Assembly (NCBI GenBank): GCA_963825865.1
Contig: CAWGVG010000015.1
Location: forward strand, 96,001 to 160,000
Direction: 5' to 3'
From: an uncultured Nitrososphaeraceae archaeon
GTDB taxonomy: Archaea; Thermoproteota; Nitrososphaeria; Nitrososphaerales; Nitrososphaeraceae
Length of the DNA stretch: 64,000 nt
Notes under the pieces: model-generated
Told to the model about the DNA's origin: nothing
Databases searched by the model: none
What the model saw: the letters and a program-made list of their open reading frames with translations, nothing else
Shown: in pieces, positions 1 to 64,000 of the stretch
Layout of the letters: every line of letters starts with the position of its first letter
Position numbering within the stretch: position 1 is the first letter of the stretch
Translations under genes and position numbers: made by a program

Positions 1-522
1 GGCTTGACCATACTTATAGAGAAAATTCAGCGTGAAAGGAATCACTAGAATATAGGAGAAAATTATACCAGTGATGAACAGTGATATCGTGGGAAGAAAT
101 ACATTAGTTATTCCAATTTTCTTTGTTTGTTTGCCAATTGCAGGAGATATAAAGCCAAATATTTCCTTAACAATGATTGGCATTGAACCTATAATGCCGA
201 TCAATAGTGAGACATAAACCTGAGCAAAGAAGGCTTGTCCGGGGGCAGTTTGAATCAACTTTACTTCTGATGGAAGTAATGTTTTTTGCATATAAGAGGT
301 AACATGAATAGCAATATTATTGAATGGGTCTGGATAAGGATAGAATAGTTGCAAGGTGTTGTCATTATTGTTGTCATCATAACTATAACGGAGTACAAAC
401 GGTTTTATCCCAAAACTCATAGAGAGAATAGTAAGGATTACGACACAAACTATGATGCGAAGGATTCTGGACCGTAGCTCATCAATATGCTCATATATAG
501 ACATCATTCCTGCTGCTGACAT
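1..522 (-). CDS. tatC: Sec-independent protein translocase TatC (3' end runs off the window)
   Basis: Manual translation from ATG at 522: MSAAGMMSIYEHIDELRSRILRIIV...FSYILVIPFTLNFLYKYGQA; the EH-x-x-ELR-x-R motif and hydrophobic helices are typical of TatC. Confidence 0.9.
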   Translation of the reverse strand, partial: MSAAGMMSIYEHIDELRSRILRIIVCVVILTILSMSFGIKPFVLRYSYDDNNNDNTLQLFYPYPDPFNNIAIHVTSYMQKTLLPSEVKLIQTAPGQAFFAQVYVSLLIGIIGSMPIIVKEIFGFISPAIGKQTKKIGITNVFLPTISLFITGIIFSYILVIPFTLNFLYKYGQA

Positions 523-973
523 GATGTATTGGTAACAAGGAAACCTTGTGTATTTGACAAATATAATTGTGGTGTCGTCTGTACATCCACATGTAACACT
601 AGCAGATACTCTTCATAGTGGACACTAATTATAGTGGAAGGAAATTTTACATCCACAGTTCATATAACATTTTACATCGCGTACATCGGCGATAATATCA
701 TTTTCTATAGAAGGAAATCAAGAATCTACAATTTTGAATAAAATAAGATTGAGAATGGAATTCTCCTTGCAATATGATTGATTGGCAGAGCAATTCTATA
801 CGCTCTCATTGACTGGCAAACTTCAAATTAAAAATACCGTGCAATGCGACTTCTGTAAATCAAACCTAAACACACAATAGATTATCCCCTTGCAATGATA
901 ATGTAAAATGCAACTTTTATCATGCTATTCTCACATTGTGCTTACATACGGCTTGGAGGGAATTTATTCCTGA

Positions 974-2370
974 CTATTTGTTAATGACATAAAAGTCATA
1001 AACTGGGATTGTTTTGGTTTTACTAGTCCTCTTCCTAGTGTAGTATTCAATTATTGCCCAAAATGCTGGAAATGTTTCAACTAGTCCGATCACGACACAT
1101 AACACGAGAGTTTGCAAATGAAATAAGATTCTTTTTGGCCAATTAATCTTTGAATATTGTAGATTCAAGAATAATCCTATCTGATACGATAATAACCACA
1201 TAATGGATGTGAATAGCGAGCATTAAACCAACACCGATATCAATAGGACTACCATTTGTTAATGTATATATCATTGATTCAGGAGAAAATAAACTCAATA
1301 ATTTGTCAAACCATGGCATTACATTAAAATTAATTGTTTGATTAATTTCGCTGATTGATGTTGACAATAATAGCAGTTTTGGAACCTGGGTATGGATGTA
1401 AAGAATTGTAGAAGTGACACCTGATACGAAACCCAAAAAATATGTTACCAGTTTGAACATCATCTTAAACTTATGTATCAACGGAAATTTGTCTATGTTT
1501 TGCAGACTTCCAAGAACCCATCTACGTCTTTGCATAAAGTGATCCTTGATATTGAGTGGAGGCTGCTCAAGCAGTACTCCTCCGTGCCATCCTAGAGATT
1601 TTGAGCCGTATTTCTCATAAACTTTATAACCGAAAATTTGGTCTTCAGCAAGAGTTGGTCCAAAATTCCAGCCAATAGAATCTTCAATGTCTGATCTGAT
1701 TAGTAAATTACTTCCATGCATGTGCAAAGGAGGCGGGTTAGTCATTTGCGAAACGCAATCATAACATGTAAAAGGTCTCACAGACTCGGCAATTGCTGTT
1801 AGCCGATTTGCTGATTCAAACTTTAAAGGATAGAATATTGGACCTTCAGTCTGCAATCGCATTACCTTCTCTAATAAATTTAAGAAGTGAAAGAATCGTT
1901 TGGCTTGTTACATAACTTTCGTCATCCATGTGAAAAATCCAGTATTTTTGGCTTTCTTTACCAATTTTACGCCTATATTCTACAGCATATTGCAAAGCTC
2001 GTCCTTTCTTTATTGCATACGTTTTGTATTTTTTATCAACTATAACCACTTCACAATTATCACTACCAGTTAAGGTTGTAATATCTTGTGGATCGTCACT
2101 AACGACAGAAATTTGGTAATTACTATAGTTTATTTTAAGGCATGAAGATACTATTGAATTGATTCCTCGTTTTACAACAGGGGTCATGGTTGCAGAACGA
2201 GTGGTTATTTGAAAGATAATTACGGGGTCATTGTGAATCCGTCTAAGATCCTTTTCAACAAATATATTTCTATTTTTTAACAGCCTTATTAGTGTCAGGA
2301 ACGCCACTGGAATAGAGGAGAACCAGAAAGATGTGATCATAACTAGTACAATATTCTCCAACAACAACAA
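974..2370 (-). CDS. Membrane glycosyltransferase family 2 (egghead-like), split by probable sequencing frameshifts
   Basis: ORFs 1846-2370 (KKGRALQY, FHMDDES), 1143-1862 (AED, QRRRW) and 974-1201 (TM helices) are consecutive parts of one GT2. Confidence 0.8.
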
Positions 2371-2943
2371 CTTTTACAGAAGAGGATGTTCTTTAATACC
2401 AACTCATTCTAGAAACTTCTCGTTTTTGATTTAGTTTCTCCTAGAATTACATAACTAGAAATAATATGAAAATATTTTGATTATCTTATATATATGAATC
2501 ATAAATAGAATATTCTAATTTCTAGAAAGATATATAATTCTTCATTTCCACATTATTTATAATGGCATGAAACATTGTGTGAACGGAGCTATATTTCCAG
2601 TTTTACAATTATGCCAAGAATCCATAAAACAGCCATTGAGTTCAACTCAAATAACAATTATTGCCAAGTATGCAGGAATATAAAGGCGTCTATGCACACA
2701 TATAAAGTGCAAGAAGGTGATTCGTGTGCTGAAACTATAATGAAGTACGGCTAAAGAATGTAAAACACATGCGAACCCTGGTATCTCTAAGTCTATGAAG
2801 TTAACGGCATTTAAGGAAATATATGAAGCCATAAGAATAGAATAGTAGTTCTACTTACGAAGAATCTTAGAATATCATAGACAGACATTTGTTCATGTGG
2901 TATAGATTCTGTTCGATAGGGTTTTGTAATAGGGTCTTGTTCC

Positions 2944-3757
2944 CTAAGAGCCTATCCCAAAACTATCCTCCTGTAGACAATAATACAGCAAGCTAAACAT
3001 ACAAGTGCCAGATAGTTTTTCTGATTTCTTTTGGTACCTTACTAATAACTTTCTGAATCTGTTGTGCCACGAATTGGTTCTTTCTACAACCCATCTCTTC
3101 GTTGCATACTCTATCAATTCTTTCTCCACACCTCTGTGACGGATATGTGGCATGTATCTTCTTTTGGTAGATTCCCTTTCTATTTCTGGATAATCATATC
3201 CTTTGTCCAGACATAGGTTCTGTTTATTTAACGGTCTTTTAACCACTGTTCTATCCGTGTTTTCTGTTCGGGCTTCATATCGTGAGTATTGGGAGCTGTA
3301 ATGACAACAGATAACGGAACGCCGTATTGGTCTGTTAATATGTGACGCTTTGTCCCTATCTTACCTCTGTCTGTAGGGTTTGAACCTGTCAGGTCCCCCC
3401 TAAAGGTGCCTTCACAGATAGGCTATCAAGCGATTGCCACGTCCATCTAATACCTTTGATATCGTCATAAACTTCCAGTAGTCTTACCCACAATTTTTGA
3501 AATATTTTAGATACTGTCCATTGTTGAAATCTTCTATGGCAGGTAGAACCAGAACCATATTCTTTTGGAAGCATTTTCCATTGGCACCCAGTTCTTAAAA
3601 TATATAGAATGCCATCCAGAACTTTTCTAAATGAAATAACAGGACGTCCTGTGGTATTATTTGCTTTCTCAGTTGGAAGTATTATCTTAATTTCATCCCA
3701 TAATTCATCTGGAATTTTTCTAATTGATGGAAGATGTTTGATTGGTCTATAAGGCAC
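2944..3757 (-). CDS. IS5-family DDE transposase in split frames
   Basis: ILYILRTGCQWKMLP...STCHRRFQQW (N-terminal part); DKGYD and RWVVERTNSW (DDE part). Confidence 0.9.
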
Positions 3758-3814
3758 ATCTATAGAAAGAATCCTTCAAGCTATATGTCTATCTGCCATT
3801 TTTGGGATAGGCTC
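2948..3814 (-). mobile_element. IS5-family insertion sequence (IS427/IS1031-like), 867 bp
   Basis: Perfect 15-bp TIRs GAGCCTATCCCAAAA (2948-2962) and TTTTGGGATAGGCTC (3800-3814); TAA on both flanks (2945-2947, 3815-3817) as target duplication. Confidence 0.9.
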
Positions 3815-3913
3815 TAAGTAACTTGTAAAGTGTCAACGAGATAACAATAGTGGGAATTCATCATAACAGAGAATAAAAAATACCAACAGACAGTACAACT
3901 GACTCGGTGGCTG

Positions 3914-4707
3914 CTAATTGTTTTTATTTGGTAGATACTGGTTAAGGTTAATCATATATTCACCTGATACTCCAAGTTTGTTCTCGAACAATCTTATGAT
4001 ATGCTGAAGCATTCTAGATGAACCAACCATTGCTTCAATTTTTTCCTTTTCTGAAACTGCATTGGTCTCTATTACTATGTAGTCACATACTATCTTCAAG
4101 TTGACCTGAAATGAATTGTTATAACCATCATCCTCATTGATCCATTGTAACATGTATCCTGTCTCCCCCTCGATTCATACCAACCCATCTGAGCTTATTG
4201 AACCATTTTCCCGATTAAACCGGTTATTAATTCATTAACTTTTACATTCACAGGAATGTAGGTTTGAAGTAATTGTATGCACTCATTTCTTTCCCTTGTT
4301 TTAGATAAATTGAAACCACTTTTAGATAGCAGCAATATTGCATTTTTGGTCAGTTTGTAACCCATACTAGTTCTATCTATCAACCCTAGACCTTGTAGTC
4401 GGTTCAAGGCCCTTGCAAGGCTTTGCTGATGAATATTCAATTTGCGCATTAAGCCTCTGAAGGAATAATAATTCGATCCAATTTCTCGATTTAACAATGA
4501 GAGAATTTTACTATCATTTATGCGAAAATCTCTAACAGATAACGAAGAATCATCAATTCTTTCCCTTTCAATTAATACCTGGGTAGTAGTATTCTCAGAG
4601 AGCATTTGCTTTTCAATTCCTTTTACAGTATCAGTGTCTTCTCCCGTTCCAGAATTAACATTTTCATTTTTAGACATGTTAACTTCTACTGGGGTACTCT
4701 TCAGCAA
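3914..4707 (-). CDS. Winged-helix DNA-binding domain protein (frameshifted)
   Basis: YSFRGLMRKLNIHQQSLARALNRLQGLGLI HTH-like segment; continues into ORF 3914-4153. Confidence 0.6.
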
Positions 4708-5140
4708 CTATCCGTTACTACTATCAATCTTGCAAAATATAAATTGTAAAGTAACATTTTGGTAAGTAGGTAAGCCAAAAACAACTATAGATAGCAGTAT
4801 AGTTTAAAGAACTTTTATGGTGGTTGCCATCATTTAGAAAGTTGCCTTTCTTGTAGCGAATACGTCATAATGTGGAGCCCTATATTCAGAATACGTTGAC
4901 CCGTTTCATACTTCGTAACTTTTATTAAACAATACCTTATTCAATTAGATACATTAATTTCTATTAGTGCGTTTATTAGCAATTAGAGCTGCAAGCTTAT
5001 AACTAGAAGATACATCCTTGTAATGCTCCTATTGTGTATACGTAATGTATGATATTTTCGTACTATCGATATTAGTGCTATTTTTTGTATGGACATTATA
5101 CATAAGCCACGAATTTAAAGTGGTTTGAAATTCGAGTTAT

Positions 5141-6058
5141 CTAATTAATAGGTGTTAACCATTTTATGCTGAACTTCTGATCCTTGCCATGGACTACAGC
5201 TTCGAAAAATGTTTTGAGCTGTTTTGTAATCATACCTGCTTTTCCATCACCAATTAGTCTATTATCAATTTCAGCAACTGGTTTCAATTGGGCGGCGGTT
5301 CCAGTTAAAAATAATTCATCAGCAATGTACAATTCATCCCTTGAAATATCACGGATCTCGCAAGGAATATTATGCTCTTTTGCTAAGGTTATTATACTGT
5401 CTCGTGTAACACCATTGAGAGCTCCAGATGATACTGGTGGGGTAATCAAAGTACCATCTTTCACAATAAAGACATTTTCTGCACTGGCTTCTACAACAAA
5501 GCCGTTTGCATTAAGCATAATTGCCTCATCAAATCCTGCTTTTAGTGCTTCAACTCTGGCTAACGCAGAATTAGCGTAATTTGCTGTTGCTTTAGCATGA
5601 ATGGGCATTGACCTACCATCAATTCTTGTCCAAGCAGAAACCATAAGCCGTGCGCCCTTTCTTGCATTATTTCCCTTTAGATATTCATCCCACTTCCAAA
5701 CAGCGATTGCCACAGAAACCTTATTGGGTAGAGGATTGACACCCATTTTGCCATAACCATAATACGCGATCGGACGTATATAGCATTCCTCTATTTTATT
5801 TGCCTTGATAGTATCAATTACTGCCTTTTGCAATTGTTCTTTGGAATATCTAAGTTCCATGAAATAGATCTTACCACTGTCTATCAATCGCTGGATGTGA
5901 TCCGACAAACGAAAAACTGCCTGACCACTTACGGTTTTATAACAGCGAATTCCTTCAAATACGCCTGTTCCATAGTGTAAACCATGTGTAAGAATATGGA
6001 TCCTTGCCTCGTCCCATTTTACAAGAGATCCATCTATCCATATTCTCCCTTCAGTCAT
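5141..6058 (-). CDS. ilvE: Branched-chain amino acid aminotransferase
   Basis: HGLHYGTGVFEGIR, AKATANY (PLP lysine), LNGVTR, ELFLTGTAA. Confidence 0.95.
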   Translation of the reverse strand: MTEGRIWIDGSLVKWDEARIHILTHGLHYGTGVFEGIRCYKTVSGQAVFRLSDHIQRLIDSGKIYFMELRYSKEQLQKAVIDTIKANKIEECYIRPIAYYGYGKMGVNPLPNKVSVAIAVWKWDEYLKGNNARKGARLMVSAWTRIDGRSMPIHAKATANYANSALARVEALKAGFDEAIMLNANGFVVEASAENVFIVKDGTLITPPVSSGALNGVTRDSIITLAKEHNIPCEIRDISRDELYIADELFLTGTAAQLKPVAEIDNRLIGDGKAGMITKQLKTFFEAVVHGKDQKFSIKWLTPIN

Positions 6059-7488
6059 ATATTATCTTATTACTGTCATGAATTTTACTTCGTTTAGCAT
6101 GAATTGCCTTTATTGCGTCTCCTACATTGGTGCCCTTATCTTCCACGACTATCAAAATTCGTGACGTCTCTTCTTGGGCATCTAGGTTCAAGATGTTAAT
6201 ATCATGTTCCCCAACCGTACTACTAGCGGTGGATGCGATTTTTGGCATGCGCCACATCTGGTCACCAATTAAAGTAACAACCCCTCTTCCATATACAATT
6301 TCTGCCTTTGGATAATATGCTTTAAAATGACGTTCATGCCTTCTAACGTAATCTGCATCAAGGAAAAGTAATCTTGTTATTTCGATATCATCCTTCCTGA
6401 AAGGAGATAATTTTACAAAATCGTAATACTGTTTATCTTTTTCAATTGATGCTATTAGATATGATGCTGCAATGCTTTCCATTCTTACAATTGCACAATT
6501 CTTCTTTCCAGTAACAATCTTTATCAATTTGTTATCTTCTATAGGAGGGTTTTTCTGAATTATTGTAATATTGGCCGGATTTTTAATGTTAGTAATAATC
6601 ATTGGAATGTCCAGATTGTTATCATCGATCTCCTTTATAGCTATAGGATCAAGAATCTTCATCCCGAACATACCCGCTAGCTTTGCTTCGTTGTAGGATA
6701 GATATTTTATATATTCGAGGTCATCATTTACAATCTTGGGGTCAGCGCTTAATACACCGCTATCTTTTTCAAAATCCACTTTTGCATCAAAATGACTTTG
6801 TAACAGTATTGCGATGTCCGTTGCTGTCCTATCTGACCCTCCACGTTCATATGTTGTTTCAAGTCCATCAATACTTTTACCGATAAAACCTCCTATTGAT
6901 ACAACTTCATTGTGGTTTACTAGATCAATTAGGTAGCTGTTGTTTTGTTTTGATTCTTCGACCATAAAGGTGGCAGCCTCAAAATTATCGTCGGTAATTA
7001 TTGGCCATTTTTCGATATCAACGTGATCGGATTTAATACCATAGCTGCGCATTACGTAGTCCATCAGATAAGACATTGTAACTTCTCCACTGTATGCGAG
7101 CGTTCTAGACCTTATTACATCTACAAAACGCTTGTTCTCTGCGGCCTGTTTTAATGATATTATTACCTGACGATAGAACTTATCAAGATTTTCCAAAAAA
7201 TTGTCACGGAATTTTTCAGAAACGTGATCAGGCAGCAATTCTTTCATAAACTTCGCGTAAAACCTCAATCTCGATGGGATTAGAAGAGGCATAACTTCTT
7301 CCAACTTTCATGGCAACATCAGTCATAGATTTTGCCTTTTCTTCATAAATAATAAGCGGAGCAGAGAAAACTGAAATAACCTTGGTCTTCTTACTTATTT
7401 GCTTTATCCTATCAATAATTTTTGGAATGAAAACACCATCTACTCCGATGGTACTGCCGCCAAATTTAGCCACTGTAACAGGAATCAA
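6051..7488 (-). CDS. lysC: Aspartate kinase (frameshift near 7260-7300)
   Basis: VAKFGGSTIG N-terminus, ERGGSDRTA, SADPKIV, C-terminal ACT-like domain. Confidence 0.9.
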
Positions 7489-7937
7489 TTATTTGGATCG
7501 CTTTAGATGTTACTGATTATTCCCTATATTAAATATTCAAAATAGTCTAACCAAGACATTCTTTAGTCGATAGCAATGCCTGTCTCTTGTGTTCTTTTGT
7601 CTTTTACTGACTTTTTCTCTTCAATATCCAGACTTAGCACCGTCATTTTTAATTGAATGTAGTAGTGTCTCGGGTCATTGAATATATTTTGAGTATCCTA
7701 TAACTTATTTGTCTTATTAAGAGTCAAGAAGAATGTGATATACTAATCGGACTGATATGTGACTTAGACATAGAATATTAACGATATCTGTTATATAACA
7801 CAATGTTAGAGCGACAGAAGTCATAGAAGGTTGAACATTTCAATATATATACAACAATTTTGCAGAACAGTTTCTGGCTCTTTGCATATGTATGTATATA
7901 ATCATCTCTCCTTTCAATGTAATGAAGAATAATATCT

Positions 7938-8816
7938 TTATTCAGCTGATAGATCCCAGTAATTTGCGTCCTTAAATTCTTCTTTAGGTTTGCCCAAAGA
8001 CTTCCATTCTCTAAATGATTTTGAATATAATTTCACATTTTTTACTCCTGCTAATTTTAGTGCATAATATGCCAGGCCAGATAATGTTCCAACACTACCA
8101 CAATATGTGATAATTTCAGAGTCAGTTGAAATTCCTCTATTTTCAATAAACCTCTTTACTTCTTCTGCCTTGCGCAATATACTGCCATTGGATCCAATCA
8201 TAGTGTATGGGATATTTTTGGCACCAGGAATGTGCTCAGTCAGGAAGTTGAGCCGTTCTCTAGCATCTATCAATATTTTATTAGGGTGCTCCTTTGCGCT
8301 CTCAACATAAGCCGCATCTGCATGAATATTGTGATTCACATTCAATGAATGTTTTGACTTGGTAAAAGTATTGATTTTCTTTTCAGTTTCTAGTCCTAGA
8401 TTCTTCCAATGACTAAATGTCATTTCGAGTAATGCAGTATTTGTATGACCAACATATTGAAAAGTCCATGCAACTCGAGCAGCAAGTGCGCCAAATGTGT
8501 CGTCATATATCACTACAGGCATTTTATCGACTATACTCAAGTCCTGCAAAATATCTATGATCCCTGCAGGCGTCTCTTCCTCTAATAACTGTGCAAGTGG
8601 TAGTGAAACTGCAGTTGGAATGTGTTCTTGTTGGTAATCTTCTACTTTACGGACATCAACTACTCGGACCGCCTTTTTTCGAATCAATGTTCGTAAGGAA
8701 TCAGCATCACAAATGACAGGAAGATTAAAGTGGTTATCAGTATTGTTGTTGTTATTGTCATTTTCGCCATTACTTTCATTTCTTTTTGTTTTTGAAATAT
8801 TTTTCAAGCTGCACAT
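7938..8816 (-). CDS. Two-domain rhodanese / thiosulfate sulfurtransferase
   Basis: VVDVRKVEDYQQEHIPTA, HIPGAKNI, catalytic YCGSVGT. Confidence 0.9.
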   Translation of the reverse strand: MCSLKNISKTKRNESNGENDNNNNNTDNHFNLPVICDADSLRTLIRKKAVRVVDVRKVEDYQQEHIPTAVSLPLAQLLEEETPAGIIDILQDLSIVDKMPVVIYDDTFGALAARVAWTFQYVGHTNTALLEMTFSHWKNLGLETEKKINTFTKSKHSLNVNHNIHADAAYVESAKEHPNKILIDARERLNFLTEHIPGAKNIPYTMIGSNGSILRKAEEVKRFIENRGISTDSEIITYCGSVGTLSGLAYYALKLAGVKNVKLYSKSFREWKSLGKPKEEFKDANYWDLSAE

Positions 8817-10642
8817 TCTCCTCTGGCAGTCTTTGCACTAAATTTCATATCATTGCCATAATCTCTATATAATTCTGGATCTTCTTCCATTGAAGGCAAT
8901 TGCGTAACAGGAAAGAGTTTTGCTTTCATATTTTCAATGTTCTTTACACTGCCTGTTCCATCTCCACTTACAATTTTATTGATCCACTGGTTCAATGTTT
9001 CAGCACTAGATCTCTCTTGTTTGTATAATTCAATTATCGTCAGAATTGTACCGATGACCCGCTTTGCTGGTATTCGCATTATTGTCTTCCCTAATTCCCC
9101 CTGTTCCCCTGCGCTTCCGCCAAATAGCATTGTATAGGTTGGAGCCATCGCTGTTCCAATCCTTGATGCACCTCCAAAGAATCCGATCGTGGCAATTTCA
9201 TGCTGTCCACACGAGTTAGGGCATCCGCTGATCTTGATTGTTGAATCCCTCAGACTATCGTCAGTATCAAGTCCTAATTGCAAGAACTTTAGTTGTACTT
9301 CTTTTGCCAGTCTGTGAGAGTTTGTAATTGCTAGATTACAGGAGGTAGTCCCAGAACATCCAACTGCTGATGCAATTGTTAATGCTCCGGGATTTGCTAA
9401 ACCAATTGATGCTAGCCTGTTATAAAAATCACGCAAATCATTGTTACCTATATACCGGATTGCAAAGTTCTGCTGTGGTGTATTTCTCGCAGTACATTCT
9501 TCAGAGAAGTCACGGATCGTTCTTGCTAATACTCGGAGTTGGTTTGCTGTAATATCGCCTGCTCCCAACGTCACAAATACAGTAAAATAGCCCTGCTGTT
9601 TTTGTGGAACGACATTTGTATGTAACCATCTTTCATATGCTGGGCTATCTACAGTAACTTGTTCATCTAGCATCTGTAGTTTGGTTATGGTATGCATTGT
9701 CTTTGGTAACTCTCTAACTCCTTCTTCTACCTTAACGTCAAAAAGTTTCGCTGTAGAGACAGCAGTAGTCATTTCTACTATAGAGCGCTCTTTGAGTACC
9801 ATCTTTTGGAATTTATCCCAGCCTATTTCGTGAACTAAATAGCGCATTCTGTTCCTAGCCATATTTTCACGGTTGCCATGTCTATCAAATAGCCTAATAG
9901 TGGCCATGCTCGTTGGGAGGAGTTTGTCCTGCGGTGTAAAATCCTCTAATAGATGACCTATAAATGATGCTGCACCTAGACCGCCGCCGAGGTAGATCTT
10001 AAATCCTCTTACCCCATCTTTTATTACAGGTATTAAACCAATATCTGCAATTCTTACCAGCCCGTGTTTAACACAACAGGCAAAATTAACCTTGAACTTA
10101 CGTGGAAGGTTCTGACATATCGGATTTCTTATAAAGAAACGTGCAATTGCCTTAGCATATGGAGTAGCGTCAAACTCCTCATCTGGACAGACGCCAGCAA
10201 AATGACTACACATCACATTTCTAACGGTATTGCCACAAGCTTCTCTTGTAGTAAGACCTACTTCAACAAGACCTCTCATCACTTCGCTAACATCTTCTAG
10301 TTGTACCCAGTGAAGCTGAATGTTCTGACGAGTAGAGACGTGGGCAGAACCGATGGAGAAGGCCTCCGATAAACTCGCAATCTTTTCAATCTGCGTGGGA
10401 GTAATTTCTCCACTCGGGACTTTAATTCTAACCATGCTATAATTCATCTGTAGCCTGGAACCATAGGCACCATGTTGCAATCTAAAACGACGAAACTCGT
10501 CTTCAGAAACCTTACCCTGTCTGAAAAGTTTAGTTTTTTGAGCAAAAACTTCGGTTTCCTCTTCCCTACCCCATTTAGGATTAGGTTCTGGAATTGCAAC
10601 GCTATTATGTTTAGAATTAACATCGATGCTAATCTTCTTCAA
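8804..10642 (-). CDS. Ferredoxin-dependent sulfite/nitrite reductase (siroheme, 4Fe-4S)
   Basis: STRQNIQLH, LPRKFK, GCSGTTSCNLA and KISGCPNSCGQH cluster-binding motifs. Confidence 0.92.
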   Translation of the reverse strand: MKKISIDVNSKHNSVAIPEPNPKWGREEETEVFAQKTKLFRQGKVSEDEFRRFRLQHGAYGSRLQMNYSMVRIKVPSGEITPTQIEKIASLSEAFSIGSAHVSTRQNIQLHWVQLEDVSEVMRGLVEVGLTTREACGNTVRNVMCSHFAGVCPDEEFDATPYAKAIARFFIRNPICQNLPRKFKVNFACCVKHGLVRIADIGLIPVIKDGVRGFKIYLGGGLGAASFIGHLLEDFTPQDKLLPTSMATIRLFDRHGNRENMARNRMRYLVHEIGWDKFQKMVLKERSIVEMTTAVSTAKLFDVKVEEGVRELPKTMHTITKLQMLDEQVTVDSPAYERWLHTNVVPQKQQGYFTVFVTLGAGDITANQLRVLARTIRDFSEECTARNTPQQNFAIRYIGNNDLRDFYNRLASIGLANPGALTIASAVGCSGTTSCNLAITNSHRLAKEVQLKFLQLGLDTDDSLRDSTIKISGCPNSCGQHEIATIGFFGGASRIGTAMAPTYTMLFGGSAGEQGELGKTIMRIPAKRVIGTILTIIELYKQERSSAETLNQWINKIVSGDGTGSVKNIENMKAKLFPVTQLPSMEEDPELYRDYGNDMKFSAKTARGECAA

Positions 10643-10951
10643 TGTGATTTATGTTAGAACACAAAATCATATATCTTTTGTGGAAGAGGATCATTGAAGC
10701 CAGAATATAGTAGACTAATTAGCGCCTAAAATAGTAGTAATCTAATAAATATAGGAAATTATCCTGACTAATCTCAAAATTATAGATCAAACGTTAAGAA
10801 AACAACTTTTTATATTATTGACGTCTTTCTTTTCTGAACATACTGTTTTCTTTAAAGCGAAAATGGAAAATATATAAAGTTATCCAGTAAAATGCTACTT
10901 TCCACTACAGTCGTAATACTTTACAGCGGATTATTATAGAAATATATCACA

Positions 10952-11494
10952 TCAGCTGTAACTTGTTGTTTCCTTAACCACCATCTTGCCTTTTGGCATA
11001 GGAATAATTTTGAGTTTTGCCCCTTTAAAATCCTTCTTCAATTGTTTACCTTTAAAAACTCTATCAAGAAATATTGCTAATGCAGCAATTTCTGAATGTG
11101 GCTGATTTCCGATTGCTAGATTATAGTCAGCAAGTTCATACATTTCTCTTGGAACCTTTTCTGCACCAATCACTACAAGAACTTTATTCTCTTTTTGTAG
11201 ATCACCTATTGCATTCTCTATATTGATACCATACATTGTTAAATGGACAACTTTTCCACAATCTTTCTTCCAGTCCTTGACCATCTTTTTCCAGTCTTCA
11301 ATAATTTCAATTCCAAAATCAGAGCCTCCTCCCCATCTTTTAACAACCTGTTCTAGGGTTTCTTTTATGGAGTTGTCTACTTCTGTCATGTAAATTTTAT
11401 CGCTTCCAAATGCTCTAGAGACTAGGACTGCGTGTGAAGTTATGCGATCGTCCCGCACCAATCGATGTCCTATTCTAAGAACTGATACCTTCAT
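10952..11494 (-). CDS. trm56: tRNA (cytidine(56)-2'-O)-methyltransferase
   Basis: MKVSVLRIGHRLVRDDRITSH, VHLTMYG, GAEKVP, NQPHSEIAALAIFLD. Confidence 0.95.
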   Translation of the reverse strand: MKVSVLRIGHRLVRDDRITSHAVLVSRAFGSDKIYMTEVDNSIKETLEQVVKRWGGGSDFGIEIIEDWKKMVKDWKKDCGKVVHLTMYGINIENAIGDLQKENKVLVVIGAEKVPREMYELADYNLAIGNQPHSEIAALAIFLDRVFKGKQLKKDFKGAKLKIIPMPKGKMVVKETTSYS

Positions 11495-12614
11495 TAAACT
11501 CCTCCTCCTCTTGCTGATCATAAGGGATTCTGCTTTCTTCCTCATTAGGAAAAACTAGCAATGACATTAAATTTTCTAATTTATCAATGTTAAATCCCGT
11601 CTTTGCAGACACTGGCATAATGCGTTTTGAGTCAAGGATATCCAGATAAGCGGATTTATCATATGCATCTTCGATTCTAGTCAAGTCTACCTTGTTCAGC
11701 ACATAGACTACTTTAGTCATTGGCACTCCAAGCTCGTTCATCACATGCATGGAGCTGTCAAGTTTTCTTCCAACTTCTTCTATTGTCTGGCTTATATCAA
11801 GTACAAGCAAAATAAGATCAGAATAAATTAATTCATGAAGTGTAGATTTAAAAGCATCAACCATATATGCTGGTAGTTTGCTTATGAAACCTACAGTGTC
11901 TGAAACTAGAACTTTGCCCCGATTAAAATTAACTGCCCTGGTGGACGTTGACAAAGTCGTAAATATTCCATCTCCTGCATTTTTCGATTCTCCTGTCAAA
12001 GTATTGAATAAGGTTGTTTTGCCTGCAGAGGTATATCCAGCAAGTGAGATTGTAGGCAGACCAGCTTTTGACCGTTGAATTCTATAAAGCTTTCTTCTTA
12101 TTTCTTCTTTTTCCAATTTTTTCTTTATAACAGACGCACGTTTTTTAATATCAAGGTAATAGACATCAGCATCATATTTGCCCATGCCAAAAAATCCTGG
12201 CTGCTCACCCGTCTTCGCAAGTCTAACTTTTTCTCGAGCTCTGATCATATCGTATCGTAGCTGTGCGAGTTTGATCTGATATCTCGATTCTGCAGTGCTT
12301 GCTCTTCGTTCGAAAATCTCTAATATTAAACGTTCTCTATCAAGAATTTCAATCTTACATAGACTTGCTAAATTATACTGCTGACTTGGCTTTAACACCT
12401 CATCAAAAATGATTACTTGAGGTTGTAATTGTTCGACTAGTTCTTTTACCTCTTCTGCCTTTCCACTTCCAATGCCATATCTTGATCTTGTAATATGATG
12501 CTGGCTCACTATTGTTTCAACAGAGTACCCTGCTGTGTCAGCTAGGGAAGTTGCTTCTTTCACTGCTCCTTGGGATGGATATGTGATCAGGATAGCCTTC
12601 CTTGAATTTAACAT
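11475..12614 (-). CDS. hflX: GTPase HflX
   Basis: LILEIFERRA, GYTSAGKTTL, DTVGFI, NKVD. Confidence 0.95.
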   Translation of the reverse strand: MLNSRKAILITYPSQGAVKEATSLADTAGYSVETIVSQHHITRSRYGIGSGKAEEVKELVEQLQPQVIIFDEVLKPSQQYNLASLCKIEILDRERLILEIFERRASTAESRYQIKLAQLRYDMIRAREKVRLAKTGEQPGFFGMGKYDADVYYLDIKKRASVIKKKLEKEEIRRKLYRIQRSKAGLPTISLAGYTSAGKTTLFNTLTGESKNAGDGIFTTLSTSTRAVNFNRGKVLVSDTVGFISKLPAYMVDAFKSTLHELIYSDLILLVLDISQTIEEVGRKLDSSMHVMNELGVPMTKVVYVLNKVDLTRIEDAYDKSAYLDILDSKRIMPVSAKTGFNIDKLENLMSLLVFPNEEESRIPYDQQEEEEFNEGISS

Positions 12615-12617
12615 CTA

Positions 12618-13031
12618 TCATTCCTCTTCTCCAATACTTACATACAATTTAATTCCCAAGAATCTTTCCAACTTTTTAGCAAGTATTTCATCAGGTTTCA
12701 AGGCTCCTGTTTCAAATTTTCTCAATAGTGTTGACTTTTCATTCATCCGCGTTCCCAGTTGCTCATGCGTCAGACCTTTTTTCATTCGTGCTTCCCTAAT
12801 AATTTTTGCAAAGTCAGGGCTAAGTATTGTATCATCTATCATTTGAATTTTGGTATTAGTTTTTTTTGAGGTAGGCAAAAGGGTAGTTTTTCTTTTAGGA
12901 GTTCCAGCTGAGACGTATGGTTTTCCACGTTTCGAACACGATATACAGACGTTAAATATTGTGCCATCAATCAAGACTGTTTTTTTTCCCTCAATTACCT
13001 GACGTCCACACAGCTCACAAAATAGCGACAT
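12618..13031 (-). CDS. mbf1: Archaeal multiprotein bridging factor aMBF1
   Basis: N-terminal CELCG...CISC Zn ribbon plus Cro-like HTH; adjacent to hflX. Confidence 0.9.
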   Translation of the reverse strand: MSLFCELCGRQVIEGKKTVLIDGTIFNVCISCSKRGKPYVSAGTPKRKTTLLPTSKKTNTKIQMIDDTILSPDFAKIIREARMKKGLTHEQLGTRMNEKSTLLRKFETGALKPDEILAKKLERFLGIKLYVSIGEEE

Positions 13032-13500
13032 TCAAAGTCTTTTTGCTTAATCTAGATTTAGTCTTTTCCCAATGTTCTCTGAAGAACTTATCGCTATAAC
13101 TTAATATTACTATCTCTAATTGCCTTGATTCATGTGCACTTAGCTTGATATATATATATATTTATATTTATATATATCATGAATCACCGATATTATGGGC
13201 TTTTTTATTGCTATATCGGTAGATTATAGCAATAGGAGTTTTTATCCAAAGATTGCTTCTTGAGTGCAAAAAGTATAAGTATATGCTTTATGGCTTCTCC
13301 GGTCAACTCCTTTTCCTCTTTTGCCTTAGAAAAGAATTTGCCCTACTTCATAACGACTGTATGCTCACTCTATTTTAGCAGCTGTGCCAAAAAAAACCTT
13401 ATTTATACTGGGATTGTCGATGGTTCCTCATTTAATTAAAGCTTTTTAATTTATCATAAACAGCATATAAATCCAGATAAATTTATGTGAGTATTTTCAG

Positions 13501-13992
13501 TTGTTATCCGTAGTGAAACCATTACCTTTGAACCCAAAAGAGAAAATATGCTATCATATTGACGCTGTTTTTGGAATGGGCGTCTCAGATGGTCTTTCAG
13601 AAAATCTCCAATTTCAGTATTCAAGACGAACTGGACGGATCAAAAATTTCAGTATTGGAAATCAGTTATTCGCGACACTGCGAACTGACGGTGGACTTGC
13701 TTTAACAATATTTGGTGCAAAAGAATTATTCAAGAATAGACGTTTTAAAGAGAATTGTATCATTCCATCTGATGAAGCTGTGCCATTTATTAGTGTTGGT
13801 AAATCCGTATTTTGTAAGTATGTAGAATGGTGTGGCTCAAATGTAAAAGTTGGATCCGACGTCGCAATCATTGACAAAAATGACATGATTATAGCAATAG
13901 GCAGGGCCCTATTTGGATCTGATCTCATGAGAAAGTGTCATAATGGCGTTGCTGTGAAGATTAGAGAAGGAATAAAAAGTAGGATAAAATAG
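13501..13992 (+). CDS. PUA-domain RNA-binding protein (TGT C-terminal-like)
   Basis: YSRRTGRIK, ATLRTDGGLALT, GKSVFCKYV, GVAVKIREG. Confidence 0.85.
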   Translation: MLSVVKPLPLNPKEKICYHIDAVFGMGVSDGLSENLQFQYSRRTGRIKNFSIGNQLFATLRTDGGLALTIFGAKELFKNRRFKENCIIPSDEAVPFISVGKSVFCKYVEWCGSNVKVGSDVAIIDKNDMIIAIGRALFGSDLMRKCHNGVAVKIREGIKSRIK

Positions 13993-14004
13993 ATAATAAT
14001 TGGT

Positions 14005-14343
14005 ATGATGCGTGGGGGCAATCGGGATATGAGGCGCATGTTGGATAAGATGGGACTTGATATGAAAGACCTTGGCACTATTGAAGAAGTAGTTATCAGA
14101 ACTGAGACCAAGGAGCTTTATATCACAAAGCCTCAAGTAATAGAAATGAAAGGGAAAGATAGTACCATTTTTCAAGTTGTCGCAACGGATATCGAAGAGA
14201 AGCAAAGAGATATTCCTATGTTTAAGGAAGAAGATATTATCCTTGTCATGCAACAGGCAAATGTTTCAAAAGAAAAGGCAATTCACGCATTAACGGATAC
14301 AAAAGGAGATATGGCTCAGGCAATTTTGAGTCTTACACCATAG
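14005..14343 (+). CDS. nac: Nascent polypeptide-associated complex protein
   Basis: MRRMLDKMGLDM NAC domain plus C-terminal UBA-like EEDIILVMQQANVS...GDMAQAIL. Confidence 0.93.
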   Translation: MMRGGNRDMRRMLDKMGLDMKDLGTIEEVVIRTETKELYITKPQVIEMKGKDSTIFQVVATDIEEKQRDIPMFKEEDIILVMQQANVSKEKAIHALTDTKGDMAQAILSLTP

Positions 14344-14969
14344 AAATGCATTGACATTCATAAAATCAATTATTTATAGTTAACAATTTTTGTGCTTAGA
14401 GCCCTCATTGCAAACCAAGTTTCTTTCCTACAAATTTGTATTTGACGTCTTGAAATCCACGATATCCTTATCTATCCAAAATGAACAGTTGTCATCTGTC
14501 ATAAAGCGGAGGTTGTTGTTGTAATAAATAGATGTAAAGTTTTGGATTATTCCAAGCATGGATAAAGCGAGAGAAGATCTATTAATGTTCAAGAGGCGAA
14601 CTATGGACGAGGCTTAAAGTTTGGTCCTATATTTTAAAGAATAAGATTTTATTACAGATCCAAATTGGCATTATATAATCCTATGAATAATGGCAAATCT
14701 AATTTCCCTCTATCTAAGGATGAATGGCAAGTAGGTACTAGACTCTCTTAGTAACACAGTTTTCAATGAGGAGCTTACAGATGAAGCAAGGAAAAATGCT
14801 AAAGAATTATTTTTAAAGTTACAAAAAGAGCTTCTGAGAATATAAATCATAACCAATTATAGGTAAGTGTCGACTTTATACAGTCACGGTAGATAATTAT
14901 TTTACCTTCTATGATTCTAAACGAGTGGAGGATGTTTCTGGTAGTTGATTTAGTCAACGAGGCTTGTTG

Positions 14970-15416
14970 TCAGGAAAGATCTATTGCAAAGCGTAATGAC
15001 CTATACCTGTTATAATCATCTAACAAGATCTTTGCAAGCTGTCTCATAATATCTGTAGCACTCAGCAATCCTACAATTCTATTATCTGCTTCTAGAACTG
15101 CAAGTTGTTTGATCTTATTTTTCGTCATTATCCTTGAGGCAGTGTCTATTGAATCAAATGACATTATTGTTATTAGAGGAGAAGACATGATTTCTTCTAC
15201 TTTGATTCTACTTGCGGCAATGTTCTTTAGACATACACGCTTGATCATGTCACTTTTGGTAATAATGCCAACATGGTGTCCTTTTTTATCTATTACAATT
15301 ACCGAGCATACTTTCTTCTTCATCATAAGGTTGGCAACATCCTGAGCATTCTTACCTGAATCTGCAGATATTGTACTAGTTTCCTTCTCTGAGAGTACCT
15401 CGCTGACGGAGCTCAT
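14970..15416 (-). CDS. CBS-pair domain protein
   Basis: VGIITKSDM, VEEIMSSPLITI, IVGLLSATDI. Confidence 0.88.
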   Translation of the reverse strand: MSSVSEVLSEKETSTISADSGKNAQDVANLMMKKKVCSVIVIDKKGHHVGIITKSDMIKRVCLKNIAASRIKVEEIMSSPLITIMSFDSIDTASRIMTKNKIKQLAVLEADNRIVGLLSATDIMRQLAKILLDDYNRYRSLRFAIDLS

Positions 15417-15949
15417 GTTTAGTTTACTGGTATGTTCTTTTTTTAGGTTATGCAGAATAACTTCATCTAGGAATCATAAACAGTAGTAGTAAGCTACATT
15501 CTAAAGTTCATATACAGAATATTATTGTATTAAACGCCTACTGATATAGATTTTTATGTCTTTTTTCACTATAGATTCATCTTATTTTCTTGAGCATTTG
15601 AAAGCGTAACCCTGAATCTTTTAGCGCTATTCTCTAAATCGAGAAATCGAATTTCTAATCTCAACTGTTGTCGCACACGAAGATGCGCATCTTGTTGGTT
15701 TAGAAGGCTAGTAAGATCACATCGATCATTTCTTCAACTGTCATTGATCCAGGTCGCCATTTACTGAGGATTAGTGAATGGACTTTATACGTCATCTATC
15801 CATAGTCATATTATATTCTATTATTGCTGGTTGATAACACACAGCATGAAGATCCATATATCCATTTTTGAATTATTTCGAACTTAAATATTAGTTCTTT
15901 CAGGTATGCAATAACTTAAATCACATTGTGAGGAATAGATATATTAATA

Positions 15950-16057
15950 ATGACAAACGAAGCAGAGAGAGAAGAGTTTAAAGACGAAACTCATGATCTA
16001 GAAGATGAAGAACAAGACGAATTGGAAGAAAGTGAGGATCGTGACGATGAAGAATAA
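15950..16057 (+). CDS. Small, highly acidic 35-aa peptide (hypothetical)
   Basis: MTNEAEREEFKDETHDLEDEEQDELEESEDRDDEE*; GA-rich ORF within AT-rich intergenic DNA, below the ORF-track cutoff. Confidence 0.5.
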   Translation: MTNEAEREEFKDETHDLEDEEQDELEESEDRDDEE

Positions 16058-16823
16058 TGGAATTATAACAAAACCCTTTGCTAACCAAGTATATGTAAAC
16101 TAAAAATTTTAAAATATTTTAGTTTTTAGTCTACCAGGCTATACGGGGACACGAAAGAACAGTTCAAGAGGACATAGATTCTGAAGCAATTTTATGAAAG
16201 TTTTTTATTTTCCACACACTACTGCAAAGTGGTGTGAAAAGAAAGAGACTAAACCTTTTTGCTCAGTTTAGTTTTAATAATATGCAGTTGGATGACCTTT
16301 TCGCCTAAAACCCTTTCAAATTATACATTATATCATATCAAAAGATCACAATAATATATATTCGGGGATGACTTTATGCAATCGCTCAATAAACAGAAAG
16401 GTTTAACAAGCCAATAATTACATTATTTGACCTGCAAGATAGAAAAGTCTGATAAAAGTACTACACAGCTAACGATGAATATGGAAATAGAATAACACAT
16501 AAAGATTTCCAAACTATTTGCACGGTGATGCATGTATGTAGTTATATCAAAGTTTTTAACAAATTGACATCTATACCTACAATCAATTTTTCTCTGACAT
16601 TACAAAAGCAACAGAAGTAAATAGGGCCTGTTTTTATCTACAACTACAACATTTGACGTGGGACGGTTGTTGCCTAATTTGATATCGCATATGGTGTCAC
16701 CTTTATTCCCAGTTTGTTTGCACATTGTAGTCTGTTAAGGACTTCTAGGTTCCAGCCTATTGATTTAATTAATCCAAATCTTTTCTGATTGTTATATAAT
16801 CTACATTGCAAATTCACGTTGGT

Positions 16824-17369
16824 CTAACCATAGCCTACGTATCTATTCCTTAAATTATCACGCAATTTTAGAGATAGTTTTTCAGCAACTTGTTTTTGAT
16901 ATTCATTAGAATTTACAGTATTCCTCTCAGTAAATACAAACGGTCCATAGGCATAATTCCTACCGTTTACTGGCGTTACAGTTTCAAGCGAACCAAGCAC
17001 TGAATATAGATAATTATTAACGTCTGATTCCCTAACAGCATTCATTTGGTGTTCTTCAGTTAGCTTCTTGAGAATATCCATTATTATAAGTGGTTCGAGT
17101 TTTCTATATCCAAATGGGAGAGAAGTATTGCTGATCTTCCTTTCTATTTTTGTAGAATCTAAGTCAACCTTTGTTCCGACTACTAATGGTAATGGTTTGT
17201 AGATTGAGTCTATTTTGAGTTGCCATACTTCATCAGTGGTTGAAACTGTGGCATCAAAGAATCCATGCTTCAAAGAAGTTGTCGAGATGACAAAGTTCCA
17301 GTTTTTTGGATTTGAGCAATATTTTTCAAAAAGATATTTTGCGATTGCTTTATTTTCTAGAATCTCCAT
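16824..17369 (-). CDS. Hypothetical protein
   Basis: 181-aa intact ORF, no recognised motif. Confidence 0.7.
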   Translation of the reverse strand: MEILENKAIAKYLFEKYCSNPKNWNFVISTTSLKHGFFDATVSTTDEVWQLKIDSIYKPLPLVVGTKVDLDSTKIERKISNTSLPFGYRKLEPLIIMDILKKLTEEHQMNAVRESDVNNYLYSVLGSLETVTPVNGRNYAYGPFVFTERNTVNSNEYQKQVAEKLSLKLRDNLRNRYVGYG

Positions 17370-18468
17370 GTGGAACGAAAAGTATTAGGAATTGGCTAAT
17401 ATGAGAGTTGCGTAAACAAAACTGCGAATAGATTGAGTAATAAAGACTATTTTTGAAATACAACGTTAAATGGCTTCGGCTTGACTATGATTCTCCACTA
17501 TTATAGATTAGTGAAACGAGAAGTTTGAGCTTTCTTACCAAAGTCAGGTTTTCTTCCCAGCAGCGGTTCGATACTCATTAGTTTCATATAGACACCATAC
17601 ATACATACATTCATACATTCCCAGTATAAATTTTCTAAACCCAATTGTAAACTTCGGTTGAATGATAGGTACTATACTTCAAACAAATGAGCATATTTGA
17701 TGTAAATAGAAATATAAGCAATTTCTTAGCTCGGGCTAGTTCTGTCAATGACGTGACTAGAGAACAAATCGTATTTTTCTAACATTGAATGTCCCGTATC
17801 ACTCTTATGATTGTCAACATCTGAATAAAAAATAAAATCAGATTTACATTCATAACAGATCCACATCATTTTCAAATCATCTGGGTGCATAGGGAATTTA
17901 TTTATTGTGTGTATGCAATTTAAGAGGTAAGTAATTATGTAATATTTCTTTTGATAGGTATAACAAAAAAGTCTATGTATTTAGATAATTTGTCAACTTT
18001 CTTTAAGGTGATGGTTATGGTTGGTATTACAGGCTAAACATGCGCTGTCTTAACCATTTCTTTTAACGCATAGAGTGATTATTTGGCCTATATATAACAG
18101 CACTACATAGTTTCTAGCACATGGACTATGCTTTAAGTATTTCATCGTTTAGTCTCTTTTAAGGCAATGAAATTGGCTGTTTTTTAATGGATATACAAAA
18201 AATAATTAAATTTGAGTATGCGTAAGGCTTTACCCTTAAGAATTTTGTCGTAATTCCTCCATTATGCAATGGTTAGTCAAGTTAGAGGACGATTTGTAGA
18301 ATTACAATATCCTATCAAGTCTAGGTCTAATAAATAACTAGTGCTTATAAAAATGGGAAATTCATTTTTTATGTCTGAGTTAGATAAACCAGTTCAGTCA
18401 GGAACGGTTCTGAACATAATTATAAAATATATTAATAATTTCCTTAATAAACAGGTAGGGAATTTAAG

Positions 18469-19245
18469 TTGAAGGCAATATTGTTAGCAGGAGGGCGTGG
18501 TACCAGGGCGAAACCCTTTACAGAGTATTTTCCCAAGGCTATGTTTCCATTAAACGGAAGGCCTATGATAGATTACATTGTAAGATACCTAGCGCAGTTT
18601 TCCCAAATTAATGAAATAATCATAGTATGTGATTTCGATAATTTTGGCAAACAGATAATTAATTATTTTGAAGGAAAAGGATCTATAGTGGGGAAATCTA
18701 TAACCTTTGTTGAAGATAAAAATAGCGGAACTGGGGGTTCGTTATTACGGGTTGAAAAATACGTTGGACAAGACGAATGCTTCTTGGTATGGTTTGCAGA
18801 CAACCTCTGCGCCCTGCACATAGAACATATGATACACCAGTATCATCAGGCAAATGCGGAAAGCGGAGGAATTACCGGAATGATTGTAGTTCGAAAGCGA
18901 AGACGTGAGGAAACAGCTCGGGTTATATTAGATGAGTCTCAAATCAAAGAGTTTTCGGAAAAACACGTGGTAAATCTCGAAAAACCAGAAGCACTTGGTA
19001 TCTATTTATTTAGTAAAAGAATTTTTGAATATCTACAAAAGAGATTAAATGAAGGATCCGATAGCTTTGATTTATCTTATCATATATTAAATCAAATCAC
19101 AAGTATAGACAAATTGTTTTCATATGACATTGGTGAAAACGTAGAGTGGATAGACGCAGAGTCGCCTGCTTATACTGATAGAAATAAAGATATAATAGAA
19201 AGAATTTTGTTACAAATGCGCTCTGTTATTGGCGATGTGAATTAA
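18469..19245 (+). CDS. Sugar-phosphate nucleotidyltransferase (NTP_transferase family)
   Basis: MKAILLAGGRGTRAKP...PKAMFPLNGRPMI, GTGGSL. Confidence 0.9.
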   Translation: MKAILLAGGRGTRAKPFTEYFPKAMFPLNGRPMIDYIVRYLAQFSQINEIIIVCDFDNFGKQIINYFEGKGSIVGKSITFVEDKNSGTGGSLLRVEKYVGQDECFLVWFADNLCALHIEHMIHQYHQANAESGGITGMIVVRKRRREETARVILDESQIKEFSEKHVVNLEKPEALGIYLFSKRIFEYLQKRLNEGSDSFDLSYHILNQITSIDKLFSYDIGENVEWIDAESPAYTDRNKDIIERILLQMRSVIGDVN

Positions 19246-19346
19246 GCATCTTATGCTGAAAGATGACTATCGAAATATATAGAATATAATAGGTGCCTGT
19301 CTGACGAATATCATATTAACATCATGATCTGCAGAAGAAAAACTTA

Positions 19347-19715
19347 TTAATTCAGATTGTCAAGACATTGTAAAAGCAGGCTACGATTGCTTTTCAAAAT
19401 TCGTCGGATAAATTTATCCAACGTAAAGATGTGTTGTTTTTGAAAATTAGTCGGAAGAAAACCACCATGAGAAAAGACCTGAACAACAACATGTTTCTCG
19501 CTCATTGTAGCGACTTCTTCTTCCAAGGCATCCTCACTTTCCTCAATAATATTCCTGTACAATATAAAGGGTCTATCTTTTCGACTGCTAATGATGGATG
19601 CTTTTCTAAGTTTATCTCTGAATTTTTCTATTAACCACTCTTCGACAATTTTTTCCTGGTTTTCATTCTCTGATTCCTCTTGTTTTTGGATACCTGCATG
19701 CTGCTTATTAGCCAA
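19347..19715 (-). CDS. Hypothetical protein
   Basis: 122-aa ORF. Confidence 0.6.
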   Translation of the reverse strand: MANKQHAGIQKQEESENENQEKIVEEWLIEKFRDKLRKASIISSRKDRPFILYRNIIEESEDALEEEVATMSEKHVVVQVFSHGGFLPTNFQKQHIFTLDKFIRRILKSNRSLLLQCLDNLN

Positions 19716-20419
19716 GCCTAATAATTATCTAGATAGTTTGTAAATAAATACCTATGAGAATAAGTATTGACACAACAATTGCTTTGTACTACATAGCCAA
19801 GCAAAGTCTGACTTTTCTAGTTTAGTAAGTAAAGGCACATATATAACCCTATCGTTGTGAAAAATTTCTTAACTTTTCGTTGAATAATATTAAGCACATA
19901 CGCAGAGATGAAGGTGAGTGTAACTTAAGCTTCAAATTCTATTAACATACATGCATGGATTAGTCGTGGCATAAATGATAACGACCAAATACAGTACTGT
20001 ATATGGGTAGCTAATAGCATCTACGTGGGTATGCTTTATCTACTAAGGAGTATAACAAGTTTAGATCATCGTCTGCCTGGGACAATTCTTTTTCTTCTTT
20101 AATAAGAATATTATTTTATGTATCGAAGATACCAACGTAGAATAATTAAGTATAGAGTGTCGAAACCAACTTTCCGCATAATCACGAAATCGATAATAAA
20201 AGAAGATGTGACAGATACCACATGCTTTGTTATGAAACATTCCAATTAGGTAGCAGAGAAAGAGCTCTGTACATCTTGACATAGATGTACTATAAAAATT
20301 TGTGATACAGCATATTGGACATAATGTCCACCGCTATTACTGATATACTATTAACTGCCAACAAATGGATCTCCAATTTGTTCAAGGAAGGACTAACAGG
20401 TAATCCAAGGTTCAACCAT

Positions 20420-20792
20420 TTAAATGCTATATATATATTCGATAGGTGAAATGACTATTATTCCCGCATTTGTTTTACCTGTCGTTGCTGATTCTCTTAT
20501 GGCGGCTACTGCGTCTTCAACCTTATTCTCATCTACTATAGTCACTACAGTACAGTCTAGTCGAATACGGCATTTTTATAGTTCCTGTACCCCTACCTGA
20601 TCTCACTATTTCTTTCTCACCTTTACCCATACCTTTAGATTCATAGAACGTTACCTGTAAGTTTAAAGCTTCTAAAGCGGATAATACTGAATCCGCTTTT
20701 TCAGCTACTATATATGCCTCAACCCTCTTCTTTCCTATATATTTTTTGTCGGTTTTCTTTTCTTCTTTTTCGATAAGAGTACTACTACTCAT
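20420..20792 (-). CDS. P-II family nitrogen regulator (frameshift near 20555)
   Basis: KRVEAYIV...SKGMGKG...RSGRG; second frame TVVTIVDENKVEDAVAAIRESATTGKTNAGIIVISPIEYIYSI*. Confidence 0.85.
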
Positions 20793-21196
20793 TTAATATC
20801 ACGTTATTTATATAAATAAACATAAAACACACGATTATATGTGTATCTAGAGGAACTGAGACTGGCCTTAGTTATAGTCAGGGTGATTAATATTCCTATT
20901 AGCTTTCGGCAAAATTGTCTATAAAGTTGCTCTGCTTAAGCAGCCTCGATTTACTATAAAGTCATGAGCAGGAATTTGGACTTGTGGCCGCTTTGTTATG
21001 GCTGTCAAACGAATGCAGGTGGTTAATATCGATCACGCAAAGGAATATGTGTAGAGAGAGAATAAACCTCAAGAGAGAGGCTCATGCTCAAGACTCATCA
21101 TGATATTGGAATCGGCTAGGGTCCACTGAAACTACAAAATACATATAATGCCAACTACATGACAAGAAATGGATAATCAAATAGGGAACGGAGCTA

Positions 21197-21706
21197 TTAC
21201 CTAACATCCAAAGTAATTTGTTCGCCATCTTTCAAGATAAGATTTCTAAAGTCAGATATTGGTTCACTGCCATTAACAGTTGCTTTCACTGTTTTACCGC
21301 TGAGGTTTAATCCTCCCCAAATATTCAGAAACTCGCCTAATGTGTAAGTTCTGTTTGCATTAGATTCTACATGAATGGTACCGCTGTCATCATGCGTATG
21401 TAGTGGTGCCAATCCTTGCAGGCCATATCGACCTAATGAATGGTCTATATATAATGGTGCGTCTATACCTATGTTTTTTGGAACAATAAGTCTGGCACCA
21501 TCAGCCGTAACATTAAGGTGTTGGTGAAGGTGCAATACCATTTTACTTCCTAATGTACTACTTTGAGCTCCTAGAATAAAAAGTGCTCCTAATGCTATAG
21601 CTATCGCTGCTATGATGGGAATGTAAATCTTCATGTATTTATTTCTTTTACGGCGGGCAACTGCAAAGTAACTGTCATCTCTCTTTTCAGTTCTCTTATC
21701 TTTCAT
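21197..21706 (-). CDS. Membrane-anchored His-rich hypothetical protein
   Basis: TM helix followed by LHLHQHL and PLHTHDDSGTIHVES motifs. Confidence 0.75.
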   Translation of the reverse strand: MKDKRTEKRDDSYFAVARRKRNKYMKIYIPIIAAIAIALGALFILGAQSSTLGSKMVLHLHQHLNVTADGARLIVPKNIGIDAPLYIDHSLGRYGLQGLAPLHTHDDSGTIHVESNANRTYTLGEFLNIWGGLNLSGKTVKATVNGSEPISDFRNLILKDGEQITLDVR

Positions 21707-22064
21707 AGCTCATCGCTCAGATGATTAAAGAGAGCTATATTAATTCGTAGTATCTTACATTCATAAAAATATTCTTTTTTAATTTATCTAATAGATTATT
21801 AACGAGGCTTCACAATTACCAAAGGTTTTGGTATTATGAAACTTGGAATATAAGCGGAAATAAGTGAGATATTGCATAAGTTATTCATTATATTTGGTAG
21901 ACGGTAGACGAAATTTTTGTTGAATAACGTTGCATACAATCTGCATAGTGGTTATTTATATTTCAGATTTCTTTAATCAATGTACTTTGGAGAAGCCCTC
22001 CTAGGCTTTCTGACAATCATTTTACACACCCCTCTTTTTATTCTGCTTAACTGGTTGCATTGCC

Positions 22065-22202
22065 ATGGAAGGATATTGCGTTAAATGCAAATCAAAAAGG
22101 TCAATGAATGATGAGAAAAAGGTCACAATGAAAAATGGAAAACCTGCGACTCAAGGAATTTGTTCTGTATGTGGAACAAAGATGTTCAAAATAGGCAAAT
22201 GA
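22065..22202 (+). CDS. Small Zn-ribbon protein (DUF5679-like)
   Basis: MEGYCVKCKSKRSMNDEKKVTMKNGKPATQGICSVCGTKMFKIGK* (45 aa, two CxxC motifs). Confidence 0.85.
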   Translation: MEGYCVKCKSKRSMNDEKKVTMKNGKPATQGICSVCGTKMFKIGK

Positions 22203-22301
22203 TCTTTCCGCTGATACCTTCTCTTTTTTAAGTGTTGTTGTCTTATCCGGTATTTTGCTTAACGTCAAGGCATAATACCTTTAGTTGCTTCGTTAGATCA
22301 G

Positions 22302-23270
22302 TTGATAACGATCCAGAATCTTGTCAAACGATATGAGAACTTGACTGCCGTCGACGGAGTGCATCTTGATATACATGAAAATGAGATATTCGGTCTTCTA
22401 GGTTCAAATGGTGCAGGCAAGACTACCATCATCCATATGCTTGCAACTCTGCTTAAGCCTACATCTGGAACTGCTACTGTGAATGGTTATGACATCATAA
22501 AGGAGTCTGCCAAAGTAAGGGCCAGCATAGGTATTGTATTTCAAGCTCCAAGCAGTGATGATATGCTCACAGGATACGAAAATCTAAAGATTAATTCATT
22601 GCTGTATGGCATACCTCGACATCTTAGAGAAAACAGGATAGATTGGGTACTCGATCTTGTTGGACTCACCGAGAGAAAGGACGATCAGGTAAAGAAATAT
22701 TCTGGTGGAATGCGTAGACGATTGGAAATTGCAAGGGGCCTTATTCACAAGCCAAAAGTGATTTTCCTTGACGAGCCAACATTAGGCCTTGATCCAAGTA
22801 GCAGAGAGTCAATGTGGAGATATATACAAAGAGTGGCAAAAGAGGAAAAGATTACCATCATATTGACAACACATTATATGGAGGAGGCAGACAAACTCTG
22901 TGATAGAATTGGCATTATAGATAAGGGTAAAATAATTGCACTAGATACACCATCAAAACTAAAAGCAAGGATTGGAGGCGACATTATAAAGCTCAAAGCA
23001 AAACAAAATAATATTCTAAGTATCGAAATCCTAAAGCATTTTACCTTTGTACGTAAAATTGAGGATATGAATGATGAGAGGCTACTCATTTTATCAGTGG
23101 ACAATGCAAGTTACAATCTTCCGATAATTTTAAAACAGATTGATGTCGAATCAGTGGAGGTTACAAGCCGTACGTTAAATGACGTTTTCCTCCATTTTAC
23201 GGGTCGAAATATCAGAGAGCAACCAGAAGGCGGTTTTATGGAAAGATATGCCCTATATAATAAGCGGTAG
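22302..23270 (+). CDS. ABC transporter ATP-binding protein (DrrA-like)
   Basis: GSNGAGKT, YSGGMRRRL, FLDEPTLGLD, LTTHY. Confidence 0.95.
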   Translation: MITIQNLVKRYENLTAVDGVHLDIHENEIFGLLGSNGAGKTTIIHMLATLLKPTSGTATVNGYDIIKESAKVRASIGIVFQAPSSDDMLTGYENLKINSLLYGIPRHLRENRIDWVLDLVGLTERKDDQVKKYSGGMRRRLEIARGLIHKPKVIFLDEPTLGLDPSSRESMWRYIQRVAKEEKITIILTTHYMEEADKLCDRIGIIDKGKIIALDTPSKLKARIGGDIIKLKAKQNNILSIEILKHFTFVRKIEDMNDERLLILSVDNASYNLPIILKQIDVESVEVTSRTLNDVFLHFTGRNIREQPEGGFMERYALYNKR

Positions 23271-23304
23271 AAGTATTAACCACAGTATTCGCGTGGAAGG
23301 ACTA

Positions 23305-24048
23305 ATGAGCAAAGTGTATGCTATTTGGCTTCGCGAATTCAAAGTATTCTTAAGGGAGAGGAGCAGGCTGATAGCATCCACATTCACGCCGCTATTGTGG
23401 CTCTTCGTTATTGGCTCAGGCTTTGGTCAGACTACTACTCACACTAGTATTGATTATCAAAAGTTCATTTTTCCTGGTATAGTCACTATGTCAGTCATAT
23501 TTTCATCTGTATTTTATGGCTCATATATAATCTGGGACAAAAAATTTGATTTTCTAAAAAGTGTGATGGTTGCACCAGTTAACAGGGGCACCATTTTTGT
23601 TGGTAAAACGTTTGGAGGGATGACTAATTCACTCGTTCAGGCTTCTATACTCCTGGCAGTCGGGGCAGCCATAGGTGTTCAGTTTACTATATTGTCTATA
23701 ATTCAAAGCGTAGTGGTTGTTCTGCTTCTGTCTTTTGCACTAACCTCTCTTGGACTTGCTCTTGGTAGCTATGTGCAGAGTCTAGAAGGATTTCAGATGA
23801 TAGTCAGCTTTGTAGTCTTTCCTCTTTTCTTCCTTAGCAGTGCACTCTTTCCGCTAGATCATCTGCCAACATGGCTTTCAGTTTTAACAAATACAGATCC
23901 TGCCACATACGCTGTAGACGCACTCAGAAACACAATGCTCGGAATAGGAAACAAATCATTCGAAATAGATGTTGTAGTCCTAGTAGCATTTACAACAGTT
24001 CTCGGCGCATTCGGAGCTTATTCATTTGGAAGGATGAAGGCAGTATGA
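23305..24048 (+). CDS. ABC-2 type permease
   Basis: Six TM helices, FIFPGI, FPLFFLSSALFP, PATYAVDALR. Confidence 0.92.
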   Translation: MSKVYAIWLREFKVFLRERSRLIASTFTPLLWLFVIGSGFGQTTTHTSIDYQKFIFPGIVTMSVIFSSVFYGSYIIWDKKFDFLKSVMVAPVNRGTIFVGKTFGGMTNSLVQASILLAVGAAIGVQFTILSIIQSVVVVLLLSFALTSLGLALGSYVQSLEGFQMIVSFVVFPLFFLSSALFPLDHLPTWLSVLTNTDPATYAVDALRNTMLGIGNKSFEIDVVVLVAFTTVLGAFGAYSFGRMKAV

Positions 24049-24120
24049 ACGCTATGATCTCACTTTTTCTATGGCAATCACTGTACATTTAAAAGAGGTT
24101 ATTCCAATTTCACTTTAATT

Positions 24121-24214
24121 GGGGCTATCGTCTAGCTTGGTCTAGGATACCATCTCTTATAGAGGTACAGGCCTGGGGCGCTGGCGGTCGTGGGTTCAAA
24201 TCCCACTGGCCCCA
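24121..24214 (+). tRNA. tRNA-Pro(GGG) with 18-nt non-canonical intron (24153-24170)
   Basis: Acceptor stem GGGGCTA/TGGCCCC-A, T arm GTGGG-TTCAAAT-CCCAC; removing 24153-24170 restores anticodon stem CCAGC/GCTGG around CT-GGG-GC. Confidence 0.92.
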
Positions 24215-24273
24215 ATGTGATATTAGTTCTCTAATTGGATTCACTCGAACAGAAAAAAAGTGAAATTAAATAG

Positions 24274-25543
24274 ATGCAAATTGAACAAGGAGAAGGAGAA
24301 CAACAAGAACCAATTGAGGAGGAATCCAATGCATATTCGCTATTTGTATATGCCGTGAGATCACAAATTACAAGGGATTATTATCTGAGACGGTTACGAA
24401 TTTTCTTTAATGATATTAATTTACTTCCTGATGGAGCAATGGAAGAAAGGTGTAATCTGTTTGCTGCAAAGGGATAAAAGATCCAAATTGGGCTTTTCAT
24501 TGCATTGTAAAATTCTTGCAGTTTCAAAGGGAAAGAGTTGAAAAAGAAGAGATTACAGGAGCAACTCTCCGTAACTTTGTAAAAGCTATAAAATTATTCT
24601 GTGAAATGTCTGATATTCCAGTTACATGGAAAAAGATCAGTCGTGGATTACCTAAAATTAGAAGATATGCTGATGATCGCTCACCAACCATACAAGAAAT
24701 TCAGAAAATTTGTGAATATCCTGATAGGAGAATAAAAGGAATAGTGTACACTATGTCATCTACTGGAATCAGGCTTGGCGCATGGGATTACTTACGCTGG
24801 AGACATATAGTGCCAATCAAAAGAGAAGGAAAAATTGTAGCCGCAAAGGTAGTTGTTTATGCTGGAGATGATGAAGAGTATTTTTCATTCATAACTCCTG
24901 AAGCATATTGTGAATTGGAAAAATGGATAGAATATCGTCAGGAATCCGGGGAAAAGGTAGATGTCAATAGCTGGGTAATGAGGCAATTATGGAATACTAA
25001 ACAAGGCCACTACCATCATGGAACAATAAAGGATGCTACTAAACTCAAATCTTCGGGGGTCAAAAGATTAATCGAAGATGCATTATGGACACAAGGAATT
25101 AGAAAGAAATCAAATCTAAAAAGAAACAGATATGAGTTTCAAACAGATCATGGGTTAAGAAAATGGTTTAAAACTCGTTGCGAAATAGCTGGAATGAAAA
25201 GCATAAATATAGAAAAATTGATGGGTCATTCAGTAGGTATATCCGATTCTTACTATAGAGCTACAGAGAATGAACTTTTAGATGATTATTTGAAAGCAGT
25301 TCCTCTACTTACAATAAGCAGCGAGAACAGGCTTCATATACAGATGAAAGAAGTGGTCGAACAATCAAGAAATAACGATGCCAGCATCAAATCTGAATTA
25401 TACGAAAAAGGACAAGCGATTGCTAATTTGACAGAAAGAGACTCATTAACACTGACGCAATAGCTTCTCTATCAGATCAGGTAATGAAACTTATCAAGGA
25501 GATCGAGGTCTTAAAGAGGAACAGAACTAGTGATACAACTTAA
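24274..25543 (+). CDS. Tyrosine recombinase/integrase (frameshifts near 24470 and 25445)
   Basis: STGIRLGAW (R), HGLRKWF (HxxR), LMGH, SDSYYR (Y). Confidence 0.9.
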
Positions 25544-25569
25544 TTCAAAATAAAAAGAAAATTCTTCTA

Positions 25570-25929
25570 TTATCTGTTCAAAGCCGTCCTAACTTCAGGG
25601 AGAGCCAAAGCAAATCCGACATGAATACAATCAAAAGTATCTTCAGAAATACATTTTAAGTTCCTATTTCTTACCTGAACTTCTATCAGTCTTTCATTCT
25701 TTCTCATATCTTTTAATATAACTGTGTCATCATTGAGGCCAACCAACGAGATAAACTGTGCTTCTCTAAGCATTCTACGTCGCTCAAGTTCTATTAGTGC
25801 CGATTCTGAAACGAATGCCAAAAGATAAGTTTGGATGCTTTGCTTTTTCAATGTTATACTTACGTTCTAGTTCTGAGAGCGATTTACCACTTACTGTAAT
25901 AGTCTTTTGTCCTGGTTTTGGCACTACAT
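25570..25929 (-). CDS. Putative RHH-like regulator with C-terminal C-x6-CxH motif
   Basis: Reconstructed with the duplicate copy: MSVPKPGQKTITVSGKSL...FAAFVSESALIEL...KCISEDTFDCIHVGFALALPEV. Confidence 0.6.
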
Positions 25930-26630
25930 GATATGACCTTCTGATATTAATAAATATAACAGCTAATCCAAGTGCGTAACGGTTATTAGCCGTGCCATAG
26001 ATAAAAATATGTGAGCAGAGGCTACAAGACGGTCAGAGCAGAAAGAAGATAGATTGGAAAAAACAAGTGATGCCTGCAGTAAAAGAAAGGTGCAAGCTTC
26101 AATTCACGTGGAATAATACCTACACTGAGGGCAATGTTTTATGCACTTGTTTCTCGCGGAGTGATACCTAATGATCATCATTGAGGCCAACCAACGAGAT
26201 AAACTGTGCTTCTCTAAGCATTCTACGTCGCTCAAGTTCTATTAGTGCCGATTCTGAAACGAATGCTGCAAAAGATAAGTTTGGATGCTTTGCTTTTTCA
26301 ATGTTATACTTACGTTCTAGTTCTGAGAGCGATTTACCACTTACTGTAATAGTCTTTTGTCCTGGTTTTGGCACTGACATGATATGACCTTCTGATATTA
26401 ATAAATATAACAGCTAATCCAAGTGCGTAACGGTTATTAGCCGTGCCATAGATAAAAATATGTGCAGCAGAGGCTACAAGACGGTCAGAGCAGAAAGAAG
26501 ATAGATTGGAAAAAACAAGTGATGCCTGCAGTAAAAGAAAGGCTGCAAGACTTCAATTCACGTGGAATAATACCTACACTGAGGGCAATGTTTTATGCAC
26601 TTGTTTCTCGCGGAGTGATACCTAATGATC
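25727..26630. repeat. ~450-bp tandem duplication of a divergent promoter and both gene 5' ends
   Basis: 25727-26175 is repeated at 26175-26630; the differences I saw are 1-2 bp deletions in the first copy. Confidence 0.9.
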
Positions 26631-27427
26631 AAAAGAAATATCAATACCTGAGCGAGTTTACGGCTAGAGCGAGAGAGAATGGAGAACTACCAATAAATTG
26701 TTTTGCAGACCAAAGCAGAAGAGTAGTACAAGATTTTAACGATATCTATCAATCTCCTGAAAAGTACGTAGATAGAGCTATACAATACTTACAAGATGCA
26801 CCAAATGATTATCTTAACACTATACCTAGATGGCATGAACAACCAGAGTATGTAGAAGTCTGGGTGGAAAAAGACGCTCTCGCAGGCACTTTAAAATCCA
26901 TACTTGGAGATAGACAAATTAGGATTGTGCCTAATAGAGGATTTAGTAGTGTAGCGTTTAGTCACGATAATATTAAAAGGCTAAAGGATTTTCAATACCA
27001 AGGGAAAAGTATTCACATTCTTTACTTTGGTGATTTGGATCCATCTGGGGAAGTCATAGATGAGGTTATTTATAAGAAATTAAGACAATATGGAATATAC
27101 GGAGTTGATTTTAAACGTATAGCAGTAACAGAAGAACAAACAAGGCAGTTCAATTTGCCACATAACCCTGATCCGGAGACCTTGAGCAAGCTAAAAAAGG
27201 ACAGCAGAGCAAAATCCTTCATGAGGAGACATAATGGTGAGCTTTTTCAAATCGAAGTTGATGCGTTACAGGCATATGGCCCTGATGAATTTAAAAGTCT
27301 AGTACAACAGTCTGTGGACAAATACTTTGACCAAGATATTTACAAGGAAGCACTGTCTAATCCGCTACATTCTGAAGAAGGTGAAGTCGCTTTTAAAGAA
27401 TTTAAAATAGAATATGCTTGTCTTTAG
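26462..27427 (+). CDS. Topoisomerase VI-A/Spo11-like Toprim-domain protein
   Basis: TLRAMFYALVS (wHTH, Tyr), VEVWVEKDAL, RGFSS, ILYFGDLDPSG, EVDAL. Confidence 0.75.
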   Translation: MQQRLQDGQSRKKIDWKKQVMPAVKERLQDFNSRGIIPTLRAMFYALVSRGVIPNDQKKYQYLSEFTARARENGELPINCFADQSRRVVQDFNDIYQSPEKYVDRAIQYLQDAPNDYLNTIPRWHEQPEYVEVWVEKDALAGTLKSILGDRQIRIVPNRGFSSVAFSHDNIKRLKDFQYQGKSIHILYFGDLDPSGEVIDEVIYKKLRQYGIYGVDFKRIAVTEEQTRQFNLPHNPDPETLSKLKKDSRAKSFMRRHNGELFQIEVDALQAYGPDEFKSLVQQSVDKYFDQDIYKEALSNPLHSEEGEVAFKEFKIEYACL

Positions 27428-27579
27428 CTTGTTTATAATAGACTAGTTACTGCGATCGTTTTAGTAATCCTGACTGACTAGTGCCGTTATTATTTTTCTT
27501 CTCTAGAATATGTATAATTTAGTCGAGTCATAGCTTGCAATAGTTCTCTTAGGCAAACCGTAGTTATTGATTATACTGT

Positions 27580-27753
27580 ATGGAAAATAATACCAACAAT
27601 AAAGAAGTCACCAAAACCTGGGTTAGTGGACAAAATTCTTGCACACTTGTTATCCCTCGATCGGTGGCCAAGGAATACGGCTTAGACTCGCCTTCGCACG
27701 TAGTAGTAGAGAGGATTCCACAAGGGATCCTGATCAGAAAGCTGGAAGTCTAG
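27580..27753 (+). CDS. AbrB/MazE/SpoVT-family DNA-binding protein
   Basis: MENNTNNKEVTKTWVSGQNSCTLVIPRSVAKEYGLDSPSHVVVERIPQGILIRKLEV* (57 aa). Confidence 0.8.
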   Translation: MENNTNNKEVTKTWVSGQNSCTLVIPRSVAKEYGLDSPSHVVVERIPQGILIRKLEV

Positions 27754-27782
27754 AGTAAGGATTAGAGGAGAGAAAAAAAGAG

Positions 27783-28719
27783 ATGATATCTGATAATTTA
27801 CTATCCCACGATGATAATAAAGTTATCCCACATCTAATATTGACCGAGTATCACAGAATGGGTTTTAAGCTAGTACCTCTCGGAGAGGACTCTAAAACCC
27901 CGACCATCAGCTCTACTAATGACATTTACAACGATCCTAATTATTGGACAGAAGAAAAGCTGATCAAAGAGTATTCTAGATTTTCAAATATTGCTACTAC
28001 ATTTGGCATAACTTACACTTCAGAAGGCGAAGCAAACGAGAATAAAAAAGTGTACCTCCACTGCCTGGATATTGATAGTGATAATGTTCTAGCTATTTTA
28101 TTTGACTTCTTAGAGGAGCTGAAATCCAAAACATTTGTAACTAAAACTAAGAAGGATTGCGGTTACCATATTTACTGGTTAAGTCACTCGCAACATACAT
28201 CAATTGGAGCTCGCAGATGCAAACTTGGTTATGAGTTTGAAATCAAGAGTGATAATTCGCTTGGACTTTGTACATTGCCACCCAGCATACACAGGGACGA
28301 TCCTACATTTAGGTATAGAAGTATAGGACTGGATTGTAAAATAACTATTGATGATGGGTTATACCACAAACTGGTAGGTATGCTTTATGATAGGTGTCTC
28401 AAGTCCCAGAACGCCAATGTGATAAAAGATAATCAAAAAGGATTCTAATTTAGCAGGTGTAGATAAAATAACAAAAAGTGAGACTCTTTCTACCGCTACT
28501 TTTAGATCCCTAGATGAACATGCTATAGAACAAGCGGCAGATGCACTTAGGATCAGTTATCAAAGAGGTCATAGAAATTCTATAATTTTTGGTCTTGGTG
28601 GATTATTATTCAAGTCCAGTGTTTCTCTACAAAGTGCACATGATCTGGTTGCCAGGCTATGTGATCATACTAAAGATGAAGAAAAGAGTAGCAGACTGGA
28701 AGTTTTAAACAGCACATAC
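27783..28719 (+). CDS. Bifunctional primase-polymerase plus PriCT-like domain (N-terminal part of probable fusion)
   Basis: GFKLVPL..SKTP, CLDIDS, KTKKDCGYHIYW, LCTLPPSIH; after a slip at an A-run near 28435 the frame reads GHRNSIIFGLGGLLFK and runs in-frame into ORF 28720. Confidence 0.8.
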
Positions 28720-30440
28720 ATGAAGGGTTTAAACGGCGATGACGTTAAAGGCACTGCTCAGCTTCTCGATATATTTACTACATTAAATGGAGGAGATAAA
28801 AATTCTGCAAGACAGTTTTTGAAAGATATCTGTCAGGTTCTAGGTGTGAACGGAAGCATTAGCAATAATGATGAATCTAGTGCACCAACGCCTACTACAA
28901 CTCAAACTCTGATACAACTAGCCAAAGAAAACACCTTATTATTTTTCAAAGATCAATTTGATATCACCTATGCCAAAGTTAAGGTACATCAACATTCTGA
29001 GGTAATAGCACTTGCCAGTTCCAAATTCGAATATCTACTAAGTAAACTCTATTTTGAACATACAAGAGGTGAGGTGGCAGGTCAAGAATCATTAAACAAT
29101 GCTATACGTGTGCTAATTTCACAGACTTTGTTTGACAGTCCAACAGTAACCTTAAACCTAAGGGTTGCATGGGGATGTGAACTGCAAAGTAAAGATTGGG
29201 AAATTTATTACGATCTAGCAGACCCTCTGTGGAGTTGTATTAAGATAACTCAGCAAGATTGGGAAATCATACAAGACCCTCCAGTATTATTTATCCGGTT
29301 TAATCAAAAAGCGCAGATTGAACCTGAGAGAAACTATCCTATTGACATATTTGATAAGTATCTTGATTTAATGCACATAAACAACCCAGACCACAGACTG
29401 TTAATCAAAGTCTGGACTATTGCAGCATTTATTCCAGATATCCCACATCCAATAAGTATTCCATACGGTGAAAAGGGAAGTGTAAAGACCACATACTGCA
29501 AATTCCAAAAAAGGTTAATCGATCCTGACAAAATAGAGCTTCTTACTGTTCCTCAAGAGAAAAGCGAATTTGTGCAACAGCAATATCACAACTACCTTAC
29601 TGTCTACGATAATATCAAAACCGTTCCATATTGGTTTTCTGACGAAGTTTGCAAAGCAATAACGGGAATTGGAAGTAGCAAGAGAAGACTTTACACTGAT
29701 GACGATGATGTGATCTACAGTTACAAACGCCTTCTCATAATAAATGGCATCAATAATAGTCTAACTGAGCCTGATGCCTTAGATCGCAGTATCCTCAAAG
29801 AGTTCGAACGAATAACTGACGATCAGAGAAAGGAAGAGTCCAAGGTAGAGGCTGAATTTGAAGAAATGAAGCCAAAACTTTTAGGATATATATTTGACGT
29901 TTTAGTAAAATCCCTACGAATCAAGCCTAGATAGAATTACGTAACTTGCCCAGGATGGCCGATTTTGCAGTTTGGGGAGAAGCCATTGCAAGGGCCATAG
30001 GCTATAAGCCAATGGAGTTTATTGAGGCATACTATCGAAATATAGGTAGGCAAAATGTAGAAGCAATAGAATCAAATCCGTTAGCTCAGACATTAGATAA
30101 GTTTGTAGATAGCTGGTACAAAGAAGGACAGGAAGCTTGCTGGCAAAGTCCTACTTCTAAGGTTTTAGAAAAGCTAAACAAGACAGCCCAGGCGTATGGT
30201 ATAGACACAAGCAGTAAATTATGGCCTAAAGCCGCCAATTCCTTAACAAAGAGGCTAAGGCCTATACTATCAAACCTAAGGGAGGGTCTAGGAATCCATG
30301 TTGTCATCAGCAGAAACTCTACTGGCAAAAACAAAAACACTTCAACCATAAGAATACTGAAAAAACCTCCACTACCTCCACCATCTCCACCAGACCAAAA
30401 CAAGCACAAAATTATAATGAAAATGGTGGAGGTATATTGA
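28720..30440 (+). CDS. SF3-like helicase/ATPase with C-terminal wHTH-like region (middle of probable fusion)
   Basis: Walker A variant GEKGSVKT, Walker B LTVYDNI, motif C LIINGIN, DALDRS, PRMADF. Confidence 0.75.
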
Positions 30441-30548
30441 GTAGTGGACATACATACCTCCACTCAACAGCATATATCTCCACTAGAAGATATCCAAAAT
30501 CGTGCTCAAAACACAGAAAGTGGAGATAGTGGACATAGTGGAGGTATT
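30363..30548. repeat. Iteron array (putative replication origin) at the helicase/PolB junction
   Basis: Three CTCCAC units at the left end, three GTGGA(G/C) units at the right end, further copies inside. Confidence 0.7.
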
Positions 30549-32609
30549 ATTCCTACCTTAGAGGAGCAGAACCATCTAGACATCGCTGTCAACGATATTC
30601 TGAAAAAGTATGTTGCATTTGACCTCGAATGGACAACATCTTCAGAAGAATCTGCTTCCACAGGATTTGCAACCACATACTCAATAGGAACAAAGATCAC
30701 AGCAGCTGCTTTTGTAGACAATGAAGGGAAAAGCAAAGTCCTACACGTATCAGACTATTCTAATTCCGACAATCCTGAACATGAACTCTTAGTAGATGTT
30801 AATAAAGAGCTGTTAAAGTATGACTATTCACTTGGATGGTATTCTACTGGTGTTGCTATTTATCATGAAGACACTCAAGAGTACCTTGATGGTGTTGACT
30901 CGGATCTTGCTTATTGCATAACAGGTGTTTAGCAAATGGTGTTGATTCTGTAATTGATTTTAATAGCGCAGGTATTCCATACATAAGGGGTCAAAAACAC
31001 ATTGACCTGCATTCTGTATTTGGCAAACCAATGGTACAGACTACAATCTTTAAGAATGCTTACAGAACCCTCAAACTTGAGGAAGTATCCAAAGCTGTAT
31101 TAGGAGACGGTAGTGTTGAAACAGGTGAAGGAAAATACAAAGGGCTAACAGGTAAAGACATTCATACTCTTTCAGTTGAAGAACAAAGGAAGTATGTTCT
31201 AAGAGATGCAGAGCTAGTAATACAACTTTCAAAGCATAACAATGGTGAAGTCCTTGATGCTATGAAATCTATCTCGGAAATAACTGGACTGGATTTTGAA
31301 AGAGTCTGTGGAACTGGCATATCTACATGGTGGGGAGCTATTTTTGATAATATGATGTCTAATGGAGAACACGAATCACCAGCCTTATCATTAACAAAAA
31401 GAAACAAGAACTAACAGATCTAGAGTATAGAGGTGGAATAGTCCTTCAACCAAAGAGGGGACTTTACCATAATCTCATTGTTGTTGATGTTGCGAGTTTG
31501 TACCCTTCAATGGCAATACTTCACAATATATCATTTGACACAATTAACTGTGAATGTTGTAAAGATAGTAATCTTGACTTGAAGACAAACAAAGACATTA
31601 CAAAAGATTGTAGAATAGAAAAAGAATAGAATGGATATGTAAATTAAAAGAAGGTGCGTTTCCAAAGAAATTAAAAGTATTCAAAGAAGAGAGACTACAA
31701 CAAAAGAGACTAGGAAATCAAGTAAAGCAACTAGCTTTAAAAATTCTAATTAATGGCGGGTATGGAGTCTTTGGAAGTCAATATTTCAAGTATTATGATC
31801 CAAGAGTAGCAGAACTAATCACAGCTTATGGTAGACATACACTTTCAAAAATGCAATCAATTGCCAAAGACATAGGCTTTGAAATAGTATATGGAGATAC
31901 TGATTCCCTTATTCCTTCGCTATAACAATAATAATGCAGTATTTATCTCTGAAGGCATGAAAAAATCGTTTCAAGAGTTCAAGAAGAATGTAGCAAACAA
32001 TTGGGAGTTGAAGTAGAACATGCCAAAACATACCAAACTGCAATAATTTCTGATAAAAAAAAGCACTACATTGGTTGGAGTGGCATACAAGGAAAAGAAC
32101 CAGACATAGTAGGAATGGAGGGAGACAAAAATGATAGACCCAGATGGATTAACACTGTATTCAGACAGACAGTATATGATATTATTAGTTCGCAATACTG
32201 ATCCATTGCCAAATCTGAAAAAAGCAATTACTAATTTAGAATCTACATAATGTAAATCCAGAATTACTAAAGAGATCTAATAGACTATCCAAAAATCCAG
32301 AAGAATATGAAAATGAAAATGATCGTAAACGCAAAATAGGGTTAGCGATTGGTGCAAGGAAAGGAGATGTTATAGAGTATTTTGAATCTGACAACAATAA
32401 AGAAGGTTATTCTATAAATCCACAAGACATCAGTATAAAAAAAATACAAAATAATGTTATGGAAAGCAGTTAAGGATATTTTGGAAATTGCAGGTTATGA
32501 CATTGCACAGATAGAACAAGAATTAATTTTTAACAATAGCAAATATGGCCACATAGCAGAGCCTCCCCGTGGCGTGGCCGGGTTACGCCAATTTGCAGCA
32601 AGGAGGTGA
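30444..32609 (+). CDS. polB: Family B DNA polymerase with 3'-5' exonuclease (C-terminal part of probable fusion; several frameshifts)
   Basis: ExoI AFDLEW, ExoIII KYVLRDAE, YRGGIVLQP, region II VDVASLYPSM (~31486), region III KILINGGYG (~31740), region I YGDTDS (~31890), KKHYIG. Confidence 0.92.
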
Positions 32610-32620
32610 ATAGTCTAAAT

Positions 32621-32973
32621 ATGGCATCAGAAAGTCAAGTATTAAGTCCTAAAGCCAAGGAAAATTTGCAGAGAAATGCAGAGCTAAGACAAAAGGACAA
32701 CAAATTTGTAAAATTCAGCCAAGTGAGAAGAAGGTCTATCAATTCAATCCTGAAAAAATAGAGCAAGTAGAAGCAGAATTTAACGGAAAGAAGAGTCAAA
32801 GATACAGATACACAGTAACAGACCCCAACGACAGCAATCAAGAAAAGTACCTAGACGTAGGAAAGAGAACTTCAGAAGACATTGACGCATATTTAAGTGA
32901 AGGAAAAACATTACTCAAAATTCAAAGGTTTGGCTTAGGCAAGGATACACGATATCACGTTACACAAGCCTAA
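32621..32973 (+). CDS. Putative phage-type single-stranded DNA-binding protein (one frameshift)
   Basis: AGGAGGTGA upstream; MASESQVLSPKAKENLQRNAELRQKDNKFVK...RYRYTVTDPN...LLKIQRFGLGKDTRYHVTQA*; the I-x-R-x-G-x-G-x-DT-x-Y ending resembles phage OB-fold SSBs. Confidence 0.55.
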
Positions 32974-33746
32974 AACCAAACCTCCATCCGTATTTTTTTG
33001 GATTAAGATACCTTGTATAGGACGTGATATTAAGTTTAACCAAGGTTTGGACGAGTGTCTGAATATAATATCAAGATTAACAGTGAGAGAAAGCTATAGT
33101 TTATCGATTCGGTCCGTAAACCATTAAAAATGCTGTTAAAACATGATAAGGACTATTGACGGACTAACTTGCTCGGATTACATAAATCACATATAGTAAA
33201 AGATTTATTGCAAGACAATATCGTCCTCCATGAATATAAGTTCCTAACTCCTCCATCGTTCTCTTTAATTCATTTATCCTTTTGTCGTAGTAGCTAAAAA
33301 ACAAGTCAGAGATAGCCGCTGCTGTTCTTGTTCATGTAACTGGTTTTGTTCTCGTTATTGCCTCGTTCTTTTTCTAGTCCTTCTTCAACCGTCTTATCAC
33401 AAACAAAATGGGACCCATATCCCTAAATGATATTCTGGCTTCTTTTGCTAACCACTAACAATAACAAATAAAATTACAGCTGCTGCATTTGTAGATAGTA
33501 TGCTTAGAATGAAAGAACATATGCAAAAAAATCTAAGTTTTTTTATCTTGTCTATCCATAACGCTGATTGTAAATCTTACATTAACTACAGCACATTCTG
33601 GGTTGGTTAACGCACAGGACAGAATAATACATCAATGCAACCTCAAGGAACACGGAGCATGGCAACAACAACAAATGCCAATTTTTTGTATACAGTTATT
33701 ATTAATGGTGGTGATGGTACAGAGTAAACATACACTAGCAAGACTA

Positions 33747-36192
33747 TCACTGTGAAGCAAATACTTGAATACGATAATTATAGAATCAGCTACATACACA
33801 TTACCAGATGAATCAATAGCAATACCACATGGGATCTGAATTGTCCATCGCCTGTACCATAAGATCCCCATTTTGTTATAAAATTGCCATTGCTGTCAAA
33901 CTTTTGTATACGATGATTACCTGAATCAGTTACATACACATTACCTGAAGAATCAACAGCGATACCAGTTGGACGTATCAAATTGTCCATCTCCAGTACC
34001 ATAACATCCCCATTTTGTTATAAAGTTACCATTGCTGTCAAACTTTTGGATACGATCGATTATCAGTATCAGCTACATACACATTACCTGAAGAATCAAC
34101 AGCGATACCATAAGGATTATCAAATTGTCCATCTCCAGTACCTTTAAATCCCCATTTTGTTATAAAGTTACCATTGCTGTCAAACTTTTGTATACGATTA
34201 TTATCATGCATCAGCTACATACACATTACCTGAAGAATCAACAGCAATACCATCTGGATGTATCGAATTGTCCATCTCCTGTACCATTACATCCCCATTT
34301 TGTTATAAATTTACCATTACTGTCAAACTTTTGAAACGATGATTATACTCATCAGCTACATACACATTACCTGAAGAATCTACAGCTATACCCTCTGAAT
34401 ATAAATTGTCCATCTCCAATCGCAGATCCTATAAATTGCCCATACTGTTCTAACTGATAAGTATCCCCATTTTCTAACAAAGGTATACTCATTTGATATA
34501 ACAGGTTTTGTTTGATTGGGCATTGTATGTTGGTATTGATTACTAGCAGCTTTCACAGTAACAGATACAATAGCAGGATTATTACTTGCAGCACCTTTAT
34601 CGTCTTTAACTGTAAGAGAGAATTTCAATGTAGTGTCAGACTGATACAGTTGGAGTGTAAATGTGATGTTGCATGTATTAGCATCATTTAATGTTACAGC
34701 TGGACCTGAAGTCTGCGTCCATGAATAAGATGTTATATTGCCATCTGGATCTCTACTGCCGCTACCATCCAAAGTAACAGTATCACCTGCATTAACTGTC
34801 TGATCTGAGCCAGCATTAGCTGTTGGAGGCTGATTAGGTGGTGGTATATACTTGTCTGTAACTTTAACAGTAGCTGTATTAGTTGCATTTTTGCTATCTG
34901 TAACTGTTAATTCAAATATCATATCTGTGTCTGAAGATATATCTTTGGGAGCTGTAAATGTAGCAATGGATGTATCAGCACCGTTCAATGTAACAGTATG
35001 GTCCACTAGTCTGAATCCATGAATATGTTAATGAATCGCCATATCTGGATCTTTACTTTTACTACCATCCAAAGTAACAACATATCCTGCATTTACTGTC
35101 TGATTGTACCGGCATTAGCTACTGGAGGATGGTTGACAGGATTTACTGTGATTTTGACAGTTGAAATACCTGTTGCATTTTTGTCATCTTTAACTGTTAA
35201 TTCAAATACTAATACTGTATCAGTTGAAACATTGATGGAGCTGTAAATGATGGTGTAGCGGTATTAGCACCATTTAATGTAACAGCTGGTCCTCCTATCT
35301 GTTTCCATGAATATGATGTTATAGTTACCATCTGGGTCTTTACTTTTAGTACCATCCAAAGTAACACTATCACCAGCATTAACTGTTTGATCTAAGCCAG
35401 CATTAGCTACCGGTGGTTGGTTAGGAGGTGGAACATACTTGTCTGTAACTTTAACATCATCTACACCAGTTGCATTTTTATTGTCAGTAACTGTTAATTT
35501 AAACGTCAGAGTTGTGTCAGCAGATATGTTGTTAGAAGGAGCTGTAAAGGTAGCTATTGGATCTATTAGCACCATTTAATATAACAGTAGGACCAGCAGT
35601 CTGCACCCATGAATATGTTAATGTATCGCCACTATCAGGGTCTTTGCTTTTACTTCCATCTAGAGTAACAACATAACCTGGATTTACTGTCTGATCTTCA
35701 CCAGCATTAGCTACTGGAGGGTGGTTGATATGCTTGACTGTAATAGTAACAATGGCATGGATTGTTACTTTCAGCACCCTTGTCATCTTTAGCTGTTAGC
35801 GCAAACTTCAATTGGGTATCAGATGGTACATTGGAAGGAGCTGTAAATGTAGGTGAAGATGTATTAGATCGTTTAATATTACAGCTGGTCCTGCAATCTG
35901 TCATCCATGAATAGCTCAATTTATCATTTGGATCTGGATCAATGGCAACACCAACAAGTGTAACCTTTGAGCTCTCATTTACTGTTTGGTCTGGACCAAC
36001 ATTGGCTATAGGAGGATGATTGACTATAGGTGGTTGCTTTGGATTGGTTGGTTTGAACGCTAATGCTGTATGATAAGTATAAGGAGCATTTGGTAAAGTA
36101 TTATTAAATGATGATAAGGGAAGAAAAACATTACAAATTGCGCTGAGTGTTAAAATTAAAGTTATTAAAGTTGTTTTTGTCTTTACCATCAT
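33747..36192 (-). CDS. Secreted protein A: signal peptide, 5 PKD/Ig-like domains, NHL beta-propeller (many frameshifts)
   Basis: TALAFKPTN; repeated NxPPxANAGxDQTV...SYSW...FxLTVxD; repeated [14 protein letters not shown]...[16 protein letters not shown]. Confidence 0.85.
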
Positions 36193-36519
36193 CTATTAGA
36201 TGTGTTTTAGTTTACTTCTAGTATGATATAAAAGCATCCAGTTATTTTCCGCATTAGTTAAGACATAGATATCTACAATTAACTCTGTGTTACCATCATT
36301 CACTCCAAATGTAACGTTGAGAAATCAAAGATTGATTAATAACTGTCTAGAGTAGTATTCATATCAGTGAGTGTCTAGAGTAGTATAGGAGTAATATTCA
36401 TATCAGCGCATCAGGTTGTCACATTGTGTGATGAATGACTTATAGTATTGGTATTGATACGGGAGAAAGATTAGCATTTACTCTATTTGTTATTGGTATA
36501 AATCTAAAGGAGAAGAATT

Positions 36520-37881
36520 TTGTTTATCTGTATTTTTAAAGGGTATAATCTAATAATACCGCTCTTTTTTATAGTGATGTTATTATTCAGCAGTATATTT
36601 TCATTTCCAATAAAGTATGTTAATGCACAGTCGAATAGCAACCCTGCTACCATAAACCATGTAACCCAATCTTCGATTCCAAATTCATTTAAGGTAACAT
36701 TTGATGGACTAGAGGCATCATCTCCATGTAATCAATGTACTTTTCAAGCCACAACAACTGGTTCATTTACTTTAACTTTTAAAAGTGCTAACCAATTAAC
36801 TGATAGAGAAGAACTTCCGAAGGGCTCTGACTCTGAACTTGAGGCTGATGGTAAGGGATTCATTTCTATTAATGCTCAAAAAACTGTTGATAAAGAAGAT
36901 TGTAGATTCAAGTTTTCTAATGATTATATAATTAAAGGAAATGCGATCTACAGAACTCCAGTAAAAGGAGATGAACATGACCACGGTGGCATTAATGTGT
37001 ATGATATTCACGCTTATCCTAACGAAGCTTATGCAACGTTAGTAAAAGGAAAGGAATCTATTTGTTATGGTACATGGCTGACCTCTCCTGGTGCTCTATT
37101 AACATGTGATAGTGTTTTTATAAATTTAGCAGTAGGCAGCGGTAAAGTTGAAAAAAATGATGATCAAGGACATAAAGAATGCACACTTCAGTAGTCCTAC
37201 TACTGTTACTACAATGGTACAGGTGTATGCCTAACTACAACTACAACTTCAACTTCAAAGAATCCAGCAACCAACAGATCATCCATGCCACTCTCTTCTC
37301 TTAGAAACGACGCTAGTTGTCCAGAATTAAGTGGAGGTATAATGGGTATCAAGATTCCCAGGAAGTAACAACGTTCAGGACCTTGAATCAGGATTTAGGG
37401 CAAAGGCAGAAAAGTTTATTGATGCACTCAAAGCTGCCTGGAGCTCAAGTAACGATTTCAGCCACAAAAAGACCAGAAGAAAGAGCATATCTTATGCACT
37501 GGTCCTGGATGATAGCAAAAGGACATTACGATGCAAGCAAAGTATCAGCCAAAGCTGGAGTAAATATCAACTGGTGGCATGGAGATCAAGCAAAATCAGA
37601 AGCAGCTGCACAGGAAATGGTAGATGGTTATGGAATTAATAATTTACAAGTAGCCCCATCATTGAAATCCCGTCACATTGAGGGCAATGCCATCGATATG
37701 AGCATTTCATGGTCTGATTCTCTAAAAATTAAAAATGCAGATGGAACAGATGTATCAATAACATCTACCCCTAGAGATGGCACCAACAGAAGAGCTGATT
37801 GCTGTTGGAAAAGTCTACGGTGTAATTCACTTCATAGACGTAAACAAAGACAAGCCTCATTGGTCTACTGATGGTAAGTAG
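36520..37881 (+). CDS. Secreted protein with C-terminal M15/LAS-fold Zn peptidase-like domain (probably one frameshifted gene)
   Basis: Signal peptide ...KYVNA-QS; C-terminal VSRFPGS...TISATKRPEERAYLMHWSW...SRHIEGNAIDMS...DKPHWSTDGK*. Confidence 0.7.
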
Positions 37882-38081
37882 AGAATATTTTTTGATAAAT
37901 AAATTCTAGAGGGCTTTACCTTCTTACTATATATGGTATATTGATGTTCCGATTCGTTACTATTATGTTAGCATTGCTATCACTTTGTTGCTTGTGATAT
38001 GATTTGTTTTCCGTGATGACACAATTTTTCTCGTATATGTATGTAGGATCTGTGAATCTTAAATAGTCGAAAAGCACGATA

Positions 38082-38372
38082 ATAGAGAAAATATCTCCAC
38101 TACGTCCACCATCTCCACTTTTGCTTAGTTCGACAAATAGAGCTAAATTAAGGTTCTTTTAGCGGAGATATTGCAATGAAGTATCTCCACCAACTACTGC
38201 AATATCTCCACCATTAACTACAGATTATTGGACATAGATAGAGTGGTGGAGGTATTTGTTATACAGGTGGAGATGGTATATGCGGGGTAAGAATATCTCC
38301 ACCATTTTTGGACTAAATTTGAGCACGGAATCAAGTGTGGTGGAGGTAGTGGACATAGTGGAGGTATTTTAC
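38082..38372 (-). repeat. Second copy of the iteron module, inverted
   Basis: Reverse complement aligns by eye with 48668-48942 (gtaaaatacctccactat...aaaatggtggagatattc...aaaagtggagatggtgga). Confidence 0.85.
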
Positions 38373-38399
38373 ATACTACTGTAGGACAGTAGCTCTTCT

Positions 38400-38646
38400 A
38401 AATCCTCACCTGGTGAAAAATTCTTAACGTTATTTTATCTCGAGAAAACGACTTTATGGAAAAGTCAAAGAAAGATACAGATATACAATGACAGAAGCTG
38501 ATAACGACAAGCGGCAGAAAAATACCAGGAAGTAGGAAACAAACTTCAGAAGAACAGTGAAGCATATCTAGGTGAATAGAAAACATTACTTAAAATTCAA
38601 TGGTTTGGCTTGCAAGGATACATGATATCAAGTTACACGAACATAA
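38400..38646 (+). pseudogene. Degenerate copy of the putative SSB gene 32621-32973
   Basis: Shared blocks aaagatacagatataca, gtaggaaa..acttcagaaga, aaaacattact.aaaattcaa.ggtttggctt, gatatca.gttacac; stops and deletions. Confidence 0.8.
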
Positions 38647-38755
38647 AGCAAATCCAAAACCTTTCCCATGTTGAATTCTTGTACATCAATTTAAGATCAT
38701 CATACGCGTAGTTTCCGCCAGCAAATTATTACCTACTTTTAAGGCTCATTTAATA

Positions 38756-41090
38756 TTATTTGTAAGCAGCAAACACTTGGATACGGTTATTCTCAAATTC
38801 AGTTACATACACTGTTTTGTAATCTACAGCAATATCTGCTGGACGATCCAATTGTCCATCTCCAGTACCTTGAGATCCCCATTTTGTAATTAAATTACCA
38901 TTGCTGTCGAATTTCTGAATAATAAAGCTATTGCCAGTTACATACACATTGCCTGTTTTGTAATCAACAGCTATACCATAATCCAAAGTACTAATAAACT
39001 CTCCAGCACCAGAAGAGTCTAATGCAATATTAGTTGGTCCTTGAAACTGATGCTGACCGCCAAACTGTCCGTCATCGTTTCCATGAGATCCCCATTTTGT
39101 AATAAAATTACCATTGCTGTCAAACTTTTGAATACGATAATTATAACTGTCGGCAACGTACACATTACCGGATGAAGGTTCAATAGCAACACCCTCTGGA
39201 AAATTGAATTGGCCATCATCTGAACCCAACGATCCCCATTTTGTAATAAAATTGCCATTGCTGTCAAACTTTTGAATACGATGATTAAAAGCCTCTGTTA
39301 CATACACATTGCCTGAAGAATCTACAGCAACGTCTGTGGGCGAATTGAGTTGTCCATTTCCAGTACCTTGAGATCCCCATTTTCTGACAAATTGATAATT
39401 ATTTGCTGTACCACTGCTTGCTTTGGTTAGACTTCCTGTAGTTGTTGGTGCTGTCGCTGCTGGTGTAGCAGTTGCTTTCACAGTAACGGATACGGTAGCA
39501 GGACTATTACTTGTAGCACCTTTATCGTCTTTAACTGTAAGATTGAATTTCAATATAGTGTCGGATGATACGCTTGGTGCTGTAAACGTTGGTGAAGCTA
39601 CATTAGCATCACTCAATGTTATAGTTGGACCTGCAGTCTGTGTCCATGAGTATGATGTTATATTGCCATCAGGATCTCTGCTACCGCTACCATCCAAAGT
39701 AACAGTACCCACTAGCATTAACTGTCTGATCTTGGCTAGCATTCACTGTTGGTGGTTGATTTGGTGGAGGGACATACTTGGCTGTAACTTTGACATTAGA
39801 AGTATTTGTTGCATTTTTGCTATCGGTAACTCTTAATTCAAATGTCATATCTGTGTCTGAAGATATATCCTTGGGAGCTGTAAAAGTAGCAATAGATCTA
39901 TCAACACCATTTAATACCACTGATGGTCCTCCTATCTGTTTCCATGAATAATTCAATGGGTCATTGTCCGGATCTCTACTTTTGCTTCCATCCAAACTAA
40001 CAGCATATCCTGCATTGACTGTTTGATCTAAGCCAGCATTAGCTCAGGTGGATGATTGACAGGATTTACTGTGACTCTAACAGTGGAAATACCAGTTGCA
40101 TTTTTATCATCTGTGACTGTCAATTCAAATACCAATACAGTATTGGTTGAAATATCTGAAGGGGCTGTGAATATAGGTGTAGCAGTAGTAGCGTCGTTTA
40201 TTATAACAATGGGTCCTCCTATCTGTTTCCATGAATAAGACTTTATAGCACCATCCGGGTCTTTGCTTTTACTTCCATCCAAAGTTACAGTATCTCCAGC
40301 GTTTACAATCCGGTCTGAGCCAGCATTGACTACCGGTAGTTTATTAGGTGGTGGGATATACTTGTCTATAACTTTAACATCGGCTGATCCAGTACATTTT
40401 TGCTATCTCTAACTGTTAATTTAAAAATGAGGGGTGTATCAGCAGATATATTGGAAGGAGCTGTAAAGGTGGCTATTGGAGAACTAGCACCATCCAACTT
40501 AACTGTAGGGCCAGCTATTTGTGTCCATAAATAAGATAATGAATCGCCACTATCAGGATCTTTGCTTTTACTACCATCCAAGGTAACAATATCTCCCGGA
40601 TTCACGACTACTTGATTTTCTTGACCAGCATCAGCTACTGGAGGCTGGTTAACATGTTTGACTGTAACGGTTACAATAGCATCATTACTACTTTTAGCAC
40701 CCTTATCATCTTCACTGTCAATAAAAATTTCAAGTCTCTATCTGATGATACAGTTGGAGCTGTAAATGATGGATTAGTGGTATTACTATTGTTTAGTTTA
40801 ACACCAGGTCCAGATATTTGTTTCCATGAATAACTTAATTTGTTGTCACCAGAGTCTGGATCACTTGCTATTCCATTTAACACAACAGTTGCATTTTCAT
40901 TTACTGTTTGGTTTACACCAGCATTAGCTACTGGAGGATTATTAATAATTGGTTTTAGATTAGTTGGTTTGAATGCTAGTGCTGTATAAGTATGAGTAAT
41001 AGCTGGTAAAGTAGTAACAAGAATAAGACTACAAACTAAACTGACAATTAAAATTAAAGTTGTTATTGTAGCTGTTGTCTTTACCATCAT
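38756..41090 (-). CDS. Secreted protein B: signal peptide, 5 PKD/Ig-like domains, NHL beta-propeller (frameshifts)
   Basis: [13 protein letters not shown] repeats, NHL repeats ending NNRIQVFAAYK*. Confidence 0.85.
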
Positions 41091-41342
41091 CGACGAGATA
41101 TATTTTGGTTACTTCTAGTATGATATAAAAGCATCAGTACCAGTTCATGTCAAGCAAATAAGAAACATATACATCGACGATCAGCAATGATAGATTTGGC
41201 AAAAATGTCACCTAGTAGTAATTAGCCCAATGTGTAACACAAAATACCTTGTAAATTGACAAAGGTATCTTTAGATCTTACTATATACAAGATTTTTTAC
41301 TACTACCTACTTAACAGCTACTACTACTTTTAAGTCTCAACA

Positions 41343-43344
41343 TTATTTCTGAGGGGCAAATACTTGGATACGACTATTTCCATTATCAGATACATACACA
41401 TTACCTGTTTTAGAATCTATAGCAACATAATTTCGACTCTTAAATTGTCCATCTTCGGTACCATAAGAACCCCATTTTGTTATAAAATTACCATTGCTGT
41501 CAAATTTTTGTATACGGTGATTACTACTATCAGCTACATACACATTACCTGAAGAATCAATAGCAATACCTAATGGACTATCGAATTGTCCGTCTTCAGT
41601 ACCATAAGAACCCCATTTTGTTATAAAGTTACCATTGCTGTCAAATTTTTGTATACGGTTATTGCCGTAATCAGCTACATACACATTACCTGAAGAATCA
41701 ACAGCGACACCTTCTAGGATTGAATTGAATTGTCCGTCTTCGGTACCATAAGAACCCCACTTTGTTATAAAATTACCATTGCTGTCAAATTTTTGTATAC
41801 GGTTATTGCCGTAATCAGCTACATACACATTACCTGAAGAGTCAACAGCGACATCATTTGGAAAATGAGAATTGTCCATCTCCAGAACCATGAGATCCCC
41901 ACTTTGTTATAAAATTACCATTGCTGTCAAATTTTTGTATACGGTTATTGCCGTAATCAGCTACATACACATTACCTGAAGAGTCAACAGCGACATCATT
42001 TAGTTGAATGAATTGTCCATCTCCAGAACCTTGAGATCCCCACTTTGTTATAAAATTACCATTGCTGTCAAATTTTTGTATACGGTTATTGCCGTAATCA
42101 GCTACATACACATTACCTGAAGAGTCAACAGTCAACTCCAGTTATAAGATTGAATTGTCCGTCTTCGGTACCATTAGAATCCCCATTTCCTTACAAATGA
42201 ATACTCATTTGAGACATTAACTTTTGTCTGATTACTTGATGCTGTTACTATTGATGGCTTCTGTACAGCGGCTTTCACCGTGACACTCACAATAGATGGA
42301 TTATTACTTGCAGTACCTTTATCATCCTTAACTGTAAGAGAGAATTTCAATATAGTATCAGATGATACACTTGGAGCTGTAAATGATGTTATTGCAGTGT
42401 CTGCACCGCTTAGTGTAACAGATGGACCGGAAGTCTGCATCCATGAGTATGATGTTATATTGCCATCTGGATCTCTACTGCCACTCCCATCTAAAGTAAC
42501 ATTATCACCAGAATTAACTGTCTGATCTAGACCAGGCGTTAGCTGTTGAAGGCTGATGGGGTGGTGGTATATACTTGTCTGTAACTTTAACGTCATCTAC
42601 ACCAGTAGCATTTTTACTATCTCTAACTGTCAGTCTAAATATCAAATCAGTGTCAGCAGATATGTTGTTTGAAGGAGCTGTAAAGGTAGCTATAGTTCTA
42701 TCAGCACCATTTAATGCAACGTTTGGGCCTGCAGTTTGTATCCAGGAATAGATTAATGGATCGTTATCAGGGTCTTTGCTTTTACTTCCATCTAGAGTAA
42801 CAATATATCCTGCATTAACTGTCTGGTCAATACCTGCATCAGCTATTGGAGGGCGGTTGATATGCGTGACAGTAATAGTAACAATGGCTAAATTGTTACT
42901 TTCAGCACCTTTATCATCTTTAGCCGTCAAGGCAAACTTCAATTGGGTATCTGACGGCACATTGGAAGGAGCTGTAAACGTAGGTGAAGCAGTATCATGA
43001 CCGTTCAATGTTACTGCAGGTCCTGCAGTTTGCAACCAAGAATAACTTAATTTATCGTTCGGATCCGGATCAATGGCAACACCAACAAGTGTAACCTTTG
43101 AGCTCTCATTTACTGTCTGGTCTGGACCAACATTGGCTATAGGAGGATGATTAATAGTAACAGGTTTCGAAACAGTAGTATTATTAGTTGGTTTGAATGC
43201 TAATGCTGTATATTTCTTATCTGTAATATTGAGGATAGCAGTAGATAAAAAAACAATATTACTATAAACTAAAATGACCAAGGCCAAAGTTAATACAACC
43301 AAGAGTTTTCGATCCTTATCCATAAGAAAAGTCTTGATTGCCAT
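41343..43344 (-). CDS. Secreted protein C: signal peptide, 3 PKD/Ig-like domains, 6-blade NHL propeller (frameshifts)
   Basis: [13 protein letters not shown] repeats, ~141-bp NHL repeats ending SRIQVFAPQK*. Confidence 0.88.
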
Positions 43345-43771
43345 TTTTTTATCTTATTATTTCCTTGCACGTTTGTTTAGATTTTAATGTTTCAGTATAT
43401 TGTCATCATGACTCGAAACAATATGCAGACTGGCTGAATCAGCTGTTACACTAAATGATTCTGATATTATTTTTAACAAATGATTATTACTTTTGATAAG
43501 ATTTGATTACTATTTGCCCAAAATAGGAGAAAATATTATAACCTCATCTCATTTACAATAGCATATAATGGCAGTCATTAGGAGCAGTCTCTGTTCTGAG
43601 CCATGTTGCCGGAGACTAGCTGATGTAATATACTCCAACAACTGGAACAGTAAAAAATACACTAGCAGCTGCCATTCTAGTTATTATTATCATCGTCATT
43701 ATTGCTTCTATTCTGGTTACACCACAAATGTTTACGGTAAAGATATTCTTAGGAGATGCTGTTGTAGGCTT

Positions 43772-44242
43772 ATGACAATAACAGACAAAAAAGAAAACAT
43801 AATATTAATCAATATTGAATCTACCTCTAAAGAAGAAGAGGATCATGACGAAGACCCAGAAGAGCTAGAACGAATTACCCATAACCTACGAGACGAACTA
43901 ACTGAAATAGATGCAATAGAAAAGGTAGATTTAGTTATCAAAAGAAGGAGAAAAAGCTCCAAAAGGCTCCAAAGCTGGTGCCGAAGTAGTTGCATTGGGT
44001 TCTTTGCTTGTAACTTTAGGGACATCAGCAGTAAGCACTGCTATACCGAATCTTTCTAATGCTCTTCAATCATGGCTTACTCGTCATGAAAGACGTAAAA
44101 TCAGTTTAGAGATTGGAGGAGATAAGATAGAAGTAACAGGCATATCCGATGAACAGCAGGCAGCGGTTGATCGAGTCTTGGATAAGCCGCATAGCATCAG
44201 CAAAGAGAAAAAAAAGGAGAAGTACAGACGGATGGCGCCTGA
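43772..44242 (+). CDS. Effector-associated constant component EACC1-like membrane protein (frameshifts)
   Basis: DPEELERITHNLRDEL...APKGSKAG-like segment, LGSLLVTL, ALQSWLTRH, KISLEIGGDKIEVTGISDEQQ-RLIESW; directly upstream of and overlapping a caspase gene. Confidence 0.8.
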
Positions 44243-46590
44243 AAGACGTTTTGCATTAATCGTAGCCAGCTCGCAATATGTAGATCCAGATCTGCAGAAA
44301 TTGATTGCACCAGCTCAAGACGCTGAAGCATTGGCAAATGTACTACAAGATCCTAACATCGGTGGCTTTGAGGTCAAAACACTGTTAGATGAACCTTCTT
44401 ACAAGGTAAATGAAGAAATCCAGGCATTCTTTAGTGACCGTGGACGAGAGGATCTATTGCTTCTTTATTTTTCGTGTCATGGAATAAAGGATGAAGAGGG
44501 GCAGCTTTACTTTGCTACTTCAAACACTAGCCGTAAGCTGCTAGATGCAACTGCAATTTCGGCTAATTTTGTAAATAGGATGATGTTTCGTAGTCGTTCA
44601 CGCGGCAGCTGTTATTGTTGGACTGCTGCTATAGTGGTGCTTTTGCAAAAGGACTTGTAAGCAGAGCTGATAAAAAAATACATACTGGAGATTACTTTGA
44701 CGAAGGTCGTGGAAGAATAGTATTAACTGCATCAGACTCTATGCAGTATTCTTTTGAAGCAGATACATTGAATGTTGAGGTAAAAGACCCAGGTTCAATC
44801 TTTACTCGTGCCATAATAGATGGATTGAATACAGGAAAGGCTGATCTGGACAAAGATGGCCGAATTTCGTACGATGAACTATATGACTATACATATGATC
44901 GAGTAATAGATGAGACTCCTCTTCAAAGACCAGGTAAGTGGGTGTTTGGTGTAGAAGGAGATGTGATTGTTGCCCGCAATCCCAACTGGAAAGAAGTCAA
45001 CAATAAAGGACCTGTAAAAACAGCCGGGGAGGAAATTGTAACAACAACCACAAAGCCCAAAGAGGTAACAAGCCCTAAAACACCACCATCAGCAGCAGAT
45101 CAACATCACATATCACACCACCACAATCAGATATAGCAAACAAACCTATTCATCAGAAGAAAAATCAACTCCGTCAGCATTAACACCAATAAAAGACATT
45201 ACTCCAACAACAAGGCCATCCAACAATAATAAAAAAAGAGTCATCTCTTCTTACACCACCTTCTGATTTAACCACTACCATTTATAGAAGAAAAAACAGC
45301 CAAGACTGAAAAAAACATAGAGTCAGATATAGAAGAAACAAATAATAAATTCCAAGCAGGCGGTCCGATCATTTACAAAGGATAATACTTTTGTCACTGA
45401 AAGAAGTAGTGGAAATGCTTCTTCTTCTTCGTCATCACAGCCTGTACATGAAAGAAATCTGGCTTAAGCAATCCAACTATATTGTTACCAATTTTAGGAG
45501 GAGGTATCATAGGAGGCATCGTAATTGCTCTTGTTGCAGGTGGAATAATACATTTACCTGGTGGAGGAAATGTACCACCATCAACACCAGCGACTCCGGC
45601 ACAACCACCACCACCACCTACTTCTCTTCTTGCTCCTAACCGTCTACCAGTAGCTAATGCTGGTACAGACCATACAGTCAACGCAGGTGATACTGTTACG
45701 TTAGATGGTACTAAAAGTGCTGATCTTGATGGTAATATAAGGTCATATTCATGGCTACAAACTGCTGGACTACCTGTTACATTAAATGGTGCTAACACAG
45801 CCACACCATCGTTTGTTGCTCCTTCAGATATATCATCTGATCTCTTATTAACCTTCAAGTTGACAGTTAAAGACAACGCAAGTGCTACGAATACAGCCAC
45901 TGTAAATATCACAGTCAAACATGTTACACCAATAATACCACCAGCGTTACCAACACCTGTGGATCATCCTCCTACAGCTACTAACCAATCTGTTACAACT
46001 AACCAGAATACTCCAGTAGATATTACATTAGCAGGAAGTGATCAAGATCAGAATGACACATTGACTGCACATATAGTTACACCACCATTGCATGGAACCT
46101 TAGGTACAATTAACCAGACTACAGGTGTCGTAACCTATACACCAAACCAAGGATTTACCGGAGATGACAGCTTTACCTTCAAGATAAATGATGGTAAAGC
46201 AGATAGCAGCAACACAGCTAAGGTGTCAATAACAGTAAATAACTCTCCAGCAAATAATGGTAATAGTGCTCCTTCTAACCAGACTCAGCAGATATCATCT
46301 TCTAACACTGCTCCCACTGCTACTGACCAATCTATTACAACTAACCTGAATACGCCTGTTGATATTACATTGGCAGGTAGTGATCCAGATCAGAATGATA
46401 CATTAACAGCACTGTAGTGACGAATCCATCTCATGGAACTTTGAGTAATGTCAACCAAGATACTGGTGTTGTAACCTATACACCAAACCAAGATTTCACA
46501 GGAGATGATAGCTTTACATTTAAAGTAAATGATGGTAAAACTGATAGCAGCAATACAGCTACTGTGAATATAAAAGTAGGTGGGGGCTAA
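44232..46590 (+). CDS. Caspase-like (C14) protease, Pro/Thr linker, TM helix, PKD and two Ig-like (Big_9-type) domains; probably one frameshifted gene
   Basis: RRFALIVASSQY-DPDL..L.AP..DA, LYFSCHG (His), LDCCYSGAF (Cys), SIFTRAIIDGL.TG.AD.DKDG.IS; TM LPILGGGIIGGIVIALVAGGII; YTPNQGFTGDDSFTFK-type repeats. Confidence 0.8.
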
Positions 46591-46683
46591 ACAATATAAA
46601 GAGTGGTAATAATACTCCATTAGCTTTACCCAAAATTAGTTAGCGAGCAAATGATAATAACAAAAATATTCAGAAATAAGCAA

Positions 46684-48517
46684 ATGAGAGAGAGATCCCG
46701 CAATTTTCTATTATACTCTTCACTTATTGTTATTTTGTCAGAGCTATTGATATTGTTGCCATCATTTACTACTACTAATACTACTTTACCAAGTATTTCT
46801 AATGTCTATTATAATACAGCATTAGCATTTAAACCAACCAATAAAAATCCATCTATTTTAAGACCACCCATTTCTGTTAATCATTCTCCTGTCAGCTAAT
46901 GTTGGTCCAGACCAAACAATCAATGAAAATGCAACTGTTACACTTGTTGGTGTGGCCATTGATCCAGATCCAAATGATAAATTAACCTATTCATGGATGC
47001 AAACTGCAGGACCTACCGTAACACTGAACCGCCCTAATACATCTTCACCTACATTTACAGCTCCTTCCAATATACCATCCGATACCCAATTGAAGTTTGC
47101 ACTAACAGCTAAGGATGATAAGGGTGCTGCAAGTAACAATTTAGCCATTGTTACTATTACAGTCAAGCATATCAATCGTCCTCCAACAGCTGACGCTGGT
47201 CACTGATCAGACAGTCAATGCAGGTTATGTTGTTACTCTGGATGGCAGTAAGAGCAAAGACCCTGATAGTGGTGATACATTAACCTATTCCTGGGTTCAG
47301 ACTGCTGGTCCTACTGTTACATTAAATGGTGCTGATACATCCATAGCTACTTTTACCGCTCCTAAAGACATATCATCTGACACAGACATGAGATTTCAAT
47401 TAACAGTTACCGATAGCAAAAATGCAACTAATTCTGCTACTGTCAAAATTACAGACAAGTATGTCCCTCCACCCAATCAGCCTCCAACAGCTAACGCTAG
47501 CTCAGATCAGACAGTTAATGCAGGCGATACTGTGACTTTAGATGGTAGCGGAAGTAGAGATCCAGACGGTACCATAACATCATACTCATGGATGCAGACT
47601 TCAGGTCCAGCTGTAACATTGAGCAGTCCATATGTAGCTTCACCAACGTTTACAGCCCCAGGTGTTTCATCTGATACTGAGCTGAAATTCTCACTTACAG
47701 TTACAGATGATAAAGGTGCTGCAAGTAATAATGCTGCCTACTGTGACGGTTACTGTGAAAGCTCCTCCTGCACCGTCGGGTAATATGACATCAGCCGAAG
47801 GTGGTGGTGGTACTAATATGACATCAGCTGCCGCACCATTACCATCGTCTGATGCTACTGCATTATATAATAAAGCTCGGTGATCTTGATAGCCAAGGTA
47901 ACTACACAGGAGCTATAACCTATTTAGACAAGGCTTTAGCTATAGATCCAAATTATAAAGAAGCATTAACTGAGAAAGGTTTAGATCTTAATAACCAGGG
48001 TAACTATGCAGAAGCTATAACCTATTTAGACAAGGCTTTATCTATAGATCCAAATTTCAAAGAAGCATTAAATAATAAAGCTAATGCTCTTGGTAGCCAA
48101 GGTAACTACACAGGAGCTATAACCTATTTAGACAAGGCTTTATCTATAGATCCAAATTTCAAAGAAGCATTATATAATAAAGGTTTTGCTCTTTATAGCC
48201 AGGGTAACTATACTGGAGCTATAAGCTATTTAGACAAGGCTTTATCTATAAATCCAAATTTCAAAGAAGCATTAACTGGTAAGGGAGAAGCTCTTAATAG
48301 CCAGGGTAACTATGCAGAAGCTATAACCTATTTAGACAAGGCTTTAGCTATAGATCCAAATTATAAAGTTGCATTAAACGATAAAGGTTTTGCTCTTTAT
48401 AGCCAGGGTAACTATACTGGAGCTATAAGCTATTATGACAAGGCTTTATCTATAGATCCAAATTTCAAAGAAGCATTAGATAACAAACAAAATGCTCTTT
48501 CTAAGATGGGCCGCTAG
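46684..48517 (+). CDS. Secreted protein D: signal peptide, 3 PKD/Ig-like domains, TPR head (frameshifts)
   Basis: [13 protein letters not shown] repeats very similar to proteins A and C, six 102-bp TPR repeats. Confidence 0.85.
47880..48490 (+). repeat. Six 102-bp tandem TPR-coding repeats
   Basis: tatagatccaaat-like unit recurs at 47941, 48043, 48145, 48247 (variant), 48349, 48451. Confidence 0.95.
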
Positions 48518-48667
48518 TCTATAGCAAGAAAAACTTTGCTATCGCTTGTTTGGGATCAGGATCCAAGTGTTTCAGAATTTTCTTTTTGTATAATATCTAT
48601 AATCACTCTTAGAACTATCTTTTAGTATGCTTGTATATCATCTACTGATGTTTCCTCTTAGAATATA

Positions 48668-48942
48668 GTAAAATACCTCCACTATCTGCACTACCTCCAC
48701 CAAAGCCAAATTCGTGCTCAAACTTGCTCCAAAAAATGGTGGAGATATTCTAAGTTACTGTATACAATACCTCCACCTTTCAACAAATACCTCCACCACT
48801 TTTGCTATCGGTGGAGATACTGTAACCGTGAGTGGACATATGCCTCTACAATACCTCCACTAAAAGAAGCTTAAATCTTGCTCCTTTTGGCAAAATAAGC
48901 AAAAGTGGAGATGGTGGAGATAGTGGAGATGCTTTCGCTATT
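48668..48942 (+). repeat. Third copy of the iteron module
   Basis: CTCCAC cluster on the left, GTGGAG x3 on the right; internal landmarks colinear with 30363-30548. Confidence 0.85.
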
Positions 48943-48992
48943 CTTGCTAGAAGTATAATGAATGCTCAATTGCAGGTAGTTGATTTACAGCG

Positions 48993-49619
48993 CTACTTAT
49001 GAAGTTTGGAACTTCTACTGAGAACTCTTCGATTAACTTCTCTCCAAGTCCAATGGGTTCTAATATTTCTTTGATGAAAATCATCAGGGCTCATTATTAT
49101 ATTTCCACTTGATGTTGATGGCTCAATAGATAATACAGAATTAAGTATTCGATAATTCTTGAAAATACCTTTGTGTGGTAATAGGACAAACCCATCTATT
49201 GTCCAGTCTATTGACAGTGTTTCTCCTTCTCTCCAGGAATTCAAATATTCAATGTCACCAGAATCGACTGCTTTGCTAAAGGAAATGTAACCTCCAGTAT
49301 ATAATTTGGTTTCTTCAGAATGAAGATGAATATTTGTTTCTTTGTTACTTTTCTTAGTTTTGAGTTTTAATATGCATCTTGCATTATTTAACAGAAACAA
49401 TTCATTTACGGTTTCCATCAGTGTATTAAGAAGGTGTGGTGTATCATGAGTGTATATGCCAAAAGGATTAACAACCTTAAATCTCAAAATGATCTTCGGT
49501 TTTGTTTCAGATGGAATTCCTTTATCCTTTCTGTAGCATTTTAGATAATCGTATGTAAGAGCATTTGTATTATTATAATGAATTTTTACATATACAGAAA
49601 TAATATTTTGAGTAGACAA
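48993..49619 (-). CDS. Hypothetical protein
   Basis: 208-aa ORF, no recognised motif. Confidence 0.55.
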   Translation of the reverse strand: MSTQNIISVYVKIHYNNTNALTYDYLKCYRKDKGIPSETKPKIILRFKVVNPFGIYTHDTPHLLNTLMETVNELFLLNNARCILKLKTKKSNKETNIHLHSEETKLYTGGYISFSKAVDSGDIEYLNSWREGETLSIDWTIDGFVLLPHKGIFKNYRILNSVLSIEPSTSSGNIIMSPDDFHQRNIRTHWTWREVNRRVLSRSSKLHK

Positions 49620-49853
49620 TCAGTAATACCGCCCTTTCATTGATATCTTTTTTTAGATCTTTAGAAAATCAATAAAAACCTTCGTAAAAAGTGAATAATT
49701 ATTAAAACGCCCGATGGTATGAAAATATATTTCCAGTACTCTTGAAATGCATAAAGAAGTTTCATAAATGAAATATCGACTATCTTGAAAATGAAGAATG
49801 AGCCGAACTGTTAGAGATAACCTCATTACTATATATGACAATAATAACAATGT

Positions 49854-50327
49854 TTGACCAATACAAAACGCTTAGGTAGGTATAATCGTTATCTCTCCAC
49901 TACTAGCAATAATAATGATAACTCTAGTTCTCAGTCATATTTCAACGAGCTAGCATCATTCTATAAAGATAACAGCAGGAAACCATCGATTGATTTGGAT
50001 AGAACTCTTTTTGGACACAAGCGCACTTCATTACAAAAAGTACTTGCAAATGCTAACAAGGCAATTGAGAAATCAACAAAGTTCATAAATAAAATAAAAT
50101 CAAGACAGCTTGCTTGTGCTAATAGAACAAAATCGATACCTAAAAATGCAACAATAAGAAAAGAATACATCAAATGCGGAAAAGATATGTGTGTGCAAAA
50201 GCATGGGCCTTACTACTACGCTTACTGGAAAGACCCTGAATGCAAGAAACTAAAGAAAAAATACATCGGCGACCATATGCCAAAAAATAAAGAACAAGAA
50301 TCAAAAAATGATAACACTGCTCAGTAA
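49854..50327 (+). CDS. DUF6788-like Zn-ribbon protein of mobile elements
   Basis: EYIKCGKDMCVQKHGPYYYAYWK...LKKKYIG. Confidence 0.75.
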   Translation: MTNTKRLGRYNRYLSTTSNNNDNSSSQSYFNELASFYKDNSRKPSIDLDRTLFGHKRTSLQKVLANANKAIEKSTKFINKIKSRQLACANRTKSIPKNATIRKEYIKCGKDMCVQKHGPYYYAYWKDPECKKLKKKYIGDHMPKNKEQESKNDNTAQ

Positions 50328-50421
50328 CTGGATATCTAAGAATAGCGACTAGATGACATGATGAATAATACAGGCTTGGTTACATAAGATGTGGCGTCAT
50401 TTTTTACAAAATCTTATGTAA

Positions 50422-50790
50422 CTATGATACCTGAGTCTGCAACTTCTTAAGCAAATCTAGATCACTCTTCATCGGGTCAGGAGCAAGAGAAGCAGGAGAA
50501 GAATTATCTTTTTTACTGTCCTCGCCACCTATCTTCTCTAGTAGAGTATCACAAAAGTTGCCTTCTTCTATATCAAATTTCATTGCTTCAATTAATGCTT
50601 CCTGCATGTACTCTGAAAGAGAAGTCTGATATGTATCACAGATAATTTTTAAAACTTGGTGTTGATGTTTTGTCAAGTTTACTTTTTCATTAATCGTAAT
50701 AATATCATCAACAGTGTCTTTATTTTTATTGTTGGTATGAGTCAACTTTGATGATGACAGTGATTTAGTTGAAGATGAAGAATTATCCAT
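50422..50790 (-). CDS. Putative ribbon-helix-helix protein
   Basis: KVNLTKHQHQVLKIICDTYQTSLSEYMQEAL pattern. Confidence 0.55.
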   Translation of the reverse strand: MDNSSSSTKSLSSSKLTHTNNKNKDTVDDIITINEKVNLTKHQHQVLKIICDTYQTSLSEYMQEALIEAMKFDIEEGNFCDTLLEKIGGEDSKKDNSSPASLAPDPMKSDLDLLKKLQTQVS

Positions 50791-51143
50791 TTTGCTATAA
50801 CTAATTATTTCATTTATAGGCTAATATCATTTTCGTTTGCTATATCATGAATGATCTGTCCAATTATCTTTGGACCTAAATATAGAGTTAAATTTGATTC
50901 ACAACCCTATGGATTCGAAACTTCGAATGTTCTATTATATTACTAGCCAACCAGCAATTAAAGTTTAAATCATAAAGTGAGCCTGTAGAAAAAAGTTGAA
51001 CCTCTTTACCACAAAGCATGTAATCTGACATAAATCTTGAGTTATCAAGTCAAAAAATCAATCAAGAAGAAATAGAAACCTTTAAAGCTTTGTTTAATTT
51101 ATTACAAATGAATCCTTTTTTAGAAGTGATATCACAGCGGAAA

Positions 51144-51155
51144 CCACTGGCCCCA
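51144..51155 (+). repeat. Putative attR (copy of the tRNA-Pro 3' end)
   Basis: CCACTGGCCCCA, identical to 24203-24214. Confidence 0.75.
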
Positions 51156-51163
51156 TTAACTAC

Positions 51164-51373
51164 ATGGGTTCAAATATTGAATCAAAAAGTAGTACAAGAA
51201 GGAGGGGACTTTAGATTCCATTAAAGCTGACTACCACTATTAGCAAGATTCTGTCTGTGTCTAATCACACTAACAGAGTAATAATCAACGACTTCTGTGA
51301 ATATATGAAGTTTAATGGATGCTCAGATCATCATCAGAACAATAACCTAAAGGTTGCTATTGCATTTGCAAAC
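51164..51373 (+). pseudogene. Truncated N-terminus of a second integrase
   Basis: IPLKLTTTISKI...INDFCEYMKFNGCSDHHQNNNLKVAIAFAN resembles the N-terminal domain of Nitrososphaera-type integrases; in-frame stop, no catalytic part. Confidence 0.6.
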
Positions 51374-51428
51374 AGGCTCTGCATAACGACTTAACCCATA
51401 TTCTTCAAACGTTTCTCGCACTGATTAC

Positions 51429-51790
51429 ATGGGAAATTTAGATTTGGATCTAGATGGAAAGCTTTCTATAACAGATATTCCAGATGGCTTATTCAATGAT
51501 CTACATCCAACAAAAATAGAGAAGCTTAATATTGAAAACAATGTTTGCCAGCGTCAAGGCCGCTGTGGACTAGGTTGTATTCCAGAATCAAGACATACAT
51601 TGAATTACCGATTCTTTGACGCAATTTCTGCTGGTAAACCTATCGACATATTTCCCCTGACGGCCTATACGTTGTTGATGGTTCAATAATCCCTAGTCCT
51701 CTAGGGATTAATCCCTCATTGACTATTGCTGCATTGGCTTTTAGAATCGCGGAAGAAATTGCCGGAGATAAAAAGTATTGGCCCAAATGA
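51429..51790 (+). pseudogene. Internally deleted GMC oxidoreductase
   Basis: CQRQGRCGLGC...RHTLN joined directly to the C-terminal [30 protein letters not shown]. Confidence 0.75.
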
Positions 51791-51848
51791 GAACTTACTT
51801 TCTTGAAAGTTATTTTTTCTGCAATAAAGAAGGATAACAATAGGTGTC

Positions 51849-54435
51849 TCAGCCGACACGGTTTCTAAACGCAGATTCCTTTCCAACCCTCTTCAGAATA
51901 TAAGGAATATAAACGCTTTGTCTGACTGAGTCTACGTGTAAAAAGCTCACTCCTTGGGAAAGCCAGCCAAGTAAGTGACTGCGCTCTGAATAATATTTGC
52001 CTATCAAAATGTCATCATTGACTTGCCTTATCTCATCATGAAAGATCCCTCCTGTTGAATCCTGCATTTCTACATGATCTTCCTTTTCGTTAACTATGGC
52101 GGTACCTGCAAGAGCATTGCCAAATACATAATCATTCTTCAAAGCCGTTGTATTTCCGTCTTTGTCAAAATAATATCTGAACTTGAATACAGGCTCACTC
52201 CATATAGAATCTGAAACAAGTCGACCTTCCCAAATTCCTACCATCGATTGCAAGGTAGGTTTCTTCGTCTTGCGGTATAACATTTCATGGTCTTCTATAG
52301 TCATAAACTCAAAAGGATAATTCCTTGACATTGAAAATGTCAACATTTCCCTACCGGCGCTGGGTTTGCCTAGAAAGGCTTTACCAAGTATAGTGTTTTC
52401 ATCTACTATTTTCAAGACATCATAAAATAGATTGTAAGGAGGATCTAGATACTCTAGCAATATCGTTCTACCAAGCCCATCCAACTCCTTGTTACTAGCT
52501 TTGTTTCTGGCAAAGACTGGAACTTCAAAGGGATGAGTTGTTCCCATAATATCCCCAGATTCATTCTTAGTAAATCTTTTCCAAAATCCCCCAAAATAAA
52601 GTGTTAAGGTATTCCGTATGTCAGTATCTCGAGTGAAGATTCCCTTCCAATGTGAGTTATTTGAGATTGTAAGGGTTTCCGGGTCGAATTTCCAATTTGC
52701 TTCTTCTGCTTTATCACTTGCAGCATTGACAAGCGTCTGCACATCAAATTGAGTATTTGCAGAATCAAATAGTTTTGATAGATTATCTCTAAGGCAATAC
52801 ATTGGTTGTGACATAGCACATATATGTCCTAAACCCTTGTTGTTCAAAGAAATATTGTCATATTTATCTTTCCAATCTTTCATTATCCTTGATGCAACTA
52901 TAGAAGCTACTGTCATTACGGTGATCTGTGGATTGACTCCAACTGAGGTAGGAAATACGCTCGCATCACAGACAAATAGGTTTTCAAATCCATGAACTCT
53001 GCAATCTGAATCTACCACGGAGTCAGCCTGGTTTGTCCCAATTTTATTTCCTGACTGAGGATGTGCCGAACCTAAGAGCAGGTTCTTTGGATCATTAAGT
53101 ATTTTGTCAATAAGTTTGAGAATATCTGCTTCATTTTCTACAATGCTCATACTTCTGTGAGAAATAATTATTCTTCTAGCTCCAAGTGCAAACCACATCT
53201 TTCCTAATACTTCAACACCCTTTGCAATTATCCTGAGTTCTTTTTCTCTTGGCTCATAGGTCACACTAACTCTGCCGGTAGATGTAAGGGACACTCTTCC
53301 AATGTTATCATCACGTACTACAATTCCAGCCATCGCATAATTATTGAACCTTTCAATGAGTCTTCTATGCTCACTTATTCCACTAGCGGAAAGTGCGATA
53401 GAAAATTGAAGTAATGGAAGAAATATGCTCTCAATTAGAAACTCTCCAGCATCAAAGTTATGCTCTATTCTTGCTTGATCTGTATTTCTGGTTACACCAA
53501 AATCATGTACCGTGTATGCCATTGGAATTCCCTGGTTACCCTTTATTTCATAATCAAAGTCCCCTATGACTTCAATTCCGGGATGCAAACATAAACCAAC
53601 TCCCGCAGTGTCTTGTGCTATTCCATTTTGAAGAAGGAGTTTAGACGATGCGATGGCTCCTGCACTTACTATGACTATTTTTGCATTCACTCTGATTCTG
53701 TATGTCTTGTTACCGTCAATATTAATGAAATTGCCTTCTACACCTTCTACAACTCCATTTCTATGAACGATTTCTTCGATGATAGCAATTGCAATAGACT
53801 CTCATATCAGAGTCAGGTTTCTTTAATGCCTCATGGATATAGGTTACAAGAACGTTTTGTTTTGTCTCGTAGTGACATCCTATATGGCAGAATCCGCATT
53901 GCATGCAGTTAACACAATTTCTAGAATTATTCCTATGCTCCCTTAATCCAAGCTTTTCTGCACCTTTCTTTAGCATAAGGTTATTTCTATTTAATTCATC
54001 TTCACTCACTTTGGTCACATGGAGAGTGTCGTTTACTTTTTGAAGATGATCTGACCATTCTTCATAGATAAAATTGACGCCAAGTCTATTCCATTCCTCA
54101 CGTACACGTGAAGGAGTATCAAAACATACTGCATCGTTAATTATTGTTGAGCCGCCTAAACAACATCCTTGCGCTATAGCTATTCTAAGGCTATCTACGA
54201 AATTAAAACCTGCATTTTTCCAAAGAAGAGGCATCATATCAATTTCGCGTTGATTCATATCCTTTCCTTCATGATATCCACCTCTCTCAATTAGAACAAC
54301 TTTTTTTCCAGATTCGACAAGCTCTTTAGCAAGAACTGCACCGGCAGCTCCAGATCCTATAATACAAACATCCACATTCTCGACAATGTCATTTTTAATT
54401 ACTTCATATTTTTCATGTCTGTCTGTGAGATGCAT
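51849..54435 (-). CDS. GMC-family FAD oxidoreductase with long C-terminal extension (frameshift near 53700-53780)
   Basis: DVCIIGSGAAG, LGGSTIIN, CMQCGFCHIGC, GSAHPQS, LFVCDASVFPTSVGVNPQIT. Confidence 0.88.
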
Positions 54436-54485
54436 CTATTCCATATACTATGCCCATTTAAACTCCTCCTGTCTTGGCCACATAT

Positions 54486-55186
54486 TCACTTGAACGTACG
54501 TTCCCTTCTTGGCTGTCTTGGTACCTGCGGTCCATCATAGCCAATATCACCTATATGTAATTCTTCAAAGAAGGAGTCAACCAAAGTACTCAATATTACA
54601 CTAAAATGATTAAAGTTATTTTTCCTTTCTTCATAGTCCATTAACGAAGTTCTGTAATCTCTCCCTGATCTCTTCAGGAGGATCGCCATTGTTTAGAATA
54701 TCTAGGTTAATTCTATTTTCTATTCCAATTATGTTTCCAACTTCATTTAACATACTTATCATACGTCGGGCATTACCAGAATAGATGTCTATAGCCTTAG
54801 GATTTGGAATATTGTCAACTATCCTGATGTGATATTCTATTTCCTTTTTAGTTTGTAATACTTTTGTTGTGAGTATTTTATTTCCCTGATTATCCTTTAC
54901 TACTATATACACATCAGGCGTTCCCTCAAGTACTTCTAAGAATTCTCTAAATTTTGATTCATCAAAGTCTAATCCTAAAAAACCCATGTGAGTCAGTAAT
55001 TGCCTCCCCAAGAAAATCGTCTGGGTTCAGAAGTGGATCGTCATCATAGGCTTCTATTTTCAGATCTTTTAAAGGAAGTTGATCTTTTGAGATGATTTTC
55101 CCTTTTAAGGTAAAAGTTCCCAATAGAGATGTAATGCCTTGATGGTAGATAAAATTTCCGCTTTTCACATATAGTGTGAATGACAC
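54486..55186 (-). CDS. Hypothetical partner of the GMC enzyme with transthyretin-like N-terminus (frameshifts)
   Basis: LKIEAYDDDPLLNPDDFLGEAITDSHGFF; three overlapping ORFs upstream of the GMC gene. Confidence 0.55.
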
Positions 55187-55894
55187 CTTGTATGTATGTG
55201 TGGTTCCATCATTTTAGACAGCAGATATGCGTCAGGGGCTTTTTTATTAACGCTGCTAACTGTAGTGGATGTAAGGCAAACTCAAAGGGAATTGAAAATT
55301 TACCCCTTACTATCGCCTTTAAAAAACCTAGATATTGTCTTCTTACTAATGCATAACGTTAGACTAGAACAGCACATTCATTAAATATAGAGAAGTTCTA
55401 ATCCAAGATCAATATATATATTCTAGTATATTCCAGAGATTACTGTAAAAAATATCGCTATTGTTATAGTAACTTCATTATACCATTTTAATAACTGCTT
55501 GAATTGGAAGGTGGTCACTGTATCCTGTGTTAGGTTCTCTTCCTTTTCTTATTTCTACTATCCTATCGTATTTGTCTTTTCTTGTCCATTCAAATGACAT
55601 TGGCCGACCATCAGGCTCCTTTATTATAACAGAATGTCCATTTGTCTTTTCCAAAATATTTTAACCTGATTCAGATCCATAACTAATTTCTGTTTGCCGT
55701 GGTACAGTCCTCTTGAAATAATAACAATAAACAGTTTTTTATTAATCAAATAGTGTGGTTTGGGATATCCTTTGGTATAATCTTGATCATTTCTTTATTA
55801 TTACCATTTCCGATCTCTCTAGTTGCAATATTTGGAATATTTATTTTGCGTAATATGTATAGGAGAATGAGTCGCACGAGTGGAAGGAGCAGAA

Positions 55895-56041
55895 ATGCTT
55901 GGCTCAACACAATCGATGTTTAGCATCAGCAATAATACTAACGTTTCATCATTGAAGTATTATTGTATAAGCTGCGGAGCAGAACATAATGAAGCAGCAT
56001 GTCGTAGATGCGCTTCTAAGATGAAAAAGGTGGGATTGTGA
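55895..56041 (+). CDS. Small Zn-ribbon protein or fragment
   Basis: KYYCISCGAEHNEAACRRCASKMKKVGL*; stop overlaps the next start. Confidence 0.5.
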   Translation: MLGSTQSMFSISNNTNVSSLKYYCISCGAEHNEAACRRCASKMKKVGL

Positions 56042-56301
56042 TTAGCATATTTAGACGTTGGAAACCAAAAGGGAAAATGTACAGCTTAAGATGTAATCAG
56101 TGCGGATCTGGCTTTCTTTCTAGCTTCAACCTTGATGCACCAATTTGCTGCAAATGTTTGCAAAAAGCTAAATCCCTAGACTCAACTGTCGACAATGAAA
56201 AGGTATGCAGCAAATGTGGTAAGAGTGGAGTAATTTATGGAAAGGAAATGTGCCATTCTTGCTATTTTGGATTCGAAAAGAAAGAAGAGGCTTTACGATA
56301 G
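56038..56301 (+). CDS. Small Cys-rich Zn-finger protein
   Basis: CNQC, CCKC, CSKC, CHSC. Confidence 0.6.
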   Translation: MISIFRRWKPKGKMYSLRCNQCGSGFLSSFNLDAPICCKCLQKAKSLDSTVDNEKVCSKCGKSGVIYGKEMCHSCYFGFEKKEEALR

Positions 56302-57345
56302 ATAACCGACCTGGATTTTACATATTGAAAGCACTACTAATCAAATGGATCGTAAACAATTGGCAGGAATTCTACTTTGACATTGTTGCAGATAGGACAT
56401 TAGCTCCAGGTAGCAGGTATTATTTATGAAGTAGGCAAAGAAGAAACCATTTATAAAAAAAGATTTTCGTCTGACATTTTCGATACGTATTCGATGAAGC
56501 TTTTGGTTAATGATGACTATGTAAGAGGTTAGATGAAAAACACCCATGGAAGCGCCAAGAATCAAAATTGATTTTCAGATTAAATGAATAACGCTAATTC
56601 ACAATACTATTAAAAAACTACATAACTTGATAATGAAACAAAAAGTCAGAGATAAAAAATGAACCGTGGATACTAACGGGCCTAGCATCTTTGACGCTAA
56701 TTGACATAATGCAAAGAATGGGAAGACGAGGAGAAGATAACTATGGCAGATCATTTTGATGCACCTGGTTTGCAAACCACCTAATATGGACGCCCACATA
56801 GATATATGCGATATATATATTAATCGTCATGATTTCTAATTGTTGTCCCGATGCTGCTTTGTTCAAGCGCAATCTTGTGCAAATAGTGCACAGGATAAAT
56901 CATATTATGACCAAACTTCAAATCTTTAACATGACACACGTTAATGGAGTTTCCCTTACAACATGGCCTATATCAGGGGAATCAAGTGCTTTTACACCTT
57001 TATTGAAATACTTGCCTGATGTCATGTTGTATAGTCAGATGGATCTCTAATAGTTTTCCTCACCGATATATCAAACTGAGATGTGGTTAGTATTGATTAG
57101 CACATCACATTGAAAATAATAAAAAGGAGATAGTAAAATGCCAATAGATCCAGACTTTCCAAAAAACTATCAAGTGATTGGTAAGCACAAGAATGCTGAT
57201 GGTCAGAATTATCATTATGTTTGGGGACCAGGAAGGCTTTCTGATGCTGCAGAAAATGAAGAGGCAACAGCAGACTAAAAATAAACAGGTTCCTGTTCAC
57301 TTGTTAATAAACAAATTGATGATATAATACTGTGTATAGCACAGT

Positions 57346-57534
57346 ATGGAAATCAACAGAAATAAAGATGAATTATCCGCAGAAACAGTTCTTGTACTGC
57401 AAGGAGGAGGTTCACTTGGCGCATATGAATGTGGAGTATACAAAACCCTTGCAAAACATAACATAAAATTCGATATCGTGTCAGGTACATCGATTGGAGC
57501 TCTTAATGCAACAATAATAGCTGCTCGCTTCTAA
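57346..57534 (+). pseudogene. Patatin-like phospholipase N-terminal fragment
   Basis: LVLQGGGSLGAY and GTSIG motifs, then truncation. Confidence 0.8.
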
Positions 57535-57823
57535 TAACTTCCTGCAAAACCACTACTCAAAATTGCTATAAATGAATTGGGCTAGCGTAATAATAATTAT
57601 CATCCAACAACATATCGCGCAGTTAGGATTTAAGGCATTAACTCGTCATATGATTTGCAATGTAAATGCAACGCATGGAATAAAAAGACTAAGATGAATA
57701 TAAGATAGAAGATAATCTGAAAATTCTCTGATTGAAAGCTAAACGAAAGACTTGACATGACCATTATCAAAGATTAAATAAGAACAGTTCCAAATTCGAT
57801 TAGTCGAATATTAATTGTCATCA

Positions 57824-58350
57824 TCAGTATCCTGTAAACTCTTCAACTTTGATTCTTTCTTTTGAGATTTCTAATTCTTCTTGGAGCAGTGATTGCATAG
57901 CTTTTAGCATGCTAGGAGGACCACAGATATAGAATATTGAATTATTTAGTTCATTAGTATCTACGTACTTCAAAATCATTGCTTTGTCTATTCTCCCATA
58001 TTCTCCTTTCCAATCATTTTTTGCAGTAGATAATGATGTTTTTTCACGTCGATCTTCTTCTTCTCCTTCGCTAATAGTATAGATAACCTTCAGATTTTTA
58101 TTTATGTTCGCCCAGTCATCAAACTCTCTTTTGAATAAGATGTTGCTAATATTCCTATTGGAGTCAAACATTGTTATTTTTACGGGCAGCTGCTTATCTG
58201 TAGCATACTTTATCTTAGTTCTAAATGGAGTAACACCTATTCCACCAGAAAGAAATACAGCAGGAGTTGAATAATCTTGATGTAATACAAATTGGCCCTC
58301 AGGACCTTTTACCTTGACTTTTGCGCCTTCCTCTAAATTTGAAAGTCTCT
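57824..58350 (-). pseudogene. FNR-like FAD/NAD(P) oxidoreductase, 5'-truncated
   Basis: KGPEGQFVL, FLSGGIGVTPF, FYICGPPSM, KVEEFTGY*. Confidence 0.8.
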
Positions 58351-58409
58351 TTTTTTTCTGTTTTCGGAGGTGAAATGAAATTGAATTTAATTAGTATGCC
58401 TACAAGAGC

Positions 58410-58571
58410 ATACAGACAATGGAAGTATAATTGATTTAACTAATATCCCTTGTAAAAAGGAAAGTGATCAAACCGGTAGTTTCAAATCAATTTAGACTCG
58501 AGCAAGCTATTGACGCATTGGAAATGTTAAGAGTTGGTAAAATAATCGGGAGATCAGTAATAAACCCGTGA
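58410..58571 (+). pseudogene. Zn-dependent alcohol dehydrogenase C-terminal fragment
   Basis: IKPVVSNQFRLEQAIDALEMLRVGKIIGRSVINP*. Confidence 0.65.
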
Positions 58572-58915
58572 AATAATTAAAAGCAATAAGTACTCCAAAA
58601 TAAAGGATGTTACGAACATCTCAGGTGATGAGTGCAAGAGTCAATCGAGAAGTAGTAAAATTTTCAATCAACTTTTGGCTTTCATAGCTTATCTATCAAG
58701 ACAGAACCAAATACACCAACGTACGATACTTCTTTCTGTTTCACACATATATAATAATTGAGCGCCTAAGAGAAAATATGCTTTGTAGAAAACATGCTTT
58801 TGATAGATTCCATCAAAGCTAACGCAATGCGATAGAAATAAAGACATCAAGGTCGGCGAAGGTCTTCAGTATACAGGGCTAAAGGGATCAGCGTCTAATA
58901 CACTCCAAGCAGGCC

Positions 58916-59449
58916 TTACTTTATGAATACTACTCCGATGCTCGCAACTTCAATTTTCACGGGCGGTAGAGGTGGTGGAGGATCTTCCTTTGTATCTACT
59001 CTATTATTTAGATGGATTGAAACACCCAAACCAAATTTGAAACTCCTTGGTCCAGGCACTTCAAGTGAAATAGTATTCCAGTTATTAAATGAGGTGATAG
59101 CCAAAGGGTTAAATTCATGAACTACATTTTCACCATCTTTTATTCCAACTTTATCAATCCCTCCAAACGGACTATCTCTAGTACGAATTCTGAGCTTCAC
59201 AGATTTGATTTTCCATTGCTCGCCGCTTACATTTGGGGATGGTACATTAGTCCAAATCCAATTTTGTTGGCCGTTACTTAGTATTATACTGAAGGTTAAA
59301 CCTCCCACCCGAATCTGCCCTACTTGTGGATTATCTGGAGATATTGAAGTGTAGCCTATCCATAGTTCTTGAATTTGAGTTGTTGGATGCGACAATAAAC
59401 TAGAAACCGTTATCAAGTATATAGATTTTTCACAGATTGTTAAGCCCAT
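58916..59449 (-). CDS. Hypothetical protein (DUF6623-like)
   Basis: NWIWTNVPSP...SVKLRIRT...IKDGEN...FGLGVSI pattern. Confidence 0.5.
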   Translation of the reverse strand: MGLTICEKSIYLITVSSLLSHPTTQIQELWIGYTSISPDNPQVGQIRVGGLTFSIILSNGQQNWIWTNVPSPNVSGEQWKIKSVKLRIRTRDSPFGGIDKVGIKDGENVVHEFNPLAITSFNNWNTISLEVPGPRSFKFGLGVSIHLNNRVDTKEDPPPPLPPVKIEVASIGVVFIK

Positions 59450-60454
59450 TATTCTGTCTAATTAGGATCTATATTGAAATTCATATATTGTACATCTAGT
59501 TTACAATATATGCATTGGCCTAAAATTAAAGAATCTTGGAACCTTGTGATAAACATATCAGCAAAGATATCAAAGTTAGCGAGCTGTTTCATTTCACAGC
59601 AACCAAGGTTCAGGTAAAGCATCTAGATCATCTTTTCAGGATATACATCAAGTCAATGGGAAAGGACCCTGTATGCAGAGTAGAAGAAACCAAGTCTCCT
59701 AAAAAACCTGCTATTGCATTCAAACATTTCATAAACAATGTTTTCAATCCACCACAAAGGTTTGATATGGTAGACAAAATAGGTTGCGAATGCAAGAAGG
59801 TAAGATAATACTAATGTCAGATTCTTGTTCTTCCGACTCAGGTGCAGACTCGAGATATGAATCATATATTAGAATGCAAGGGTATAGATGTATCTTCTCT
59901 TTTATCTGAAAGGGAAAAGAGAGAAAGAAAAAAGACTTCCTCAAAATTCTTAGCAGATGCGTTGCTAGTAAATGACGGAGAATGTATAGCCTATTATCCG
60001 GTTCACACAAATTAATCAACTAACATACAACATACTTCTTCGGCGCCGAAACAATTTGCCAATTGTAAAAATTCAAATAATAAATTGAGGATGGTTTGAT
60101 TAGTTCCATAAGCCCTAACTCTTAACAGGATAGTATCTTTAAATCAAGTTTACAAGCTCATGAATTTATTATAAACCTTTATCTTCAGTCCTGTTCATAT
60201 TCCTTACCGTTGTTAATCTCAATCTAGTTGAATTTAGAATTTGGATTGTAGTTATATGATCTCCTTTTGTAGGAGGAAAAGTCTGTTTTATAGTCTTAGC
60301 CATATAATGGTAACTATAGGTTTACTACATCAATATCAATCATGATGTTTATTCCAAAATTTAGTAACCCTAAATTAGTGCTTAGGATATGCCATAATAT
60401 CCTTAAAACAAATATTTTGTCTTGTTCTTATAAGTCAAAGAATAAATTTTTCTA

Positions 60455-60793
60455 TCAGACGGTAACATTAAAGTTTGTCCAAGCCTGAACGTATGCATTA
60501 GAGATCCTATCGAGCTCATATATGGCATAGTGTCTAGCTGAAACTGATTTTGCGCGGCCTGCCAAAATGTCAGCCTCATTCATATCCATTATCCTGGTCA
60601 TTACATTATAATGGATTCTTCTCAATCCTACAAACATAATGCCTGCAATTTTTTTGGTTATTTGGTGAGCTACATCAATATCGATATCATTGAAGTTTGC
60701 AACTTTGCGAAACTTCTCCCAAATATCGGTTGGTAAAATCGTAAAATAACACTTTTTATGAGCTCTAAACCAATTTATAACAATTATAGTCAC
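60455..60793 (-). pseudogene. C-terminal fragment of an SSV-type tyrosine integrase
   Basis: GLRRIHYNVM...EADILAGRAKSVSARHY; 5' part lost next to the adjacent IS remnant. Confidence 0.6.
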
Positions 60794-60865
60794 ACCATTG
60801 GATTTATCAATAACATGTAATTTATTACAATTACATCCTCCTAGGTTGTTACATATCTCAGTATT

Positions 60866-61537
60866 ATGAATATAGATGATTTCACAACATTACAGAAATT
60901 TACAGATAGGATCGCAGGTACTATATTAGAAAGAATGATCTCTTCTTTCATTGCCATTCCTCTTATCAATGTCAAGCAGATATTCTTTGGAATAGATTCG
61001 TCTGGATTCAAGTCACCCCGTTTATCACAGGTACTACACAGAAGAGCTAAACTAAGAAGAAGGAAATGGATAAAGTTGTCTATTGGAGCTAAAACAGATA
61101 ATATGCACCATTAAGAAAAGGAGAGCTCCTACAAAACATGACAATATAGATTTTAAATCGATTATAATAACAAAATCACCAGACATTAAGCAACTATCCA
61201 TAGTAGTAGCGGACAAGGGATATGACAGCGAAGCGAACCATGTACTTGTGAGAGAAGACCTCAAAGCATACTGCATCATTCCTCCTAGATACACACATGT
61301 TCCGATATGGAGGACGCATGGCAGGTATTGAAAGCAGATGAAGCGTGGATACTCCAAACTATTGTACAATCAACGTAACAAGGACGAAACCATAATGTCT
61401 GTCATAAAGAGGCTGTTTGGAGAACATGTTTCTTCAAGGCTAAAAACACAGAACAGGGAATTATCATTCAGATGTATAGCCTATAACATGCATAGACTAA
61501 CGAATCTTGTCATTATTGTGATGATTTCTACATAGCC
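60866..61537 (+). mobile_element. IS5-family (ISH1-like) transposase remnant
   Basis: DFTTLQKF, GIDSSGF, ADKGYDSEANH, YNQRNKDETIMSVIKRLFGE; internal stop; candidate end TTTCTACATAGCC at 61525-61537. Confidence 0.8.
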
Positions 61538-61563
61538 GATGCTGAAAAAAGTTTTAATATTAG

Positions 61564-62007
61564 CTAATTTGGCACTAGAATTGCCTCACACTGCAATTCT
61601 CCGCCGTGCTTGCAACGGAAGTCTTGAATACATTGTTCGAGGGTTTCATGTCCTGTTTCGTGCGGGATTGGCGAAGGAAATGAATTCTTGCTGATCACCC
61701 TGTTAGTGACCAAGTCTCTTACAATTATTGCCACATTGGCTCCGTCAGTCTTAACTTCACTTTTGAATGTTCGAGTCGTTTTCTTTTTCTTGTTTTTTAC
61801 TTGGGTATACCTTAGGACCAAACCTGTGCCTGCCTTATTCAAATCGATCGGCTTCCGAACAGCGCCGTTCGTCAGTGAAGTTACCACTTTGTTTTCGTCT
61901 TCCTGTAGACTGAAGTTATAACCTTTGACAGTTTTGCCCTTTAACATTCGTAAAAGCTCTTGCTTCCGATCGGCCATTATAGCTCTTCCAGCTGCAAAAC
62001 TAGACAA
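61564..62007 (-). CDS. Hypothetical protein, possibly truncated
   Basis: 147-aa ORF ending next to the IS. Confidence 0.45.
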   Translation of the reverse strand: MSSFAAGRAIMADRKQELLRMLKGKTVKGYNFSLQEDENKVVTSLTNGAVRKPIDLNKAGTGLVLRYTQVKNKKKKTTRTFKSEVKTDGANVAIIVRDLVTNRVISKNSFPSPIPHETGHETLEQCIQDFRCKHGGELQCEAILVPN

Positions 62008-62185
62008 CAGAAGACGGTTACGCCAGCATTTATCATATATGCATCAAGATGAATTGCGTTATTATTAAACAATTAAGCCCGCTCTTGCTGAATTTAATTG
62101 TTACATATACAGATACAAAAACATGCGCGAGCCTCTGCGTAGACCACCACCATAAATTTTCCTGGAAATAGAAAATGTTTTTAAC

Positions 62186-63016
62186 ATGTTTCTCTTTTTC
62201 AAAAAATATGGTAATAGGCGTTATTTACAATGGCAAGCAGCTCATAAAGATAAAGATGGAGTACAAATGCTATTCCCTTCAAAGAGTGGCGGTAAAGAGT
62301 ATTATTTATCAGATGCAGATAATATTAATGAGGGAAAATTTATTACAACGGATCAAAATAATGCAGAGAAAAAGACCGAAGGTAATTTAGCTTTCTGGAA
62401 GGTTTCAGGTAAGGATGTTCATTATAGTGATCAGTCCATTGGAAAAACAATTCGAGTCAATATTAATGCAGGAGGTGGCCTTGATGGACATCAACAGAAT
62501 ACATGGGAGGATAATCCCAGATATATATGGACAAACAAGGATTCGAAAAATGCAGAATTTACTTATTATATAAGATGCTCTGGAACACAGGCCTCCTGTT
62601 GTGAACTTATTCTAAGAGTAGGTGAAGGTAATGCCAGCCTAAATTATAACTTTGAATACAATCATCCAGACTATGTAAACGATGAAGATGGCATAAAGAA
62701 GCTACAAGCAAATAACGATACTGAAATAGGAAAATGGTTTGGAAGAAAAACTATTGTGTGGACCAATAGTGATGGTAAATCTGTAACTGCGCGGGACTAT
62801 ATAGACCTGGACCCATTCAGTGCAAACGGTAAGCCTAAAAACAACTGGAAGCCGTTACAAGAAAAAGTATTTAGAACTATCAGCAGAGAAACAGAAGATG
62901 GAAAAAAATATAACGTTCCTCCTCTCTGGGGTGGAATGTTTACATCTCGTGTAGATGGTTTCCAAACAGTTGATTACGCAATTGTTTCACTTAGAGAAAT
63001 TAAGAGATTGATATAA
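62186..63016 (+). CDS. Hypothetical protein rich in Trp/Tyr/Asn
   Basis: 276-aa ORF, no confident family. Confidence 0.6.
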   Translation: MFLFFKKYGNRRYLQWQAAHKDKDGVQMLFPSKSGGKEYYLSDADNINEGKFITTDQNNAEKKTEGNLAFWKVSGKDVHYSDQSIGKTIRVNINAGGGLDGHQQNTWEDNPRYIWTNKDSKNAEFTYYIRCSGTQASCCELILRVGEGNASLNYNFEYNHPDYVNDEDGIKKLQANNDTEIGKWFGRKTIVWTNSDGKSVTARDYIDLDPFSANGKPKNNWKPLQEKVFRTISRETEDGKKYNVPPLWGGMFTSRVDGFQTVDYAIVSLREIKRLI

Positions 63017-63071
63017 TAGGAATTTAAAAAATGATAATTATAGGTAAATATAAAGATATGACAATGGAGGT

Positions 63072-63412
63072 TTGATGGATAAATTCGTTCAGACTAATTC
63101 GCCAACAGGCATAAGTTGCAAACGTAATATAACAATGGGTTACTTTGATGGTAACACGGTTACCGCGTTATGGAATTATGCCCAGCATTTTGCAATGAGT
63201 GATAACTTTTTCGGCAGTACCTTTGGTCCATCTACTCCTGGTGCTCTTAATCTTGTGTCAGGTCAGACACATGGAGCAACACCAACTAACATTTCTGATA
63301 ACATAGCAAATGAAATAGCAAATGGAATAGTAATTGGCGATCCGGATCCAGCTAATGATGATTGTTCGAATGGTGACACAGTGTCTATGCATGGAAAGAA
63401 TATAGGTGACCT
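63072..63412 (+). pseudogene. Phospholipase C/acid phosphatase (phosphoesterase) internal fragment
   Basis: MGYFDGNTVTALWNYAQHFAMSDNFFGSTFGPSTPGALNLVSGQT...KNIGDL. Confidence 0.8.
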
Positions 63413-64000
63413 TATGAATCACTGGCAGCATCCTCTACAAGATAATCTGCAAGAGCTGCCACTTGGGATTCATGCCATTCAGAGTCGACCAAATGACATA
63501 GCCCTGGACTATATCCGCGGCAACATCGTAGACCCTAGACTGTTTATCCCAATCCCAATGAATCTACCTGGACCAGATAACGATCTTAACGAGAAGTTGA
63601 CCACTACGTGCAACGAGCAATGGCCGACGAAAATTCGGTGCTTTACGCGTTTGGTGATACATGGGGACCAGACAATAAGCGCGACAAGATTTTTGGATTT
63701 CAACCAGGGGCTGGTATTCATGATATCCATATGAACCAAGGAAACGATAGCAGACACCGCGGTGACGATGGCGTATGGCAAGACGGCGGTCTGATATTTC
63801 AATTTCCTGGGCAGGATCAGTGGGTCGGAATTCTTCTGCGGTTCCAGTCGCAGGCTTGGCATACTGATGACTCGACGGGACATGCTATTGCAATCCCTAC
63901 TAGTGGTCCTCCCTCGGACGCAATGCCAGCCGTTCGACTCAGTCCCGATACTCTGCCTACTACCGATCGTCCTGATGGGTTAATTCGTATCGTTGCCGCA
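63413..64000 (+). pseudogene. YukJ/DUF2278-family gene, 5'-truncated, frameshifted, runs off the window
   Basis: ALDYIRGN, GPDNDLNEKL, GIHDIHMNQGN, DGVWQDGGL, FQSQAWHTDD; visibly GC-richer than the flanks. Confidence 0.75.

Follow-up and report, generated by a model that had tools for sequence, protein, structure and literature searches.

In the window analysed, a 64,000-nt stretch of one contig of an uncultured Nitrososphaeraceae archaeon, a tRNA-Pro(GGG) gene is followed by an integrase gene, replication genes, small regulators and surface- and secreted-protein cargo, and the 12-bp 3' end of the tRNA gene recurs at the far end of this region. A previous sequence-only reading had listed the same gene content with a cargo of ~15 kb; the content was confirmed, and the cargo measures ~16 kb. 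Features are listed with window coordinates and strand.

24121..24214, +: tRNA-Pro(GGG), with an 18-nt non-canonical intron (24152-24169) and the anticodon at 24175-24177; CCA not encoded
24203..24214, +: attL core, the 12-bp CCACTGGCCCCA, 3' end of tRNA-Pro(GGG)
24215..24273, +: integrase-proximal arm, similar to DNA after the orthologous tRNA in genome G009
24274..25463, +: tyrosine integrase (PF00589, phrog_1), adjoining the att site and not split by integration
25570..25851, -: 93-aa ORF (orf93), no family match in Pfam or PHROGs
25727..26631, no strand: tandem duplication of ~450 bp (copies 98.7% identical) that covers the promoter region of the divergent orf93 and Mini-A
26462..27427, +: Mini-A, stand-alone Topo VI-A-like protein with 5Y-CAP and Toprim (phrog_6247, AF2/Foldseek)
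27571..27750, +: 60-aa ORF, kept upstream of the replicase in relatives; weak AbrB/MazE-like match
27783..32606, +: replicase, PrimPol - superfamily-3-type (S3H) P-loop helicase - PolB (exo and pol), from Pfam and colinearity with genome G148
32653..32970, +: 106-aa ORF (o106), after the replicase in relatives; multi-copy in the genome
33635..36192, -: PKD/NHL surface-protein gene 1, frame-broken, N-terminal hydrophobic anchor
36520..37871, +: two ORFs, one of 224 aa (secreted) and one of 184 aa (SxHxxGxAxD-like motif)
38075..38612, no strand: ~300-bp multi-copy segment, an inverted copy of 48658-48946, then a partial second o106 copy (38458-38612)
38756..43344, -: PKD/NHL surface-protein genes 2 and 3, frame-broken, 72-87% identical to gene 1
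43995..45136, +: EACC1-associated caspase (NF047832, PF00656), one frame break
45482..47783, +: PKD/Big_9/cadherin-like surface-protein genes, frame-broken
47852..48517, +: TPR-repeat protein, 102-nt repeats
48993..49619, -: 208-aa orphan ORF, no match in Pfam, PHROGs or ESM Atlas
49854..50327, +: 157-aa Zn-ribbon-like protein (o157) of the right-end module; multi-copy, weak DUF6788 match
50422..50790, -: 122-aa protein (o122) of the right-end module, ribbon-helix-helix-like by reading
51144..51155, +: attR core, second CCACTGGCCCCA copy, same strand as attL
51156..51394, +: arm and N-terminal stump of a second integrase type, outside the element

Rfam at the gathering threshold gave no tRNA match at 24121-24214, and ARAGORN alone called Ile(tat), 96 nt. 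This call is a miscall, ruled out by alignment and by a deletion scan. The gene is colinear end to end with tRNA-Pro(CGG) on contig C39 and tRNA-Pro(TGG) on contig C29 of the same genome, the 18-nt insertion and the anticodon being the sole differences, and removal of about 18 nt 5' of the anticodon arm yielded the call Pro(ggg). The tRNA-Pro identity proposed earlier thus holds despite ARAGORN. Another, AT-richer 12-mer of the gene has a chance recurrence 63 kb downstream.

By reading, the repeat spans the last four T-stem bases, the 3' acceptor strand and the discriminator of tRNA-Pro, and it terminates exactly on the discriminator base. With up to one mismatch, CCACTGGCCCCA occurs at two sites in the whole window (0.08 expected; two sites were reached in 0 of 100 shuffles) and at none within the element. 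Counting both strands, the whole 4.98-Mb genome has two exact copies in total, at the element ends only (24203-24214 and 51144-51155), and five more sites with one mismatch, which bears out the claim of the sequence-only reading that a GC-rich direct repeat of the tRNA 3' end bounds the region. The unit between the cores measures 26,941 bp (26.9 kb), and its GC content does not distinguish it from its surroundings. An empty site, a comparison proposed in that reading, was sought in five relatives; none was found, and the DNA to the right of the tRNA is non-syntenic there, so that the right boundary is drawn from the repeat and the paralogues only. In the only public sequencing runs, 5-6% of the sampled words are present, and these lie on tiny contigs.

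Homology to other elements sets in directly behind the tRNA. In a member of another genus (G009), the DNA adjoining the orthologous tRNA-Pro(GGG) matches the left arm at positions 2-95 past the core, a stretch that extends into the integrase start (79% identity in 96 aligned columns); in genome G016, the orthologue of this tRNA gene has a related integrase (57% identical) behind it. The first ~50 arm bases also look like the arm that adjoins a 3' fragment of tRNA-Ile on contig C3, a likeness judged by eye, blastn having aligned only positions 311-420 after the core. The integrase matches phrog_1 (integrase, E 8e-10) and, under the Pfam cut-off, PF00589 (E 1.6e-4, 21.9 bits); the residues R, HxxR, H and Y were identified by reading the translation, and the gene has one frame break near 24471-24480.

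Mini-A matches phrog_6247 "DNA topoisomerase" with an E value of 3.6e-47. Across 29 sequences, R41, Y45, E132, E136 and G190-D191-x-D193-P194-x-G196 do not vary, and the AF2 model (pLDDT 87) has Topo VI A structures as top Foldseek matches (1d3y, prob 1.00). Homologues of the downstream 60-aa ORF, whose match to PF04014 (E 0.0025) is under the cut-off, precede the replicase at loci L016 and L027 (both G148:C53), L023 and L121.

The replicase is one gene read as at least seven frame pieces, with PF09250 on 27783-28448 and PF00136 on 31363-31922. G148 has an intact ORF of 1709 aa, whose residues 314-1687 align colinearly with positions 28501-32582 (56-86% identity); this ORF and 56 homologous clusters represent intact, fused relatives, and the catalytic motifs are kept in 12 homologues. 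Metagenome contigs repeatedly show integrase and replicase together in one neighbourhood, with secreted-protein cargo after them.

The cargo in the middle of the element consists of PKD/NHL/Big_9 surface-protein genes with N-terminal hydrophobic anchors, the EACC1-type caspase, both halves of which match NF047832 (profile positions 3-121 and 122-208), and the TPR protein. At 36520..37871, a hydrophobic N-terminus was noted and neither ORF has a Pfam match; the motif of the 184-aa protein may resemble that of LAS-peptidases. The ~300-bp inverted pair, the partial o106 and the three to four PKD/NHL paralogues suggest internal rearrangement. Frame breaks affect the integrase, the replicase and the majority of the cargo genes in the present assembly; since rpoB of the same genome is also frame-split and the breaks adjoin A-runs, the broken genes are probably assembly errors rather than the result of real decay.

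At the right end, the match of o157 to PF20586 (E 0.015) is under the cut-off. Sister elements in the same genome show the order integrase - helicase - PolB - o157 - o122 without PKD cargo (contig C7, ~12.5 kb) and integrase - partial PolB - o106 - o122 (C3), with the o122 copies at their far ends and the C7 copy of o157 after integrase and replicase; this makes the right-end module a part of the backbone, which encloses the cargo. No repeat was found at the far ends of these two sister elements, nor was any repeat of at least 11 bp found for tRNA-adjacent integrases of the family on C7, C10 and C62, where searches extended up to 80 kb or as far as the contig ran. The last ~420 bp before attR (50723-51140) have no counterpart elsewhere in the genome. 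Homology to a different junction, on C26, begins exactly at the right core: positions 51141-51232 are 86-87% identical to C26:62299-62207, and the integrase stump has matches of 47-56% on C5, C8, C32, C43 and C62, followed on C5 by Mini-A and S3H. Because this stump starts right of the second repeat, 51156..51394 appears to be the remnant of an older element and the tRNA-Pro locus a tandem integration site, an arrangement described for tyrosine-recombinase elements in the available part of PMC6563490.

The 26.9-kb region is probably a cryptic integrated element, plasmid-like and self-replicating, of this soil ammonia-oxidizer. Krupovic 2019 (PMC6563490) already reported this type of element in Thaumarchaeota under the name "cryptic integrated elements" (CIEs), which have tRNA 3' targets, att sites with a median of 17 bp and down to 8 bp, and sizes of 2.6-98 kb; examples there are the primpol-S3H elements NitKor_MY1-E1 and NitAQ6f-E4 and the PolB and MCM element ThaMY3-E2. 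The short att, the tRNA 3' target and the size of our element are typical of these. Likenesses to the CIEs in the same portion of that source (PMC6563490) comprise the tyrosine integrase, integration at tRNA 3' ends including those of intron-bearing tRNAs, an MGE-type replication module, a short att (12 bp here, 8-26 bp typically), secreted/surface and stress cargo without virion or conjugation genes, and tandem and nested arrangements. In contrast, PrimPol, helicase and PolB form one polypeptide here, and a Mini-A gene is present, neither of which is mentioned for CIEs in the available part of PMC6563490; the fused enzyme is unusual.

In the mechanism we propose, the tyrosine integrase would have recombined the 12-bp core carried by the circular form of the element with its identical counterpart at the 3' end of tRNA-Pro(GGG), leaving the tRNA intact and the core duplicated at the far end of the 26,941-bp unit. 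To replicate the excised circle, the element would use a three-in-one replicase of its own, with PrimPol making primers, the superfamily-3-type helicase unwinding and the proofreading PolB elongating; Mini-A probably deals with DNA breakage or topology. Control may be exerted by small DNA-binding proteins, AbrB-like before the replicase and Zn-ribbon-like and RHH-like at the right end, while the middle 16 kb would be carried as cargo of anchored PKD/NHL surface proteins, EACC1-caspase and TPR protein. The whole 26.9 kb may be mobile as one unit, and the element may excise, replicate autonomously, be active at present and be transferred from cell to cell.

It is unlikely, though worth weighing, that the region is instead a decayed composite of at least two related elements which integrated in tandem at a hot spot and recombined, with loss of the internal att and duplication of cargo, so that the 12-bp repeat would mark the outer limits of an immobile array. 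The stump of a second element directly after attR, the partial o106 beside the inverted ~300-bp segment, the many frame-broken genes and the fragments of the element's modules strewn throughout the genome are consistent with such a history. However, there is one integrase and one replicase only, no internal core copy exists at up to one mismatch, the module order agrees with that of the C7 sister element, and frame breaks that also affect rpoB, beside A-runs, are poor evidence of decay.

An integrated virus of unrecognised type, forming particles from structural proteins which no current profile detects, is very unlikely. Mini-A type IIB topoisomerase-like proteins were found with free or integrated viruses, and in the available part of that work (Takahashi et al. 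2019/2020, PMC7671362) linked to these only; homologues of our Mini-A occur in 83 phage records (<60% identity; 28-32% in the 12 listed), and several backbone ORFs lack a known family. The protein shares with those of PMC7671362, in the part available, a length of ~300 aa, the RxxFY catalytic-tyrosine motif, the Toprim E and DxDxxG, the Topo VI-A fold, a C-terminal xWELDAL-like box (QIEVDAL here) and the lack of an adjoining B subunit, but resides in an element without recognisable virion genes. Capsid, terminase, portal, relaxase, VirB4 and Cas1 were found neither among 148 stop-to-stop pieces of at least 50 aa searched against PHROGs nor among 28 ORFs and 86 of the 148 pieces searched against Pfam, in agreement with the sequence-only reading, which had recognised no capsid, terminase, relaxase or VirB4 gene. 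The sole exception, a weak match to phrog_74 "terminase small subunit" (E 2.8e-4, no stretch passing alone), was discounted, as it involves the TPR protein and is among 16 repeat-driven matches. The replicase has no close relative in IMG/VR (best 27% identity), a crude hydropathy scan of the backbone coding strand revealed no small ORF with two hydrophobic helices, and virion genes are absent from the related contigs too. The whole assembly, 81.8% complete, gave no match to HK97 capsid, Terminase_6N, CagE_TrbE_VirB or AAA_10. Of the earlier label "integrative plasmid or satellite-like", the first part is the best description, whereas the satellite was dropped for want of a candidate helper in this assembly.

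Least probable of all, and highly improbable, is a chance 12-bp match, with the real element confined to the integrase-to-o106 block (~24.2-33.0 kb) and the PKD/NHL region chromosomal or other: although similarity to G148, the closest intact relative, ends at o106 (~33.0 kb) and chance 12-mer matches to the tRNA do exist, the GC-rich 12-mer is absent elsewhere in the genome, no att-like copy lies near 33 kb, o157 and o122 beside the right repeat form a module of the backbone in sister elements, the right repeat is exactly where a new homology block and the second integrase stump begin, and replicase and o106 of G148 likewise precede secreted-protein cargo.

The cryptic integrated element proposed here may also be compared with pipolins, which are known from bacteria and mitochondria and integrate beside tRNA genes via tyrosine recombinases. 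Both are self-replicating elements with PolB; however, pipolins are defined, in the available part of PMC5695915, by a primer-independent PolB, whereas the PolB here, a match to PF00136, is joined to a primase in one polypeptide. The Family 2 casposon NitNCS1-C1 of Ca. Nitrosotalea shares PolB, a tRNA-Pro site and a thaumarchaeal host, but has, according to the accessible text of PMC6563490, a Cas1 integrase and terminal inverted repeats; our element has a tyrosine integrase, and no Cas1 family match was found in the element or the whole genome. Helicase, archaeo-eukaryotic primase and PolB are also united in one MGE or virus protein in HelPrimPolB (Kazlauskas et al. 2020, PMC7544198) and, in the available part of PMC12205980, fused in GP55, the "four-in-one" replicase of lactococcal phage 1706. 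We found no published description of the order PrimPol-helicase-PolB, which, judged from Pfam positions, distinguishes our replicase from HelPrimPolB; in P0001, the first sequence of the homologue alignment, the Walker A motif lies at residues 640-648.

The window covers positions 96001–160000 of contig C15. The only tRNA gene called in it (24120–24215, 96 nt) was labelled Ile(tat) by ARAGORN, and Rfam at gathering thresholds gave no match for it. When 490 deletion variants were scanned, the outcome was ambiguous: those lacking about 18 nt on the 5' side of the anticodon arm were called Pro(ggg), and those lacking a segment on its 3' side Ile(tat). Identity as tRNA-Ile was discarded because the gene aligns poorly with the tRNA-Ile genes of the source genome, G000; it is colinear with the genome's own tRNA-Pro(CGG) on contig C39 and tRNA-Pro(TGG) on C29, save for an 18-nt insertion and the anticodon. 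On these alignments we read it as tRNA-Pro(GGG), 24121–24214, with a predicted intron at 24152–24169. The 12-mer CCACTGGCCCCA at 24203–24214, which spans the end of the T stem, the 3' acceptor strand and the discriminator base, recurs on the same strand at 51144–51155. Allowing one mismatch, the window has no further site (0.08 expected; two sites in none of 100 shuffles), and the two are also the only exact copies on either strand of G000. An AT-richer 12-mer of the same tRNA recurs 63 kb downstream by chance, which calls for caution with such matches. The proposal of the sequence-only reading that a 12-bp direct repeat of the tRNA-Pro 3' end bounds the region was thus confirmed, with the repeat unique in the genome. 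The two cores, attL and attR, delimit a unit of 26,941 bp, core to core, with the following features.

Features of the integrated element (window coordinates)
24274–25463: tyrosine integrase (phrog_1, E 8e-10; PF00589 at 21.9 bits, below the cut-off of 27.1)
25727–26631: about 450 bp in tandem duplicate (98.7% identity), covering the divergent promoter region between orf93 (a 93-aa ORF) and Mini-A plus the first 57 Mini-A codons
26462–27427: Mini-A, 321 aa (phrog_6247 'DNA topoisomerase', E 3.6e-47)
Directly before the replicase: AbrB-like ORF of 60 aa
27783–32606: replicase, a PrimPol ORF (PF09250) followed by abutting frames
After the replicase: o106, an ORF of 106 aa, found here and in the related genome G148
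33.6–48.5 kb: cargo of surface-protein genes, small ORFs, a caspase and a TPR protein
Within the cargo, minus strand: three frame-broken PKD/NHL genes
Within the cargo, plus strand: PKD/Big_9 genes
Within the cargo: two small ORFs, secreted or without known family
Within the cargo: EACC1-type caspase with one frame break, both halves matched by NF047832
Right end: orphan ORF of 208 aa, o157 (157 aa, Zn-ribbon-like), o122 (122 aa), then the second core

The integrase scored only 30.5 bits against the NCBIfam XerA model (cut-off 220) and contains one frame break, adjoining GGG and AAAA runs. With the core ending at 24214 and the ORF beginning at 24274, the gene lies whole on one side of the core and does not encode an integrase of the SSV ('suicidal') type, whose gene itself contains the att site and is split on integration. 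From 24216 onward the DNA aligns with that right after the orthologous tRNA-Pro(GGG) in G009, a genome of a different genus (79% identity in 96 columns). The matching locus there (G009:C46, about 1210–1300, minus strand) consists of the element arm and the first integrase codons only, and is a deleted remnant of the same element family at the same site. The first ~50 bases of the arm resemble, by eye, the arm after a tRNA-Ile(GAT) 3' fragment on contig C3, next to which lies a 72%-identical integrase, and in G016 an integrase fragment (57% identical) follows the same tRNA. Homology to the related arms starts where the tRNA stops. The arms and integrases found after tRNA ends in G009, on C3 and in G016 indicate that the family targets tRNA 3' ends. 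A TGG(G/A)TTC motif occurs at 24236, 50910 and 51165, and also in flanks in G009, G013 and G014 and on C3 and C26; it follows several tRNA-end cores at a distance of 10–30 nt and also lies 234 nt inside attR, and could be an integrase binding site. Across the window TGGRTTC is not enriched (12 found, 7.4 expected).

The right end is placed at 51155 on account of the unique 12-mer, the o157/o122 module and a new homology block with an integrase stump. The module just inside attR is also seen at the far end of other, sister elements in the same genome: the one on C7, spanning about 12.5 kb and free of PKD cargo, carries integrase, helicase, PolB, o157 and, in the opposite orientation to that in the window, o122; the one on C3 carries integrase, partial PolB, o106 and o122. 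The homology block (51141–51232, 86–87% identical to C26:62299–62207) starts exactly at the core; next to it comes the N-terminal stump of an integrase of a second type, fuller copies of which (e.g. on C5) precede Mini-A and helicase genes. Window 51156–51394 and C26:62207–62299 share the core (one with 1 mismatch), an arm of ~80 bp and the start of the second integrase, and have nothing in common to their left. Both junctions are remnants of another element family that also used tRNA-Pro, and the right end shows the pattern of integration in tandem: the older element, of which a stump is left, would have restored the tRNA end on entry, and the present element would then have used that end as its own target. 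Several observations speak against a clean single unit, namely an inverted pair of ~300 bp (38075–38377 and 48658–48946), a partial second copy of o106 (38458–38612), the PKD/NHL genes in triplicate, and ~420 bp before attR without a paralogue in G000. The sister elements on C3, C7, C10 and C62 showed no direct repeats of at least 12 bp at plausible ends, and the GC content of the region is not distinctive.

The left flank (ABC transporter ATPase, ABC-2 permease and tRNA) was matched in 30 of the 31 genomes searched, G000 counted. Downstream of the tRNA the DNA differs in every relative examined, and no empty site was definable, the right flank not being syntenic in G003, G009, G013, G014 and G016, where the left flank is conserved. 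Among public reads, only three soil or rhizosphere runs contained 5–6% of the sampled words; over 23001–43000 they gave contigs of 150–285 nt, some identical to host flank and element, and yielded neither junctions nor usable coverage. Apparent 'joints' within the PKD/NHL repeats in such contigs were rejected as repeat artefacts of low likeness. The window from 51 to 62 kb consists for the most part of gene fragments. It includes a frame-split GMC oxidoreductase gene (51849–54435), the DNA of which is 88% identical to G016:C194, as against only 65–78% for the conserved host flank versus relatives; this suggests that the gene was gained by recent horizontal transfer.

The replicase appears to join three activities in one protein. 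An intact relative, a 1709-aa ORF on G148:C53, was used as tblastn query; its residues 314–1687 are colinear with 28501–32582 at 56–86% identity, in seven frame pieces. Pfam assigns Prim-Pol to residues 79–268 of the G148 protein and DNA_pol_B to 1285–1604; the P-loop domain between them (GEKGSxKST, Walker A at about 640) is 28.5% identical to a phage 'DNA helicase/primase'. Twelve homologues share, without exception, the DxD of the primase, Walker A, ExoI and the polymerase motifs A, B and C (YGDTDS), and 56 related database clusters, many of 1,560–1,707 aa, derive from soil metagenomes and Nitrososphaera MAGs. At the G148 locus the intact ORF (L027:3326–8455) is followed by an o106 homologue and by genes for a plastocyanin-like protein, a glycosyl hydrolase and a multicopper oxidase; no integrase was recognised near it. 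The idea that o106 is a PriX-like subunit of primase, such as loci L125 and L129 encode, was rejected because there is no similarity. Searches with the helicase part gave nothing in genome contigs or IMG/VR (single-protein locus search) and nothing usable in the PDB (sequence search). An IMG/VR profile search gave no close replicase relative, only distant PolBs at ≤34% identity (≤27% for the strongest); one IMG/VR locus, L031, matched the replicase end to end, but as separate genes, not as a fusion. No iterons were found near the replication genes.

Comparable fusions have been described. The account of the HelPrimPolB group in PMC7544198 places a superfamily-3-type helicase (S3H) and PrimPol N-terminal to PolB, with the helicase named first, and that of phage 1706 GP55 in PMC12205980 has the same three activities fused, again with the helicase named before the primase. 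The order here is PrimPol, helicase, PolB, which differs from the helicase-first order of the HelPrimPolB group as read from its listing in the text. PMC5862659 does not mention PolB, and full-text searches, limited in coverage, found no published description of the PrimPol–helicase–PolB order in archaea. With primase, helicase and proofreading polymerase predicted in ~1,700 residues, the replicase is a candidate minimal replisome for biochemistry.

The broken reading frames of the element could be taken for real pseudogenes, but they are probably not. The G000 assembly (4.98 Mb, 62 contigs, about 35% GC) has an estimated completeness of 81.8%; the Rpb2_6 domain of the essential rpoB lies in three frame pieces (C44:25097–26220), stop-free frames of at least 200 aa cover only 37% of the genome, and 7 of 10 inspected frame-switch sites adjoin A or T runs of 4–8 bases (at five of them a run of at least 5). 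Fragmentation is, for these reasons, weak evidence of decay. Single-base breaks interrupt the integrase, the replicase (about 1,600 aa if whole) and the caspase at 24471–24480, 28426–28448, 29931, 30911, about 31400, about 31620, about 32220, 32437 and 44640. A related element, on a contig from an independent soil metagenome, has the A8 run at 32437 shorter by one base. The assembly appears riddled with single-base indels, which may be the cause of the 81.8% estimate for a 5-Mb genome in 62 contigs. The duplication at 25727–26631 may be real or an assembly artefact.

Mini-A proteins are defined in PMC7671362 as proteins of ~300 aa with the 5Y-CAP tyrosine in RxxY/FY, a Toprim E plus DxDxxG and an xWELDAL (T2BI) box, with no B subunit encoded beside them. 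The protein encoded by 26462–27427 shows the corresponding features: R41 and Y45 (within LRAMFY, an RxxFY motif), E132, E136 and GDLDPSG (GDxDPxG) are invariant among its homologues, a QIEVDAL box is present, and the neighbours are orf93 and the replicase. Homologues occur in 83 phage records, each below 60% identity (28–32% in the 12 listed), and nearly all of 888 database relatives are unnamed. A PDB sequence search gave nothing usable. The AlphaFold2 model (pLDDT 87, pTM 0.81) matched Topo VI A subunits best in Foldseek (1d3y, E 8e-4, probability 1.00), with low TM-scores of 0.32–0.36. Whereas the account in PMC7671362 links Mini-A to viruses, the gene resides here in an element without recognisable virion genes; Mini-A proteins are thus not limited to recognisable viruses.

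The PKD genes of the cargo are 72–87% identical to one another, and each product has an N-terminal hydrophobic anchor. At 43995–48517 an EACC1-associated caspase lies beside cadherin-like/PKD proteins and the TPR protein. EACC1 effectors are part of conflict systems built on NTPases; a partner NTPase was not recognised here, and PADLOC gave weak repeat-driven matches only (PD-T4-6 on the NHL repeats; TPR). The 208-aa orphan ORF had no match in the ESM Atlas.

Casposons carry a Cas1 integrase (casposase) and terminal inverted repeats; here the repeat at the ends is direct, and Cas1 had no match in the whole assembly. Integrative-conjugative elements encode VirB4-/VirD4-type ATPases and pilus genes, and proviruses, be they tailed, double-jelly-roll or spindle-shaped, encode a major capsid protein and a packaging enzyme. 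Known profiles for capsid, portal, terminase, VirB4, VirD4 and VirB6 matched nothing in the element, neither in PHROGs (all 148 stop-to-stop pieces of at least 50 aa) nor in Pfam (28 ORFs and 86 of the 148 pieces). PHROGs matches were limited to integrase, topoisomerase, polymerase, beta-propeller and TPR-driven ones, among which a weak 'terminase small subunit' match inside the TPR protein was discounted. A crude scan of the backbone for proteins with two transmembrane helices gave no candidate. Phage_capsid, Terminase_6N, CagE_TrbE_VirB and AAA_10 also had 0 matches each in the assembly, zeros that at 81.8% completeness mean 'not found' rather than 'absent'.

Thaumarchaeal cryptic integrated elements (CIEs), as defined by Krupovic et al. 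2019 (PMC6563490), range from 2.6 to 98 kb and have the integrase as sole common gene. In that account, tRNA genes, some of them with introns, make up 39 of 68 sites, nearly always with insertion at the 3' end; att repeats have a median of 17 bp and a minimum of 8 bp; replication modules include primpol-S3H, PolB or MCM; and tandem and nested arrays occur. The present element has att direct repeats, one of them in the target gene, an integrase and a thaumarchaeal host (homologous proteins in the host's family are named Nitrososphaera or Nitrososphaeraceae in public sources), and shows no virus or conjugation hallmark that known profiles recognise. Because every CIE feature that could be checked fits, we file it as a CIE: judged from its sequence, a real, site-specifically integrated, plasmid-like unit of a class already known. 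The initial impression of an element without recognisable capsid, terminase or conjugation genes was borne out by Pfam and PHROGs, and its interpretation as an integrative plasmid was largely right, the class itself being already described.

Helicase homologues were found in 52 of 151 genomes of the family (39 of the 103 of high quality) and in 13 of 18 genera. Related metagenome contigs carry integrase, helicase or MCM, and PolB, then secreted-protein cargo, and no virion genes. Within G000, DNA_pol_B gave 24 matches on 15 contigs (including C3, C7, C9, C10, C12, C15, C21, C26, C27, C31, C47, C52, C54 and C57), and more than 30 contigs between them carry dispersed pieces of integrase, Mini-A, helicase, o106, o157 and o122. 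It is conceivable, although we consider it rather unlikely, that the element represents, in integrated form, a family of self-replicating archaeal elements not described so far, defined by the PrimPol–helicase–PolB replicase and Mini-A, widespread in soil ammonia oxidisers and spreading by a route new to archaea. The novelty of the route would follow from the failure to find Cas1 or any capsid, terminase or conjugation gene of a known kind; candidate routes would be vesicles or capsids of a type that has no profile. Such a family may have multiplied within G000, where some of the 24 PolB-family matches may belong to it.

G000 carries an unusually large load of PolB-bearing elements, which are not casposons, no Cas1 having been found. 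One Nitrososphaeraceae genome can hold many such elements without known transfer machinery, which sharpens the question of how 'cryptic' elements pass between cells. Soil ammonia-oxidising archaea are difficult to cultivate and lack genetic tools; the element, small, predicted to be self-replicating, integrating at a 12-bp att site and with a predicted one-protein replisome, offers itself as a basis from which to develop a vector.

Follow-up and report, generated by a model that had tools for sequence, protein, structure and literature searches.

An EACC1–caspase gene pair with a predicted PKD/Ig-like ectodomain in a Nitrososphaeraceae archaeon

The EACC1-like and caspase genes

The locus lies in a 64,000-nt stretch of a Nitrososphaeraceae contig (hereafter the window) and comprises two genes on the forward strand, an EACC1-like gene (nt. 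43772–44242) and a caspase gene (nt. 44232–46590), which share an 11-nt overlap between the TGA stop codon of the former (nt. 44240–44242) and the ATG start codon of the latter (nt. 44232). A prior sequence-only reading had proposed an EACC1-like gene overlapping the start of a caspase gene with an intact His/Cys dyad, and had suggested that the frames downstream belong to the same ORF and encode a Pro/Thr linker, a transmembrane (TM) helix, one PKD domain, and two Ig-like domains. With indels allowed for, both the overlap and the single ORF were recovered, and the motifs and domains named in that reading agree with the domain searches, alignments, and hydropathy given below.

The EACC1-like gene spans ~155 codons from an ATG at nt. 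43772 and, over nt. 43772–44239, aligned to its nearest intact orthologue (P0130, 156 a.a) with 136 of 157 columns identical and no stop codons in a frameshift-aware comparison. Its similarity to the Pfam profile PF19953 is weak, with the as-assembled piece at nt. 43935–44231 (E = 0.001, 19.5 bits) and P0130 (20.2 bits, spanning profile positions 12–99 of 107) both falling under the 23.6 cut-off, and a search of the six frames of the genome with this profile gave no match at E ≤ 0.01. The profile did match 16 of 24 aligned EACC1 family members at E ≤ 0.01 (best 2e-8), two proteins with precomputed PF19953 annotations share 46% (P0179) and 44% (P0180) identity with P0130, and a profile of archaeal relatives (alignment A1) recovered the EACC1 locus in the genome. 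The assignment to the EACC1 system is therefore based on transitive homology and synteny rather than on the curated Pfam threshold.

Within the EACC1-like gene, the codons for Asp53 and Leu54 of a V-D-L motif lie at nt. 43928–43933. The Asp is kept in at least 90% of alignment A1 and is a candidate caspase cleavage site, its position being comparable with that of Asp49 in the Ktedonobacter EACC1 reported by Evans 2025 (bioRxiv 10.1101/2025.11.14.688446). Further downstream is a conserved, small-residue-rich hydrophobic segment (ALGSLLVTLGTSAVSTAIPNL, nt. 43989–44051), including a small/Gly-residue patch (ALGSLLVTLGTSAVS, nt. 43989–44033) in which G77 and L83 are invariant in A1 and L76, S78, L79, L80, and V81 are each at least 90% conserved. 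This segment matches the conserved Gly/small-residue TM-like segment described for the system by Kaur 2020 (eLife, PMC7159879). The structure model of the EACC1 monomer was of low confidence (mean pLDDT 61.4), and when two copies of the caspase domain (A2, residues 1–262) were modelled together with EACC1 (A1), the complex scored 0.00, which speaks neither for nor against an interaction.

The caspase gene spans ~785 codons from its ATG to a TAA stop codon (nt. 46588–46590) and encodes, as a single gene, the caspase domain, linker, TM helix, PKD domain, and two Big_9 domains. A frameshift-aware alignment of nt. 44232–46587 to P0004, an intact single-ORF protein of 787 a.a from soil metagenomes with the same caspase-TM-PKD-Big_9x2 order, gave 675 of 794 identical columns and no stop codons. 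In P0004, Pfam identified Peptidase_C14 (3.5e-16), K319L PKD (1.2e-20), and Big_9 (9.6e-36, three stretches).

The predicted cytoplasmic caspase domain occupies nt. 44232–45000, and its as-assembled piece at nt. 44232–44600 already matched Peptidase_C14 (1.4e-10). The catalytic His of the SCHG motif (codon nt. 44478–44480) and the Cys-Cys of the DCCYSG motif (codons nt. 44624–44629) correspond to H83, C132, and C133, which are invariant in all 40 aligned homologues. The structure model exceeds a pLDDT of 90 across most of residues 1–260, and via Foldseek the nearest PDB folds were the MALT1 paracaspase (E = 5e-11) and caspase-6/-7, with E values of 5e-11 to 6e-8 and target TM-scores of 0.45–0.76 across these folds at 11–19% sequence identity. 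Also within this domain is an EF-hand-type loop of the canonical 12 residues (DLDKDGRISYDE, nt. 44843–44878). While its EF-hand_5 match was under the cut-off (E = 5.8e-4), the loop pattern is present in 39 of the 40 aligned homologues, with D205 invariant, G210 kept in 39, and E216 in 36.

A low-complexity Pro/Thr/Ser/Lys linker follows (nt. 45001–45478), collinear with that of P0004 and containing six of the eight frameshifts in this gene; it is disordered and ~170 residues long, with pLDDT <50 for residues 266–380 of the P0001 model. The single TM helix (ILLPILGGGIIGGIVIALVAGGII, nt. 45479–45550) contains a hydrophobic 19-mer (Kyte-Doolittle 2.6–3.1), with two to four flanking Lys/Arg residues on the N-side vs. 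none on the C-side. Sequons for N-glycosylation are three- to eight-fold denser on the C-side (1.6–4.2 per 100 a.a vs. 0.3–0.5), all Cys residues lie on the N-side, and inspection by eye showed no signal peptide at the N-terminus. These features predict a single-pass type-II protein, with a cytoplasmic N-terminus and the PKD and Big_9 domains outside the cell, in line with the topology put forward in the earlier reading. The predicted extracellular portion contains a K319L-like PKD domain (PF22352, nt. 45659–45916), for which the nearest solved sequences are the PKD domains of KIAA0319L (1.2e-8), followed by two Big_9 Ig-like domains at nt. 45965–46234 (PF17963, residues 162–251 of the ORF at nt. 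45482) and nt. 46308–46587, the second being split by a frameshift near nt. 46411. On the as-assembled sequence, Pfam matched the PKD (8.1e-19) and Big_9 (3.6e-24) domains at nt. 45482–46414 and Big_9 (3.5e-11) at nt. 46417–46587.

Frameshifts and the integrity of the locus

Across both genes there are 11 frameshifts, three in the EACC1-like gene (near nt. 43938, 44161, and 44219) and eight in the caspase gene (near nt. 44603, 45100, 45150, 45214, 45278, 45366, 45452, and 46411), and no in-frame stop codons over ~950 codons. Uncorrected, the locus would pass for six to twelve gene fragments; the three breaks inside the EACC1-like gene were absent from the sequence-only reading.

Indels listed for metagenome contigs from related strains cover four of the 11 break sites (nt. 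43937, 44159, 44602, and 45151), each of which is healed there; these contigs derive from strains only ~90–93% identical rather than the same strain, and 40 of 220 differences were listed. Contig X3 (record 12) is without the extra bases at nt. 43937 and 44159; the X3 and X4 contigs carry one additional base behind nt. 44602, which heals the frame, and differ by two bases at nt. 45151, which fits a missing base near nt. 45150. One X4 contig spans nt. 43937 without the healing deletion, and the only near-identical run, X2, covers no break. Among the same 40 listed differences, 18 of the 20 substitutions between nt. 44381 and 44928 are on third codon positions.

Essential genes of this assembly (G000) are similarly affected. 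The aEF-2 gene is split, with one frameshift in 2.2 kb, and is whole in five of five relatives; rpoA1 and rpoB each match in four pieces; and stop-free segments of at least 100 a.a cover only ~62% of the genome. Given these frameshifts in aEF-2, rpoA1, and rpoB, the breaks in the locus are most likely assembly errors; as their density (11 in 2.8 kb) exceeds those of aEF-2 and rpoB (three in ~1.8 kb) several-fold, some could be real. This density would suit a true pseudogene pair in this strain, with 11 genuine frameshifts in a decaying accessory island whose PKD neighbours had decayed too, as would the fragmentation of all four of those neighbours and the degenerate copies present in two other Nitrososphaeraceae genomes (G269 and G397). 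Such decay is difficult to reconcile with the lack of nonsense codons, the mostly third-position substitutions listed against relatives, and the essential genes that are also broken in this assembly, and the G269 assembly, in which EACC1 is also frameshifted, is of the same error-prone type. We consider a pseudogene pair improbable.

Homologues and genomic setting

Intact orthologues of EACC1 (P0130) and of the caspase (P0004) are present in soil metagenomes, and P0002, P0001, and P0003 are further intact orthologues of the caspase; P0001 and P0130 are located on one 79-kb contig and P0002 on a 50-kb contig. The system is rare in Nitrososphaeraceae, with EACC1 found in 4 of 238 genomes and the caspase likewise in 4 of 238, while a narrow-pattern search of genome contigs with A1 returned six loci. 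The same pair occurs in genome G361, whereas G269 carries a frameshifted EACC1 with no caspase within the 10 kb examined, and G397 an N-terminal remnant only. For synteny, we compiled 51 loci (46 metagenome, 5 bacterial genome), leaving out four where the contig ended; in 39 of the 47 loci with sufficient downstream sequence, the next ORF after EACC1 is a caspase at E ≤ 1e-5. Querying 40 relatives with the DNA of the entire locus returned matches to the PKD and Big_9 repeats only and no orthologue, PADLOC models did not match P0004 or P0130, and a search of sequencing runs for the locus gave small word shares of at most 0.09.

The C-terminus varies even among caspases that are 91–97% identical, comprising one Big_9 domain, a PKD and a Big_9 domain, or a long Ser/Thr-rich linker with one Big_9 domain. 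At other AT-rich loci, the caspase C-termini consist of pentapeptide repeats, alone or with a TPR-like stretch (by eye) behind them, or of a TM helix with a PsbP-like domain.

The pair is flanked by four genes for proteins with a signal-anchor and PKD repeats, all frameshifted. On the reverse strand are two genes encoding PKD repeats with NHL repeats (nt. 33600–36192, heavily frameshifted) and with an NHL propeller (nt. 38759–41108), and a third (nt. 41346–43353), divergent from the EACC1-like gene, encoding three PKD domains with NHL repeats. The fourth (nt. 46651–48517), with three PKD domains and TPR repeats, is on the same strand as the caspase gene and starts 60 nt past its stop codon. 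The sequence-only reading had noted that these proteins share the PKD family of the caspase ectodomain, and PF22352 was indeed found in all four; the sensor/adaptor coupling that it had also proposed did not find comparable backing, with only common domain families and a common leader motif seen. The PKD, Big_9, NHL, and TPR modules are common surface/adhesion modules in this genome. The NHL ectodomains of three caspase homologues (P0007, P0009, and P0030) are 54–62% identical to the divergent neighbour but also share 45–51% identity, across longer alignments, with NHL genes of other contigs, and P0019 reaches only 32–38% identity to the downstream neighbour in its TPR part. These comparisons showed no special kinship between the homologues' ectodomains and the neighbours in the window.

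The locus stands between mobile-element genes. Following a tRNA-Ile gene (nt. 24120–24215), the region at 24.4–28.4 kb encodes an integrase (phrog_1, 8.3e-10), a topoisomerase-like protein (phrog_6247), and a Prim-Pol; another integrase fragment is found at nt. 60458–60889, and multi-copy segments occur at 49.8–50.7 and 60.9–61.5 kb. Carriage on a mobile element, as earlier suggested, is only a possibility, as a search for att sites of the tRNA-Ile element gave no repeat of the tRNA 3′-end within three mismatches and no exact repeat of at least 14 nt, and no borders of an element were seen.

Comparison with known systems and proposed mechanism

The pair is a member of the EACC1–caspase two-gene conflict system described by Kaur 2020 as 'System 4', with which it shares a 5′ EACC1 gene overlapping a gene with an N-terminal caspase and a variable C-terminus, the small-residue hydrophobic segment of EACC1, and the conserved His and Cys. 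Caspases with TM and extracytoplasmic C-termini are already known for the system, with Kaur 2020 finding that at least 33% of the caspase proteins have TM helices and noting one form that combines a TM helix with a PBP domain outside the cell, and the mechanism itself has been published. What is new here is the host family, Nitrososphaeraceae, and the PKD/Ig ectodomain. The host is archaeal, whereas the main texts describe the system in actinobacteria, proteobacteria, and other bacteria, and the variable part consists of a TM helix, a PKD domain, and two Big_9 domains. The terms 'PKD' and 'NHL' are absent from the main text of Kaur 2020, although the supplementary phyletic tables of that paper and of Evans 2025 may list archaeal or PKD-bearing members; a literature search on caspase and Nitrososphaera returned nothing relevant by title or abstract.

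The member tested by Evans 2025 is EACC1-KrAvs12 of Ktedonobacter racemifer, in which the caspase is reported to cut EACC1 behind an Asp located within the N-terminal third of EACC1, yielding a pore-forming death effector. This gives experimental backing, at the family level, to the cell-death outcome raised in the sequence-only reading. The archaeal EACC1 clade differs in falling under the Pfam cut-off, and the sensor reported for EACC1-KrAvs12 is a cytoplasmic STAND/Avs protein rather than an ectodomain predicted to face outward. EACC2-caspase proteins that have an extracellular CHASE2 domain in addition to TM helices (Kaur 2021, eLife, PMC8195603) similarly join a constant module and a caspase to a C-terminus that can be extracellular. 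However, EACC2 is described there as a different domain, fused N-terminal to the caspase in one protein, and its systems as coupled to TRADD-N or ECF sigma factors, unlike the locus here.

By analogy to the bacterial homologue, EACC1 would be a small latent pore-forming protein and the ectodomain of the caspase protein its sensor. We infer that extracellular binding or clustering could be the trigger. A multivalent ligand outside the cell, for which an adsorbing virus or else envelope damage is most plausible, would cluster the receptor and so bring the cytoplasmic protease domains together, as in proximity-activated caspases and paracaspases. The protease would then cut EACC1, with the near-invariant V-D|L motif as the probable site, and the freed C-terminal fragment may oligomerise into membrane pores that kill or arrest the cell, as reported for the Ktedonobacter protein (Evans 2025). 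Taken as a whole, it is probable that this Nitrososphaeraceae ammonia oxidiser carries an EACC1–caspase module of the abortive-infection type with a type-II membrane caspase, and that its frameshifts are long-read-type indel errors.

The pair may instead function in response to a non-viral cue, with the ectodomain reporting envelope or S-layer damage, kin or competitor contact, or a developmental or aggregation signal, and the outcome being social or stress-related death or dormancy. Kaur 2020 found a statistical association of the system with prokaryotes that are multicellular or form aggregates (650 of 671 organisms), Evans 2025 reports DnaK-like and EccC-like fusions and suggests roles beyond phage defence, and the module types of the ectodomain are those common on the surface of this archaeon; yet the sole tested member responds to a phage protein (Evans 2025), and the differing ectodomain content of 91–97% identical caspases is as expected under an arms race, such that we regard a non-viral cue as unlikely. 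The model that Kaur 2020 proposed for the family, in which EACC1 is a membrane sensor that activates the caspase and autoprocessing frees the variable C-terminus as the effector (here, a shed PKD/Ig decoy or adhesin), appears very improbable. While autocleavage sites could lie in the long disordered linker that joins the protease to the TM helix, this helix separates the linker from the ectodomain, and cutting the cytoplasmic linker would therefore leave the ectodomain anchored in the membrane; moreover, Evans 2025 showed EACC1 to be what is cleaved and toxic, with the fused domains serving as sensors.

A more specific version of the virus-triggered, protease-gated pore mechanism can be put forward, albeit speculatively and as a rather unlikely one. 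Here, the ectodomain, built from PKD/Ig module types of host surface proteins, including the four flanking cluster-specific PKD-stalk paralogues, would act in an 'outside-in' archaeal immune receptor as a decoy or guard of virus attachment sites. Clustering by virions would drive caspase dimerisation and EACC1 cleavage, permeabilising the cell before or during genome entry, and Ca2+ entering via the first pores might bind the EF-hand-type loop and amplify the response. Were this so, the protein would represent a one-chain prokaryotic analogue of death-receptor to caspase to pore signalling, acting at the adsorption stage.

The defence systems and viruses of ammonia-oxidising archaea are poorly known, and this locus adds Nitrososphaeraceae to the range of a bacterial protease-gated pore system that was solved only recently. 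The form seen here has a predicted outward-facing sensor and may help in asking whether suicide modules of prokaryotes respond to cell-surface triggers. The locus also carries a lesson for annotation, in that the gene fragments most likely stem from assembly indels and neither the Pfam threshold nor PADLOC picks up the archaeal EACC1 clade.

The logic is alike in the bacterial gasdermin-protease defence systems, where an adjacent protease strips the inhibitory part from a latent pore-former and the resulting pores kill the cell, although EACC1 and gasdermin are not known to be related in sequence; the protease sensors of gasdermin systems are cytoplasmic. MALT1 and the initiator caspases, which are activated by induced proximity, share the caspase fold with the protease described here. 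Unlike MALT1 and the animal caspases, this protease shares a single polypeptide with a TM helix and an ectodomain, and it bears the EF-hand-type loop, whose conservation makes it a cheap, testable handle on caspase regulation.

Gene structure and frame breaks of the EACC1–caspase locus

The two genes of the locus overlap on the plus strand. The first opens at an ATG (43772) with an acidic N-terminal EACC1 frame, which changes at an A4 run near 43938 and continues in the new frame as a typical EACC1 core to a TGA stop (44240-44242), so that its end overlaps the caspase gene by 11 nt. That second gene opens at its own ATG (44232), and its frame first breaks near 44603; the Cys motif and then an EF-hand-like loop are read in a third frame, which fades into a low-complexity stretch. 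Coding sequence re-emerges at 45452 with the TM helix, followed by the PKD and Ig-like domains, breaks for the last time near 46411, and ends at the stop at 46588-46590. As assembled, the plus-strand pieces matched the Pfam families EACC1 (E = 0.001, below the cut-off), Peptidase_C14 (1.4e-10), K319L-like PKD (8.1e-19), and Big_9 twice (3.6e-24 and 3.5e-11).

When the first 123 caspase residues were searched against longer database proteins, 324 of 1495 candidates matched at E ≤ 0.001. The four best (94–98% identical), P0001 (488 aa), P0002 (676 aa), P0003 (622 aa), and P0004 (787 aa), are intact single proteins carrying the caspase and Big_9, with PKD present or absent, and P0004 has exactly the architecture of the caspase gene in the window. 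Frameshift-aware alignment of 44232-46587 to P0004 required eight frameshifts and no stops (675 of 794 columns identical), with the low-complexity linker collinear piece by piece. For the EACC1 piece, 60 of 66 candidates, with lengths of 78–171 aa, matched at E ≤ 0.01, and 43772-44239 aligned to the closest intact orthologue, P0130 (156 aa), with three frameshifts and no stops (136/157 columns identical). Given these stop-free alignments to intact orthologues, the sequence-only reading of one caspase-TM-PKD-Ig ORF with an overlapping EACC1 gene was correct.

We consider the frame breaks very probably to be assembly errors rather than gene decay. They occur throughout this genome (81.8% complete at 4.98 Mb), where stop-free segments of ≥100 aa span only ~62% of the sequence, with a median of ~150 aa; its aEF-2 gene, whole in five of five relatives, is split (one frameshift in 2.2 kb), and rpoA1 and rpoB each fall into four match pieces. 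The locus itself contains no nonsense codon over ~950 codons. In contigs from public soil metagenomes (~90–93% identical to the locus; 40 of 220 differences listed), the listed indels cover four of the 11 break sites, and all four are healed: an X3 contig (X3 and X4 being two sets from related strains) has one base fewer at both 43937 and 44159, and X3 and X4 contigs have one extra base behind 44602 and a 2-base difference at 45151. By hand count, 18 of the 20 substitutions listed in 44381-44928 fall on third codon positions. Against assembly error, however, the 11 breaks within 2.8 kb are several-fold denser than those in the core genes examined, the contigs with healed sites stem from strains other than this one, and one X4 contig spans 43937 without the deletion. 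Since frameshifts occur throughout the genome, gene calls from it need frameshift-aware reading.

Protease, predicted topology, and ectodomain

Residues H83 and C132/C133 are invariant in all 40 aligned caspase homologues. The AlphaFold model of P0001 (pLDDT >90 across most of residues 1–260) is nearest to the solved folds of MALT1 paracaspase and caspase-6/-7 (E 5e-11 to 6e-8); by sequence alone, the protease part matched no solved structure at E ≤ 0.01. P0001–P0004 each have a single strong hydrophobic segment, with Lys/Arg on its N-side only, N-glycosylation sequons 3–8 fold denser on its C-side, and every Cys N-side. On account of this asymmetry, the protease is predicted to be cytoplasmic and the PKD/Big_9 part extracellular, which fits the type-II topology proposed earlier.

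Within the caspase domain lies a canonical EF-hand-type 12-residue loop (D-x-D/N-x-D/N-G-x-I/V-x-x-x-E; 44843-44878), found in 39/40 homologues of the caspase alignment (A2), including bacterial ones, which suggests putative Ca2+ control of this caspase family. The terms "EF-hand", "calcium", and "Ca2+" are absent from the main texts of Kaur 2020 (PMC7159879) and Evans 2025 (bioRxiv 10.1101/2025.11.14.688446).

The caspase domains of P0001–P0004 are 91–97% identical; beyond residue 262 the proteins align partially at 58–82% and vary in domain content. One metagenome contig, like P0001, passes from the caspase C-terminus through the TM helix directly into Big_9, leaving out the PKD domain (416 nt) as well as 322 nt of linker. 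The PKD domain (45659-45916; P0004 residues 473–564) has the human KIAA0319L PKD as its nearest solved sequence (E 1.2e-8). KIAA0319L acts as receptor for adeno-associated virus and binds the capsids through its PKD domains; the likeness is an analogy only.

Relationship to the known EACC1–caspase system

The main text of Kaur 2020 (PMC7159879) describes a 5′ EACC1 gene followed by one whose N-terminal caspase is constant and whose C-terminus is one of ~50 alternative domains; TM helices occur in ≥33% of the caspase proteins, with an extracellular PBP domain behind them in some. In the Ktedonobacter member, as described in the main text of Evans 2025 (10.1101/2025.11.14.688446), the caspase cuts EACC1 at Asp49, toxicity is confined to the C-terminal fragment, and cleaved EACC1 permeabilises liposomes. 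The window gene's EACC1 membership rests on transitive homology: PF19953 was matched at E ≤ 0.01 by 16 of 24 aligned EACC1 relatives (best 2e-8), while P0130 itself, at 20.2 bits, stays below the 23.6-bit cut-off. Synteny is strong: 51 EACC1 loci were fetched (46 metagenome, 5 bacterial genome), four of which end too early, and the next ORF was a caspase (E ≤ 1e-5) in 39 of the 47 scored. A hydrophobic 19-mer follows the protease in 14/22 complete downstream caspase ORFs (at most 10/18 with near-duplicate contigs merged), so an extracytoplasmic C-terminus is common in the family; the domains behind it are TonB_C, FGE-sulfatase, PsbP-like, or unassigned. The observation is genuine: the locus belongs to a known system, and what is new is the Nitrososphaeraceae host family and the PKD/Big_9 ectodomain. 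The published mechanism accounts for most of how the module works, the putative extracellular trigger being the interesting part.

Distribution and genomic surroundings

The contig is archaeal; the aEF-2 it carries 6 kb ahead of the window shares 87% identity with the aEF-2 of a family relative, and the genome has an intact amoA. Among 251 genomes drawn from the whole order, an archaeal EACC1 profile matched one, that of the window itself, and it matched 4/238 family genomes; the caspase was likewise found in 4/238 (E ≤ 1e-10), and both genes only in this genome and G361. Given so few matches, the module is a rare, patchy accessory system in Nitrososphaeraceae. G361 pairs EACC1 with a caspase bearing pentapeptide repeats and, by eye, a TPR-like C-terminal stretch, without a TM helix; Pfam confirmed the pentapeptide repeats in a related locus (L028). 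G269 has a frameshifted EACC1 with no caspase within 10 kb, and G397 an EACC1 remnant only. In G397, which belongs to another genus, this N-terminal remnant (profile positions 1–39; region 918-3720 of contig C278, locus L026) directly follows a PKD x3-NHL gene and continues into a PKD fragment; EACC1 is thereby found, here in degenerate form, beside genes for PKD/NHL surface proteins a second time. On two AT-rich metagenome contigs, EACC1 is accompanied by a caspase-pentapeptide and a caspase-TM-PsbP-like protein, respectively, and NCBI labels two EACC1 relatives as coming from Candidatus Nitrosopolaris MAGs.

The pair is flanked by four genes for signal-anchored PKD-stalk proteins, three with NHL repeats (minus strand, upstream) and one with TPR repeats (same strand, starting 60 nt downstream of the caspase gene). 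Their PKD domains share 69–77% DNA identity with that of the caspase. This shows a local paralogous family; functional coupling, as in the sensor/adaptor link suggested by the sequence-only reading, does not follow from it. Just after the N-terminal hydrophobic segment, all four share the leader motif TALAFKPTN (36066, 40982, and 43206, minus; 46819, plus), possibly a signal for processing or sorting that is peculiar to this cluster. A loose pattern search of the 4.98-Mb genome did not find it beyond these sites; a fifth match, on contig C21, was rejected as the sequence was not alike.

Upstream of the locus, a putative integrated element (within 24120-32700) adjoins a 96-nt tRNA-Ile (24120-24215), followed by an integrase (24456-25460), a topoisomerase-like gene (phrog_6247, 3.6e-47), a Prim-Pol gene (27759-28445), and candidate fragments resembling, by eye, family B DNA polymerase (30441-32200). 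Neither a right border nor an att repeat was found for this element. The sequence-only reading had placed the pair on a mobile element; the region is indeed rich in such elements, but with no att repeat found, a discrete carrier was not borne out. Segments 49842-50706 and 60880-61540 recur many times in this genome (78–87% identity; contigs C7, C13, C18, C41, C3, C29, C22, C14, and others) and in the relative G002, and look like multi-copy mobile-element genes; the latter adjoins a second, archaeal-phage-type integrase fragment downstream of the locus (60458-60889; PF16795, E = 1.9e-4). Two adjoining open segments on the minus strand (2947-3775) resemble, by eye, a candidate frameshifted IS-type transposase.
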